Shown here piece by piece: positions 1-64,000 of a stretch of DNA of 64,000 bases. The translations under genes and the position numbers were made by a program. The stretch's first letter is position 1, and every line of letters starts with the position of its first letter. Under the pieces are notes generated by a model. The model was not told the origin of the DNA. It worked only from the letters and a program-made list of their open reading frames with translations, and ran no database searches. This DNA is from Cetorhinus maximus (Eukaryota), in NCBI RefSeq assembly GCF_964194155.1, contig NC_135891.1, positions 93,744,001 to 93,808,000 on the forward strand. Reading direction: 5' to 3'.

Positions 1-2106
1 ACACATTCTTTTGGAGTAGCCGTGGAAAGGGAGAATGGGACAAAGTTGGTGTAGGCTTTGCTGTCATGAATCATCTTGTTAATAAGTTGACTTGCTTTCC
101 CAAGGGTGTTAAAGATTGTCTGATGGTGCTTAAACTCGCCCTGCACTGCAATAGGCAAGCAGCTCCAAGTGTGTACACCCCTACAATGATCAATCCTGAT
201 AAAGTCAAGGATAAATTCTCTGATAGCTTCCATTCCTTGATTGCTACTGTGCCAAAGTCAGACAAGCTAATCGTTTTTGGTGACCTCAAGACAAGATTTG
301 GTGCAGATCACCAGGTGTGAGAAGGGGTCATCAGGAAAAACAGGGTTGGCAGTTGTGACACCAATGAGCTCCACTTGCTGAAGGTATGTGCTGAGCATGA
401 GCTTTTAATTTCCACCTCTCTAATCGCAACAAGCTGTCTTGGATGCATCCCCATATGTGCATTAGCATCTAATCAACTATATCATCACCGGTCAGAACAA
501 GAAATAGGATGTGTAAGTAACGAAAGGGCTGACTGCTCGACTGACCACAGTCTTATTTCAAGGCTAAACATCAAGATCTATCCCCCAGGGCACAAAAGTC
601 CAGAAGCATCTCAATGTCTCAAGAATCAAACAAGCAGTCATGAAAGAATCTCTCTCATTGATGCTAAAGAGCCACCTCTGTACAGCAAAAATGGACACTC
701 ATGGCATTCACAGATATAGTGTATTCCTTTGCTCTCAGGCCTTTGGCCCTACCTCTCATAAGCATCAAGACTGATTCGATGAAAAAATGAGGTCATCCAG
801 AAACTACTAGAGGAGAAACATCGCCTATGGGGGGCTTACCTTCATGACCAGTCATCACTATCCAAGCACAATGCTTAACAAAACATTCACAGGATCATAT
901 AATGCAAACTCAGGGATGCAAGACATTTGGCTGAATCAGAAAGCAGATGAACTTCAGTCACATACAGACCACAAAGAGTGGAAGAGATTCTACGGTGCTC
1001 AATGTTCTAAAATCTGTCTACAGGCCCCAGCCTACTGGTTCATCACCAATCCTCGGTGCCAATGAGTCAACACTGCTCACAGAAAAAGCCCAAATTCTAG
1101 AAAGATGGGCAGAGCACTTTAACCACATCCTCAATCAGCCTTCATCTATCAATGAAGAAGCAATCAACAGGCTGCTACAGGTTGCCATCAACTGCTCTCT
1201 TGATGACCCTCCCACACTGTTAGAAATGCTGAATGTAAATTCCTGTCTAGTGGCAAAGCTCTAGGAGCTCAAGCTATCCCAGCTGAGGTCTCCAGGCTAG
1301 TAGTCAATGCCTGGTCAAGAAGCTCACTGAATCTTTTCAGTCTATGTGCAAGCATGGATACAAAGGTGCCTCCATCATCCACCTGTACGAGCAGAAAGGA
1401 ACTCAATCTTGCAAACAATCATAGAGGAATCTAATTTCTCTCCATTGCCAGCAAAATGTTTTCCAGAATCCTTTGAACCATTACATCTTGACCTGGATCT
1501 GCTGCTAAAGAGTCAGTGTGGTTTCAAAAAAGGTTCCAGAACCACTGAAATTGTGTTTGCAGTTAGACAGCTCCAGGAGAAATGCTAGGAATAGAACATG
1601 GAATGCTACACCATGTTTGTTGACCTGGCCAATGCCTTTGATAGTCAGCTCTGAGGGCCTTTGGAAGGTGATGGAGACATTTAGTTGCCCTGAGAAATTC
1701 AACACAATGATTCAAAAGTTCCATAGTGGCATGCTAGCACGTATCCTGGACGATGGTTTATTTTCTGACCTATTCCCAGTAACTAATGGAGTTAAACAGG
1801 GCTCCATGCTAGCACCAACCCTCTTCAGCATGTTTTTATCCACCATGCTCTCCGACGTTTTCCATGATGGTGATCCTGGCATCGCCAGATATCGCATGGA
1901 TGGGAAACTGCTCAATCTGAAACCTTGTGATTTCCTGTTTGCCAATGACTGTGTACTAGCTGCCAGATCAGGGCTGGACACGCAATGTAGCATGGACTTG
2001 CTCCCCAATGCAATCAACAACTTTAGCTTTATGATCAGCTGGAAGAAACCTGAATTAATGTACCAGCCTCCCCCAGGAAAGCCATACTTTAAGCCCAAGG
2101 TTTCAG

Positions 2107-2143
<37 letters not shown>

Positions 2144-2870
2144 ACAAGGCACGCGCAAGAATAGCCAAAGCAAATGGAGTCTTCAGCAGACTTTGAACAT
2201 CAGTCTGGGAAAGAAGAGTAAGTCTGCCTATCAAACTGAATATCTATGGAGCAATAGTCATGTCCGCTCTTCTCTACGCATGCAAGACTTGGATTGTGTA
2301 CCAGCATCATGCCAAAAAGCTCAACCACTTTCACTTGAGCTGCTTTTCAGAAGCTTCTGAAGATCAGATAGCAGGACAAAATACCAGACACTGAGGTGCT
2401 CATTTGAGCAGGCATGTCAAGCATCCACACCATGTTGAGACAATTACAACTAAGTTGGGCTGGTCATATTGCCAGAATGCCACACTCACTTACCAAAGTG
2501 AATCTTCTATGAAAAGCTTGAGTCAGGAGTGCATTCTTTGAGAGTCAAAGGAAGTGACACATGGACACTCTGAAGGCTTCACTTGGGAGTTTTGATATTG
2601 ACTTCAAGTCCTGGGAGAAGCTCGCCCAGGATCGCTGCACCTGCCACATCCAAATAAAAAACAGTGCAGACTCCTTTGAAAGCAAGCATATTTCAGAGGC
2701 AGAGAGAAACGCAAGGAGAGGAAATCCTGAGCCAGCAATTCATACAAAACTCAATCATTTACAGCATCCTGTTCTAGTTGCAGAATCTTCCGGCATAGAT
2801 TGGCCTTTGCAGTTATCTATGTAACTACCCGAGCCCTACTAAACACCCCAGCTGACAAACAGTCACCTGG
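1..2870 (+). mobile_element. Degenerate RTE-clade (BovB-like) LINE: APE endonuclease plus reverse transcriptase remnants, with many frameshifts and stops
   Basis: ORF fragments carry RTE-type motifs: VYTPTM..DKVKDKF..VPKSDKLIVFGD (EN), ERWAEHFNHILNQPSSINEEAINRL, SQCGFKKG..IVFAVRQLQEKC, VTNGVKQGSMLAPTLFSMFL, RYRMDGKLLNL and FLFAND (RT). The element is interrupted by an (AT)n tract. The right boundary is approximate. Confidence 0.85.
2109..2139. repeat. (AT)n microsatellite
   Basis: Direct reading: about 15 AT units inside the RTE element. Confidence 0.95.
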
Positions 2871-2919
2871 AAGGACGAACATGATATTAGAGTTGCCTGT
2901 AAAATAATGCGGTTGATCC

Positions 2920-3150
2920 CACTTCCTTCATCTCACCGTTGGCAGCCATGACTTCAGCTGTCTATGATCTAACTCAAATTCCCTTCACAAACCTCTTTCT
3001 ACGCTTCTTAAAATCTACTTTTTGACCAAACCTTTGGTTACTGTCCTCATAACTTCCTCCTTGGCTCAGTGTCAATTTTTAGTCTAACAAAGTCCTATGA
3101 AGCACCTTGGGATGCCCTACGATGTTATCTATAAATGCAAGCTGTTTTTG
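2920..3150 (+). mobile_element. L2-type LINE/SINE 3' tail fragment
   Basis: Ends in tgaagcaccttgggatg...ctataaatgcaagctgtt, resembling the common L2 3' tail; similar pieces lie near 10830-10950. Confidence 0.55.
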
Positions 3151-3329
3151 AATACAAGTTTGTTAACTGGGGCATAAGCAATGGAAAAGGTGAAAAGAAG
3201 GCAACAGGTCCACAGCACCAGGGGGCTGAGTTATGAATTGCTTCAGCTTCAGAGTGTGATTAGAGGGTGCTCCTTTATAGGGGTCACTGGGCTGCTCCAC
3301 AATGATCTGTACAGGTCATAGCAGTGCCA

Positions 3330-3960
3330 GAGAATACAGAAACAGGAGTAGGCCATTTAGCCTCTCAATCCTGTTCCACCATTCAATAAGATTATTGCTG
3401 ATGTCAGCCAACTCCATATTCCTATCTTTGCACCATTTCCCTTAATACCTCAAAATTATTTATCTACCAACAATTGCCATTTGTAGATGAGTTCAAAGCT
3501 TCTACTGCCCTTTGTGTATAGATGCGCTTTATAATTTTTGAAAGGTCTGGCTTTATATTTATGGTCATGCCCCCTTGTCCTAGACACTCCAACTAGTGGA
3601 AATGGGATGGATAGAGAGAAACCATCTGTATGACCTAATTTTCCAAATTCCAGGGAATACAACCCAAGTTTGTGTAATAAAAACAGGAAGTGCTAAAAAT
3701 ACTCCAGCATCCGTAGAGAGAGAAAGTTAATATTGAGTCGAATATTCTTCAGAAAAGTCCGCAGTATCTTGCTTTTATTGTAGGGTTTAATTTACACTGT
3801 ATTCACTTTTTCGTGTTTAATATATGTAGTATTTAGCTTTTACTTTAGTGTTTAATTCACTGCCACTTCTCTTCCCTACCTTGAAGAAATTCTGCTACAA
3901 TTGGCAGTATTTTGCTTCTATTCTAAGTTTGTGTAATCTCTCCCTGTAATTTAACCCTCC
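3330..3960 (-). mobile_element. CR1-type LINE 3' fragment, split by a Penelope-derived insertion
   Basis: acaggagtaggccatt...ccaccattcaataag tail shared with 7838-8245 and 49320-51650; minus ORF shows FPLVGVSRTRGH. Confidence 0.7.
3679..3924. mobile_element. Old Penelope-derived mini-element in POLE4 intron 1
   Basis: 13-bp TSD aagtttgtgtaat at 3666-3678 and 3925-3937; degenerate terminal-repeat sequence (aaaacaggaagtgctaaaaatactc..cagcatccgtagagag; gcagtattttgcttctatt). Confidence 0.7.
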
Positions 3961-4162
3961 GGTAAATATACACTGCACCCCTCTAAAGGTCAGTATATCC
4001 TGAGCAAGGATAAGCAGCGCTGGGCAGGGGTCCAGGAACTCAGGCAAAGAGCCATCAATAGCGGCGGTGACTGCACCACAGGCGGCCTCAGTGACAGCCT
4101 CTGACAGGCGGCTGCTCCGGGCCGAGGTCTCCGGGCCGAGGCTGCCCCACACACACACTCAC

Positions 4163-4375
4163 CGTGGCTTTGCCGATGGCGAAGACGGCCTCCTGACTCG
4201 CCAGCGACACATCAGTATCGGCTTTCATCAGCCCCTTGATACGGCTCAGCGGCAGCCGGAGCAGTTTATGCTGCAGCCCAGGCAGCGGGGCCGAGCCCGG
4301 CCTCTCCACCTCGACCTCGGCCTCAAGCTGCAGGCTCTGGCCCGCCTCGCCCGCGCCGCTCTCCCGCTCCTCCAT
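4163..4375 (-). CDS. POLE4: DNA polymerase epsilon subunit 4 (histone-fold), coding exon 1; downstream exons lie left of the window
   Basis: ATG at 4375. Encodes 71 aa MEERES...LLRLPLSRIKGLMKADTDVSLASQEAVFAIGKAT, matching the POLE4 motif RLPLxRxKxLxKADPDVxLAxQE. Phase-0 GTGAGT donor at 4162. Sits in a CpG-rich island. Confidence 0.9.
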
Positions 4376-4409
4376 CACCGGCCTTCCCGCCTCGCAGGGA
4401 GCCGGTCCG

Positions 4410-4592
4410 CCACAACCAATCACAACGCGCCTTCTCCCGTTAATCACGCACGGAATCGGAGCACGACCTCTACCAATCACAAGAGAGAATATGTGTGCCG
4501 TCAAGTTAATTAACCAATAGTACAACACTTTGGTCAAAAACATTGGTCCAATCAGATTGCTATCGCGAGTCTTGCTAACCTAACCAATCAGG
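4410..4592 (-). promoter_or_regulatory. POLE4 proximal promoter: cluster of CCAAT (NF-Y) boxes plus a TCGCGA motif
   Basis: CCAAT at 4416, 4473, 4514, 4548 and 4584, ATTGG at 4542, and tatcgcgagt at 4561, all immediately upstream of the ATG. Confidence 0.7.
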
Positions 4593-4768
4593 TTAGAGAC
4601 GATGCAATGAGCAGAAGTGCAGAGTTGGTGCTGGTTTCTCCAGTCTAGTTTGGTGTGGGAAAGTCAGTCGGGGTTGGATCTGGATTAAGGCTACCAATTG
4701 TGACTGAATGCACTCCAGGAGCGTCCTAAAGATTAAACTTAAATCCCTGGAGACTTCAGGACACTTGG

Positions 4769-5970
4769 AGTCATAGAGTTTTACTGCACGGAAAGAAGCC
4801 CTTCTGCCCATAGTGTTTGCGCCTGTCATCAAGCCCCTATCTACTCTAATTCCATTTTCCAGCACTTGGCCTGTAGCCTTGTCTGCTGTAGTGTTTCAAG
4901 TATTCATCTAAGTGCTTCTTAAATGTTGTGAGGGTTCCCGCCTCTACCACTAGGCAGTGAGCTCCAGATAGTCCCCACCCTCTGGGTGAAATTTTTTTCC
5001 TCAAATTCCCTCTAAACCTCCTGCCCCTTACCTTAAATCATTGCCCCCTGGTTATTGATCCCTCCACTAAGGGGAAATAATTCTTCCTATCCATGCCCCT
5101 CAATTTTGTACACTTCAGTCAGGTCCCCTCAGCCTTCTCTGCTCTAAAGAAAACAACCCCAGCCTATCTAGTCTCTCTTCATAGCTAAAATGCTTCAGCC
5201 CAGGCAACATCCTGGTGAATCTCTTCCGCACCCCCACCAGTGCAATCACATCCTTCCTATAGTGTGGCGAACTGCACTGCACACGGTACTTCAGATGTGG
5301 CCTAATTAACACTTTATACAACTCCACATCATAGCCTCCCTGCTCTTGTATTCAATGCCTCGACTAATAAAGGCATGTATCCCATACGTCTTCTTAACCA
5401 CCTTATCTACCTGTCCTGCTGCCTTCAAGGATCTATGGACATGCACACCTGATCCTCTGAACTTCCTAGGGTCCCACCATTCATCGTGTACTCCCTTGCC
5501 TTGTTAGTCCTCCAAAAATGCATCACCTCACACTTTTCAGGATTAAATTCCATTTGCCACTGTTCTGCCCATCTGACCAGCCCATCTATATCATCCTGTA
5601 GTCTAAGGTTTTTCTCCTCGTTATTTACCACACCACCAATTTTCATGTCATCTGCAGACTTACTGAGCATACCTTCCACATTAATGCCTAGATTATTAAT
5701 GTACACCACAGCAGCAAGGGATCCAGCACTGAACCCTGCGGTATGCCACTGAACACAGGCTTCCAGTCACAAAAACAACCTTTGACCATCACCCTCTGCC
5801 TCCTGCCACTAAGCCAAATTTGCCAAATTGCCCTGGATCCCATGGGCTCTTACCTTCTTGACCAGTCTTTCATGTGAGACCTTGTCAAAAGCCTTACTGA
5901 AGTCCATGTAGACTACATCAACTGTACTACCCTCATCTACGCACTTAGTCACCTCCTCAATAAGTTCAAT
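4769..5970 (-). mobile_element. CR1 LINE, 5'-truncated (RT C-terminus and 3' UTR)
   Basis: Minus ORFs VDVVYMDFSKAFDKV, WAEQWQMEFNPEKCEVMHF and SYEERLDRLGLFSLEQRRLRG; ends in a ctctatgactc tail. Confidence 0.9.
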
Positions 5971-7837
5971 CTGGAGGGTTGGTATTCTTACCCTGGGCAT
6001 GGAGAGGGATTGGTAAAGGGGAGATTTGGATTGTTTCACCTTCAAGGTTGAGTTTAGAGTAGACTGAGGTTTAGGCTGCAGCTACGTAGATTCAGTATTA
6101 TTTGAAATAGGTATCATTCTGTTTGTGCTGAAGTTGCTTCAAGTACTTTAGCCTCATGTCTCTGAAGGCTGGAATAGGGCTCACTCGCCTGTCACCCAGC
6201 ACTGCACGCTTTGTTTCCAACATGGGAAATACACTGACTGGACTACACTGTTGGGGATGGAGAATGATTCAGGCCTGCAATGAGACTGCTTCACACTCCG
6301 TTGATGGCCGCAAAGAGGAAAATGATTTCTTGATCATAGAATGTTGCAGCACTGAAGGAGGTCATTCAGTTTATTGTGTTTTAATAGGTATCAATAAGTC
6401 CTACTCTCCTGTTCTTTCCCCATAACCCTGCCATTTGTTTTCTTTTGAAGTGCATATCTAATAAGGAAAATGAACTGGTGTCATCTGGACCTCAATATGT
6501 GCACATAGCGTGATGCTCATCAAACATCAGTGTTTTCAGAAACAGCTCATGAAATCTGAATCCCCTAATTCTTCAGCTAAAGCCAGCCATTTTTAGGAAA
6601 AGTTGAAATTTCCATTCCTACTTTTCTGGTTCCCTTGTGCTCCGTGGCTCTCATTATTAATTCCTCTTCCTACAATCTGTGAGCTTCTGGTTGAAAGCCT
6701 TTTGAGTTGAGGGGTGGGAGAGAGAAAGGCAGTGGCACACTGGATAAATAGATGGCCCATAGCCAGAATCCTCTTCCTTCTTTTCAATTGAAGAGCAAAG
6801 GAACTAAGATTGATTCTGCCCCACCCAGAGAGAGATGGAATCATGCGGAGACAGGTTTTCTGGCAGTTAAGTTAAGCATGCAACAGGTATCAGCAGTGTT
6901 TTACACACACTCACCTACAGCTGGAAAAGACCCACCAAACCCTCTAACAGTGACAACGGTGGCTCCCTAACAACTCCATTGCTTGATCATTGTGAGCAGC
7001 CTTTTGTCCCCAACAAGTGTCTTGCTTCTCCTGTGCAGTGCTCCATTTTCTGCTGCAATAAGAGTAGTAACATTAGATTAAGGCAAGCATTGGATGGATA
7101 TCTCCCAGCTGCCAGGAAACAGCTGATCTTACAAAACAGCAACTGCCAAAAGAGTGCTGTAAATGTAGATTTGAAGTTGTGTGCAAGAAAAACTGATGGG
7201 GAGAATCCCAAACATGGGTTGCTGGTGAAGGGGTTACAGAGCCATTAAACTATGGTGTGCAGAGCATGGTGACTTTATTCCACTGAAGAAGTGAGAGTGA
7301 ACATCAAAGGGGCTCCATTGTGCCAAAGTGAATTGGAGGAAGTGGCAGTTCCATTAGCTTGTCTGCCCTTAGCAGGTCAATTAACTCCTAATACTGGTCT
7401 GCAAATCTTGGACGTGAGACATGTAGCATCCAAAGACACCAACAGCTCCCTACACATGGCTATAATGAGTCCTTTCACTGATTTCCTTCCAGGAATACCC
7501 ACTAGCCATTTCCTGCATACCCAATCTGCTCCATTAGCAGCTAGATGTTAGCATCTGAGAAAACAAGAGTTCTATACTTTAGTCTTTTGGCTACCAGGGA
7601 ATTGGCTGGAACTGCTGGCACTTATAATGAAGTTGCTGTTAAGTCACTGGGTACCTGGAAGTGATGCTGCCCCGCTTGAACTTGGTCCTGCAGAGGCACT
7701 AAAAAGCTGGGTGAGTAGTCACTGGATATTAACATGTTGACTAACACTGCAAGAAAACTCACTTAACTGCTTCTTCTCCAAGCAGGTTTTAATCTATCAA
7801 GCGATAGATTTCTTCCCATCTCCCTCCAAGCATACAA

Positions 7838-8245
7838 ACATATGAATTAGGAGGAGGAGTAGGCCACTTGGCCCCTCGAGCCTGCTTTGCCATTCAATAA
7901 GATCAATGCTGATCTGATTGTAACCTCAACCCCACATTCCTGCCTATCCCCGATGATCTTTCACCCTCTTGTTAATGGGGAATCTATCTACCTCTTCCTT
8001 AAAAATATTCAAGGACTCTGCTTCCACCGCCTTTTGAGAAAGAGAGTTCCAAAGACTCTCTACCCTCTGAAAGAAAAAAATTCTCCTCATTTCTGTCTTA
8101 AATGAGTGACCTCTTATTTTTAAACAGTGACCCTTAGTTCTAGATTCTCCCACAAGAGGTCCTCTCCACATCCACCATGTCAGGACCCCACAGGATTTTA
8201 AAGGTTTCAATCAAATTGCCTCCTACTCTTCTAAATTCTAGTGCA
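7838..8245 (-). mobile_element. CR1 LINE 3' fragment
   Basis: Minus ORF GESRTKGHCLKIRG..FFFQRVESLWNSLSQKAVEAESLNIFKEEVDRF. Confidence 0.85.
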
Positions 8246-8733
8246 TAGTTCTCCCGCCCTAACAGAAGTAATGCTCCTGTGTGGCCCACTATTTTGTTGA
8301 TGAGTTTGCCCTGGTGTGGACAGTGGGAGATATATGGGAAAAGTGGTGCTGGATGGCCTTTGAGAGGCCTTTAATGACCTCCTCGAAATAAGTGTTGGCA
8401 CAAATCTGGATCATCTCCTGTTATAGTAATAACAATCTGACAAGGTAAAAATCCTGTTTCTGAGGTCCCTGGTGGGCTCCACATAAGCTGCTGAGTCAGC
8501 CTGAATGCCAGGGTCATGCTGGTCACATGGCTTTAGCGATAGTGGCCCAAGCCTGTCTGATGCAAAGGTTTGCCCCAGAGAGACCAGGACAGCAACTTAA
8601 AGGATGGGGGTGGGTGGTGGAGCTGGGGTGGGGGGGGGACAAGCAAATTGGGGTCTACACCAGATTTAACGAAGTAAAACATTTCTAGGCTCCACAGGGG
8701 CGTTGTATATCAGACAGACACATGCACGATTTG

Positions 8734-10671
8734 AAACAAAAACAAAAATTGCTGGAAAAACTCAGTAGGTCTGACAGCATCTGTGGAGAGAAAGGCAGAG
8801 TTAACGTTTCGAGTCCGTATGGCAGGAAGGTCTGGGTCATGCTTACAGATAGACCGAAGGTGTTCCGCAAAGCGGTTACCCAGTCTGCATTTGGTCTCTC
8901 CAATGCAGAGGAAACCGCATTGGGAGCAGCGAATGCAGTAGACTAAATTGCGGGAAGTGCAAGTGAAATGCTGCTTCACTTGAAAGGATTGTTTGGGCCC
9001 TTGGATGGTGAGGAGAGGGGAAGTAAAGGGGCAGGTGTTGCACCTTCTGTGATTGCATGGGAAGGTGCCGTGAGAGAGGGTTGAGGTTTTGGGGGTGATA
9101 AGAGGAGTGAACCAGGGTGTCCCGGAGGGAGCAGTCCCTACGGAATGCCAACGGCGGGGGGTGAAGGGAAGATGTGTTTGGTGGTGGCATCATGCTGGAG
9201 TTGGCGGAAAGGGCGGAGGATGATCCTTTGAATGCGGAGGCTGGTGGGGTGAAAAGTGAGGACAAGGGGTTCTGGGAGGGAGAGGAAGGTGTGAGGACAG
9301 AGGTGCGAGAGATGGGTCGAACACGGTTGAGGGCCCTGTCAACCACCGTGGGTGCAAAACCTCAGTTAAGGAAGAAGGAAGACATGTGAGAAGAGCTGTT
9401 TTGGAAAGTGGCATCATTGGAGCCATTGCGACGGAGGTGAAGGAACTGAGAGAATGGGATGGAGCCCTTACAGGAGTCAGGGTGTGAGGAGTTGTAGTCG
9501 AGGTAGCTGTGGGAGTCAGTGGGCTTGTAATGAATATTGGTGGACAGCCTATCACTTGAAATTGAGACAGAGAGGTCAAGGAAGGGAAGGGAAGTGTCAG
9601 AGATGGACCATGTGAAAGTGATGGAGGGGTGGAAATTGGAAGCAAAATTAATAAATTTTTCCAGGTCCAGACAAGAGCATGAAACGGCACCGAAACAGTT
9701 ATCGATGTATCGGAGAAAGTGTTGTGGGAGGGGGCCTGAGTAGGACTAAAACAAGGAATGTTCCACATACCCAATAAAGAGACAGGCATAACTGTGGCCA
9801 ATGCAGGGCCACACCTTTTATTTGGAGGAAGTGAGACGAGTTTAAGGAGAAATTGCTCAGTGAGAGAACAAGTGGTGGATGGGGATTGTTCGGGCCTCTG
9901 TTCAAGGAAGAAGCGGAGACCCCTCAGACCATCCTGGTGGGAGATGCAAGTGTAGAGGGATTGGACGTCCATGTTGAAGAGGAGGCGGTTAGGGCCAGGG
10001 AACTAGAAATTGTGGATATGACGTAGGGCATCAGAGGAAACGTGGATGTAGGTGGGAAGAGACTGGACAAGGGGAGAGAGAACGGAGTCAAGATAGGAAG
10101 AAATGATTTCCGTGGGGCAGGAACAGGCTGACACGATCGGTCTACCAGGATAGTCCTGTTTGTGGATTTTGGGGAGGAGGTAGAAGCGGGCTGTCTGAGG
10201 TTGGGAGACTATGAAATTAGAAGCTGTGGAGGGAAGATCTCCAAGGGAGATGAGGTCAGTGACAGTCCTGGAAACAATGGCTTGATGTTCGGTGGTGGGA
10301 TCATGGTCCAGGGTTGCAGGATTTGCTCATTCTGCTTCTACTCCTAATGTCACCATTAGCACCTCCTTTAGCCAGTATCACCACCATCAACACCCCTTCC
10401 ACCTTTTGTTAATGACATATTTTGCAATCTCTCCTTTGCCTCCACCTATCACTGGCCTTCTATCCAGCTTCACCTGTCCCCCCCCCCCCCCCCCCCTTAA
10501 ACAGTACATATTTCATCACATTTTTACTTCTCTTTAGTTCTGAAGATGAGTCATACGAACTCGAAATGTTAATTCTGTCTCTCCACAGATGCTGTCAGAC
10601 CTGCTGAATTTTTCCAGCAATTTTTGTTTTTGTTTCAGATTTCCAGCATCTGCAGTATTTTGCTTTTATCT
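8734..10671 (-). mobile_element. Penelope-like retroelement (RT + GIY-YIG), 5'-truncated and internally deleted, with an inverted 3' terminal repeat at about 10313-10671 (+)
   Basis: Minus ORFs MDVQSLYT..HQDGLRGLRFFLE and HFLQIKGVA (RT), and QHFTCTSRNLVYCIRCSQCG..IGETKCRLGNRFAEHLRSI (GIY-YIG). Degenerate 14-bp TSD acatgcacgatttg (8720-8733) / acgcacacgatttg (10672-10685). Confidence 0.9.
10536..10574 (+). ncRNA. Hammerhead ribozyme motif (degenerate) in Penelope terminal repeat
   Basis: AGTT-CTGAAGA-T-GAGTC-ATACG-AACTC-GAAAT-GT-T-AATT; core present, with mismatches in stems II and III. Confidence 0.55.
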
Positions 10672-11416
10672 ACGCACACGATTTGGATGGGTATTACATA
10701 TGCACACTCTAGTGCGAAAATTGGAAGATTGAGATACCCAAAAAATCAAGCACATCTTTGTGGGAGAAGTGGGGCCCACACAAGACGAAACTATGCGTTC
10801 CTCCAGCTTTGGCCTTTTAAGCATCTCAAATTCACTCTGCACCACAATTGGTGACCGTGCCTTCAGTCATCTAGGCCCTAAGCCTGAAATTCCTTTGCTG
10901 AACCTCTGCAACTTCCCCTTTTAATACCCTTCTTAATACACACCTCTCGGAGATAAAAATTGATCTACACTAACAACGCGAAACAGACTGGTAACGAATC
11001 GATAACTGATGTTTCACTCATTCAACTGAAGTTCTCAGAACAATCGTTTTTGAAGTCTTTTTGGAAACTTGTTTCCCAGTCGCCTTTTATTCGGTTGAAA
11101 TTAAAAAATCTTGGCAACGTTTTCCAAGTCAATGGAAAATATAAAAGAAAGCTAGCGCTGTGAAAAATTGGCTGCCGATTTGCTGCAAACCCGTTTCGTG
11201 CTGCCGGTATGGACCCATTTACCTTTCTTTGCTCTGTGTCTGTTTATTCTGCTCCGGTGAAGCCCCTTGGGAGGTTTTTCCCTGTGTCGAAGGCACTATA
11301 TCAACGTAGGTTGGCATTGCTGTGTGAGAAGTGACTCACATCATAATGGGAGAAGTGATTTCAGTCGCTTTGCATCACAGGCTATGGCCAGTAATGGCAG
11401 GTTAATGTAAAATGCT

Positions 11417-11633
11417 AAAACAAAAACAGAATTACCTGGAAAAACCCAGCAGGTCTGGCAGCATCGTTGGAGAAGAAAAGTGTCGATGTTTCGAGTCCTC
11501 ACGACCCTTCATCAGAACTCGAAACGTCGACTCTTTTCTTCTCCACCGATGCTGCCAGACCTGCTGAGTTTTTCCAGGTAATTCTGCTTTTGTTTTGGAT
11601 TTCCAGCATCCGCAGTAGTTTTTTGTTTTTATA
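11417..11633. mobile_element. Palindromic Penelope-derived mini-element (two inverted terminal-repeat ends)
   Basis: Perfect 15-bp TSD ttaatgtaaaatgct at 11402-11416 and 11634-11648; about 80-bp arms are near-perfect reverse complements of each other. Confidence 0.9.
11481..11519 (-). ncRNA. Hammerhead ribozyme motif
   Basis: Minus strand reads AGTT-CTGATGA-A-GGGTC-GTGAG-GACTC-GAAAC-AT-C-GAC; the opposite arm keeps GAAAC-GTC-GACT, with a canonical GUC site. Confidence 0.65.
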
Positions 11634-12124
11634 TTAATGTAAAATGCTTGTCTACATTCTACTAAAAGAAATGATTGCGCTAATGACACATTTTAATAAA
11701 TGATGTAATTTCATGCCAGGCAGTAATTCTTAAGATCCTGTTAAGAATAACCAGGCCAGATATAAAAAAGGAAAAGTAACTTAATCCTCGTTCTTAAGAC
11801 TGTCAGTGACCGAATAAGATTAACCCAGTGAGCAGTCTTTACTGCTGCTATCGGTCTCTTTGTAACACTCGGCAGAGATTGAAGCCAGTTCCTGCACTCC
11901 ACCAAGTGCAGCTGACACAGAACAGAGAACATCAGCACTGAAACCAGGGGTAGGGGGGCGGGATACGTCGGCGCCACATGCAACAGGACAAACCCGACCG
12001 ATCAACAGAAGCTACGACAGATGGAGAAGAAATAAAAATCACACAATTTCAATTAGACAGGTAACTAATCTTGTGAATTCATGACAAGCCATTTTCTGTC
12101 TGATAGCAGTGGAATTATAATATA

Positions 12125-12290
12125 TAAAAGCAAAAAACTGCCGACGCTGCAAATCTGAAATAACAGAAAATGCTGGAAAAACTCAGAGCTCTGAAGAAGG
12201 GTCATACGGACTCGAAACGTTAACCTTGTTTCTTTCTCCACAGATGCTGTCAGACCTGCTGAGTTTTTCCAGCGTTTTCTAGTTTCTGTC
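12125..12290. mobile_element. Inverted Penelope-derived mini-element
   Basis: Minus-oriented tail (taaaagcaaaaaactgc..gctggaaaaactcag) joined to a plus-oriented HHR-containing repeat; weak TSD ataatata / ataacata. Confidence 0.85.
12187..12225 (+). ncRNA. Hammerhead ribozyme motif
   Basis: AGCT-CTGAAGA-A-GGGTC-ATACG-GACTC-GAAAC-GT-T-AACC; core intact, stem I weakened. Confidence 0.6.
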
Positions 12291-12529
12291 ATAACATACT
12301 ATTGACACAGATCTGGGCATTAAAATATATCGTAACCAATTTAATTCAATTCTAAAATTATTCGTGCACCAAATTGCTGGACACTGTTAATGGAACAACG
12401 TGACTATGTGAGCTTCTTTACCGTAACAAATCTGAAGGTTAGTGCTATTCTTACGTACAAATTACTTGCGATTCTGTTATTATATTGTCAGTTCCAGGTG
12501 CAGCCACAATCCAGCTTTGGTTATCGCGA

Positions 12530-12707
12530 TAAAAGCAAAAAACTGCGGATGCTGGAAATCCAAAACAAAAACAAAAATACTATTTCACCTCTCTTCTATT
12601 TTTACGAAGTTCTGTTGAAGGGTCATTCGGACTCGAAACGTTAACTGTATTCCTCTCCGCAGATGCTGACAGACCTGCTGAGTTTTTCCAGGTATTTTTG
12701 TTTTTGT
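12530..12707. mobile_element. Inverted Penelope-derived mini-element
   Basis: 14-bp TSD tttggttatcgcga (12516-12529) / tttggttatcgtga (12708-12721), differing by one CpG transition. Confidence 0.9.
12608..12646 (+). ncRNA. Hammerhead ribozyme motif, CUGUUGA core variant
   Basis: AGTT-CTGTTGA-A-GGGTC-ATTCG-GACTC-GAAAC-GT-T-AACT. Confidence 0.6.
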
Positions 12708-13138
12708 TTTGGTTATCGTGAGGTTGGGACAGGGCAGAAATCTTGCAGCTCTTCTTGTGCACAGAGCTTACTCATGGGAAAGGGTCCAACAATTGGAACA
12801 TAGTAAACAGCAGCGGAGTGAGAGAGTGGGGAAGAGATTTCACCATGGTCGGTCAGACAAGGCATTACGAGAAGACCTTTTGGACTGCGCCATTGAAACT
12901 CTAATCTGCTCAGCCTGAAGCATTAGGGATGCCGATCTGCTGGCTTGCAAGGTGACAGTGACATGCTGGATTACACTTGAATGCACTCTTTACACATATC
13001 ATAAACAAAGTAGCCAGGTTGTTTTTTTTTAAACATAATCTGCTGTCCTAAAGGCATTGACTTTTGTTTGGGTACAGTTCAACAAGCAGAGAGGGCTTTC
13101 TGGTACTTTGCCCAAGTAGGTCACTCTTCACACCTACC

Positions 13139-14067
13139 AGTTATGACGTGGCAGCTGATGTGCGCCAGGCAGACCAAATCCACAAGGGAAACTTGGTCGG
13201 GCTATCACAACGGTTTTGCAATTTCTATTTATTACCAGATGTGTGCACTGAATTCAGAAGTAATGAGTCCACTAAGACCGTTAAATATTTAAAAAATTAA
13301 ATTAAAATATTTATTAACAAAATAAAATATTACAAACACATACATAAGACTACAATTACTTACTAGTATAACAAATCCTAAAATTCCTAATTAACCGGAC
13401 TCCCATTTATACACCCCCTTTATGGCAACAGTTCAAAATAGATTTTAGATTTGAAACAAACCCAGTAAGTCAACACAGTACCCATTTGACAGTGGAGTTC
13501 CAAATGGCTTTTCCCCAACTCCAGTCACTTTACATAGCAGACTTATGCACAAATGGCTGGAGGCTTCTTGAAGGCTGTTTCACACACTCCTGTTAGATCT
13601 TACATGGCCTTCCGTACATAGCCTTTCATTCTCCTTTATGTATATTTATCTCTTTTTAATATGTAAATTATATTGTTCCATATGTGTTTGAAACTGTATC
13701 TTCCTCATAATATAAAAACTTCCATGTTGCTAATATTGTTAATAACCTTCAGGGAAAGTAAACACACTCCTTGGCCTTGCTTATCTGGCTAGTTGTAAAC
13801 AGACCTTTGAAATCCAAACAATCCCTTCACTTATCTAAAAATGCAATATCCCTTCACACCTTACATGCTAAGCCAGCATCCATGTTTACTGATTAGCATG
13901 TCAAACACATTTCTACACCTAACCTCTTTTGATTATTTCAAGCTTGCAGTCTATTTGGCTCTAAATGTTATTAAATCACACAGACAGAACCACCTATACT
14001 TACCCTCATAAATCTACTTCACAATAAACCAGAAAAATATTCTGAAAATTAGTATACTTTCATCACA
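13139..14067. mobile_element. Solo LTR, same family as 34957-36381
   Basis: About 930 bp, colinear with 34957-36381; (a)gttatgac...tttcatcaca termini; TSD not clear. Confidence 0.7.
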
Positions 14068-14619
14068 AGCCCTGATTTTACTAGACACCACACCACCACT
14101 GTCACCAGCAGCACATCACACACAGTCAGCAAGGTTACAAAATCAAGTCAAGGTCACTGTGCACCAAATCCAGGGTTTGGGTCTTTTTTGAGACTAGAGT
14201 CAAGTTTGGGGCTCCTAAACATATGCAAATTCCCTCAGGACTTTGAATGGATTTTGGGACATCAAGCTCTGTCCATACAGGAGGCCTCACTCTAATAAAC
14301 TGGACACATACTAATATCAGCTTAGTTGGCCATCTTAGAGGCAACACATTTCCCTTTTTTTTGTTTACAAGCATTGTCTCTTGTTTGCATTAGCTTTGTT
14401 GCACATATTTTGAGGACTGCGTTGTGCCTTTTTGACTTAAACGAATTTGACCCACACCTCCTTCAAGAGGGAATGCCGAAGGGCCACTGGGAAAAGTGTG
14501 GGAGAGTGGGATTGTCACTCCTGGATGTGGAGGGCCACTTTATGCTTGGCCAACATCTGAAGTTACAGAAACACCTTGTGCTTTGCATTGTGAAAGAAAA
14601 GCTGTTCCCATTTGCTGAT

Positions 14620-14918
14620 GGTACAAGGAACAGTTAACACAGACTTAAGCTTTTGGGCATGTGATGCATTAGGAATATGAGGAAAAACCTTTTTAAGCGG
14701 TGAGTGGTAATGACCAGGAACTTGCTGCCTACATGTGTGGTGGAACTGGAGACAGTCAATAAGTTCAAAAGGAAACTGGATGTACACTTCAGTGAAATAA
14801 ACTTTTAGGGCTATGGGGATAGAGCCGGAGAATGGGACTAACTGGATTGCTCTATAGAGAGCCAGCGTGGATTTAGTAGGCCAAATGGCCTCCTTCTATG
14901 CTGTAATGACTCTATGAC
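14620..14918 (+). mobile_element. CR1 LINE 3' fragment
   Basis: tgaggaaaaacctttttaagcgg...ggccaaatggcctccttctatgctgtaatgactctatga tail. Confidence 0.75.
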
Positions 14919-15589
14919 ATGGTGTCAGCTTTCACAAGTATGCTAATAACACCTGGCTCCACCTCTCCACCCATTTGTCTCCACTGTCTCTGTGTTGTCT
15001 GATCTTGTATCACTCTTCAAATCAGCACATTTGTTCCACTTTCTTTTCCCCTGCACCCTTCAGGCTTGTTTCCTATATGAGACATGTCTGTGTGCTCAAC
15101 TATCCCCCACCCATCTCCTGGCTACACAACTACCTGTACGTAGCCCAATTTTCACTGAGGGCTCTTCCTCAGGCTCTGTTCCTCTGCCCCAAAAATCTGA
15201 AAATTCACCTACATCCCCTCAAAATGCTCATGCTCAGCCATTTCATTTTCTCTTCCACTGGCCCAGCCACCTTTCCTCTTTGAGGGATGAATTATCTGCC
15301 TGGTCATTGTTCCTACCAATTGGTTTCAGGCATGCAGGAACTGGAAAACTACATGAGGAGCCATTTTGCCATTCTGCACATCCATTGGGTCATTTCCCAG
15401 GAGGCCTTTTATGCGAGCATAGGGTGCTCTTGCAAAAATGGCAGGAGAAGTTAATTTACATTTGTCATTATGTGCAAATGAATGCATGTAGCATTTCACC
15501 ATGTGAACACCTAATTTTCACAAAGCTCTCATTTTACCAATTTAACAGTGATGTTCAAAATTAGTCACAGACTGATCTTTCTTGAAGGG

Positions 15590-16500
15590 AAGGCATAGCT
15601 ACCAATGGTGGGATGAAGGAAATGCAGAGTTCTTGGAGGGTTGTCGAGCTTAATGAGGTTACAGAGGTAGGGAAGGGCAAAGCTATGAGGCATTGGATCA
15701 CGAGAATGTGGAATTTAAATTTCAGGTTTTACTGGACCAGGTACCAATGTAGGTCACAGGTGATGGGAGAATGGGATCTGAGATGAGTTAGGATACAGAC
15801 AGCAGAGTTTTGGATAAGCTTGATGTTCCAGAGGTGCAAGATGGCGGTTGACAAGGAAAGTAGTGGAATTGTCAAGTGTAAAGGTAAAAAAAGGTGTGGA
15901 TGAGGGTTTCAGCAGCTGATGGGCTGAGGCGGGGACATAGATGGGCGTTATTATAGAGGTAGCTGCTTTAGTGATGGAGAGGATATGGGGCTCTGAGGTG
16001 GCAAATGATCTGTTTCAGCCTCTGACAGTGGCCAGGAAGGAGGACAGAATTGGTGGCTAGAGAATCAAGTTTGTGGCAGGAGCTGAAGAAAATAGCTAAT
16101 ATTTAATTGGAGGAATTTTCTGCTTATCCAGTTCTGGATGTTGGTCAAAGCAGCATGACAAAGTAAAGGGGTCAAGAGTGGTGGTGATGAGTTGGAACTG
16201 GGTCTCATCTGTTTACATATGGAATCTCACTTGTTTTTGAATTATGTCAACGAGGGGCAGTATATTGATGGGGCCAAATAGGAGGAGGCCAAATACTTGG
16301 GAGTCTCCAGAAGTAACGGTGCAGGAGTGGGAAGAGAAGCCATTGTAGGGGATTCTCTGGTTACGATTGGATGTATGGAATCAGGCAAGGGCAGTCCTAT
16401 CCAGCTGGACAATGGCGGAGAGTTTTTGGAGAAGATGGTCTGGTCAATCATGTCATAGGCCACAGACAGGTCAAGAAGAGTAAGGATGGATAGTGCCCAT
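15590..16500 (-). mobile_element. Degenerate L2-type LINE fragment
   Basis: Reverse-complement similarity to the plus-strand fragments at 20340-21890 and 42813-43110; boundaries approximate. Confidence 0.55.
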
Positions 16501-17202
16501 CACATAGGATGTTATTTTTGACTATAAACTTCCTTCTGCCACTGCTCAGTGTTTGTTTTCTGCCCTGTGAAGAGAGCTTTAGTACTGCATAAATTGTTGA
16601 ACAAAGACACTTCAACCGCAGTTTGCCAGTACCAAACAAAATATAAAGTAGTTTTCTCTGGGCTGATCTCTTCCTAGTTTATAAGATGTCAAGGGGATTT
16701 TTGTGGCTCTTTACAAAATAAAGCTTTATGTACAGATCTCCTGACTGCCCGTTGCTGAAACTATATTTATTTTTCCTCTAGTGCCATCTCAGAGAAATCG
16801 TAGGCATTGTCTAGAGGTTGAAGAAGGAGCTCCCACCATTCAGAATCTATTCGCTTCATTGGGTAAAAGATAAAGTGAATGTTGTTCAACCTTCAACTGA
16901 TTATGAAGATCAAGTAGCAATATTCCAGTCTCATTGGCAGTGACCATCTTCTGTGGCAGCATCATTTAGATCTGGAGTACAGAGACAAATGAATTTAACT
17001 TGTATCAAAGTCTGGGAAGGAAAAGAGATTATTAGGAACAGACATTCCATAGAGATGAGATTCCACAAGGACCGGCTATTCCAATGAGAGGATACTTCTT
17101 TGAGAGGGGAACATCTTGTCGGCTTTGACTGAGCTTTTCTCTAAAGGGGTGGTGAAGGAGTTCCAGTTCCAGTTTTTCAGATACAAACTGTGAACATTAA
17201 CA

Positions 17203-17491
17203 ATGGCTGTAGCAAAGCTTCCTGTTCACACTGAGGGTTTGGGGGGTTGCCTCAGCTCAACAGAAAGTGCTAAGCAGCTGGTGCAACACAAGATAGATGA
17301 TGACGAAGAGGGGGAGAGGCAAAACATATTACTCACGCCCTTTGAAAAACTTACTTATGACATGAGTAACAACAGGAAAGTGAAAAATGAACTAATGCTT
17401 GGAAAAAGGATTGGATTTTACAAACTCCGTGGAGAAATAGGCATTGGGAACTTCTCAAAGGTGAAGCTTGGTATACACTGCTTGACGACAG
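17203..17491 (+). CDS. NIM1K: NIM1-like Ser/Thr kinase, coding exon 1
   Basis: MAVAK...TPFEKLTYDMS..LGKRIGFYKLRGEIGIGNFSKVKLGIHCLTT (NIM1 N-terminus and Gly-loop). Phase-1 donor G|GTAAAT at 17492. A candidate acceptor at 16780-16781 would open this exon's 5' UTR. Confidence 0.9.
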
Positions 17492-17839
17492 GTAAATCTG
17501 CCTAACCCAATTCTACCCTGCATTTTGAGGAGTCTAGCTGATTAAGAGATATTATAAACATATTGTTGAGAGATTATTTGAACAATTTGTCTACATTTGC
17601 AGGAGAAGAGGACGTACACAAAGATACAGGGCTTTAGGGACAGCTCACACTGGTACCAAGATTAGAAACAACAGTCTGTCTGCCTTACGATATCCAAGTT
17701 GGTGTCATGTTGTGAATCTGATATTGTGCAATGATGTAATGCTAAAATTGTATTCTGAACTAAACATTATAAAATAGTATGGACCTTAATGCATCAAGCA
17801 ATGCCTCTTTAAACAATGCATTTAGGGATTAGCTTCTTG

Positions 17840-19720
17840 TTTCATTCACGGGATGTGGGCTTTGCTGGCTAGGCCAGCATTTATTGCCCATTCCTAGTTG
17901 CCCTTGAGAAGGTGGTGATGAGCTGCCTTCTTGAACGGCTGCAGTCTATGTGGTGTAGCTACACCCACAGTGCTGTTAGGAAGGGAGTTCCAGGATTTTG
18001 ACCCAGCGACAGTGAAGGAACGGCGATATATTTCCAGGTCAGGATGGTGAGTGACTTGGAGGGGAACTTGAAGGTGGTGCTGTTCCCATCTATCTGCTGC
18101 CCTCATCCTTCTAGATGGTAGTGGTCATGGGTTTGGAAGGTGTTATCTAAGGAGCCTTGGTGAATTCCTGCAGTGCATCTTGTAAATGGTACACACTGCT
18201 TTTTCCATGCGTTGGTGGTGGAGGGAGTGAATGTTTGTGGATGTGGTGCCCATCAAGCCGATTGCTTTGTCCTGGACGGTGTCAAGCTTCTTGAGTGATG
18301 TGGGAGCTGCACTCATCCAGGCAAGTGGGGAGCATTCCATCACATTCCTGATTTTTGCCTTGTAGATGGTGGTGTAGGGAGTGGTAGTGTGAGTCAGTTT
18401 CACCTCTGACTTCTGAGCGGTTCGAATCGCTCCCACTCCCTGGGTTCTAGACCTTGGACTTATTTGGGGTTGTGACAAAGTGCAGCAGACAACCGGTTTT
18501 GGTGCAAGAAAAACTGAGTTTATTGAAGTCACAAATGAACTTATAACATTAGGATTACACTGAGATTATACAGACCTACAAAGTACACTTAGTTAAGAAT
18601 GGGGAACACACAGCATAATGAGGGAAAAATCACACTACCCAAAACCTAACTAAATTGAACTAGGAGAGGTCAGGGATCATGCTCATCAACCCAGGGTTCC
18701 TTGACAGTTCGAAATCCAGCCAGGTAAGCCGGTTGCAGTTTTGGGGTACGCTCTTTGTGTCCTCTGGGGCCTGCCATCCCCACGCAGTCCTGGTCTGTGG
18801 AATCTGCGAAGGTTCTTCAGTTGAGTGGAGGACGCGGTTGTGGGTGGTCGATCTTCGTGGAGGGCTGTGGTTGCGGCCTTATTGTCTTCGGTTGAGCCGC
18901 CACCCCGTGCCCCTCGCCGTGATGTCGCCTGCGGGCCTGCAAAATCTCCAGATCTTCTTGCTTAAACTCTGTTTCAACCGCTCCCAACTGCTCACTGCCT
19001 GCTAGCTAGTTTCTCTCTCTCTCCTTCATAACTGACTGGTTTCTCTCTCTCACCCTTCTGCTAGCTGATTTCTCTCTCTCTCTCCTTCGCAACTGACTGC
19101 CCAGTTATACTGTCTTTCGAATTTCTTATCTCAATCCAAATCAAGGTTAGTTCTTTGTTTGATTTTGGTGGGCTTCCCCCAGTGATTGATGTCTCATTGT
19201 TTTTAATGGGCTCGCATGATGTTTATCATTGTCTTCCTGCCTAGTAACTAGTTTTTGAATTGAAAGCCGTTGTATGTGTGGAGTAATGATGGGTTCGCAT
19301 AACTGAATTGATGGTGCCTTCCTGCCTTAGTAGTTAGTAGCGATTATTTATGCAAGAGTTTGATGGGCTTCAGATTCGTGTGAGGTGAAGTCTTTCTCTG
19401 GGTTGATTGTATTAAAGGGAAGAATGTGTATTCTGTCTCCTCTCGTTGTCTGGTTTCAGGTAAAACAATCCACACTGTATTCAATAAGCCCGGGCATGTG
19501 CAGCCCCAGGCCTTCATGGGCCCAGCCTCCTGTCTGCAGAATTTTACATTTAATTCAACAGTTTAAAAGTCCAAAAGTCATATCCTTGTTGATGATATGA
19601 AAAATGTGGGAATTTTGAGAACCCTTCAGTGGATAGGCTTTGGGGAGTCAGGAGGTGAGTTACTCATCACAAGATTCCTAGCCTCTGACCTGCTTTTGTA
19701 GCTACAGTATTTATATATAT
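17840..19720 (-). mobile_element. CR1/L2-group LINE 3' part, interrupted by a solo LTR
   Basis: Minus ORF TIYKAKIRNVMECSPLAWMSAAPTSLKKLDTVQDKA..HSLHHQR..TIYKMHC; same family as 52700-53700 and 54010-55310. Confidence 0.8.
18373..19628 (-). mobile_element. Solo LTR inserted in a LINE
   Basis: TGTAGGG...CCCTTCA termini; 4-bp TSD GTGG at 18369-18372 and 19629-19632; removing it restores the LINE (gatggtgg|ataggctttgggg); minus-strand AATAAA near 18520. Confidence 0.85.
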
Positions 19721-20339
19721 AGCCCAGCCAAACCTTCCTCTTCAAGTACTTATTCAACTCCCTTTTGCAAGTTAAATCTGCTTGCTCCAACTTTTCACAC
19801 AATGCAATTCAGATCATAACAACTTGCTTAGTAATAATTTCCTCAGAGGAAAATACCAGTGACAATTATCAACAATCTTTGACATTATTAAACTAACAAT
19901 TTGAAAACATGGCCCATTAAGGAACTAGTAAACCAGCACTGGGAATAAAGCCCACAGATTATCGCGGACACAACCATTGTCAGTGAGGTTCATTTATTAC
20001 CACTTCCTTTTCATAATCAATTGACTGCAGTTTGAACAATAATCACTTTAGCTTCTACACTGGATAGATTCTGGATGGTGGGAGGACATTATTCACAGTT
20101 TTTTAAAGACGTTTTTGGGGCAGTAAAGTATTAACATTTTCAAATTGGAAGATTCAACTTATTCTCCATATTCGGAGCACTTTGTCAAATGTTCTTTTAT
20201 TGGTGATGCTGAGATGGGATGGTGTTAATCAATATGATGTACTTATAGTGCCAATCTTTTCCTTATGCAGTCTACCCGGCCTTTGAACTTAGGAACAGGA
20301 GTAGGCTGTTCACTCCTTGAGCCTGTCTGTCATTCAATG

Positions 20340-21890
20340 AGATCACAGCTCCTCACTGCTTCATCATTGCCTTCAGATTGTTCAACCACACCCCTAACCC
20401 CACCTCTGATGCCCCTGGCTCTAGCAAAGTCTTTGCTCTCTCATGCCATGGTCATTGCCTCCATTTGCTGCAGAATTAAATATATCTTTCATACAGCTGG
20501 TCTAGCCAAACATCACTAGACCTGGCAGAATCACATCCCCCAAGGACCACCAGCCTCACCCTCCTCTCACAAAACCGTCCACCACTTCAGGGAGGCAAAG
20601 ATAGCCCTTTGTTTCCTTTTTCCAAGAGAAACCATCTCTTTCAACCCATTTCCCCTGCGCCCCGCCACCCCACCTGTAATAATAAATGCGAGGAGCTCAA
20701 TAGACTTCTTTGTTACTAAGATTGAAACCATCCATTCAACTTCTGCTGCATCATTGCTTTCTTTAGCCACAAAGCCAAACTCTCCCCTCCCCCATGTCTC
20801 CCCAAGCTTTCCCCTGCCTTAGCCCTGAACCCATGTCTTTCTTTAGTTTTTCTCTTAACTCCTCTCTTGTCCATGAGACCCAATTTTTGCTCCCTTGACT
20901 CCACATGTATGAAACCCATTCTTTCTTGACCCCCATGCTAGTTTACATTGTTTACACTGGTATACAGTCCTTCTCCCTTTCAAAGCCACCATATTGGGAT
21001 ACTACCGAAAAGAAAAATCATAACTTCTTTGTTCTTGCAAACCTTTGCTTCATTTTCTATCTCTCTTTCATTTCCAAACTAATTGAATGTAGTTCTGCCT
21101 TCCAAATCTATATTCGTATTTATGCAATTCCATGGTTGAATCACTCCAATTAGGTTTCCCCTGTAGCAAAGCACTGAAATGTCCCTAACCAAAGTCACTA
21201 ATAACATCCTCTCTGAATGTGGCCACGGTGCAATTATCTCATCTTTCTCAATCTTGCAACAGCCTTTGACATGGTTGGACATTGTATTGTCCTCCAATGC
21301 CTCTCCTCCATTGTCCAGCTCAGTGGAATTGCCCTTACCTGACTTTGCTTTTAAAGAAGGCATTTCTTTTAAAGATGTCATTTACTCCAATTAAACAGTT
21401 TGAAGACCAAATAACTTGCTTTTGTCCCCTGTCAAAAACTCTGTACCCTTGTCATTGATTGACCAGACAGGGAATGCAATGTCTGTGAGTGAATCAGACT
21501 GTTTGTCACCTCAGTATCCTACTCTCCCAAGTTGCAATTTCAACCCCACACCTTCACTGTAGCAAAAATCAACCACTTCTACCTCCATAATATGCCTCAA
21601 CCCATTCTGCAGCTGAAATACTCATCCATGCCTTTTTTGCCTTCAGACTCGATCAAGTCAATGCCATTATGACCCATCAAAATTCTGCTATTTGTATCTT
21701 ATCCCACATCAAGTCCTGCTGATCTTTCATTTCTGCTCTCAATGACTGACATTGGCTTTCTTCCCACAATGCTTCAAATTTAAAATACTCATTCTTCCCT
21801 ATTTTTGCAGCTCCCTGCATACCTCTAGTCCCCACCTAAACTCTCAATTCCTCTGACTCTGGCCTCTTCTGCACCTCCTCTACCCTTAGC
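20340..21890 (+). mobile_element. Degenerate L2-type LINE
   Basis: RT-like remnants (STEMSLTKVTNNIL..AFDMVGH); boundaries approximate. Confidence 0.65.
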
Positions 21891-23452
21891 CCAATCAATG
21901 AATCTGATACCCATTTGCTACAGAGGCTCCAATTACATGAAGCACAATTAGGTTATGAAGTGCTTTGTGCCTCAGTATTTTGCAAAACAGGGACCTGGTA
22001 CCTGATGCCCAGTAGCATTGCGCATTAGCAATCCTTAAAGGTGATGACAGCTACAGTTATAAAATACCATTACCTGTAACAACAATGAGGTCTGGAATTT
22101 GGTAAGACACAAAATCATTCAAACAGGCAAGATTCATAAATCCTAGCACACCAAGAGATTATAAAGACAAGAATATTAAATAACACTGTTCTGGTAAAGA
22201 TGTAGCTGCCTGTTCTCGGGACCAAAACAGATATCTAATTATTCCGGCCAGCAATTAAGTGATTATTTAATCATTAGTAATGGTCATATTTTATTCAAAT
22301 CACATGCATGGATACTGGGATAATAATTTTCCAGGGTTTTCTTCTGCAAGGCACAGAATCACCCATCCAACAACCCCTGACACCCCCATCCCACTGGTTG
22401 ATCCCAGTTGCAAAGATATAATTGGCTCAACTCAGGCTGCCAAGGCAAAGGTGATGCTGTTAGTAATCTAGAACATTGAAGGCTGGAAGTGAGCACCATC
22501 TTTACTAGATGAGTCTTAATATTATTATAAAACGTTGCACTGTTACTTACTCGGTTGGAGAAAATGAAGGAGATGGATGAAGGAAGCAGATGCAGTAAAG
22601 GAAGATCCCTTGTATCAAGAACAAAAGATATGGAAGAGAAAGGGCCACTTTCCAAAGGACCCGTTGAACAGCTTCTAAAATGGTTTTTGCCCCTCCCTAT
22701 TCTCCCAATTTTATTCATAGGATGGACTATAAAAAGAAAGCAGTCAAGACTTTTTGCTGCCTCCAACATTACTGTATTTTCACCTAAATTTTTCCCATCC
22801 ATGATGGATGTAACAGCCAAGACCAGGTACACTCAGCAAAGAGTGGGACACTCAAATGATAGAGTATTATGCCTGTATCTGGATGGTAGTAGGTAGTATG
22901 AGTAATACCAATATGAGGAAAAGCATCAGATTCATGAGTAACCATTTAACCACGGAAATTGATAATAGGCATTCTTAAGCCAATTCTATGAATACATTCT
23001 TCCTGAATTGTCCTCTTGGCCCCAAGACAACATAATCATATCATCATAAAGAAACATTGGCCTGTCAATGTTCATTTACCCAAGATTATATTAGATCCAT
23101 AGAAGTAACATTCAGGAGATTACCAACCATGATTAAATTGGGAGGGGCAATACTAAAGCAGCTTAAAAACATGCAAGGGCTATAAAATGCTTGGATTACT
23201 TTAGCACCAGACAGCACACTATCTCAGTAAAGTAAGGATTTTGTTTGTATCCCAGTATATGCAACCCTGATATTTAATGTAGTGCTCTGAACACATTACA
23301 TGTACAGTGATCTGAATGATGAATCACATAGATTCAGATATAAACTTATCTACTCCTTCCGTTGACTGCATTATAGAAGTGCAGAGACTATACTCAGTAA
23401 CTTGTCACTCATACTAGAAAGTAACCGATGTCTTTCGCTTTGTAATTTGTAG

Positions 23453-23721
23453 AGAAGGTAGCAATTAAAATCATGGATAAAAAGCAACTGACCCAGAATT
23501 CACGGCAACTGTTCATAAGTGAAGTTCTGAGTATGGAGCAACTTCATCATCCAAATATCATCCGGTTGTATGAGATGCTGGAGACACATTCTCGACTGTA
23601 CCTGGTCCTGGAGTATGCAGATGGAGGAGATCTATTCACCAGGATCTCCACGCAGGGACGACTCTTGGAATATGAGAGTAAATTTATATTTGTTCAGATT
23701 GTATCGGCTGTCAAACATATG
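23453..23721 (+). CDS. NIM1K: NIM1-like kinase, coding exon 2
   Basis: Acceptor tttgtag|; (E)KVAIKIMDK...LHHPNIIRLYE..LVLEYADGGDLF..IVSAVKHM; phase-0 donor |GTAAGT at 23722. Confidence 0.93.
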
Positions 23722-25369
23722 GTAAGTGGGAGATGTAGTCTTGGCTTAAGAAAAGTCTATCTTATATTGTCATCTTTAAACTGATGTAGCCTTCTTTGCA
23801 CACCACTGAACTGGACAGATCCCATACATTCATTTAATGGACAATCTCATTTTAAGGTCAAATGGTTTAAGGTAGATTGTCTATATGATCTTTCCATTCC
23901 TGCATCATTAATAAATTCTACATATCCACAAGATTGCATTTAGTTTTCAGACTGCCAGAGGACATTGTGAGAGGAAAAAAGCAGTATCAATTTTGTATAC
24001 TTCAAAGTTCTTATGGAATGACCAGGTAGCAGCATAGTGTAGAGGTTGCCACAGCATTCAAAGAGTGAAGAAGACCCTACAAGGTAGGTCATTCTTTTCT
24101 TCTTCTGCCCTCCTCCATATACCACTTATGTCTTAAAGGACTTATCCTTCACTAAAGTGATTGGAGTTGCTTGTGGCGCTCAGTTGTTTGTGTGGCATGC
24201 AGACACTGCATAATCAACTGGCCATGTGATCATGCCTCCTGACCTTGGTTTCCCCACCTCAGTAGAGAAGTATTTATAACTATGGTCAGTGGTCAAGATG
24301 GTGTTTGCTAGAAAATTCCATGAGCAGTATTAACTCCTGAGATTATCATCCTCATCTGCCTCTATCAACTGGGACACTTTTGTGAGTGTGCTGGTGAAGC
24401 AAGTTCAAATGCAGAGATCACCTTCACAATATTATGCATAGGACTGTGCTACACTCAGACTGAATACAAGTGGGTATGCTATTGTCCCCTGCATAAAGAC
24501 GGTACCAGTTGTATTGGAGGACTGCAAAGCAGGGATTATCTGAAAAATCATGTCCTGCCCTGGTGACAGATGAGACTTCTTGAAATAAGGAAGTCGAACT
24601 TTTGGAGTAGGTTGAGATGTTTGTTCACAAATAGCCCTCACAAAGCCAGACATTTAAACAAGGATAAAGACAAGTTGGTGCTGTGACTGCAGTTCAACTG
24701 CAACAATAGATGCATCTTTCGTGAACACCCTATGTGGTAGGAATAGGCCATTTAACAACTTGGGTACATAGAACCATGTCCTGTGATCCCAAAAATTGAA
24801 TCTGAGATTATATATTAAAACCAGGTGAAATGAGGATGTGAAAGTAGACATTGATTTAACCAGTTTCCTAGCGAGCGGTCTGAAGGATCAGAGCAGGGTT
24901 ACCAGCCTGAAGCTTTCCCCTGGGCTAGAAGGACTTGCCTTGTTCCTCCAGATGATAAAACACCATCCTGGTTCAGTCACCAGTTTAAATATTAGATGAA
25001 GGTGGTCAACATTGTTTTTTGAATATTCTGTGTTCTAACAAAGAGTGTAATCTCTGCTGACACCCTTTAGCCAAGCACCAGCAACCAAGGAATGATGATG
25101 TAGCCTTGGAGCCAGATCCTTGGTGGGTGGGAAGAAAGGAGTCACAGCTGAGCTGAGTAGATCATGAAGAAACCGCGCTCTCTGTCTGACCTGATCCAGG
25201 TCAAGAGCAATCACAGCCTCTGTTATTCTGGTCTGAGCAAAAAGGCTGTTGTCCGTACATCAACTTGTTAATTGATCAGCCTGATCCATGGTGGTTAGCT
25301 GTACCACACCCAGAATGTCCACCAAACATGTCTTTGCTGCAATCCCTGTGGGCTTCCTGCACCCCTGGT

Positions 25370-27290
25370 AACTGAATGGAATGTCAGAGGATTTTGGGGC
25401 TACACTTCCACTTCAAACAACTTTCCCATCTCAATGTGAGTCCACCAATCACCACCCTCACATTCATTTCACACTCTGCACCACAATGTCTCCTTGCCCA
25501 ACATCCAGTTATAAAGGCCACCAGCAAGAACCTTTATAAAATATCTTCGTGCCACAACACATCCAATTAGATAAACAACAATGAACTAAGCACCTTTGTA
25601 CAATCCCTTAATGTCTTTCTTATAGGTGCCCTTGCCTCCCCTAGTGCTCCTACACAGTGCTATCCATGTGGTTGCAGCATGGTTGGTGGAAGGCTACAGA
25701 CTTTCAAAATGGAAGCCTGCAGATGGCCAAACAGGACACCCTTAAGCGGGTCTGGGCCTAGCTTTAGACTGCAGCAACTTGGCATGAGCAGCAGGAACCC
25801 GGGCTGGCTGGCTGACAGGCAACAGCAAGGGCACTGGCAGAGTAGCAACATCATTAGTGTTCTCCTGTAGGCTGCCCCATCAAGGTCATCACCCGAGTCC
25901 CCTGCAGCAGAACTCATCTCTGTCCTCAGCCTCCAGGGAGCTGGCATGTGAGCTACCCTTTTTTCCTGGTCTGGCTACAGCCCAATCATGTCTGATAACT
26001 CACCATGTGCAGACCGTGATACAGCACCACCCTCTAAGAGCCTTGAGGTGCTTGTATCTGAGTTGCTGGTGACCTGTGTAAGATCAAGTGATGATGCATC
26101 TTCATCGCATTTATAGGGTAGCTCTGCCACTTCCTGCTGCCTCCACTGATTTGTCCAGTTAACAGTTCTTCTGCGGAGAAGAAATGGGTGGGTAGCATTT
26201 GGTGGGGGGGGGGGGGGGGGGGTGGAGGGAAAGCAAGAGTTCCATGGTCACACCATCTTCAGTTTCCACTTGATGTCACATCTCTGGATGAGAGTGAGGA
26301 AGAAGTTGAGAAGGAGCTTAATGCTCCTTCATTTACCATCACTTACCATCATCCTGGACAGTCTGCGCTGCACGAGATGCCACGGGCTTCATTGCCTCCG
26401 GTCTCAGGATGTAGAGCATCATTTCCTCCAGGTGACTCAGAATTGAATCTTGGCGCCCGCCACCCCTCACCTAGCACCCCGGTCTTCTGTCTCTCTCTGC
26501 TATTATGGGAGCTTAACTTCCTTCTGCAAGAGAGATGGCAGAGTTTCAGTGATTTTGTGACATGCCTGCCATAGCTGAAGGTGTATGGAGGCAAGGAGAG
26601 GTGGATGTGATGCTGGCAGCATTGGTAGCTGTGCATGGGTTTGGTGGAGTACGTGAATGTTAGGCGAGGATCCTGAGTGCCAGGCAGTGCAGCTGGGTGA
26701 GTGATGGAGGTGTGGCACATTGAGCAGAGTGAGAGATTGCTAATATGGTGGGAATGAGATGCACAGTAAGGATGTATTCACTCACCTTGCCCACCTGTGT
26801 GAGGTCATTTTATTTATTTCCTGCATTGCTGCCATGTCCTGACTTCAGGCCTTTACCTTCAGGGCACCATGTTCCCATTCTCTCTTCAGCCTGTGTCTTG
26901 AGGGTTTCTTTCCCACCCGGGAAAACATTGCCTCCATCCTGGAGTCCATTTCAGTGACCAGAGTCTCCAGTGTAGCATCACTAAAGCAGCGAGCCCTCAA
27001 CCTTGCCTGCTGAGACATTCTTCCAATCTTTCAAAATGTTTTTCCGTCAGCCATCATTTTTTTTAATGGGAAGCCTGGAGGTACCTCATGACCAGCGAAC
27101 GCTCTGCTGTGCGCAGAGGCTGAAGGTAGCTTGGAGGACAGAGAAACATCACTGGAGCTGCTCAAACCAATGCTACAATCATACAGCTGAAATGGGTGCA
27201 CGACAATTGTGTGCTACTGACTTCAAATGGCATGGTCATGTGCATTGCTTACCTCATGCCCAAAAAACCAGGGTAACCCAACTTTTAGCA
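25370..27290 (-). mobile_element. Old Harbinger relic (Myb/SANT gene remnant) in NIM1K intron 2
   Basis: Minus strand near 26955-27010 translates to QARLRARCFSDATLETLV, similar to RAPRFSDDCLAALL of the younger Harbinger; boundaries approximate. Confidence 0.55.
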
Positions 27291-27800
27291 TTCTGTATCC
27301 GAGCTCCCGTGCAGTTACTTTCAGTCCAAGATATAGCTATTTGGACTCAGTAAACCAGTGATTTTCCACTGAATGTTAACTGGCTGGAAAATGAGCAGCT
27401 GGAACTCTAGAGGTCTGTAGTGAGCCAAGTAACCTCATAGGATTTATTTCTTCTGGGACCAGAAGTTAACTTCTGTGGGTGCTCCTTCAGATTACCTCAG
27501 CATTGACCCAGAGAAAGGAAGGAAGAACAGCCAATGAAGGCAGCCTTTGTGAAAGTCAAAGCGGGATACTCATATTTAAACTATGGCTAACTTATACTTT
27601 AAAACATTAAAATGTCAGCTAAACATAATTGGGAGGGGTGTATCACTGTTGCATTTTATCATTCTCCTCTTCCTAATGGTTAGAATGCAATTGTCCCACG
27701 CTAAAGGCATCCACCATGCAGGAGAGGCATCCACCGTGCAGGACCAATGGAAAGGATTGGGTAGATGCCACAGAATTTGGAAAGAAGATGGCCAAACTGC

Positions 27801-28871
27801 TGTTATGCTGTTGAATTAGATCTATTTGTTTCTGGCACTCAGGGAGGTGCTGTGATGAAAAGCCGATTGCAGCCATAAATTACTTATAGGCATATTGAAC
27901 TTTTTGAGGAAGTGTGTTTTTAAAGAAATATAAGCAAGGACACTGAGCAAAAGATGGCTAATAATGTAAAGTGACCACTTTCTGGAAAAATCCTATGCGG
28001 ATTATACTGACAGACCTGTCCTGAGAGAACATGGAATGTCGCACCTGAAAATATGTCATGGCCTCCTTCAAGAAGAGACACTTGAAAGGGAGATAGGAAA
28101 GATGCAAAAGACTGAACTTTAATCTCCTGTGGTTGCAGAGACAAAGACTGATTACCACACCTCAGCAGTCATGTGAAATCTATCTCCTGTTGATTTATAC
28201 CTCAGAATGTGTAAAATGGTCAGCATTGAAAGAAAACAGACTCTGGGCACAAGACAGGGAAAATTGGGTTAAAAAGCTAGCTACAGAGCAGTGGAGGGTG
28301 TGCTGGTGCGCTGTGTGTGACAGCAACAAGACCACCAACTGGTCACCCCTGCAGTTGCAGGTGAAGTCTCTCTCTCTCTCTCTCTCTGTTGCTGGAGGCA
28401 AGGCTCAGCAAAAGCCACAATCAAAAAATAGGACAGCCTCTTCAGCTATCCTGCAGATTCCAAGTGTCTCCAAACCAACTGTGAAACTTCCAAAGTCAGC
28501 TCTACCAGAATCACCCAACTTAATGGCTGCAACATTTCACCATCAATGCCTCATGAACAAGCCAAAGATTGATTTGTATATCCTTTTTAGCCTTTATTTG
28601 GACTCTTATCTTCTCATTTCTGATCTGTGTGTATGTGTGTTGCATTTTTATTATTTTTCTCAGGTTTTTTGTAACTAATAAGCTTACTCTTTCTTTGACT
28701 CAAGAAAGCCTGGTTAAATTGGCTCCTTCTTAAAAAAATAAATACATTTGGACTGGGAAAAGGTATCCACGGGGGAAGGGTTCCCTTTCAAATTAACCTT
28801 GTTGTGACCAACTGACGGGGTTGAATAAAGAAGGAGAGCCAGCTTATTCCTCCTCACCCACAAGCATAACA
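27801..28871 (+). mobile_element. LTR followed by a degenerate tRNA-Pro-like primer binding site
   Basis: Perfect 9-bp terminal inverted repeat TGTTATGCT...AGCATAACA; followed by aaattggggtccc and tgggggacttcgcccgga, similar to TGGGGGCTCGTCCGGGA. Confidence 0.65.
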
Positions 28872-29354
28872 AAATTGGGGTCCCATTTGGGAACAAAATG
28901 GGGGACTTCGCCCGGAGACCGGTTCTAACAGTGTACAAGAGTTACCTCTACCTTATTCAAAAAAGGAAGCCCTAAAGAGCCAGTTAGAAGGCCGCCTCCC
29001 AGAGAATTGCTGAGCCAGTCTTGCTACTGGAAAGTACAGCCTCAGGACCTCCATTTTGTCTCAACATTGGTTCCCCAAAGCCTGTAGGAAAATCTAGCCC
29101 TATTACTGTCAGAGAAGTAAAGAGAAAGGGATGATAATATTACAAATGTTAATCTTGGCTATGCTCTGGGGAGAAGTCATTACTGGAATAGAAAAATGGA
29201 CTTGGTGCTGGTGATAGCCCTGATATTGAGTGGTCCTGGTGCTCCTGGTATGTTTATTATAACTGAGAGACTATAAACTCCTCAATTTTCTCATCTGTTC
29301 CTTCCCTGATTGCTTCTTATTTTGCCTGCCTAACTTTCCATTTTCCTTTTTCAG

Positions 29355-30104
29355 CATGAGAACAATGTGATCCATCGGGATCTCAAGGCAGAAAATGTGT
29401 TCTACTCAGGTACTAACTGTGTGAAGGTGGGTGACTTTGGCTTCAGTGCACTGTCTCCTCTGCATGACCCCTTAGACACTTTATGTGGCTCCCCTCCATA
29501 TGCAGCCCCAGAGCTGTTTAGAGAGAAGAGCTACTTTGGAATCCACGTGGACATCTGGGCTCTGGGCATCTTACTATACTTCATGGTGACAGCAACTGTT
29601 CCTTTCCGTGCAGAAAACATCAGGACGCTGAAAAAGTGCATTTTACGAGGATCATACACAATTCCAGCCTATGTATCAGACTCCTGCCAGAAACTAATCC
29701 ATGGAATTCTTCAAACCATTCCAACAAACCGTTACACCCTGACCAACATCCTGGAAAGTCCATGGCTGAAGGGAGTGGAATGTCCAGAGCCATACCAACC
29801 ATTCCGCTTGAATCCAACCCACCTGGCCAGCTCTGTACCTCTAAACGAAGAGGAAAAGGAGGTGAAGAAATCATTGAGGAGCCTGGGAATCACAGAGAAG
29901 CACATCTACAATAATTCTACTTGGGACTGCCGCAGTCCCATAACTGGGACTTACCGCATCATTCTCCACCGGAGCCAAAAGAGGCACTATTCAGAGAGTC
30001 CTATCATGGTGAACAATTGTCCTGCAAGAACCAGGTTGAATGAAAGCAAGAAGAGGCGTTTCAAAGCAGGTGCACAGACCTCTAGGACGTGTCTGATTCT
30101 GTAA
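29355..30104 (+). CDS. NIM1K: NIM1-like kinase, coding exon 3 (last); spliced CDS 1308 nt = 435 aa
   Basis: Pyrimidine tract plus cag| acceptor; [43 protein letters not shown]; ends TSRTCLIL-stop. Exon phases join in frame (289+269+750 nt). Confidence 0.95.
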
Positions 30105-30300
30105 ACTCAGCACACACACCAATGTCATGCTAACAATGTAGGAAAAGTTGCAACTAGATATTGCCACTGTCGAGGATGGAGATGGTTAATGAGGCAGTGA
30201 GTATCAAGAAGCTTCTCCCTGTTTCACGTGGTAAATAGCAGTAAGAAGTTTGGGATTCAGCTGTGGTCTATGTAGGTGCTGTGTACAATGGCTCAATGAA

Positions 30301-30458
30301 AATAAAGAAGATATTGATTTTTCTTACAGGGCCTCACATGCCATGAGAATTCCAGTAGAATAAAGAAATGACCAAGTAAATACACTCAATTTAAAATTAA
30401 CTAGACGATTAAGAAAGGGGATTCTCATTTTTAAACTTTAAGAAAAAAGGCAAATAAA
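30301..30458 (+). terminator. Candidate NIM1K polyadenylation signals
   Basis: AATAAA at 30301, 30359 and 30453, downstream of the stop codon. Confidence 0.5.
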
Positions 30459-30639
30459 GTTTTTATTCTTCACAGATATTCAGTATAGAAAAAGTGGATG
30501 TATGATTCTATCATTGGGACAAGAGAGTCAGATTGAAATAGTCATGTAGAAATACTGCCTGCCACAATCTTGATTAAACAAACACCCATGCAAAAGCATC
30601 TAAATGTCTACCTTTTGTCTGAAATCTTAACACATATAT

Positions 30640-30950
30640 CAAAAACACCCCAAGATCTTTCAAATATTGTGCATTCAAGTGCAGTAACAACTATTATTTG
30701 TAGGCAAATGTTGTGGTCACATTGTCCTAAGCAAGGTTACACAAAGAACAATGAGATGAAAGCTTTTGTAACTTTTGTCGAGGGTGGAATATTTGATTAG
30801 GACACCAGGCAAATTCCCTGCTCCACTTTGGGTAACGTGATAGCATCTTTCACATTCACCTGAATGAGCCAAGTAGGCAGATGGGACTTTGAAATAATAT
30901 CTCATTGAAAGGTAGCACCTACAACAATGCAGCACTCCCTCAGTACTGCT
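30640..30950 (-). mobile_element. Deu-domain SINE remnant (SacSINE/AmnSINE-like)
   Basis: Minus strand cagtactgagggagtgctgcattgttgtaggtgctacctttcaatgaga..., resembling the DeuSINE central domain. Confidence 0.6.
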
Positions 30951-31537
30951 CAAGTGAACACAACTTGAACTGCATAACATATATATATTTTAAATGATAG
31001 TCATTTAAATCTAAAAGTTGCTTAGCATAACAATTTCATGAAAGTATACAATTGTGAAAACATGTTTTCATTTGCTTAAATACTGTAAAACTTTATTTTC
31101 CTCTGTGAATTTTAGCAAAATAAGATTAGAGAATGAAGTGGGGAATTATTTGCAGGTCTTCTAAAAAGCACGGGCTAGGCTTCCTTTCACACCTCACTCC
31201 AAGTCTACAATGCCTAATTTGCTGATAGATTTTTAGCACCATTTTCTTCCTCTGCTCTGTTCTCTCTTGTGCCTGTGTGTCATACAACTCTATCTATGGG
31301 TTGCGGTGAAGAGGCATTGCCTGCCTTCATGACCTGAAGACCTATATCCTAACTGCGTAGCTATACTATTGGTAAGAATACTTATGCTGAAAGGGTCAAA
31401 GTGTGGAGATTGGACAAAAAGCAGTTATGCTGCTAAGAGCCTGGTCCTTGCTCAAGTACAATTGGATCATTTCAGTACCGATGGCTCTAATTTACTGCAA
31501 TGAGATTGCTGGATCCTCAGACTCCAACTACAACAGT

Positions 31538-32089
31538 GGGCAGGATATTGAGGCCGGCGAACGGGGACAGGCCCCGCTCACTGACACGTAAAATGACGCG
31601 GGATGACGTTAGGCGGAACTCCCGCGTCATTTCAATTTTCAGGTCGGCAGGGGCGCAGCCGAATCAGCTGTGCGCCCACCGACCTGTCATCGGCCAATTG
31701 AGGCCATTTAAAAAGTAATTGAACTTGTTAAAGGACCTGCCCGTCCAACCTTAAGGTGTCACATGAGGGGACATGTCAGGGAAATTTTATTTTTCTATAT
31801 TTAACATTTTTGAATTTGGCGCCGATCTCTCTGAGGCAGCACTTAGCCTCAGGAAGATGAGTGAGCTCTTTTGTGCGCATGCGCGAAAGAGCGCACTCTC
31901 GGCTGAGGGAATCCCCCCTCCTCCCACCCGTCCGCACAGGGACCGCACAGTGCTTCCGGGTGGACGTCACGCTGAGCGGGCCTTAACTGGCCCGCCCACG
32001 TAAAATGGCAGTGCACCCCCAATTGGGGGCACCAATCGGAGGCGCACCCGCTCCTGAACCTCCCCCCGGATCGGGGGAAAATTCTGCCC
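31538..32089. mobile_element. Non-autonomous Harbinger MITE
   Basis: TIRs GGGCAGGATATT / AAAATTCTGCCC; 3-bp TSD AGT; subterminal sequences shared with 38398-42812. Confidence 0.85.
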
Positions 32090-32479
32090 AGTGTCTAGTG
32101 TCTTACAGGGCAGTGGAAAGTGCTCAAAGATTGTCTGTTGATTTTAATGTTAAAATTTTCATTTGTCCTTGCCATTGAATCACAAAATAAGGGACAAGAA
32201 GGCGACAACAGCTTGGTACAAAACACTTTCATTTAAATCCATTCCTGTGCAAGTTTCAGCCTTTTTTGCAGGGCAGACAGGGAAATAGAAGCATTGTTGC
32301 TATGGGTGATTAGTAAAGCAGTAAGGCATGGGGATGCAGGGAGATTCAACTGCAAACTTTCATGAAAGGATTCTGGTTGATTTGGGTTGAATATCTAAGA
32401 AAACATTTAGAAGAATCCAAGATAATTAAGAAGCCCCTTTTTTAGGGTTTATACATGAGAGGAAAAGGCAAGGAAAAGT

Positions 32480-33581
32480 GGCCCAAAAATTGACAGCCTT
32501 TTAAGAGTCAGGTCAGTTCACTGTGACCAGTAGGTTACCCTGTATACTGCACTCATAAAGCTGACAAAGAACAGAACTTGACATTGACTTTATGCAACAT
32601 GAGAGGCAAGACATTGAAAGAGTAGAACAGAGAACTGTTTTGATAACATGAAATCTGGCTTGTTCAGACATCACTATTGCTGCAAAGGTGAGGACCAAGC
32701 TGGCTGGAATGAGATATCTGGTGCCCACAGAATGTGCAATCAATGGCACCCTGCACCAGTGGGAATCTCACCACCCTGGCAAAGCCCAGGCCCCCTTCTC
32801 CTGCTTCTCCCAGCTTTGAAAAAAGGCTCTGAAGTCGCCTTTCCTGGCAACCCTGATGCAGCAAAGCAGAGCAAATTGTGGGAAGTTGGCAATGTTGTTG
32901 ACTCCAGCCTGGAAGGATCCTGAGGTTTAGAAATTTAGAGCCACAGTGATCTCCATGGCCATTGATATTGTCATCCCTGCCCTGCTGTGGCTGCAGGTCC
33001 TTTTGAAGGAGGTGGCACAGTTCATTGATCACCTCCTTGCTCCTTAGACACTGCTCCTGGCTGAGGTGGCTGTCAGAGAAAGGTTCCCTGAAGATCCTAG
33101 GCGGGCACAAACTTCTATTGAGAGCCTTCCTTCTTCTCCTGTGCATAGCTTCCCTCTCTGCTGCCTGTGCTCTCTGCCCAACAGGGGCTGCAAATATATA
33201 GCCCCATGAGTGAGTGCAGGTTTTCTGCTCAGAGGCCTTGAAATGCTACTGAACTCCTTAGAAAAGTCGAGCATCACTCCCTTATAACTCCAACAACTTT
33301 TTAGAACTCCTCCAACAACACAGTAGACTAACTTGCACGAGGAAAAGAAAGTCAAAAGCAACTCACCTGAAAATTCCATGCTGATCCCTTAAAATAAAGT
33401 GTGAGTTAGGGGGTGGTTAGCATTGGACGCTGAGTGATCTGCCCACTCCACACGCTTCCGACACATACATGGCATGTGCATAGCATGCCCAGACTAGTAT
33501 AGTGGATTGACTACCATATTTGGGACTCCAGGCTTCCATAGCAAAAACAGCAGTGGCATTATGAGGTCCAATTTTGTGGCC
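32480..33581 (-). mobile_element. Old Harbinger relic (HARBI1-like transposase remnant)
   Basis: Minus ORF PPRIFRE..HLSQEQCL..SKEVINELCHLLQKDLQP and GFARVVRFPLVQGAIDCT; possible TIR ggcccaaaaattg / caattttgtggcc. Confidence 0.7.
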
Positions 33582-34956
33582 GTCATGTCAAGCATGCAAT
33601 AGTTATCACTAATAAATACAACTTTTTTCTTTCCCTAGTGCAGTCTTCTTCCAGACAGACAAACATGAAACATCTTGGATGCAACCTGTAACAAAGATAT
33701 GGCTTCTTATTGATTACATCAGCATCTGGCAATGTAATTTTCAGCCTGTAAAGATGATCACCACCATGGAGCAGAATGCTGGACTGATCGCCAAATGGTA
33801 CGCTTCATGTTACTACCAGCAGGCCAACAAAATAGTCACAGAACTGTTTCAAAGTTCATTAGGCACATAGATGTGATGATACTGATGGACCCAGACAATA
33901 AACAAGAGCTGTACATTCACTGCAGAACTTGCTTGAAGTGTAACACCTGCAGATAATGAACTCGAGTGCAAAAAAAAATATAAAATTTTTCGGGTTCTGT
34001 TTGAAGCTGTGGTGTTGTGGAAAATGAAATATAATTGAAAGGAGAAAAGAGCTGATGAAATCCAATACTATACAAACTAGAATGACAGAAAGCGTTGCTA
34101 TGATAAAATAAATGAGGTATACAGCCCTAAATATATCAATACTGCTGTTCTGAAGAATGCAGATATTTCCATTTTCATTGCAGGCAAGGTATGGGTTTTT
34201 AACAAACTATTGAATAAACAGCTTTTTATTAAGGACAAAGTCTCCTTTAGAGTTGCACCACAGCCACAACATTACAACCCAAGATGAGATCCACATAATT
34301 ACAAAGGTTAGCAAATCAAGCAAGATCGAAGGTCAGTCCACTGAGGGCCTAGTGCGAGGAGATCTGTCTGAGAACTAATCGCTGGAGTGCTCCTCTGTTA
34401 TTCCTTGCCACTGCTTTCTGAGCATGCCCTGAGAGTACAGGCTATTTCTTTTCCTTTCCATCTCTTCACCAAAACTTCCAGTGGAGCATGTGAAAACTTT
34501 GATGTCCGCTTTCTTCCATGGTCAACTATTATTGATTATTGCACTGCGCACTATTCCCAATGCTCAGCAAACCGCCCCCCCACTCCGCCCCACCCCAGTA
34601 GCCACAATGCCCCTTCCTTTAAAGAGGTGCAGGCTAATTTTAAGCAGTACAAGCCAGCTTTAAGTAATGCTAGGCAGTAACATACTGGGTTCCTGCTTAT
34701 GAGCAAGCAGCACACCATGTACTATCTGCATTCCACTGAAATATTCCACTGAAAGGGCATGGGTTCATCACGATCCTTGATCAAGGGCTAATCAATTTAA
34801 CCCCCATAGGGTCCAGAACAAAACTAGAAAGTAGAGAAAAGTATTTCAGGATGATTCCAGGAAGGCTAGAAAAAAAAAGAAATTTTGAAGCATTTCTGAA
34901 AGAAGCAGAGAATATTAAAAGTGTAATTGGACAGAAATAAACTCAAAAGTGGGCCA

Positions 34957-36381
34957 TGTTATGACATGGCAGGTGATGTGTGCCAGGTGGACCAAATTCA
35001 CAAGGGAAACTTGGCCACGCTATCACAATGGTTTTGCAATTTGTATTTATTATGAGAAGATGTGTGCCTTGAATTCAGAAGTATGAGTCCACTAAGACTT
35101 TTAGAGATTTTAAAAATTAAATTAAAATATTTATTAACAAAAGATTTCAAGCACATACACATACTATAACAAATCCTAAAATTCTTCATTAACTTAATTC
35201 GCAACTATACACCCTCTTTAAGGCAACAGTCCAAAATAGATTTTAAATTTAAAAAGCAAGCCAGCAAGTTACCACAGCACCCACTCGACAGTGGAATTCC
35301 AAAGGCTTTTCTCTAACTTTAGTTACTGGACACAGCAGACTTTTTCAAACATAGCTGGAGGCTTCTCCAAGGCTGTTTCACACACTCCTGTTAGATCTTA
35401 CATGGCCTCCCAACATCACCATCCTTCCTTCTTTATATGTTTCTCTCTTTTTAACCTGCAAATTCTACTGTTCCATATGTCTTTGCAAATTTACTTTTCC
35501 CATAATATAAAAATCTTTCATGTTGCCAATATGACCTCTTTCCTTTTGGGAAATATAAACACACTGCTTGGCCTTGCTTATCTTACCAGTTGTAAACATC
35601 CTACCATCCCTTTGAAATCCAAACAACTCCTTCACTTAGGATGTGATTGCACTGGAGGGGGTGCACAGGAGATTCACCAGGATGTTGCCTGGGATGAAAC
35701 ATTTAAGTTATGAAGAGAGGTTGGATAGACTTGGGTTGGTTTTGTTGGAGTAGAGAAGACTGAGGGGTGACCTGATCGAGGTGTACAAGATTATGAGGGG
35801 CATGGACAGGGTGGATAGGGAGCAGCTGTTCCCCTTAGTTGAAGGGTCAGTCACAAGGGGGCATAAGTTCAAGGTGAGGGGCAGGGGGTTTAGAGGGGAT
35901 GTGAGGAAAAACTTTTTTACCCAGAGGGTGGTGATGGTCTGGAATGCACTGCCTGGGAGGGTGGTGGAGGTGGGTTGCCTCACATCCTTTAAAAAGTACC
36001 TGGATGAACACTTGGCACATCATAACATTCAAGGCTATGGGCAAAGTGCTGGTAAATGGGATTAGGTAGGTAGGTCAGGTGTTTCTCACGTGTCGGTGCA
36101 GACTCGATGGGCCGAAGGGCCTCTTCTGCACTGTGATTCTGTGACTTATCTAAAAATGCAAATTTCCTTCACACCTTATATGCTAAGACCTCATCCATGT
36201 TTACTCATTAGAATTTCAAGTACCCTTCTACACTTGACTTCTTTTGATAATTTTAAGCTTGCAATCTAGCTGACTTCAATTCGATTAAATCACACAGAGA
36301 CAGAATCTTCCATACTCACCCCATAACCTACTTTACAATAAATCACAATAATATTATAAAAATTATTATAGTTTCATGACA
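34957..36381. mobile_element. Solo LTR (family of 13139-14067) with a nested CR1
   Basis: TGTTATGAC...TTCATGACA termini; colinear with the first copy once 35639-36143 is removed. Confidence 0.75.
35639..36143 (+). mobile_element. CR1 3' fragment nested in the LTR
   Basis: ORF YKIMRGMDRVDREQLFPLVEGSVTRGHKFKVRG; TSD actta at 35634-35638 and 36144-36148; the empty site is present in the 13139 copy. Confidence 0.9.
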
Positions 36382-37189
36382 ATCATAGCTAATGCTTAAT
36401 GGTTTATATTGCCAAACCTAGAGAAAGGAAAGCAATAGTGTTCATTATAAAGAGTTAAAATGCATGCTACATTACTTAAGAGGGGTGAAGATGATGATAG
36501 TCAAAGAAAGAAGACAACAACCGTGGATGGTGACAATGACCATGGACAGCAGCTCGCCAGAACCACTCAGGGGGAAGGCAAAGCTACATGCGCCAATCTA
36601 TTAAGAGGAGTCATAGGTTTATGTTTTCATTTCGGAATAGCCTGGATTTGACAGTGTCATGTTGAATGAGCATAGCTCTGTAATAATGACAGTAGGTAAA
36701 AAAAAACCCAGCTAAGAATGTGTTACATTTAGGAATCAAGCTCTTATTGTAATTCTCCATGCTTAACCTTACTGTGGCATTAGTTGCATTACAATACGTG
36801 TTGTTTAATTAATTAAAGTGGTGTTAATTGGTGCATCTCTGTGTCTGTCTTTGATTGGGATGTCTTGTAAGTAGAGAAGTTTTCATAGTGTTCTGGTTGT
36901 TATGGGTTTAGGCTTGTGCACCTGTCAATAAAATAAAGACTGGATAGTGGAAGATGATTCAAAGGTAAGCTGTGACGCGAAAGTGCTGAAAATAGAGTTG
37001 ATACAACTAATATATTTCCGACTGACACTCCTTACAGATTTTGTAGATTTAGCATTCCATAATCTTCCATGGTTCTTACAATTCAGGTGTGCACAACAAT
37101 AATATCACAAATGTATGTAATCCAGATGACATCTGAGGACAGAGCTGACAGGGTATTGCTTCATTGTTAATCTCCAGTCTTGTCTGCCT

Positions 37190-37370
37190 TGTTGGGTGGA
37201 TATAAAAGATTTTGCAAAATTATTTGAAGGCATGGAGTTCTGTCAGTGTATTAGCCAAAATCTCCTTCACTGCCAACCAACAGCAGCAAAAACAGATTAA
37301 CTTCTTATTCAAGTCATTTGCTGTTTATGAGATTTTGCCATGTACAAATTGATTGCTACATTTCCTTCCT
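37190..37370 (+). mobile_element. Deu-type SINE 3' part, degenerate
   Basis: gggtggatataaaagat..tatttgaag..aaaacagatta..ttgctgtttatgagattttgcc. Confidence 0.45.
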
Positions 37371-38903
37371 TCACAATTCTGGGCTTTGTACACCAGATAT
37401 CTGCATCTTTGTTTACCCCTGAAAACAGATCTCATGTCCCTTGTAGTCCAGACTGTTTCTTTTCTGCTCAATATCTGAATGAATGATAACCATGACCTGG
37501 GATAAGAACAGAGAAAACTTACTCCATACCCCAGCTCCTAAACTGTATCACATGCTACAATACGAATTGTCTTCTATTTACAGAAGTCAAGCTGGATAAG
37601 CACTCTGACAAAATGAACAAATGATTTTGTTTGCAACATATATGAATGAACAAAACACAGTTTTCACAGTGAGACTATAGTCTTTGATATGTAAAATTAT
37701 AAATACATAACTTGCTTTCTTTCTTATCTCTGACCCATATTTACAACTTCAAACTGACCTAATTGCACTTGTCAGGCTGGTAAGGAATTTTAAATCACTC
37801 TATGTTACAGCTGGTAGCTGGGGATTTGAAACACTATAAATGCTTTATTCTGTGTGCGTGTGTGAAAATGACCAACATCAGTCTGTGATGAATTTTCTGA
37901 CCACCAATCTGTCATTTACAGATGGTTCCTGTCAATCACGGCCCTGTCCTCTTTTGAAGGGCCCCAAAGTAACTGTCAATCAAAGCCACTTCACTTTAAA
38001 TTCGGAGTAGGGGACTGTTGCATACTCCTCTGCCTCTGCACATCATGGAAAAAGGCAGCAAAGAAAATAGCAAAGTAATTATTCATGTACAGATTTAAAT
38101 GTGAGAACACTAATATTAAATCTGAGGCATTGGTATATCAATAGTCAATTAAGATTTCTATATCTTATCCACATGCTGCCCCTCAGCGACATCATCTTGA
38201 AACACAATGACACATTTCACGTGTACACTAATGACACCCAGCTCTACCTCAACACCATCTCTCAAACTGCTCACTGCCTCTGATTTGTAATACTGCTTAT
38301 CTGACATTGAGTATTGGATGAGCAGAAATTTCATCTCCAATTAAAGATTGTGAAGGTGGTCTCCATCAAAACCGTGTTTGCATTGCACCAACTCCATGGG
38401 CAGAATTTTCACGTTGGTGTGCAGGGACGGGCCCCCCACACACGCGTGTAAAATGACATGTGGTGACGTCGGGCGAGCGTCCCGGTGTCACCGTGCGCCA
38501 TCGCGATATTTCGTTGGGGGGGGGGGGCATACTCCAGAGGAGCGTGATGCTCTCCGATCTGCGCCCGCCATTAATTAAAGGGTCACTTAAGGCCCTTGAC
38601 GATCCAATCGACCGTGATTTTTCGGCACCTGTGCAATCTTTGGGTCGGCGCATGGGCGCAACGGGCAGGACACATTTGTATAAACCTCATCCACGGGTGG
38701 GATAAGAGGGCTTAGTGGGGTCGCAAGTGTGCTCTGTCAATTATTGATTTTTCAAAGTTATTGAAACTTGCCTGTGTGATCTGCACTATTTCAAAACGCA
38801 TACCAGCTGCTTTTTCTGGACTCATAACCTTCAGGTCAGCACTCTATATTGAGGAAACTTTTTTGGGCCTGCAGGTTTCAGGAAGCCTTCCCTTAGCCTG
38901 GGA

Positions 38904-40099
38904 ATGGGAGTTGAACTGTCCACTGGAGGAACCTCCTCTGAGGAGGAAGGGAGGGCTAGAAGGAGGAGGAGGCCAGGAGTGGACATTCAGCCTCCAGGGG
39001 AGCCACCTTTGGGAGGACAGACACAGGCACAAAGGGCACAGGGCCAAGAGGTAGACCAAGGCGCAAGGGGCCGCAGAAGACGCCACTATCCGGCTGCCAG
39101 GGTATACAGGCAGCGAAGCAGCTACCTCAATATGTCTGAGGTGCAGTGCCGAAGGAGGCTCCGTCTCTCAAGGGAGACAGTCAACTATATCTGTCAGATG
39201 ATTGGGCCTGAGATCTCCCCTAACTGTGTGGGTGGACACCCCATGCCAGCGGCTCTGAAGGTCACAGCTGCCCTCAACCTCTATGCCTCTGGCTCCTTCC
39301 AGGGGTCGGTGGGTGATCTTTGTGGTGTCTCCCAAACAGCTGTCGACACTTGTGTCAAGCAGGTTACAGATGCTCTGTTCAGACGGGCATTGACCTTCAT
39401 CCACTACCATTGGGACCAGGCAAGTCAGACACAGCGAGCCAGAGGCTTCGCGGCCATTGCTGGCTTTCCCCGCGTCCAGGGTGCAATAGACTGCACACAT
39501 GTGGCCATCATGGCGCCAGCAGGTGAGCCCGGTGCCTTCGTCAACAGGAAGGGCTTCCACTCCATGAACGTGCAGATAGTGTGTGATCACAGGATGCTGA
39601 TTCTACAAGTCTGTGCAAGGTACCCAGGCAGCTCCCACAACGACTACATCCTCAGGCACTCCCAGGTGCCGGGTCTTTTCAGTGCTCCAGCCCAGCTTGA
39701 TGGCTGCTGGGTGCCAAGGGCTATCCCCTCAGAAGGTGGCTCATGACGCCTCTCCGCCATCCAAGAACAAAAGCGGAGCAGCGGTATAATAGGAGCCACG
39801 CCTCCACAAGGGCTGTGGTGGAGAGAACCATCTGTCTTCTCAAGATGCGCTTCCGATGCCTGGACTGCTTAGGGGTCACACTCCAATACCCCCCAGATCG
39901 TGTGTCGGTGTTAGTGGTAGCATGCTGCGCTCTCCACAATCTTGCACTGGAAAGGGGGGACGCCGTGGCTGCGGCTGCACACGATGAGTCCAGCAGGGAG
40001 TCCGTGGATGAGCACGCACAGGGAAATGCTGAGGGGATAGACGCTGACCCGGGCATACTCCAGGGAAGCAGGGACACCCGGGAGGCTTTAATCCAATGA
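38904..40099 (+). pseudogene. Harbinger DDE transposase (HARBI1-like), frameshifted
   Basis: [73 protein letters not shown]. There is a frameshift at about 39700, and the expected LGDKGY reads LGAKGY. Confidence 0.9.
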
Positions 40100-40436
40100 A
40101 TCTTCAGCTAGCACACCACATATGGACGTCCAGGACAAGCTTAGGCTGCAGGCTCCATACTTGATACCCGAGTGCAAAATCTGCCAGGTTAGGAACAGTA
40201 ACCAAGGGCCTTGTTAATAAAGCTGAATGTCCCACAAAGCACTCATTACATTTTTGGAAACCATACACATGCAGAAGAAAAGAGGTACCCTCAGCCATGG
40301 TCACATGTCTGAATTTAATATCACAGGTAAAGAAACTTAAGCAAAAAAAATGACAAGGCTGTTCCAATTCAAAGCAAATCATAAAGACCTCATCTCGGGC
40401 CAACACAAAAGCACCAGTGATAAACCCGTGGTGTGC

Positions 40437-42592
40437 CTAAGGTGCCTTATGTTTACGTTTCTGGATGCAACGTCTTGGTGCTGCCCCCTCGCTGGGAGTG
40501 GCATCTGAGACAGCCTGCTGACTCTGCTGTCCTGTTGGCCTCGATGACCTTGGTGGATGTCCTCTGGCCCGTGGAGTCTGTGTTGGCCCCGCCTGGGAGG
40601 GAGCTGCCAGTTCCACAGCTGGCATCTCCCCAGTCGTCTCAGCCTCACCGGATGCAACGGTCACTGGGAGAGGGGCGGAGGAGCTGCCGCCCTCATCCGG
40701 ACTGCCCTGAGAGAAGCCCGCAGAGATGACAGGCAGCTGCTGCGCCAATGTGAGGTTGCTTCGGACCTCCCTGCTCACCGTGGATGGATGGGCACCAAGC
40801 TGGGAAAGTTGATGCCCAGACCATCTCCCACACTGGCACTGACCAACTGAGGTCAATGCCGATGTGAGGGCTTGCTGGTCAGACCCTTGATGGGTCTCCT
40901 GGAGGAGCCTCTCCATGAGAGTTGCCACTCTCTCCATTGAGGACGCATGGCGCTCGGACATGTGGCTGATTTCTTTGCCGATCGTCCGCATAGACTCCTT
41001 CCCCACGGAGACCTAGCCAAGCATAGCCTCATGTAGCTCCCGCACACCCGGCCGCATTTCCTGCCCCTGCTGCGTCGCAGACGACTCCAGAGGCACATCA
41101 TCAGGCACCGACTGAGCATGTGCCTGGTCTTCTGCAGTTCTCTGACTGCTGGCGCCATGGGCACTCTGTCTGCCAGCTCCTCCAGCGACTGTGAAGTGCC
41201 CTCTGCTGTGCCCCGGGACACTAGCCGATGTTCTAATTCCCACCAAGGTGCTAGTATCTGCGCTGGTGCCTGCCTGGCAGAGAAGGTGTGACGCTGGTGA
41301 GACCTCAGGCCCTCAGGTGTGAGAGGGGGCCTCTGCTGCTCCTCCTCCAGCCCTGCTCCGCTGATGCTGAAAGGAAGAACAAGGACATTGGATCAGTTAA
41401 CGTGGAGACAATGACAAAGTGCATCCCTGTCCCCTGGATCCTTCCATAAGCAATGATCAAGCCATGTTGCAAAATTAAATCACTTAACATTCAGCACTGC
41501 TATTGCTGTTGGGAGAACAATGGTGACCTCACTGCTGGGCATAAATACCTGGCTGTGGCACCCCAGCCTCACCGACACTCGTGGACCTGGGTGCATGATG
41601 GCACCTCTCCAAATCCAGGGCCTCCTGCTCAAACCAGCTGAGAATGGCTAACTGCGCCTGGCCACTGCCAGTCCTCACACGCTCTGCTGCGTTATGAGCA
41701 TTCTTCTCCTGAAAATGAGAGAAGAGCATTGATTTGTACAAATTGTACATGGCACGGCCTACCCCCAACCAGAGTGGGACATGTCAGGGCTCCTCACCCC
41801 GCTGCTGTTCCCCACCCCCCGACCTTGGTATTTTTTTTAGGCACCACATGGTATATCCTTCCATAGCAAGGAGGCGCAAGATGTGGAGTGCAGAGGGCAG
41901 CAGATGGTTCATTGCCATGCCACCTTGAAGTTCCCCTCCCAGCATGTCATCACTCTGACTTGGACATTCCTGCAGTTCCAGCACTGCGCCTAGGTGCAGC
42001 TCCTCCAGGTTGCCTCCAAGCCAGTCATGTGGGACTCAGTGTAACACATGCTGCGGGCGCAGAACCCATCTCTTCATCACCCTCTCAGGCTGACCTCGGC
42101 ATGGGCAATATCTTCTGGCCCACCCAGCAAAGGACACATGCTATCAATGATTCAATGCAGTTGCTACACTCAGACTTGTGCAGGGGTGTGCAGCAGGGCA
42201 GGGGGCCGTAGGGGGGAAAGCCAACCTGCTGGGTTAAGTGACCAATGCCAACACTGTCCTCACCCTTCCCAAGCGCAAGAAGTCGTTGAAGCGTCTGCGA
42301 CACTGGATCCAGGTGCACCGCACCACGTCGTGGGAGCTCACCACCTCCTCCCAGGCAGTTTTCATAATGTAGGGGGCCTCCTCCTTCTGTCCTGGGGAAG
42401 CAGCACCTCTCACCGTGCTGCCACCTCCTCGAGGAGGGCAGCAAGGCAGTCATCGGAAAAACGAGGGGCACGCGGCCTCCCCGCCCTACCTCCTGGCTTG
42501 GCCTGCCCCAGATGGCCTACCCTCTGGACTGGCCTACCCTCCGGACTTGCGTCACCTCCATTGCCCCTCTGCAGAGCCCTTCGTCCAGCCAT
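40437..42592 (-). pseudogene. Harbinger Myb/SANT-like DNA-binding protein gene, 3 exons, disrupted
   Basis: Exon 1 42592-42264 (RAPRFSDDCLAALLEEV, then in-frame stop, ..TWIQCRRRFND, GTGAGG donor). Exon 2 41708-41549 (EKNAHNAAERVRTGSG). Exon 3 41366-40437 (low-complexity tail). Confidence 0.8.
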
Positions 42593-43219
42593 TGTGAGCA
42601 GCCTTTCCAAGGCTGCCAGGCCTTCCTTTATACAGGCCGCCGGGTTGCCATTGGTCCCGGCGGGCTGAGCGCACCCGCCCACTCCCATTATGCATGGGAG
42701 TTGTGAAGTATGCTGGGCGGGCCTTAATTGGCCCGCCTGCATAAAATAGTGGTGCGGACCCGATCGCCGTCCACGCCCGCTCTGCCCCACCACCAGCCAG
42801 ACAATTCAACCCCATCTCTCTCTTTGGTCACAGTCTGAGGCTGAACCACACTGTGTGTAACCGTGCTATCTCATTTAACCCTATCCAAGACTACCTATTA
42901 CCGCCTCCCTAACATCGCCTGCCTCAGTCCATCTGCTGCTGAAAGCCTAGCCGATGCATTTGTTGCTTCCAGGTTTGGCTATTCCAATGCTCTTCTGGCC
43001 AGGCTCTCACTTTTCACCCACACTAAACTTCAACTCATCCAGAAACTCTGCCACCCCAATTTTAACTCACATCCAGTCCAGCTCACTCATCACCCCTACA
43101 TGGCTTCTTAGCTGGCAATGGTCTGTGAGTGGCCGAGAACACACACATCATGCAGTGGTTCACATCTTGCATTCCATGGTTCCTCCCATTGAAACTTTGG
43201 CTCTGACCAAGGAGGAGGA

Positions 43220-43340
43220 GGCCCGGGGGCCTCACTGCGCCTGCGCGCTGCTGGGCGCCCGGCTGGTCACGTGGGCGCCGCTGTCATCTCGCGGTATTTG
43301 GCCGGTGTCCCGGGTGATCCTGTCCTTGAGCCGCTCGGCG
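43220..43340 (+). promoter_or_regulatory. NDUFA11 CpG-rich promoter with NRF1-like site, E-box and TCTCGCG motif
   Basis: TGCGCCTGCGCG 43236-43247; GTCACGTGG 43266-43274; TCTCGCGGTA 43287-43296. Confidence 0.65.
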
Positions 43341-43419
43341 ATGGGTTACTGGGACTCGGCAGATGGCGAGGAATGTTTCAGCAAAACCTGGGAGACGACT
43401 CGGGCCGGGGCTGGCCTCG
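43341..43419 (+). CDS. NDUFA11: NADH:ubiquinone oxidoreductase subunit A11, exon 1
   Basis: MGYWDSADGEECFSKTWETTRAGAGL (YWD..DG..C motif); phase-1 G|GTGAGT donor. Confidence 0.9.
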
Positions 43420-43807
43420 GTGAGTGTTAGGCCAGGGATAGCGGGAGGGTAAAGGATAGTTACCGAGTTAGGGGGAGGGTAACTCAACCTCACCTTTATA
43501 TTTAATTGACCGGGGGGAGGGGGAATGAGAAATCATTTCGCACTGGATTGCTTTGCTTGAAGAAATGCTGGAAGCAGATTCAATGGTAATTTTCAAAGTG
43601 GAATTGGATAAATGCAGGGCCAGGGAGAGAAATCATGGGCCCTTCCTTCTCCCCTCCCCGCCCTTTAACCCTCACCCCCCGCCCCCCCCCCAAATGGTGC
43701 ATGATACCTTTACCCTTTCAACATTCACCATCAACTCATCAAACAATCACAGTTATAATCTCCATTGTTGGCATCTGCTTACAAATATCGTCTGATTATA
43801 TATGCAG

Positions 43808-46028
43808 ATAAAAGCAAAAAAACTGCGGATGCTGGAAATCCAAAACAAAAATAAAAATACCTGGAAAAACTCAGCAGGTCTGGCAGCATCTGTGGAGAGG
43901 AACACAGTTAACGTTTCGAGTCCGTATGACTCTTCAACAGAACTAAGAAAAAATAGAAAAGAGGTGAAATATAAGCTGGTTTAAGTTGGGGGGGGGGGGG
44001 GGGGGGGGTGAGGGGGAGGGGGTGGTGGGACAGGTAGAGCTGGATAGAGGGCCAGTGATAGGTGGAGATAGCCAAAAGATGTCAAAGACAAAAGGACAAA
44101 GAGGTGTTGGCGGTGGTGTATTAGCTAAGGAATGTGATAATAGGTGATATTAAGGGTAGAAAGCAGGACGAGCAAGGTACAGATAGCCCTAGTGGGGGTG
44201 GGAGGGATTGAAATAGGCTAAAAGGTAGAGATAAAATAATGGATGGAAATACATTTAAAAATAATGGAAATAGGTGGGAAAAGAAAAATTTATATAAATT
44301 ATTGGAAAAAAGGGGGATCGGAAAGGGGGTGGGGATGGAGGAGAGAGTTCATGATCTAAAATTGTTGAACTCAATATTCAGTCCGGAAGGCTGTAAAGTG
44401 TCTAGTTGGAAGATGATGTGCTGTTCCTCCAGTTTGCGTTGAGCTTCACTGGAACAATGCAGCAGGCCAAGGACGGACATGTGGGCATGAGAGCAGGGTG
44501 GAGTGCTGAAATGGCAAGCGACAGGGAGGTCTGGGTCATGCTTGTGGATAGACCGAAGGTGTTCCGCAAAGCGGTCACCCAGTCTGCGTTTGGTCTCTCC
44601 AATGTAGAGGAAACCGCATTGGGAGCAGCGAATGCAGTAGACTAAATTGAAAGAAGTGCAAGTGAAATGCTGCTTCACTGAAAGGAGTGTTTGGGCCCTT
44701 GGACGGTGAGGAGAGGGGAAGTAAAGGGGCAGGTGTTGCACCTTCTGCGGTTGCATGGGAAGGTGCCGTGGGAGGGGGTTGAGGTGTAGGGGGTGATGGA
44801 GGAGTGGACCAGGGTGTCCCGGAGGGAACAATCCCTGTGGAATGCCGCCGGGGGGGGCGTGAAGGGAAGATGTGTTTGGTGGTGGCATCATGCTGGAGTT
44901 GGCGGAAATGGTGGAGGATGATCCTTTGAATGCGGAGGCTGGTGGGGTGATAAGTGAGGACAAGGGGGATCCTATCATGGTTCTGGGAGGGAGAGGAAGG
45001 TGTGAGGGCGGATGCGCGAATGATGGGCCGGACACGGTTGAGGGCCCTGTCAATCACCGTGGGTGGAAAACCTCGGTTAAGGAAGAAGGAAGACATGTCA
45101 GAGGAACTGTTTTTGAAAGTGGCATCATTAGAACAGATGCGACGGAGGCAAAGGAACTGAGAGAATGGGATGGAGTCCTTACAGGAAGCGGGATGTGAGG
45201 AGCTGTCGTTGAGGTAGCTGTGGGAGTCGGTAGACTTGTAATGAATAATGGTGGACAGTCTATCAACAGAAATTGAGACAGAGAGGTCTCAAGAAGGAAG
45301 GAAGGGAAGTGTCAGAGATGGACCATGTGAAAATGATGGAGGGGTGGAAATTGAAAGCAAAATTAATAAATTTTTCCAGGTCCAGACGAGAGCATGAAGC
45401 AGCACCGAAGCAATCATCGATGTACCGGAGAAAGAGTTGTGGGAGGGGGCCTGAGTAGGACTGGAACAAGGAATGTTCCACATACCCATAAAGAGACAGG
45501 CATAACTGGAGCCCATGTGGGTACCCATAGCCACACCTTTTATTTGGAGGAAGTGAGAGGAGTTTTAGGAGAAATTGTTTAGTGAAAGAACAAGTTCAGC
45601 CAGACGGAGGAGAGTAGTGGTGGATAGGAATTGTTTGGGCATCTGTTCGAGGAAGAAGCGGAGAGCCATCAGACCATCCCGGTGGGGGATGGAGGTGTGG
45701 AGGGATTGGATGTCCATGGTGAAGAGGAGGCGGTTGGGGCCAGGGAACCAGAAATTGTTAATATGATGTCAGGTGTCAGAGGAATCACGGATGTAAGTGG
45801 GAAGGGACTGGACAAGGGGAGAGAGAATGGAGTCAAGATAGCTAGAAATGAGTTCCATGGGACAGGAACAGGCTGACACGATCGGTCTGCCGGGACAGTC
45901 CTGTTTGTGGGTTTTGGGTAGGAGGTAGAAGCTGGCCGTCCGAGGTTGGGAGACTGAGGTTGGAAGCTCAGGTGTGGAAGGAAGATCTCCAGAGGAGATG
46001 AGGTCAGTAACAGTCCTGGAAACAATGA
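43808..46028 (-). mobile_element. Penelope-like retroelement, 5'-truncated, with intact 3' end
   Basis: RT motifs (GVAMGTHMGSSYACLFMG, FLRYIDDCFG) and GIY-YIG ending SGLNIEFNNFRS-stop at 44349; 3' terminal repeat with HHR; 11-bp TSD tatatatgcag at 43797-43807 and 46029-46039. Confidence 0.93.
43906..43944 (-). ncRNA. Hammerhead ribozyme motif, CUGUUGA core variant
   Basis: Minus strand AGTT-CTGTTGA-A-GAGTC-ATACG-GACTC-GAAAC-GT-T-AACT, on the same strand as the Penelope ORF. Confidence 0.62.
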
Positions 46029-47012
46029 TATATATGCAGCATGGGCCATTAATATTGAGAGTAGCAAAGATATAATGCAGTGTTAGTTTGTGTACACCCT
46101 ATAGGTGATCCCAATGTGGCAATTAAACAAACCACAAAGTACACATTTTAGCTTAACAGCATCATGCAATATTGTTAATGTAACAGGAAAATGTCTCATT
46201 AGTTATTTATAACACTGCAGGTGATAACACTGATTTTGGTGACTGCCTCGTTGCAATATATGTACATGGTGATAAAAAATTCAAATTTGGGAAAAGCTTC
46301 AATACTTGCAAACCAGATTGCAAGATAACCTTTCAGGTTTTGTTTTCTGTGTTTTGACTACCTGTCTTGTATAGAAAAGAAAGACCATTTCCATGCTCCA
46401 GCTCACACTGTTTCATTGTTGGAGAGTTGTAGAAGGGAAAGAAGAAGAGAGTTGTTGGGGGTGGGTTTGTGGCTGGAGGAGGAGAGGGGATGGTCCCATT
46501 CACGTGCTGCTGCCTAAGCTCTCTCCTTTGTCCCTGGACAGACTGTCACAGCTACTCACTCACCTTGCTCAGGATATCTCTGTATCACTAGCAGTGAAGT
46601 TCCAATTCCCTGGGAGTGGTGAGTGCTGCAGATGTGGACAACAGCCGGGTCAACCCTGGCATGAAGCTGAGTGACTGCTCCTCCGGTCTTGCTCCAGCCT
46701 TGTTACCAGCGGAGACTCCCTGCTGTTCTTTCATTTTCTGATTCTTCTCTTTGGCCTCCTGGAGATGTTGTCACAAATCGTTTAGTGCAGTTGAAAGACT
46801 CCTGCAGGGTGGCCTTAACCTTTTGCTGTTGAAAACCCTGATGTTTTGTAATAGGTATACAAACAATTACGCCATCAGAAACGCTGTTCTGCAAATCTCC
46901 CCATTGCTGGTCCCTGAAGAATATTGGTTTCATTTTAATGTATATTTAAGTTCACAAACCCAATTACTTATCTGATTCCCTTGAAACTATAAACAGACTA
47001 GTTTCGATTCCA

Positions 47013-47187
47013 TCACTGGCCCTCTATCCAGCTCTACCTGTCCCACCCCCCCTCAACCAGCTTATATTTCACCACATTTCTATATTTCCTTAGTTCTGAT
47101 GAAGAGTCATACGGACTTGAAACGTTAACTGTATTCCTCTCCGCAGATGCTGTCAGACCTGCTGAGTTTTTCCAGCTATTTTTGTTT
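47013..47187 (+). mobile_element. Penelope terminal-repeat mini-element in NDUFA11 intron 1
   Basis: Perfect 14-bp TSD tagtttcgattcca at 46999-47012 and 47188-47201. Confidence 0.9.
47092..47130 (+). ncRNA. Hammerhead ribozyme motif with canonical core
   Basis: AGTT-CTGATGA-A-GAGTC-ATACG-GACTT-GAAAC-GT-T-AACT. Confidence 0.7.
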
Positions 47188-47382
47188 TAGTTTCGATTCC
47201 AGTTGTTTTAACTGCCCCCTGCCCCCAAAGGATACCTGCAAAAATGAAAGCCCAGGAAATCATTGCTGCTTTGTGTCTCATCCCTGCGTGTATTTCCATA
47301 TTAACTTTCATCCATCTCTAGCACACTGTTGCTGATGGAGATTATGGATGACGGAGGCTTTATTTCCTACCCTCCCTCTCAT

Positions 47383-47383
<1 letters not shown>

Positions 47384-47413
<30 letters not shown>
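47384..47413. repeat. (CT)n microsatellite
   Basis: Direct reading. Confidence 0.9.
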
Positions 47414-47416
<3 letters not shown>

Positions 47417-47677
47417 CACCAACCCCCCTCTCCATTGGCTTCACCATCTCTAAAAGTACGCTTCCTTTTCTGATCAGCCTTTTTTTTCCATGTTGTTGAG
47501 TGCATAAATCCTGAAGTAATTGGGTTTAAAAATAAAATCTGTATTCACTGAAAGTTATTAGAAGAATTTTGGAGGCCAGTGCACAAGAGGGAGAAGCAGG
47601 ATTTGTCTTTGGAGGAGCAGCTCTGCCTTTTCCACACCTGCTGTTGCTCCAATCACTGCTCCACTGTCAGTTCAACC

Positions 47678-47736
47678 TTTGGGCAGCTTCGTGATTGACT
47701 GGCTTAAAAAAAATCGGAATCACGAAGCTGCCCAAA
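47678..47736. repeat. Perfect 19-bp inverted repeat (hairpin)
   Basis: tttgggcagcttcgtgatt (47678-47696) / aatcacgaagctgcccaaa (47718-47736), with a 21-nt spacer. Confidence 0.9.
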
Positions 47737-48084
47737 TGTTGGAAGCAGCAGTGCAGCAACTCAGTGAAACTGACCTGAAAGACCGGCTTTAAAAAAAAAA
47801 TAGCAATTGTCAGATTTACAGTTCTGATTTTTTTTTAAAAGCTAGTTTGTCAGGCCTGAAGCTCTCACTGCTCAGTTTCCATTTACAAGAACTCCATTTA
47901 GGACGTCAAGCCTGGACTCCCCTAACCTCTGGTCCTGATGTTTTATACCAGATGCACCCCACTCCTGGGTCCTGGATAAATACATAAGGGGTAAAGAAAG
48001 CATTGCAGGGCTAAAGGGGGGTAGGGGGGGTCGGATTGGATAATTTTTTCAAAGACCTGGCAGACACAATGGGTTGAATTTTTT

Positions 48085-48400
48085 CTTTCATGGGATTTGG
48101 GTGTCACTGGCAAGGTCAGCATTTATTAGCCACCCTTAATTGCCCTTGTTCTACGTGTTTTCTAGGCCATTTCAGAGGACAGTTAAGAGTCAACCACATT
48201 GATGTGGGTCTGGAATTGCATGTAGGTCAGACCGGGCAAGGATAATAGATTTCTTTATCTAATGGACATTAGTGAACCAGATGGGTTTTTACAACAATCA
48301 GCGGTAATTGTCGCCATTACTGAGACTGATTTTATAATTCCAGATTTCTTAATTGAATTTAAATTCCACTGATTGTGTGCTGTCAGATTGCTTGTCCATT
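48085..48400 (-). mobile_element. SINE sharing its 3' tail with the 17840/54010 LINE family
   Basis: ttcatgggatttgggtgtcactggcaaggtcagcatttatt..aattgcccttg tail, followed by a non-LINE body. Confidence 0.6.
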
Positions 48401-48769
48401 ACCAGTCTAGGATGAATCAATGGTTACTCCAGCTAAACATCGTGAAGCCAACATCCTTCAGCTCCCATCACGTAGCCTGTATCCTTGCCATTGATTCCAT
48501 GCCACAGCCAGCCACTGTTTCAGCTGAACCAGATTGTTTACATCCCGACATCCTGCTCAACCCCAACCTCAAATTCCAGCCCATATCCTTATCATTGCAG
48601 AGGCTGTCTACTTCTTTCTCAACCTGTTTTTCTACCTCAGCCCATCTTTTACTGAAACCGTTACCTTTGCCTTTGTCACACCCAGGTGCAATTATTCCTG
48701 TACTTTCCTGGCTATTTGCCATCCTCAGTAAACTTTCACTCATTTGCCTGTATCCTATCCCACTCCAGC

Positions 48770-49020
48770 ATCCAGTGGCGAAATGTTTTCACTCTGGGGG
48801 TCGTGAGTCTTTGGAACACTCTTCCTGAAAAGGTGGTGGAAACAGAGTCTTTGAATATTTTTTAAGGCAGAGATTGATAGATTCTTGGTAAGCAAGGGGG
48901 TGATAGGTCATCGCGGGTAGGTGGGATGCAGATTTCAGGTTACTATAAGATCAGCCATGATCTTATTAAATGGCGGAGCAGACTCGAGGGGCTGAATGGC
49001 CTTCTGCTCCTTGTTTGTTT
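48770..49020 (+). mobile_element. CR1 3' fragment
   Basis: Reverse complement of the 7838-8245 type tail (cagactcgaggggctgaatggccttctgctcc). Confidence 0.75.
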
Positions 49021-49319
49021 GCAACACCTGTGCACTTCCTGACCTACATTTCCTCCAAGTCCTCAATATCTCAAATTTTAAATTCTCATGTTTCACTCCT
49101 TTCACAGCCTTGCCTCTCATTATCCACCCTTTCTCTATTCTTTTGTCTAAGGCCCCCAGTACATTCACCCCTTGCAAGCTTAAAACTGTATTGGGATCCT
49201 GGGAAGCATTCATACATGATGAATAGAATGTGTATCAATTAGATAGTTTTCAGACTAAAGATATTGGGTGGATTGATCAACTGAACCATGAAATGGTAGG
49301 GTAAAGTAAAGGCAAGTCT

Positions 49320-51650
49320 TAATCATAAAATCATAAGAAATAGGGGTCAGGAGTAGGTCATTCAGACTCTTGAGTCTGCTCCACCATTCAGTAAGATCAT
49401 GGCTGATCTGATTGTGGCCTTAACTCCACTTTTGTGCCACCTGCCCATAACTCTCGACTCCTTTGTAAATCAAAAACCTGCCTAACTCCTCCTTGAATGT
49501 ATTCAATGACCCACCCTCCACTTCTCCCTGGGGAAGAGAATTCCAAAGATTAATAACTTTCTTGAGAAGAAATTCCTCTTCATCTCTGTTCTAATGAGAG
49601 ACTCCGTATTTTTAAACTGTGCCCCCTAGTTCTAGATTCCCCCACGAGAGGAAACATCTCAGCATCTACAATCTTATATGTTTCAATAAGATCATCTTTC
49701 CATTCTTCTAAGCTCTAATGAGTATAAGGCCTAACCTGCTGAACTTTTTCTCCTCAGAAAATTCTTTCATCCCAGGAATCAGCTTAATGAACATTCTTTG
49801 AACTGCTAATACAAGTATATCCCTCCTTAAGTAAGAAGACCAAACTCTACACAGTTCTGTAGATGTGATCTCTCAAACTCCCTGTACAGTTGCAACAAGA
49901 CTTGCCTACTTTTATGCCCCACTCCCCTTGCAATAAAGACCAACATTCCATTTGCCTTCCAAAATTGCTCACTGTACCTGCACGCTGACTTTTTGAGATT
50001 CATGTACAAGGACACCCAGATCCCTCTGTACTGCAGCATTCTGCAGTGTCTCCTCTCACCATTTAAATAATCTGATTTTCTGATTTTCTATTCTTCCCAT
50101 CAAAGTGGACAACCTTGTATTTTCCCACATTATACTCATCTGCTAAACTTTTACCCACTCACTTAACGGACCTTTATCCCTTTGTAGATTCTTTGTGTCC
50201 TCCTCACAACTTGCTTTCCTACCGATCTTTGTATTGTCAGCAAATTTGGCTGCAATACACCTGGTCCCTTCGTCCAAATTGTTAATATAGATCTTAAATA
50301 TTGCTGAAAAAAGAGATTGGCAAGTGGTGTTGCCAAGCAAGTGCTTGGCAGTTAACTTTCAGAAACCATCAGTGGTGCATTCTCCAAGGCAATGTCGCTT
50401 ACCAACCAATCAGCACTCTCTTCACATACAGTATAAATTGTTTTCAGCCTTATATTTGTATTCTTGCAAGTGTCCTGATAAGTGCAAGGTGAAAAGCTTA
50501 GACGTGTCTCCTTTTATTTCAGCAATACTCAAGTTCTGTACTACCAAATGACAAGATCACAAATAGTTGAGGCCCCAGCCCTGATCCCTCTGGCACTCCC
50601 ATTAGTTACAGTTTACCAGCCTGAAAATGACCTATTTATCCTGGCTCTGTTTTCGGTTAGTTAGCCAATCTTTATCTATGCTAATTTCCATGAGCTCTTA
50701 TCTTGTGCTTTTATTTGACACCTATCTGAAAGCCTTTTGGAAATCCAAATACACTACATCTATGGTTCCCCTTTATCCACCCTGCTCGTAACATCCTCAA
50801 AGAACTCTAGTAAATTTGTCAAACACGATTTCCCTTTCACAAAACCATGCTGGCTCTGCCTGATTTGTAATATGATTTTCTAAATGTTTTGCCGCTACTT
50901 CCTTAGTTCTAGCATTTTCCCAATGACAGAAGTTAGGCTAATTTGCCTGTAGTCTCCTTCCATTTTTGGTTTTCCGATTTGCAGACCAGAATCTAGTGAA
51001 TTTTGGAAGATTGTAAACAATGCATCCACTATCTCTGCAGCCATTTCTTTTAAGACTCTTAAGGTGCAGGCCATCAGCTCTAGGGGACTTGTCAGCTTTT
51101 CATCCCATTAGTTTTCCTAGTACTTAGTGATAGTGATTGTTTTAAGTTCCTCCCTCCATCTTGCTGTGATTTTCTACTATTCTTTGGGATGTTTTTGGTG
51201 TCTTCTATTGTGAAGACAGATACAAAGACCCTGCCATTTCCTTGTTTCCCTTTATTAATTCCCCAGTCTCCTCCTCTCAGGGACAAATGCTTAGTTTAAT
51301 CTTTTCCTTTTTATATACACTTTTAGAAGCCTTTATTGTATTTTTTTATTTCTTGCTAGTTTCTCTGTCTCTTTTTATAGTCATCCTTTGCTGATTCTTT
51401 TGGCCTACTGCTAATCTTTGCAGCATTGTAAGCCTTTTTCATTTGATGCCATCCTTAACTTCCTTAGTTATCCTTCTCATAGACTCTTTCTTTCTCAATG
51501 GAATATATTTTTGAGAGTTACGAAATATCTTCTTAAATGTCTGCCACTGCTTCTTTACCATCTTACCTTTTAACCCATTTTTCCATTCTACTTTAGTCAT
51601 CTCTGTCGTCTTACCCTTGTAATTGCCTATATATATGTTTAAGACTGCAA
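49320..51650 (-). mobile_element. CR1 LINE, degenerate
   Basis: Minus ORFs IYINNLDEGTRCIAAKFADNTKIG and KANGMLVFIARG; CR1 3' tail at about 49330. Confidence 0.85.
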
Positions 51651-51969
51651 TCTTGCACACGATCAAGAACCCTGTGTGTGTTGATTAGATGGAATGCACC
51701 CTGTAGTTTTTTTTCCAGTTAGACTAACGACTTAGCCATATGATTTATTGTATCTGAAGGGGAGGTAAAACTTAATATCCAAAACCTGATGATTGTGGGT
51801 AACATTTGGAAATTTTGTGGTCCAAGCAGTCAGGGATGCCATTTTAATCTGTTTCTATTATCTGAGAGCTGTTCAAAGGGCTACAGTAACTAACTTCCTG
51901 TGGCGGTGAAACTCTACAGAATGTCAGACCTTGCTGTTATTATCTTATTTTTGTAACTTCTCTTTATAG

Positions 51970-52062
51970 GCCTCGTTGGCTCAGCCTATCATATTGTTGC
52001 ATTGCCACCTACAAATGCTGTTGAAGCATTGCTGAGAGCAACCAATGGCACCTTAACTATGG
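51970..52062 (+). CDS. NDUFA11: NDUFA11 exon 2
   Basis: tttatag| (G)LVGSAYHIVALPPTNAVEALLRATNGTLTM G|GTAAGG; 93 nt, phase 1-1. Confidence 0.9.
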
Positions 52063-52699
52063 GTAAGGACATATTTGTTTATGGTACAGCCCAGTCCAAT
52101 ATTATTTGCGAAGAAGCTTGCTTCATACAGTATCATTCTCAGGAGCTTTCATTATTTTACTTGTGTACTGTGTGTACTCTGGATGCTTGTGACCTTGGGG
52201 AATGTAGCTTTATTGGGCTGCATGCATCCTTAGGAGGCACTGCCTCTCTCTGGGGTGCTTGAATGCCAGGGTCATCATGGTCTGCAGTGGAGCAGTATGA
52301 TATCACAACAAAAAAGAAGTTAAACACAGGTGTTTACCTCGAGTATAAAAGTAGCAGTGAAGCTAAAGATAAACAGTTAAATATTAAGAAAGAGAAATGG
52401 GAGCATTATATTGAGTGCACTTCTTGAACATGGATGTGGCATATAAATCAGGACTCCTGATCACTTCAATAGTTTTGCTGACTTCCCTTGTGCCAACAGT
52501 GTTGCTGACATGTGATCAACATAATTGCAGCTTTAGGCAGTGAGGCAGCAGGAGAATTGCTGGTAAATGTTAAAGCAGATGTCAGGAGCCTTGCATCAGC
52601 AATGATATGGGAACAAAGTAGATAATGGCAACAGCCTTGAAGGAGTTGGGGAAAGTTTTTTTTTACTGGCCCTTGGAATACGGGGGGTAGGTCACTGAC

Positions 52700-53700
52700 A
52701 AACTCATTTATTGCCCATCCCCAATTGCCACCTTCTTGAACCACTCCAGTCCATGTGGTGTTGGTACAGGGAGGGAGTTCCAGGTTTTTGACCTAACAGT
52801 GTAAGAATGATGATAAAGCTCCAAGTTAGGATAGTGGGTGACTTGAAGGGAAACAGCAGGCTGGTGGGATTCCCATGCATCTGCCCCCCGTTGTCCTTCT
52901 GGGTGGTAGAGGTTGTGGATTTGGAAGGTGCTGTCGAAGAAGGCTTGATGAGTTGCTGCACTGCATCTTGTAGATAGTACATGCTGCTGCCACTATGTCG
53001 GTGGTGGAGGGAATGAACGTTTAAGGTAGTGCATAGGGCGCTGATCAAGCGTGTTGCTTTATTTTCGTTTCTTGAATTGTTAGAGCTGCACTTTCCAGGC
53101 AACAGGAGAGTATTCTATCACATTCTTGACTTGTGCCTTATAGATGGTGGACAGGCTTTGGGGGAAGTTAGGAGGTGTGCTACTCACTGAAGAATTACTG
53201 GCCTCCAACCTGCACTTGTAGCCACAGAATTTATATGGCTTGTCCATTAAGTTTCTGGACAGTTATCCTCCAGGTGTTGATAGTGAGGAATGTCTAGTGA
53301 AGGTGTTAAATTTTCTATTGTTGGAGATATTCATTGCCGAGCACTCATGGTATGAAATTTATTTATTTGTTCAAGAGATGTGGGTGTTGCTGGCTCGGGC
53401 CATCACTTATTCACCATTCCTAATTACCCTTGAGAAGGTGGTGGTGAACTGCTAAAGTTTCTGTGGCATAGATACACTCACAGTGCTGTTAGAAAGGGAG
53501 TTCCAGGAATTTGACCCAGTGACAGTGAAGGAACTTGCCACCTATCAGTCCAAGCCTGAATGTTGTCCAGGTCTTGTTGCCTGCAGACATGGACTATTTC
53601 AGTTTCTGAAGAGTTGTGAATGGTACTGACACTGCAATTATCAGCAAACATCCCCACTTCTGATGTTATGTTGGAGGGAAGGTCATTAATGAAGCGGTTC
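52700..53700 (-). mobile_element. CR1/L2-group LINE fragments (family of 17840)
   Basis: tttattgcccatccccaattgcc tail; minus ORF NVHSLHHR. Confidence 0.75.
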
Positions 53701-54009
53701 TGCTGCAGAGAGACCAGTGGTTGATGCCAATGTTTGGGTCTGAAGAGATAAAGTAGTATAATTAAGTGTTGGAACAGAAGGAGATTGAGGAGAAGATGGT
53801 TAGCTTAATGGAGGAAATGTGTGCTGAGGGCCAAGGAGGAAATGGAGAGACCGGATGCATTCAAGCTCTGAATCATTACCACAGGTGAAAGGGTGGACTT
53901 CATTAAGTGTATCAATTATTAAATAATATAGATATATTAAGTAGATCTAGATTATTCAAGTCTACCAAGAATGCAAGATTAAAGGACGTAGTTAGAATTT
54001 AAAAAAATT

Positions 54010-55310
54010 CTTTCACAGGATGTGGGCGTCGCTGGCTAGGCCAACATTTATTGCCCATCCCTAATTGCCCTCGAGAAGGTGGTGGTGAGCCCGTGTCTTG
54101 AACCACTGCAGTCCATGTGATGTAGGTACACCCACATGGCTGTTAGGAAGGGAGTTCCAGGATTTTGACCTAGCGAAAGTGAAGGAACAGTGGTATAGTT
54201 CCAGGTCAGGAAGGTGTGTGACTTGGAGGGGAACTTGCAGGTAGTGGTGCTCCGATGCATCTGCCACCCTTGTCCTTCTTGGTGGTAAAGGTTGTTGGTT
54301 TGGAAGATGCTGTCGAAGGAGCCTAGGTGAGTTGCTGCAGTGCATCTTGTAGATGGCACACACTGCTGCTATTGTGCGTCAGTGGTGGAAGGAGTGAATG
54401 TTTGTGGATGGGATGCCAATCAAGCGGACTGTTTTCTCCTTGATGGTGTCAAGCTTCTTGAGCTCCATTCATCCAGGCCAAGTGGCGAGTATTCCATCAC
54501 AATCTTGACTTGTGCCTTGTGGATGGTGGACAGGCTTTGGAGAGTCAGGAGGTGAGCCACTTGCCACAGAATTCCCAGCCTCTGACCTGCTTTTGTAGCT
54601 ACAGCCTTTATACAGCTGGTCCAGTTCTGTTTCTGGTCAATTGTAGCCCCCAGAATGTTGCTGGGGGGAATTAAGCAATGGCATTGTATGTCAAGGGGAA
54701 ATGGCTGGATTCTCTCTTGTTGGAGATAGTCATTGCCTGGCGTGGTGTGGTGCAAATGTAGCTTGCAACTTATCAGCCCAAGCCTGAATGTTGTCCAAGT
54801 TTAGCTGCATTTAAACATGGACTGCTTCAGTATCTGAGGAGCCACGAATGGTGCTGAGCATTGTGCTGTCATCAGTGAACATCCCCACTTCTGACCTTAT
54901 ATTGGAGGGAAGGTCACTGATGAAGTAGCTGAAAATGGTTGGGCCTAGGACACTACCCTGAGGAAGTCCTGCAGAGAGACCCTGCAACTGAGATGACTGA
55001 TCGCCAACAACCGCAACCATCTTCCTTTGTGCTAGGTATGACTGCAACCAGTGGCGAGCTTTCCCCTGATTCCCATTGACTCCAGTTTTGCTTGGTGTCA
55101 CACTCGGTCAAATGCTGCCTTGATGTCAAGGGCAGTCACTGTCACCTCACCTTTGGAGTTCAGCTCTTTTATCCATATTTGGGCCAAAACTGCAATTAGG
55201 TCAGGGCCTGAGTGAGCAGCTTATTTCTGAGTAAGTTCTGCTTGATAGCACTGTTGACAATTCCTTCCATCACTTTGCTGTTGACGATTCCTTCCATCGC
55301 TTTGCTGTTA
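54010..55310 (-). mobile_element. CR1/L2-group LINE 3' part
   Basis: Minus ORFs WLQSYLAQRKMVAVVG..GLPQGSVLGPTIFSYFISDLP..MFTDD and IYKMHCSNSPRLLRQHLPN. Confidence 0.88.
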
Positions 55311-55815
55311 AGTGTAAATTAAATTTAGAACAATTAGCATTAAACTTTTAAAGCCTGATGAATATTCTTATTGCTTATTAAGCAAAGTAATAAAGACACA
55401 AAAATTTGGATCATTTAAAATACTCGAGGATGCCATGATGGGAAGAAAGACTTTTGTTGCAAGCGATGAAATTTTTCTATGTTGCATAAGAACATAAAAT
55501 CCAGAAAGAGAAAAGACATTTCAGATAATCAAGCCTACTTTATCCAGAGTATGGTGATAACGGAATACTGTCTTACACTGCCTGTAGATCTACAACTTGA
55601 AGGGATGCTAATTTCTTTTGCTGACTTCCCCATAAATCTTATTGTGTTATATCTTCAATCTTCACAATAGATTGTAATCTGGCTAATTTTTACTGGTGCC
55701 ATTTGATCAAAAGCCTAGTGTAATTAGCAATTACTTCATGCTCTTTTTCTTGTTTATTTTGAGGGTTTTATGTTGAGAAATGTAACAAGACCATGTCCGT
55801 TTGCTTGCCTTTTAG

Positions 55816-55938
55816 CTGCTCTTGGTGCAATTTTTGGAGTGACCACTTGCCTATCTGCGCAAATCCGAGAAACAGAAAATGATCCATTGAATTATTTCAT
55901 TGGAGGTTGTGCTTCAGGAGTCTTTCTTGGAGTGAGAG
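55816..55938 (+). CDS. NDUFA11: NDUFA11 exon 3
   Basis: ttttag| AALGAIFGVTTCLSAQIRETENDPLNYFIGGCASGVFLGVR G|GTGAGT; 123 nt; DPLNYFIGGCA is an NDUFA11 hallmark. Confidence 0.95.
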
Positions 55939-56179
55939 GTGAGTGCTTGTTACAGCTGTCTGATAGTGCTTGACTTTTTCTGGAAATTTCTGATAAGGTT
56001 CTGAAAAGTGATGCAGTTAAAAGATAATATTTTTCTTTAAGGATTTTAAACATTGCAAAAAACTCATTAGCGTTAACTTCTGTATTTCTGTGGCTTTTTT
56101 TTGTGGGCAGAAGGTGGTAAAGGGAAAGAGTGCACAAACATAAGAGTGCACCAGCAAATAAGGCTAGAGTAGGGAAAAA

Positions 56180-58350
56180 TGGTGAAAAAACAAAATTAAA
56201 AGCTCTTTACAAATGCTACATGCATTCAGATAACAAGATCGATAGCACAAATGGAAGTAAATGAGCATGATATGATAGCCATTACAGAGACATGGCTGTA
56301 AAGTGACCACAGCTGGGACCTGATTATTCAAGGGTATTTGGCATTTTGGAAGGATAGTAAGAAAGGATAAGGAGGTGGGGTGCCTCTGTTAATAAAGAAT
56401 GGGATCGGTACAGCAGTAAGAACTGCATCACTGAAAATATCCAAGGCTGAGTTAGAAATATTTTTGATGTACAAAGGAGTCGAGGGTTTTGGGGGACAGG
56501 CAGGAAAGTGGAGATAAGGCCAGAATCGGCAGGAAAGTGGAGATAAGGCTAGAATCGGATCAATCATGATCTTACTGAATGGTGGGACAGGCTCGAGGAG
56601 CCGAGTGGCCTACTCCTATTCTAATGATCTTGTGATAATTATGTTTCTCTGGTTAAAGGACATTGAGCTTACTTTTCAGTTTTGTCACCTAGTTGCCGCT
56701 TCAGCACTCCAAGTTCTGCATTAAGTTAGGCAGATGGAAGGTGTTTCAGTGGAAGTACATTGTAGTGGAACAGATCATAATTCAGTTAGATTTAACATGG
56801 TTAAGGAAAAAGACAGAGAGACCAGGGCCAGGATTTTCCAGTCGTTTGGCAGGCGGGCACGGTCATGGAGCTGACCGCCACCCGTGATCGGCTCCGCGCT
56901 GCAATTTCACGTGGGCAGGCCAATTAAGGCCCGCCTTGTGTGGATCGTGAGTGGTAGTACTGAGCACTACCTGTGTGGGCGGGGGGGAGGAGAGAGAGTC
57001 TGGTCCAGCACCCTTTTGTGCATGCGCGCGAAAGAGTGCTTCAATCTCCCTGAGGCACAGAGCTGCTTCAGGGAGATTGGAGTGCTTTTTAAAACAATAG
57101 ATAAGGACATTTAATGAAACGTCCCCTCATGTGGCTGTGTCACATGAGATGGGACATGTTTTTTATTTTCAAAATAAAGTTTTTATTTCATCAGTATTAG
57201 CTTTAGGAAATCTCATCTCGCTTGTGGATGAGGTTTCCTAAAAAACATAAAGGCTGCTTGGCCTTCTCGCTTGCCCGCCAACCACGAGGTTGGATGGGCA
57301 GTGTAAAATTCAACTTAATTGCCTAATTAATGGCCTTAATAGGCCTTTCAATTATCGGCGGGCATGCAGCCGACTCCCCTGCTCCCGCCGAACGAAGAGC
57401 CGCGTGAGTTCGTGATGACATCGGAACACACGCCCGACGTCATCACCTGTCATTTTATGTTCCGGCGTGTCGGCCACGCGCCCGCACACCAAATGTAAAA
57501 TTCTGCCTGGGGAAAGGCTAATTTTACCAAGCTGAGGCGTGATTTAGGAAAAGTAAATTGGAAACAGCTAGTTGGAGGTAAATCTCTGTCTGAGCATTGG
57601 GAGACATTCAAGGATGAGATACTGAAGGTTCAGAATAAATATGTTTCCACAAATTGAAGGGGTGAGACTCTGAAATCTAGACCCATCTGAATGTCAAAGA
57701 GCAGAGTAGGTTAAGACAAAAATGGAAGGTTATATTGGATACCAAGAGCTAAATATTGCAAAAAGCCTGGCGGTGTGGAGTAAATGCAAGGGTGAAATTA
57801 GAAGGGAAATTAGGAAAGCAGAGAGGGCATGAAAAAATATTGGCAAGTAAAATCAGGGGAAACCCAAAGATGTTGTATAAAAACATAAAGTGCAAGAGGT
57901 TAACTAAGGAAAGAGGGCCTATTGGAGATCAAAAAGGTAACCTGTGCACGGATGCAGATGATGTGACCTGGTTCTTAATGAATTCTTTGTATCTTGTGTT
58001 CACTAAAGACATAGACATTGTAGTTAAGGATGAGGAGTGTGAAATATTGGATGGGATAAACATGGTGAGAGCAGAAATATTAAGGGGTCCAGTGTCTTCG
58101 AAAGTAGATAAATCACCAGGTCCAGGTGAAATGTAACCCATGCTATTAAGAAAAGCAAGGGAGGAAATAGCAGAAGCTACTGACCATCATTTTCCAATTC
58201 TCTATGGCTTCAGGCATGGTGCCCAACCATGTGCCAACACTGCACCATTATTTAAAAAAGGATAGACCAAATAGCTACAGGCCAATCAGGCTGATCTCAA
58301 CGATAGGCAAATTATTGGAAAAAATTCTGAGGGGCCATATAAATCATCAA
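56180..58350 (+). mobile_element. CR1 LINE fragments, interrupted by a MITE
   Basis: DMIAITETW-like EN remnant; ORF ASKIRGNPKMLYKNIK..KVDKSPGPGEM; YRPIRLIS. Confidence 0.75.
56826..57508. mobile_element. Non-autonomous Harbinger MITE, opposite orientation to 31538-32089
   Basis: TIRs GGCCAGGATTTTC / GTAAAATTCTGCCT; shared subterminal motifs (gggccttaattggcc, taaaatgac..gatgacgtcgggcg); TSD unclear. Confidence 0.8.
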
Positions 58351-59290
58351 TTACATTAAAACATGTTGACTCTGCCTAATCATATTGTGATTTTTCAATA
58401 GTTTTGTTACTATGTCCTTAATAGTAGGTTTTAACGTTTTCCCTACTACTGATGTCAGGCTGATTGCTCTACAATTTCCTGTTTCTGTCTTCCCCTGCCC
58501 CCTTCCCTTTTTTTTTGAGTGGCTGGATTATATTTGCTATCTTCCAATCCAATGGGATATCCAGAATTACACAGGATTCTAGAAAGATCAAAATCAATGC
58601 ACCCATTACCTCTGCAGCTACTTCTTTTAAAATCCTAGGGTGTAGGCCATCAGATCTAGGGGCTTTTCATCTCAATTTATTCAGTACTTCTCTTTACTAA
58701 TTAATTACTTTGAGCTTTTGAACTCTCATTAGACCCTTGGTTCTCCCCTATTTTCAGTGTCTACTAATGTAAAGACAGATGCAAAATATTGTTTTAACAT
58801 CACTACAATTTCTTTCTTTCCCCATTATAATTTCTCTCATTTTTGCCTCTAAGGCACCACATTTGCTATCACTAATCTCTTCCTTTTTACATACTTGTAA
58901 AAGCTCTTACAAATCTGTTTTTATAATTCTTGCTAGCTTACTCACATCCTATTTTCTCCCTCTTTATCGATTTCTTGGTCCTTCTTTGCTGACATATAAA
59001 ACATTCCCAATCCTTAAAGTCAGTGCTCACTTTACCAAGATTGTAAGCTGCTTCTCTTAATCTAGTACAATCCTTAACTTCTCTATTTAGCAATGCTTGT
59101 AATACTTTTTGTGAGAATTTACCCTAGGTGAAAGTACATTTGTTGGGAAATATGAATTCTTTCTTTAATTGTTTATCATTGTTTATCTATTGTCATATCT
59201 TTTTAATCCAATTTCCCAATCAACTCAGACAAGCATCCATCTGCCCCCCTCCCCCCCATAACTCCAAAATTGGCTTTGTTTAAATTTAAG
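58350..59290 (-). mobile_element. CR1 LINE fragment, degenerate
   Basis: Colinear with parts of 50850-51650. Confidence 0.65.
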
Positions 59291-60759
59291 ATCCTGGGCT
59301 TGGTCTTAAGGACAAGTGTTATTGTCAGGGGAGTATCTTACCTGGTGAGGAGTGGAAATATTGCCATTTCTTTGGCTTACCTTTTAAACAATACCAGAAA
59401 CATCTTCATGGATCTAGGTCTTGAATTAGACCAATAAAGTGCTTGTATCACTACTCCAAACAAAGAAATAGCAGCTAGCACATTCCTTGCTTTGTACTTG
59501 GGTCTTGCTAGTACCTCAACTGGTTGCAGTAGATCTAAGAAAGTTGTTTACAGTAGCTTGGTGTGACTGGTGTGATGACTATGTAAAAGGTGTGTGTAAG
59601 TGGTTCAATTTAGAAATAACCAGCAGGTGGTCTCAGCAAGTTTTTGGGAGCGACAGAGAAGGTTTCCTACTCTCTCTAATTCTGCGGTTATGGCACTTGT
59701 AGATTGCCTGGACTCCTTTGACAGAACAACAGTTGATTTCTTAATACCTTCTTCTTTGTCCTCCTTGGCCAAGAACCCTCTCTGAAGTTGTTTCTCAGAG
59801 TTCTTCCTGGGTTTCTGCACATAAAATGGCTGTTCTCAGACAGACTTTATGCAGTTCCTAAACTTAATGGCTACTGTGTTAATTTTAATGAAATATTTTT
59901 CCACCAGACACAGAAGTTAATTATGTTGCGGTCCTTTGAAGTCCCTTCCTGTCTCCTGTTCCCTCAGAAGGTTTTTTTAGAATTCAATAGACATCCCTGG
60001 AGGGGTCTTTGCATTTTTAATAACTCTTTGTAGAGAGATGAGCCTGACCAGGTTTGAATGAACGCCGGAAGGTGCCAAGTTGTCTGTCCGTACTTCTATT
60101 TTGAAAAATACTTTTAAACTCAATGTAAAGATTTGAAAACAGAAATGTGCCTTTAAAACAGTTGTTCCTAATTCTATTAACTTCCATTACAGAGTTTGAA
60201 GACAAACTATTAACCTAGTTAGGATGTTGGCTGAGTGGCAGGAGGCAGAGTAGGGACAACGGCTCAATGAAATAAATGGCCTAATCCTGTTCTTATGTTG
60301 GCAGAGGATTCTGGCCTCCATTTGTAACTCCACTAGCAAGTGCCCAATTTCAGTTTGAGGCAAGTGCCTTAGAAACTGGTCATTTAAAACCCAGATTCAT
60401 GATAGTAAGTATGATATTGTGTAAAGGAATGGCAAAGAATTGGCAATCTTTCTACCGCTTATTGTGCAAGTTGTCACCCCCTAACGGTAGTTTGCCTGTG
60501 AATATCGGGAGATCAGAGTCAGAGAAATGAACAGACTGGTAAGCAAGTGGCTTTTGTGAGATGTTGAGGAGGTCTTTGACTTTTCTCAGTCTGAGGAAGA
60601 GGAAGGTTATCTAATTGTTTTCTCTGCAGAATGGGCAAATTTCCTTGCCAATCTTTTAGAACACTACAAAGAACTGCAAATCTGGGGCTTGGGTATTTTT
60701 GCATTTCATCCTCCCAAAGAAGATAATTCATTAGTTAATTTGGCCAGCAAGTGGGATAG

Positions 60760-62500
60760 ATTGAGATGAGCATGAAGCTCTGTCAGGAAACATTTATGGA
60801 TAACATTATTCAGCCTAACAAACTATCAATATAATCTGCATCTGTATTCTAGTTCATAGTCAATGAAAATGATGAACAGCAGTAGTTCCAATGCAGAGCC
60901 TAATGGAGTCTCAATCCAATCCATTTCCATTAGCAACAGTTTACATAGTTTTAATCAGTTATTGACCCAGTGTAGTAACTCCATAATCCAATGAAATCTA
61001 CTGTTTCTTTTATCGATTAGCTGTCTGATGGTGCTTAATCATAGACCTTTTGAGAATCAAGGTCAATATATAAATTATACTTCATTCAACATTCTCATCA
61101 CTTCTTTAAATAATTCAATGTTAACTTGCATCCTGCTTCATTAATTTATCGAACCATATTGGGAATTTCTAATGGTGACTAAATGCTCTGTGATTGTACA
61201 TCACATCTATTGCTTTCCAACAGCTTTCATGCTGGTACACCTATAATTTATAGCATCCGTCCATGGGTATCGATGAGTTGTTGAATATTGGTCAGCTCCA
61301 TTCATTTAAATGCACAAATATTATCCAAAAACCATTTTCGGGTAGCTTGTGATGAGACAATTTTAGACCCACACCTATTCTGTTGTACTGAGACAGTGGT
61401 ATCATCCTCAGCAATGAAAGCCATTGTAAGGTCTTTGGTCATATTTTTATCTTTGTCCCAATACACCACTCACTTGACTTTTAATTGCAATGGACTAGTT
61501 TTCTGCCTGACTTCTCCACTTGGATCTTTTATTTTTCCACATCTTTTCAGTATTGTCAATGTTGCATTAAAAAATTCTGAAAAATTTTAAATCAATGAAG
61601 CAATGGTCTGTAATGAGATCTTTGAAACCAAAAAAAACCTTTTCTGCCTCTTCAGTAATTGGCATAGATTTTTCTGTTTGAATTCAACTAATTCTTAAGT
61701 GTACATGTGCCAGTGAGTATAAGCCTGTATGGTAGTTACTCTGATTTCACTTGGTCTAAACATATGATAGAATTAAACAATATTACTGTTGGGTATTAAG
61801 TGATCTCTATATAAAGTCAATATGATCAATCACTAGAGTTCTGTTTGAATTGTGACCCCCTGCTCAATTTTGGTAAGCAGATCTCCTGTCAAACTGACTA
61901 ATCCCGATAGGACATTAGCTGAATTATTAGAATGATTGGGGATGTGGTGGGCTGTTTGACAAATTTGGGGTTATTCAGGATGGATACTGGCCTCAGAATT
62001 GTACCCTTTTAATTTTGTGCCTATTTTGAGGTTCTTGAACTGTATCATGTACAGTAGCCAGCAGTGGAACAAACTTTCTAGTAATAATCAGAAAGAGTGG
62101 TGAACAAATGTGTATTCCAGGGGTTCCCTGCAGTGACAGATGTGGAATTGGGAAATTTCCAATTGTGACAATCCTCAGGTTTATTTAAGAAGAAGTATGA
62201 GTTTGAAGAGTATCTGAATTAACAGTTTATCCCACCCTCTTTTCTTCCAGTTGGATTTGAGAGCCATTTCTCTTGAGTTAAACTGGAGGGCTCACAATTG
62301 AAGGACACTGATTAATGTTCAGTGGCTGACTGGTTGTTGACTGCTGTTCTTAATGTTGTCCACTAGATAGCACCAGATAGATGGTTTTGTGAACATTTAT
62401 TTCCCATGATTTGTGATTTAACAAGTAACATTTGAAACTCTGCATGCTGATTTCTATGTCCCAGCTTGCTTTTGAAAAGCTTCCAGTATGCTTTAGTGTA
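60760..62500 (-). mobile_element. Very old LINE (RT) remnant
   Basis: Minus strand near 60850-60910 gives a PLGSALELLLFIIFID-like RT motif; boundaries approximate. Confidence 0.4.
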
Positions 62501-62699
62501 ATGGTTTCTCATAGTATGAGCTCTGAGCATTTGTGATGTGGATACTACAAGGTTTCACATATGTTGCTCTCTGTATTGTGTGTCCAGTTAATGTTTTTGA
62601 GTATGTGGTGATCTCTCCTGAGCAGGTGCTGAATATTTCAAGCTCTGCATTGGTGTACTATTTGTTTCAAAAATGCGAGAAAGGACTTAACAATTTTAA

Positions 62700-62791
62700 A
62701 ATCAGAAAAATGCTGGCAATTCAGATCTGGCAGCATTTGTGTAGATAGAAATAGAGTTAATGTTTCAGGTTGATTGCCTTGCATCAGAACT
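62700..62791 (-). mobile_element. Old Penelope terminal-repeat fragment with a degenerate HHR
   Basis: Minus strand AGTT-CTGATGC-A-AGG-CAATCAA-CCT-GAAAC-AT-T-AACT followed by atgctgccagatctgaattgccagcattttt. Confidence 0.6.
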
Positions 62792-62832
62792 GTTATAATT
62801 TTAACACTAGAATGCTTTATCTCTTTCCACAG

Positions 62833-62945
62833 CTCACAGCTACATGACTGGTACCTCAGCCTGCCTTGGCCTTGGCGTAATTGCAGCTCTCACGAAGATG
62901 GGCAAGATGGAAGGTTGGCGCTTATCAGGACCTCCCAAACTTTGA
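62833..62945 (+). CDS. NDUFA11: NDUFA11 exon 4 (last); spliced CDS 408 nt = 135 aa
   Basis: ttccacag| (A)HSYMTGTSACLGLGVIAALTKMGKMEGWRLSGPPKL-TGA; the frame joins exons 1-3. Confidence 0.92.
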
Positions 62946-62992
62946 AAACAGCTCAAGCAGCGCAAACTATTGTAATATAGTGTATCCAGTCC

Positions 62993-62998
62993 AATAAA
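62993..62998 (+). terminator. NDUFA11 polyadenylation signal
   Basis: AATAAA about 47 nt after the stop codon. Confidence 0.65.
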
Positions 62999-64000
62999 AC
63001 AAATATAATTCTGCTTCACAGTGTCACTTCAAAACATAATGGTAAAATTTAGCCAAGTACATATGTGTTGGGTTTTGAAACAAGTTGTTAAATGAATGAA
63101 AGTAGCTTTAATATTTCAATTTTCAGTCTCTTTGATTTTTCTTTCCAGGACGTCTTTTGAAATGTGGGCAAAATGTAGACCTGTTGATAGAACATTTTTC
63201 CAGCCCCTCAGTATCTCCGCCAAGTTGCCCTTCTTCCCTATTCAAACATTGACATTAAGGTGAGGCCTGTTTACACCTGGACTTATCTAACTAGAGCCTA
63301 TGTCCAGTTTTCCCCTTCCTCACTTGCCTAGGACTCTTGAGGCCAGTTGTACTGACCCATCGACAGTGGTGGTGTGGGAAGAGAGCCCTGCAGTTTTATA
63401 TTGGGAAATGTGATTTTTCGAGGTCTGTGTTTCATTGCCCATTGCACTCGACATTAGTGTGATGACTCATTAGTGCAATCTATTGCTGCTGGCTTAGCAC
63501 TATTAACTAAACCCCCTTTTAGCAGTAGCAGGACTGGGGAGTAACCTGGATTGTGACATTTTTCTATGTTTAAGGTGGTGTATAAATGCAAGTTGTGGGA
63601 ACTTATTTCAGCAGGCAAACAGGCAGAAGTTAATTACTGACCCGTTAAATGTTGCTGTTTGGTTAAGGAGACTGGAGCCTTTTATAATATTTTTATTTTG
63701 ATGCAGCTTAGAAATTGTTTCCTCATTTTGAAGGTATTCTTTCAGCTGTAAAATTTATATCTAACAAACACTTGTTTGGGACATAACCCAATGATCACTG
63801 TCAATTATATTGCTTTATTTCATTTTATATACACAGCACCTATCAGTTTAAATTTAAATCCTTATAATAAACAAAATAGTAGCTTGTTCTGACTGTGTCC
63901 ACATCCACATAAAGTAATGAAGGTTGTTCTAGGTTGCAGGAGAATATAAAAATTTGGATCACTGGGCCTTCCAGCTGCCTTATCAGGTATTTGCCAGAGA

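Follow-up and report, generated by a model that had tools for sequence, protein, structure and literature searches.

Eight insertions in the window analysed here, a 64,000-nt stretch of the Cetorhinus maximus genome, are most probably dead-on-arrival products of a Neptune-type Penelope-like element (PLE). They comprise 13 arms, six long-ended and seven short-ended. Numbering from the predicted hammerhead cleavage site (position 0 is 43910 in insertion A, with cleavage predicted directly after it), all six long arms finish in TTTTAT at +102 to +104, and all seven others finish in a T-rich tract at about +61 to +69 (Table 1). These two fixed 3′ end points, about 35 nt apart, correspond to the known PLE “tail”. 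Five of the eight insertions (B, C, D, E and H) consist of a long-ended arm placed head-to-head with an inverted short-ended arm; each composite has exactly one arm per type, and two arms of the same type occur in none of the eight insertions. Where tested, partner arms are closest or joint-closest matches (94% in B and 94% in C, against 63–87% between C and the others), and arms overlap by 18–370 nt in four of the five composites.

The 5′ ends are scattered between -266 and +81; the 3′ ends coincide with the parent's two ends. The cleavage site is spanned by 10 of the 13 arms. Because no arm (0/13) starts at the cleavage site (+1), cleaved RNA was rejected as the insertion template. The short inserts are colinear, 5′-truncated copies of the parent's own 3′ end, and a preliminary description of this DNA was right that PLE machinery made them; they measure 93–216 bp, not 170–250 bp as first given. 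Target site duplications (TSDs) are 8–15 bp long. The earlier statement that each insert has its own TSD holds clearly for six of the eight (A, B, C, E, F and G), that of D being weak and that of H at chance level.

Table 1. Insertions and their features (window coordinates).
Feature	Position	Strand	Description
A, long-ended arm only	43808..46028	-	5′-truncated PLE, putatively Neptune-type; RT core, linker, GIY-YIG, 3′ pLTR, hammerhead, complete tail
A TSD	43797-43807 / 46029-46039		11 bp exact
A broken ORF	44349..46028	-	RT (KGVAMGT, RYIDD), CNRRRCNTC, GIY-YIG with CCHH; several frameshifts/stops
A minimal hammerhead	43906..43944	-	CTGTTGA; predicted cleavage after 43910
A tail, ~35 nt	43808..43842	-	Spans short 3′ end (~+68) to long 3′ end (+102)
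B short-ended inverted arm	8734..10314	-	Broken RT/GIY-YIG ORF, ends at short end
B long-ended arm	10323..10669	+	3′ UTR, hammerhead 10536-10574, tail
B TSD	8725-8733 / 10677-10685		9 bp exact
C short-ended inverted arm, from -35	11417..11519	-	Hammerhead 11519-11481, GTGAG-loop subfamily
C long-ended arm, from -12 to tail	11517..11632	+	3′ half of hammerhead, GUC triplet
C TSD	11402-11416 / 11634-11648		15 bp exact
D long-ended arm, +36 to tail end	12124..12186	-	Without hammerhead
D short-ended arm, from -35	12187..12289	+	Hammerhead 12187-12225; TSD weak (8 bp, 1 mismatch)
E long-ended arm, +50 to tail end	12529..12580	-	
E short-ended arm, from -62	12581..12710	+	Hammerhead 12608-12646 (A6 to U)
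E TSD	12516 / 12708		11 bp exact, 14 with one mismatch; overlaps part of the arm's T-rich end
F single short-ended arm, from -150	47013..47187	+	Hammerhead 47092-47130
F TSD	47001-47012 / 47190-47201		12 bp exact
G old single short-ended arm, from ~-35	62699..62791	-	CTGATGC core
G TSD			TTAAAATT; 8 bp exact; >99th percentile of 300 random flank pairs
H decayed insertion	3676..3778	.	New (overlooked by the preliminary description); sequence-model match E 1e-3
H long-ended tail piece, 21 nt	3758-3778	+	Head-to-head with short-ended arm
H short-ended arm, start near -35	3757-3676	-	TSD not above chance

Parent element

Judged from its motifs, the parent would be a Neptune-type EN+ PLE, a clade assignment tempered by the same linker being present in Nematis. 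Translations of A and B give the domain order RT, CX4CxxC linker (CNRRRCNTC in A, CNHRRCNTC in B) and C-terminal GIY-YIG with CCHH, as in the Neptune clade, and a CX2-5CxxC linker is found in Neptune and Nematis, not in Penelope or Poseidon (PMC8557442). Only Neptune and Poseidon have been reported among vertebrate PLE clades (10.64898/2026.07.22.740005). Further shared traits of the Neptune clade are 5′ truncation, an inverted copy, a 30–40 bp tail at one end and a variable TSD; our window differs in holding no tandem or full-length unit (PMC8557442). Self-comparison found no upstream direct repeat (pLTR) of the ORF copies. The Pfam GIY-YIG match (E 3.5e-4) lies below the curated cut-off.

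B is 86.8% identical to A over 1512 nt, and its inverted arm jumps at 8822 into hammerhead loop II with a 3-nt CAT overlap. Both ORF copies begin inside the RT region and carry frameshifts and stops, and therefore neither is autonomous, contrary to what had been proposed. The nearest named relatives at the protein level are elasmobranch (Mobula, Hypanus, Rhincodon and Stegostoma; 52–65% identity), in agreement with the shark host proposed earlier, and they have the domain order in common with A and B; tblastn with these relatives gave matches in colinear pieces, and no solved structure matches a named relative. Predicted shark proteins already contain translated repeat pieces. An invariant ATG at +21, a candidate ORF start, leads into a frame that has no stop up to the end of the tail in A and B but is interrupted by stops in C; the resulting peptide is carried by none of 67 relatives, and a cross-species search with the translated non-coding end gave two matches only.

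Proposed priming sites and arm starts

By analogy with Poseidon of Anolis in vitro (PMC11167929), the RT/GIY-YIG protein would nick both target strands 8–15 bp apart, and each 3′-OH would let reverse transcription begin at either of two sites inside the RNA, at about +67 and +103. Most cDNAs would stop early, and the ends would then be joined, often via homology of a few bases. The hammerhead lies 67–140 nt from the proposed priming sites, which would be why short inserts carry it and little else. Its likely job would be the processing of tandem transcripts, with uncleaved RNA as the template.

A 30–40 bp tail at one end and inverted 5′-truncated copies have been reported for PLEs (PMC8557442, PMC3846280), and truncated PLEs yield single or opposite-strand minimal hammerheads (PMC4209133). 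The Anolis carolinensis Poseidon element PAc has two RT start sites that match the tail, and both strands are cut and then extended (PMC11167929); its two end points likewise set a tail downstream of the hammerhead, and its inserts run through the uncleaved ribozyme. Pairing of a long and a short end within one insertion is not described in the sections of that paper covered here. Against the two-site model, PAc belongs to another PLE clade and its starts lie in an AC-rich stem-loop within the ORF start, whereas those here are U-rich; the TSDs of D and H are also unconvincing, and the arm overlap in four of five composites calls for either a second pLTR copy, a second RNA or strand displacement.

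Four of the seven short-ended arms (C, D, G and, roughly, H) start within a few nucleotides of -35, the first base of helix I, compared with none of the six long-ended arms. It is possible, if on the unlikely side, that the shortest arms were copied from an RNA beginning at this base, which would add to the two-site model. Two such RNAs are conceivable: the full PLE transcript, whose copying would leave a strong-stop-like cDNA of some 102 nt, and a transcript of about 140 nt that solo terminal repeats would produce and that would be mobilised in trans in a SINE-like manner. The simulated chance of the clustering, which was noticed post hoc and varies with the assumed mean length, is 0.004–0.09 for three of seven arms within 4 nt and 0.0002–0.018 for four of seven within 6 nt. 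In A, B and F, -35 sits in TTAGTTC with (T/C)ATATTT about 29 nt upstream (pair frequency 0.0005 per base), which we take to be initiator-like and TATA-like motifs, respectively. TATA plus Inr has been reported in a rotifer pLTR (PMC3846280).

Microhomology can, however, account for the same junctions in this sample of seven arms: at the D junction, AGTTCTGA resembles the inverted long-arm continuation AGGTCTGA (7/8), the C arms have 3 nt in common, the start of G overlaps its own TSD and H is too decayed to place. A pyrimidine tract with TAG (0.0008 per base) also lets the -35 site be read as a splice acceptor, and the intron of D. virilis Penelope ends at helix I (PMC4209133). The short-arm starts near helix I reflect either an RNA 5′ end, with strong-stop-like cDNA, or a microhomology hotspot. 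The fuller proposal, that elasmobranch Neptune transcription starts at the first base of helix I and that proximal priming yields the fixed cDNA of about 102 nt, with the other target strand priming at the distal site, seems to us rather doubtful. If true, a helix-I start with two primers would account at once for the existence of a tail, for arms that lie head-to-head and for the frequency of inserts holding only a hammerhead; a 140-nt SINE-like ribozyme RNA from solo terminal repeats could enter by the same route.

Hammerhead motif and its catalytic status

All seven motif copies lie at the coordinates and on the strands first reported (A, 43906 minus; B, 10536 plus; C, 11481 minus; D, 12187 plus; E, 12608 plus; F, 47092 plus; and the old copy G, 62755 minus), and it was sound to read them as the minimal hammerhead carried in PLE terminal repeats. 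In insertion A the motif is on the ORF strand, as described, with predicted cleavage 102 nt from the 3′ end. Two half-motifs had been overlooked (8821-8734, minus; 11517 onward, plus). Chance does not account for the family: a generic core pattern has six matches against 0.97 expected, four of them family copies and two (51786 and 62152) outside the family. A model built from the copies scores the seven at E 1e-16 to 1e-33, which is circular for these seven. The search with Rfam hammerhead models that had been suggested returned no match at the gathering threshold in the whole window, and none of nine weak Rfam matches within 8600-12900 is a hammerhead. The top weak matches, microRNA-precursor models on the palindrome of C, were rejected as an inversion artefact.

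In base sequence and pairing the copies fit the minimal type-I hammerhead known from PLEs, with a palindromic helix III (AC/GU) that has no loop III, a 4-bp helix I, a 5-bp helix II and an extra base after A9 in all seven. The 10.1–11.1 pair is G-C in five copies, G-U in one and A-U in one, and 15.2–16.2 is C-G in four of seven. As loop III is absent, cleavage would be expected to require a dimer or an assisting protein. Fish Neptune, Poseidon and Xena pLTR hammerheads share the missing loop III, palindromic 15.2–16.2, G10.1–C11.1, the extra base between 9 and 10.1 and the 4-bp helix I, and they are likewise mostly single dispersed copies or close opposite-strand pairs; helix II has 7–8 bp in the S. 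mansoni families (PMC4209133). No shark or ray term occurs in the two supplementary files of that paper that the search covered.

The core CUGANGA...GAAA...UH is intact in B, C, D and F, and is mutated in A and E (CTGTTGA, A6 to U) and in the old copy G (CTGATGC), in which stem II also differs. The consensus said to be shared by the family is matched, with all 11 pairs formed, by A, E and F only; given the core changes in A, E and G, F alone combines an unmutated core with complete pairing.

We consider it unlikely that the motif is a catalytically dead relic here, retained merely as part of the terminal repeat. Three of seven cores are mutated, and the independent insertions A and E both carry A6 to U, perhaps inherited from a source element; diagnostic sites of A, E and F conflict, however, and the change may be homoplasy. 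Eight of nine Xenopus dimers failed to cleave (10.64898/2026.07.22.740005), hammerhead mutants were without effect on insertion in vitro (PMC11167929), and a 29-nt downstream block, picked post hoc, is as strongly conserved as the core (10/198 vs 3/77). Against a relic, the core diverges less than the entire 3′ flank (3/77 vs 55/427, p=0.012; without G, 2/66 vs 36/372, p=0.05), with the qualification that the copies are not independent. Subfamilies A/F, C (the GTGAG-loop subfamily) and G also vary in stem II and its loop yet retain most pairs.

Pairing involves 89.6% of cells, compared with 19–42% when the pattern is slid. The covariation claimed for stem II (GAGTC/GACTC vs GGGTC/GACTC) proved to be a one-sided A-U to G-U change; among the seven related copies there are two two-sided changes, for which G is the only source, and at least as many turn up in 158 of 500 shuffles. 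Single hammerheads fold with z from -1.3 to +1.35, all seven within 1.4 sd of shuffles, and the dimer form was the cofold minimum in none of six copies tried, dimer energies being uninformative. A hairpin that pairs +21 to +35 with the tail is predicted in all three long arms tried (z -1.6, -3.1 and -1.2); none of its 19 pairs has a two-sided change, and it therefore remains a lead only.

Fold-back, retrozymes and wider context

Self-priming by fold-back, with an antisense template or the first cDNA being copied, in place of two-strand priming, has been put forward for rotifer PLEs with palindromic junctions (PMC3846280). It predicts overlapping arms, and the C and D junctions have 3–8 nt of inverted homology. 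We nevertheless find it improbable for our head-to-head arms: the inverted arms of B, C, D, E and H hold sequence missing from the long arm and therefore cannot be its copy, and both the fixed short end of the second arm and the short-ended singles F and G are left unexplained.

Very improbable, and already contradicted for these eight loci, is the original reading of the short inserts as retrozyme-like mini-derivatives, that is, non-LTR retrozymes, non-autonomous units whose RNA cuts itself, closes into a circle and returns to the genome through the PLE RT. Retrozymes are likewise short and non-coding, of comparable size, with a type-I hammerhead and kinship to PLE pLTRs (PMC7229834; 10.64898/2026.07.22.740005); retrozymes in the single chondrichthyan genome of the preprint, many monomers among vertebrates and descent from PLE pLTRs have been reported (10.64898/2026.07.22.740005). 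They are, however, head-to-tail tandem repeats with circular expression, whereas the inserts here are single or, mostly, head-to-head truncated ends whose minimal motif (4-bp helix I, no loop III) is unlike canonical retrozyme hammerheads (PMC4209133, PMC7229834). The motif is in none of 12 tandem-repeat rows, self-comparison gives dispersed and inverted copies only, and none of the 13 arms, with their scattered 5′ and fixed 3′ ends, begins or ends at the cleavage site or is circularly permuted.

Minimal hammerheads and dispersed truncated copies in fish PLEs have been published since 2014, and the present set is a modest catalogue entry; a search of openly available papers yielded no shark-specific description. 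The origin of PLE inverted repeats and of the one-sided tail is still an open question (PMC8557442), and very short inserts are of mechanistic value in leaving both ends and the junction readable. At a density of eight insertions in 64 kb, counting such inserts across the genome could show whether opposite target strands use the two RT starts within one event in vivo, and would extend the two-start question to a second PLE clade. Annotators should note that such palindromic inserts mimic microRNA precursors.

Insertions and their arms

All seven copies of a hammerhead motif listed in the preliminary description were found (7/7), and they lie in insertions of one Penelope-like element (PLE) family, here lettered A to H. 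A and B hold broken reverse transcriptase (RT)/GIY-YIG ORFs, while C to H are short. A sequence model made from the seven copies, with matches taken to E 1, gave 12 matches in the window, comprising the seven copies, half-motifs in B and C, the eighth insertion H and two others with E > 0.2 that were set aside as chance. A generic hammerhead core pattern matched six times against 0.97 expected, with family copies accounting for four of the six; a 35-letter pattern derived from the copies matched five times against 0.00 expected, a circular comparison since it was built from those same copies. Rfam gave no match at gathering score anywhere in the window, and none of its nine weak matches in 8600-12900 was to a hammerhead.

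Features of the window, with coordinates
Feature	Position	Strand	Evidence or remark
Insertion A	43808-46028		
Insertion B	8734-10669		
Insertion C	11417-11632		
Insertion D	12124-12289		
Insertion E	12529-12710		
Insertion F	47013-47187		
Insertion G	62699-62791		
Insertion H	3676-3778		decayed; weak match of sequence model (E 1e-3), identified on reading
Serine/threonine kinase gene, three coding exons	17440, 23458-23650, 29334-30104	+	Pfam Pkinase E 1e-34 for last exon; motifs
Histone-fold coding exon	about 4160-4480	-	Pfam CBFD_NFYB_HMF E 0.007
Frameshifted DDE_Tnp_4 (Harbinger/PIF-like) transposase	38853-40099	+	Pfam
ORF convergent with the transposase	42410-42805	-	no Pfam match
Piece related to the transposase region	32664-33245	-	
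Other repeat fragments, including LINE-type RT	1509-2360 (+); 17841-18372, 52731-54925; 13140-14068 / 34958-36382		Pfam RVT_1 for RT; several dispersed families from self-comparison

Every arm was aligned to the 3′ end of A and numbered from its predicted cleavage site (position 0, after 43910). The 13 arms are all colinear with the parent element and finish at one of two fixed 3′ ends about 35 nt apart. The long end, shared by six arms, is a TTTTAT at +102 to +104; the other seven arms stop at the short end, in a T-rich tract around +61 to +69. Five insertions, B, C, D, E and H, each consist of one long-ended arm placed head-to-head with one inverted short-ended arm; among the single-arm insertions, A is long-ended and F and G are short-ended. 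The 5′ ends vary. Long arms begin inside the ORF (A) and at -266, -12, +36, +50 and +81. Among the short arms, that of B reaches back about 1.6 kb and has an internal jump at -19; those of C and D begin at -35, that of E at -62, that of F at -150, that of G near -35 and that of H at about -33 to -38. In B (94%) and C (94%) the two partner arms are of the same subfamily, as expected from a single insertion event. The earlier proposal that each insert has its own target-site duplication (TSD) holds for A, B, C, E and F, where the TSDs are exact (11, 9, 15, 11 and 12 bp), and for G (8 bp, above the 99th percentile of 300 random flank pairs), but the TSD of D is weak and that of H is at chance level.

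State of the hammerhead and probable identity of the parent

The motif reads AGUU / CUGANGA / one extra base / 5-bp helix II / GAAA-C-G-U-H / AACU. This layout agrees with the proposed minimal type-I PLE hammerhead as characterized in PMC4209133, in which loop III is likewise absent, 15.2-16.2 is palindromic, an extra base follows A9 and G10.1-C11.1 is present. The core is intact in four of seven copies, the mutations being A6 to U in A and E and A9 to C in G. Core changes of this kind would be expected to impair cleavage. All 11 pairs are formed in A, E and F only, and F is thus the sole complete copy, since A and E carry A6 to U. According to PMC4209133 and the review PMC6765202, such a hammerhead would require a second copy to make helix III.

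Pairing extends to 89.6% of 77 cells, compared with 19-42% when partners are slid. The stem II covariation previously claimed is not shown by these copies: GAGTC/GGGTC is a one-sided difference, and the two two-sided changes, both from G, were a count reached by 158 of 500 shuffles. Conservation of the core beyond its surroundings was weakly borne out: divergence is lower in the core than in the 3′ flank (3/77 vs 55/427, p=0.012; without G, 2/66 vs 36/372, p=0.05), yet conservation equal to that of the core is seen in a 29-nt block of the flank, chosen afterwards (10/198). Folding energies of the copies point neither way.

A and B encode RT, then a CX4CxxC linker, then a GIY-YIG domain that has the CCHH motif, an arrangement that the definitions in PMC8557442 assign to Neptune or Nematis. 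Since a preprint (bioRxiv 10.64898/2026.07.22.740005) places only Neptune and Poseidon in vertebrates, the parent is, by its motifs, likely Neptune. On the tested features, the family belongs to the EN+ PLEs and carries a minimal hammerhead. A search with a 142-aa piece of the parent picked out 67 relatives from 307 candidates; the best of those with names come from Mobula, Hypanus, Rhincodon and Stegostoma (about 60-65%), which supports an elasmobranch host. Contrary to the autonomy claimed for the RT/GIY-YIG copies, neither A nor B is autonomous: compared with five named relatives, their ORFs are split into pieces in different frames and begin within the RT region, and an upstream direct repeat was absent in both.

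Repeat-derived sequence also appears in shark proteins. The C-terminus of P0007 (Stegostoma tigrinum), LMKGLRPKRQL, is the translation expected from read-through into the hammerhead; its Gly and Pro codons would put G-C at pair 10.2-11.2, a pair that is A-U or G-U in the window copies, so that this single case hints indirectly at cross-species covariation. The N-termini of P0069 (23 of 28 identical) and P0058 (FPASA), both predicted proteins of Heterodontus francisci, include translated pieces of the repeat 3′ end, through either gene-model contamination or exonisation.

Proposed mechanism of insertion

A one-sided tail of 30-40 bp and an inverted 5′-truncated copy are standard PLE features (PMC8557442, PMC3846280, PMC2377424). 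The Anolis Poseidon protein, as described in PMC11167929, cuts and extends both target strands in vitro, with two internal reverse transcription start sites bounding the tail; insertion was unaffected by hammerhead mutants, and the ribozyme cleaved only with protein. By extension from Poseidon, which is another PLE clade, in the most economical account one target strand would prime reverse transcription at +103 and its opposite at +67; most cDNAs would stop early, and the ends of these cDNAs would then be joined. On this reading, the short inserts contain the hammerhead because it adjoins the priming sites. Counting against two-strand priming, the arms overlap in four of five composite insertions; such overlap would take two copies of the terminal repeat (pLTR), strand displacement or two RNAs.

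At the short ends of B and E (8725-8740, 12705-12715) the target starts with bases matching the element continuation (CA.AT in B, TTTGG in E), which may point to homology between primer and template. The tail, the stretch separating the short end from the long end, can fold onto an invariant GAUGCUG...CCUGCUG block, giving a long hairpin at 43828-43890 (-), 10587-10657 (+) and 11549-11616 (+), with the short end near the loop and the long end beyond the base; this modelled hairpin, a candidate for binding RT, gained no support from covariation.

Four of the seven short-ended arms start near -35, where helix I has its first base. Simulations put chance at 0.0002-0.018 for four of seven within 6 nt and 0.004-0.09 for three of seven within 4 nt, both post hoc with assumed length distributions. 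An RNA 5′ end at this base, yielding strong-stop-like cDNA, could account for these starts, and in A, B and F the base lies in an initiator-like TTAGTTC about 29 nt downstream of a TATA-like motif. We nevertheless regard this explanation as rather unlikely: the site also resembles a splice acceptor, like the one found at helix I of D. virilis Penelope, junction homology could explain the starts of C (3 nt) and D (7 of 8 nt), the start of G lies partly within its TSD, and H has decayed. A literature search found no paper linking Penelope, strong-stop and hammerhead. Self-priming by fold-back on an antisense template, preferred in PMC3846280, would explain head-to-head arms, but offers no source for sequence present in inverted arms yet missing from long arms.

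The short inserts had also been proposed as retrozyme-like mini-derivatives; retrozymes, as portrayed in PMC7229834 and the preprint, have tandem units and cleavage-defined ends, whereas here the motif occurs in no tandem array in the window, none of the 13 arms begins at +1 and ten span the cleavage site, which makes this identity very unlikely for these eight insertions.

Fish Neptune elements were already known to carry such hammerheads, most of them solitary motifs derived from truncated PLEs or close pairs on opposite strands (PMC4209133). The preprint includes one chondrichthyan genome, with retrozymes, and its supplements may name the same family. Literature searches gave no shark-specific account among the matches listed, and a term search for 'shark' returned nothing in PMC8557442 and PMC7229834.

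Genomic surroundings

Insertions B to E are four independent PLE insertions within 4 kb (8734-12710), compared with four in the other 60 kb; this stretch may be a local insertion hotspot. All four lie 5′ of the first exon seen of the kinase gene (17440-30104, +), which resembles NIM1K. The histone-fold exon, which resembles POLE4, points away from the kinase gene. The ORF convergent with the DDE_Tnp_4 transposase looks like its Myb/SANT partner.
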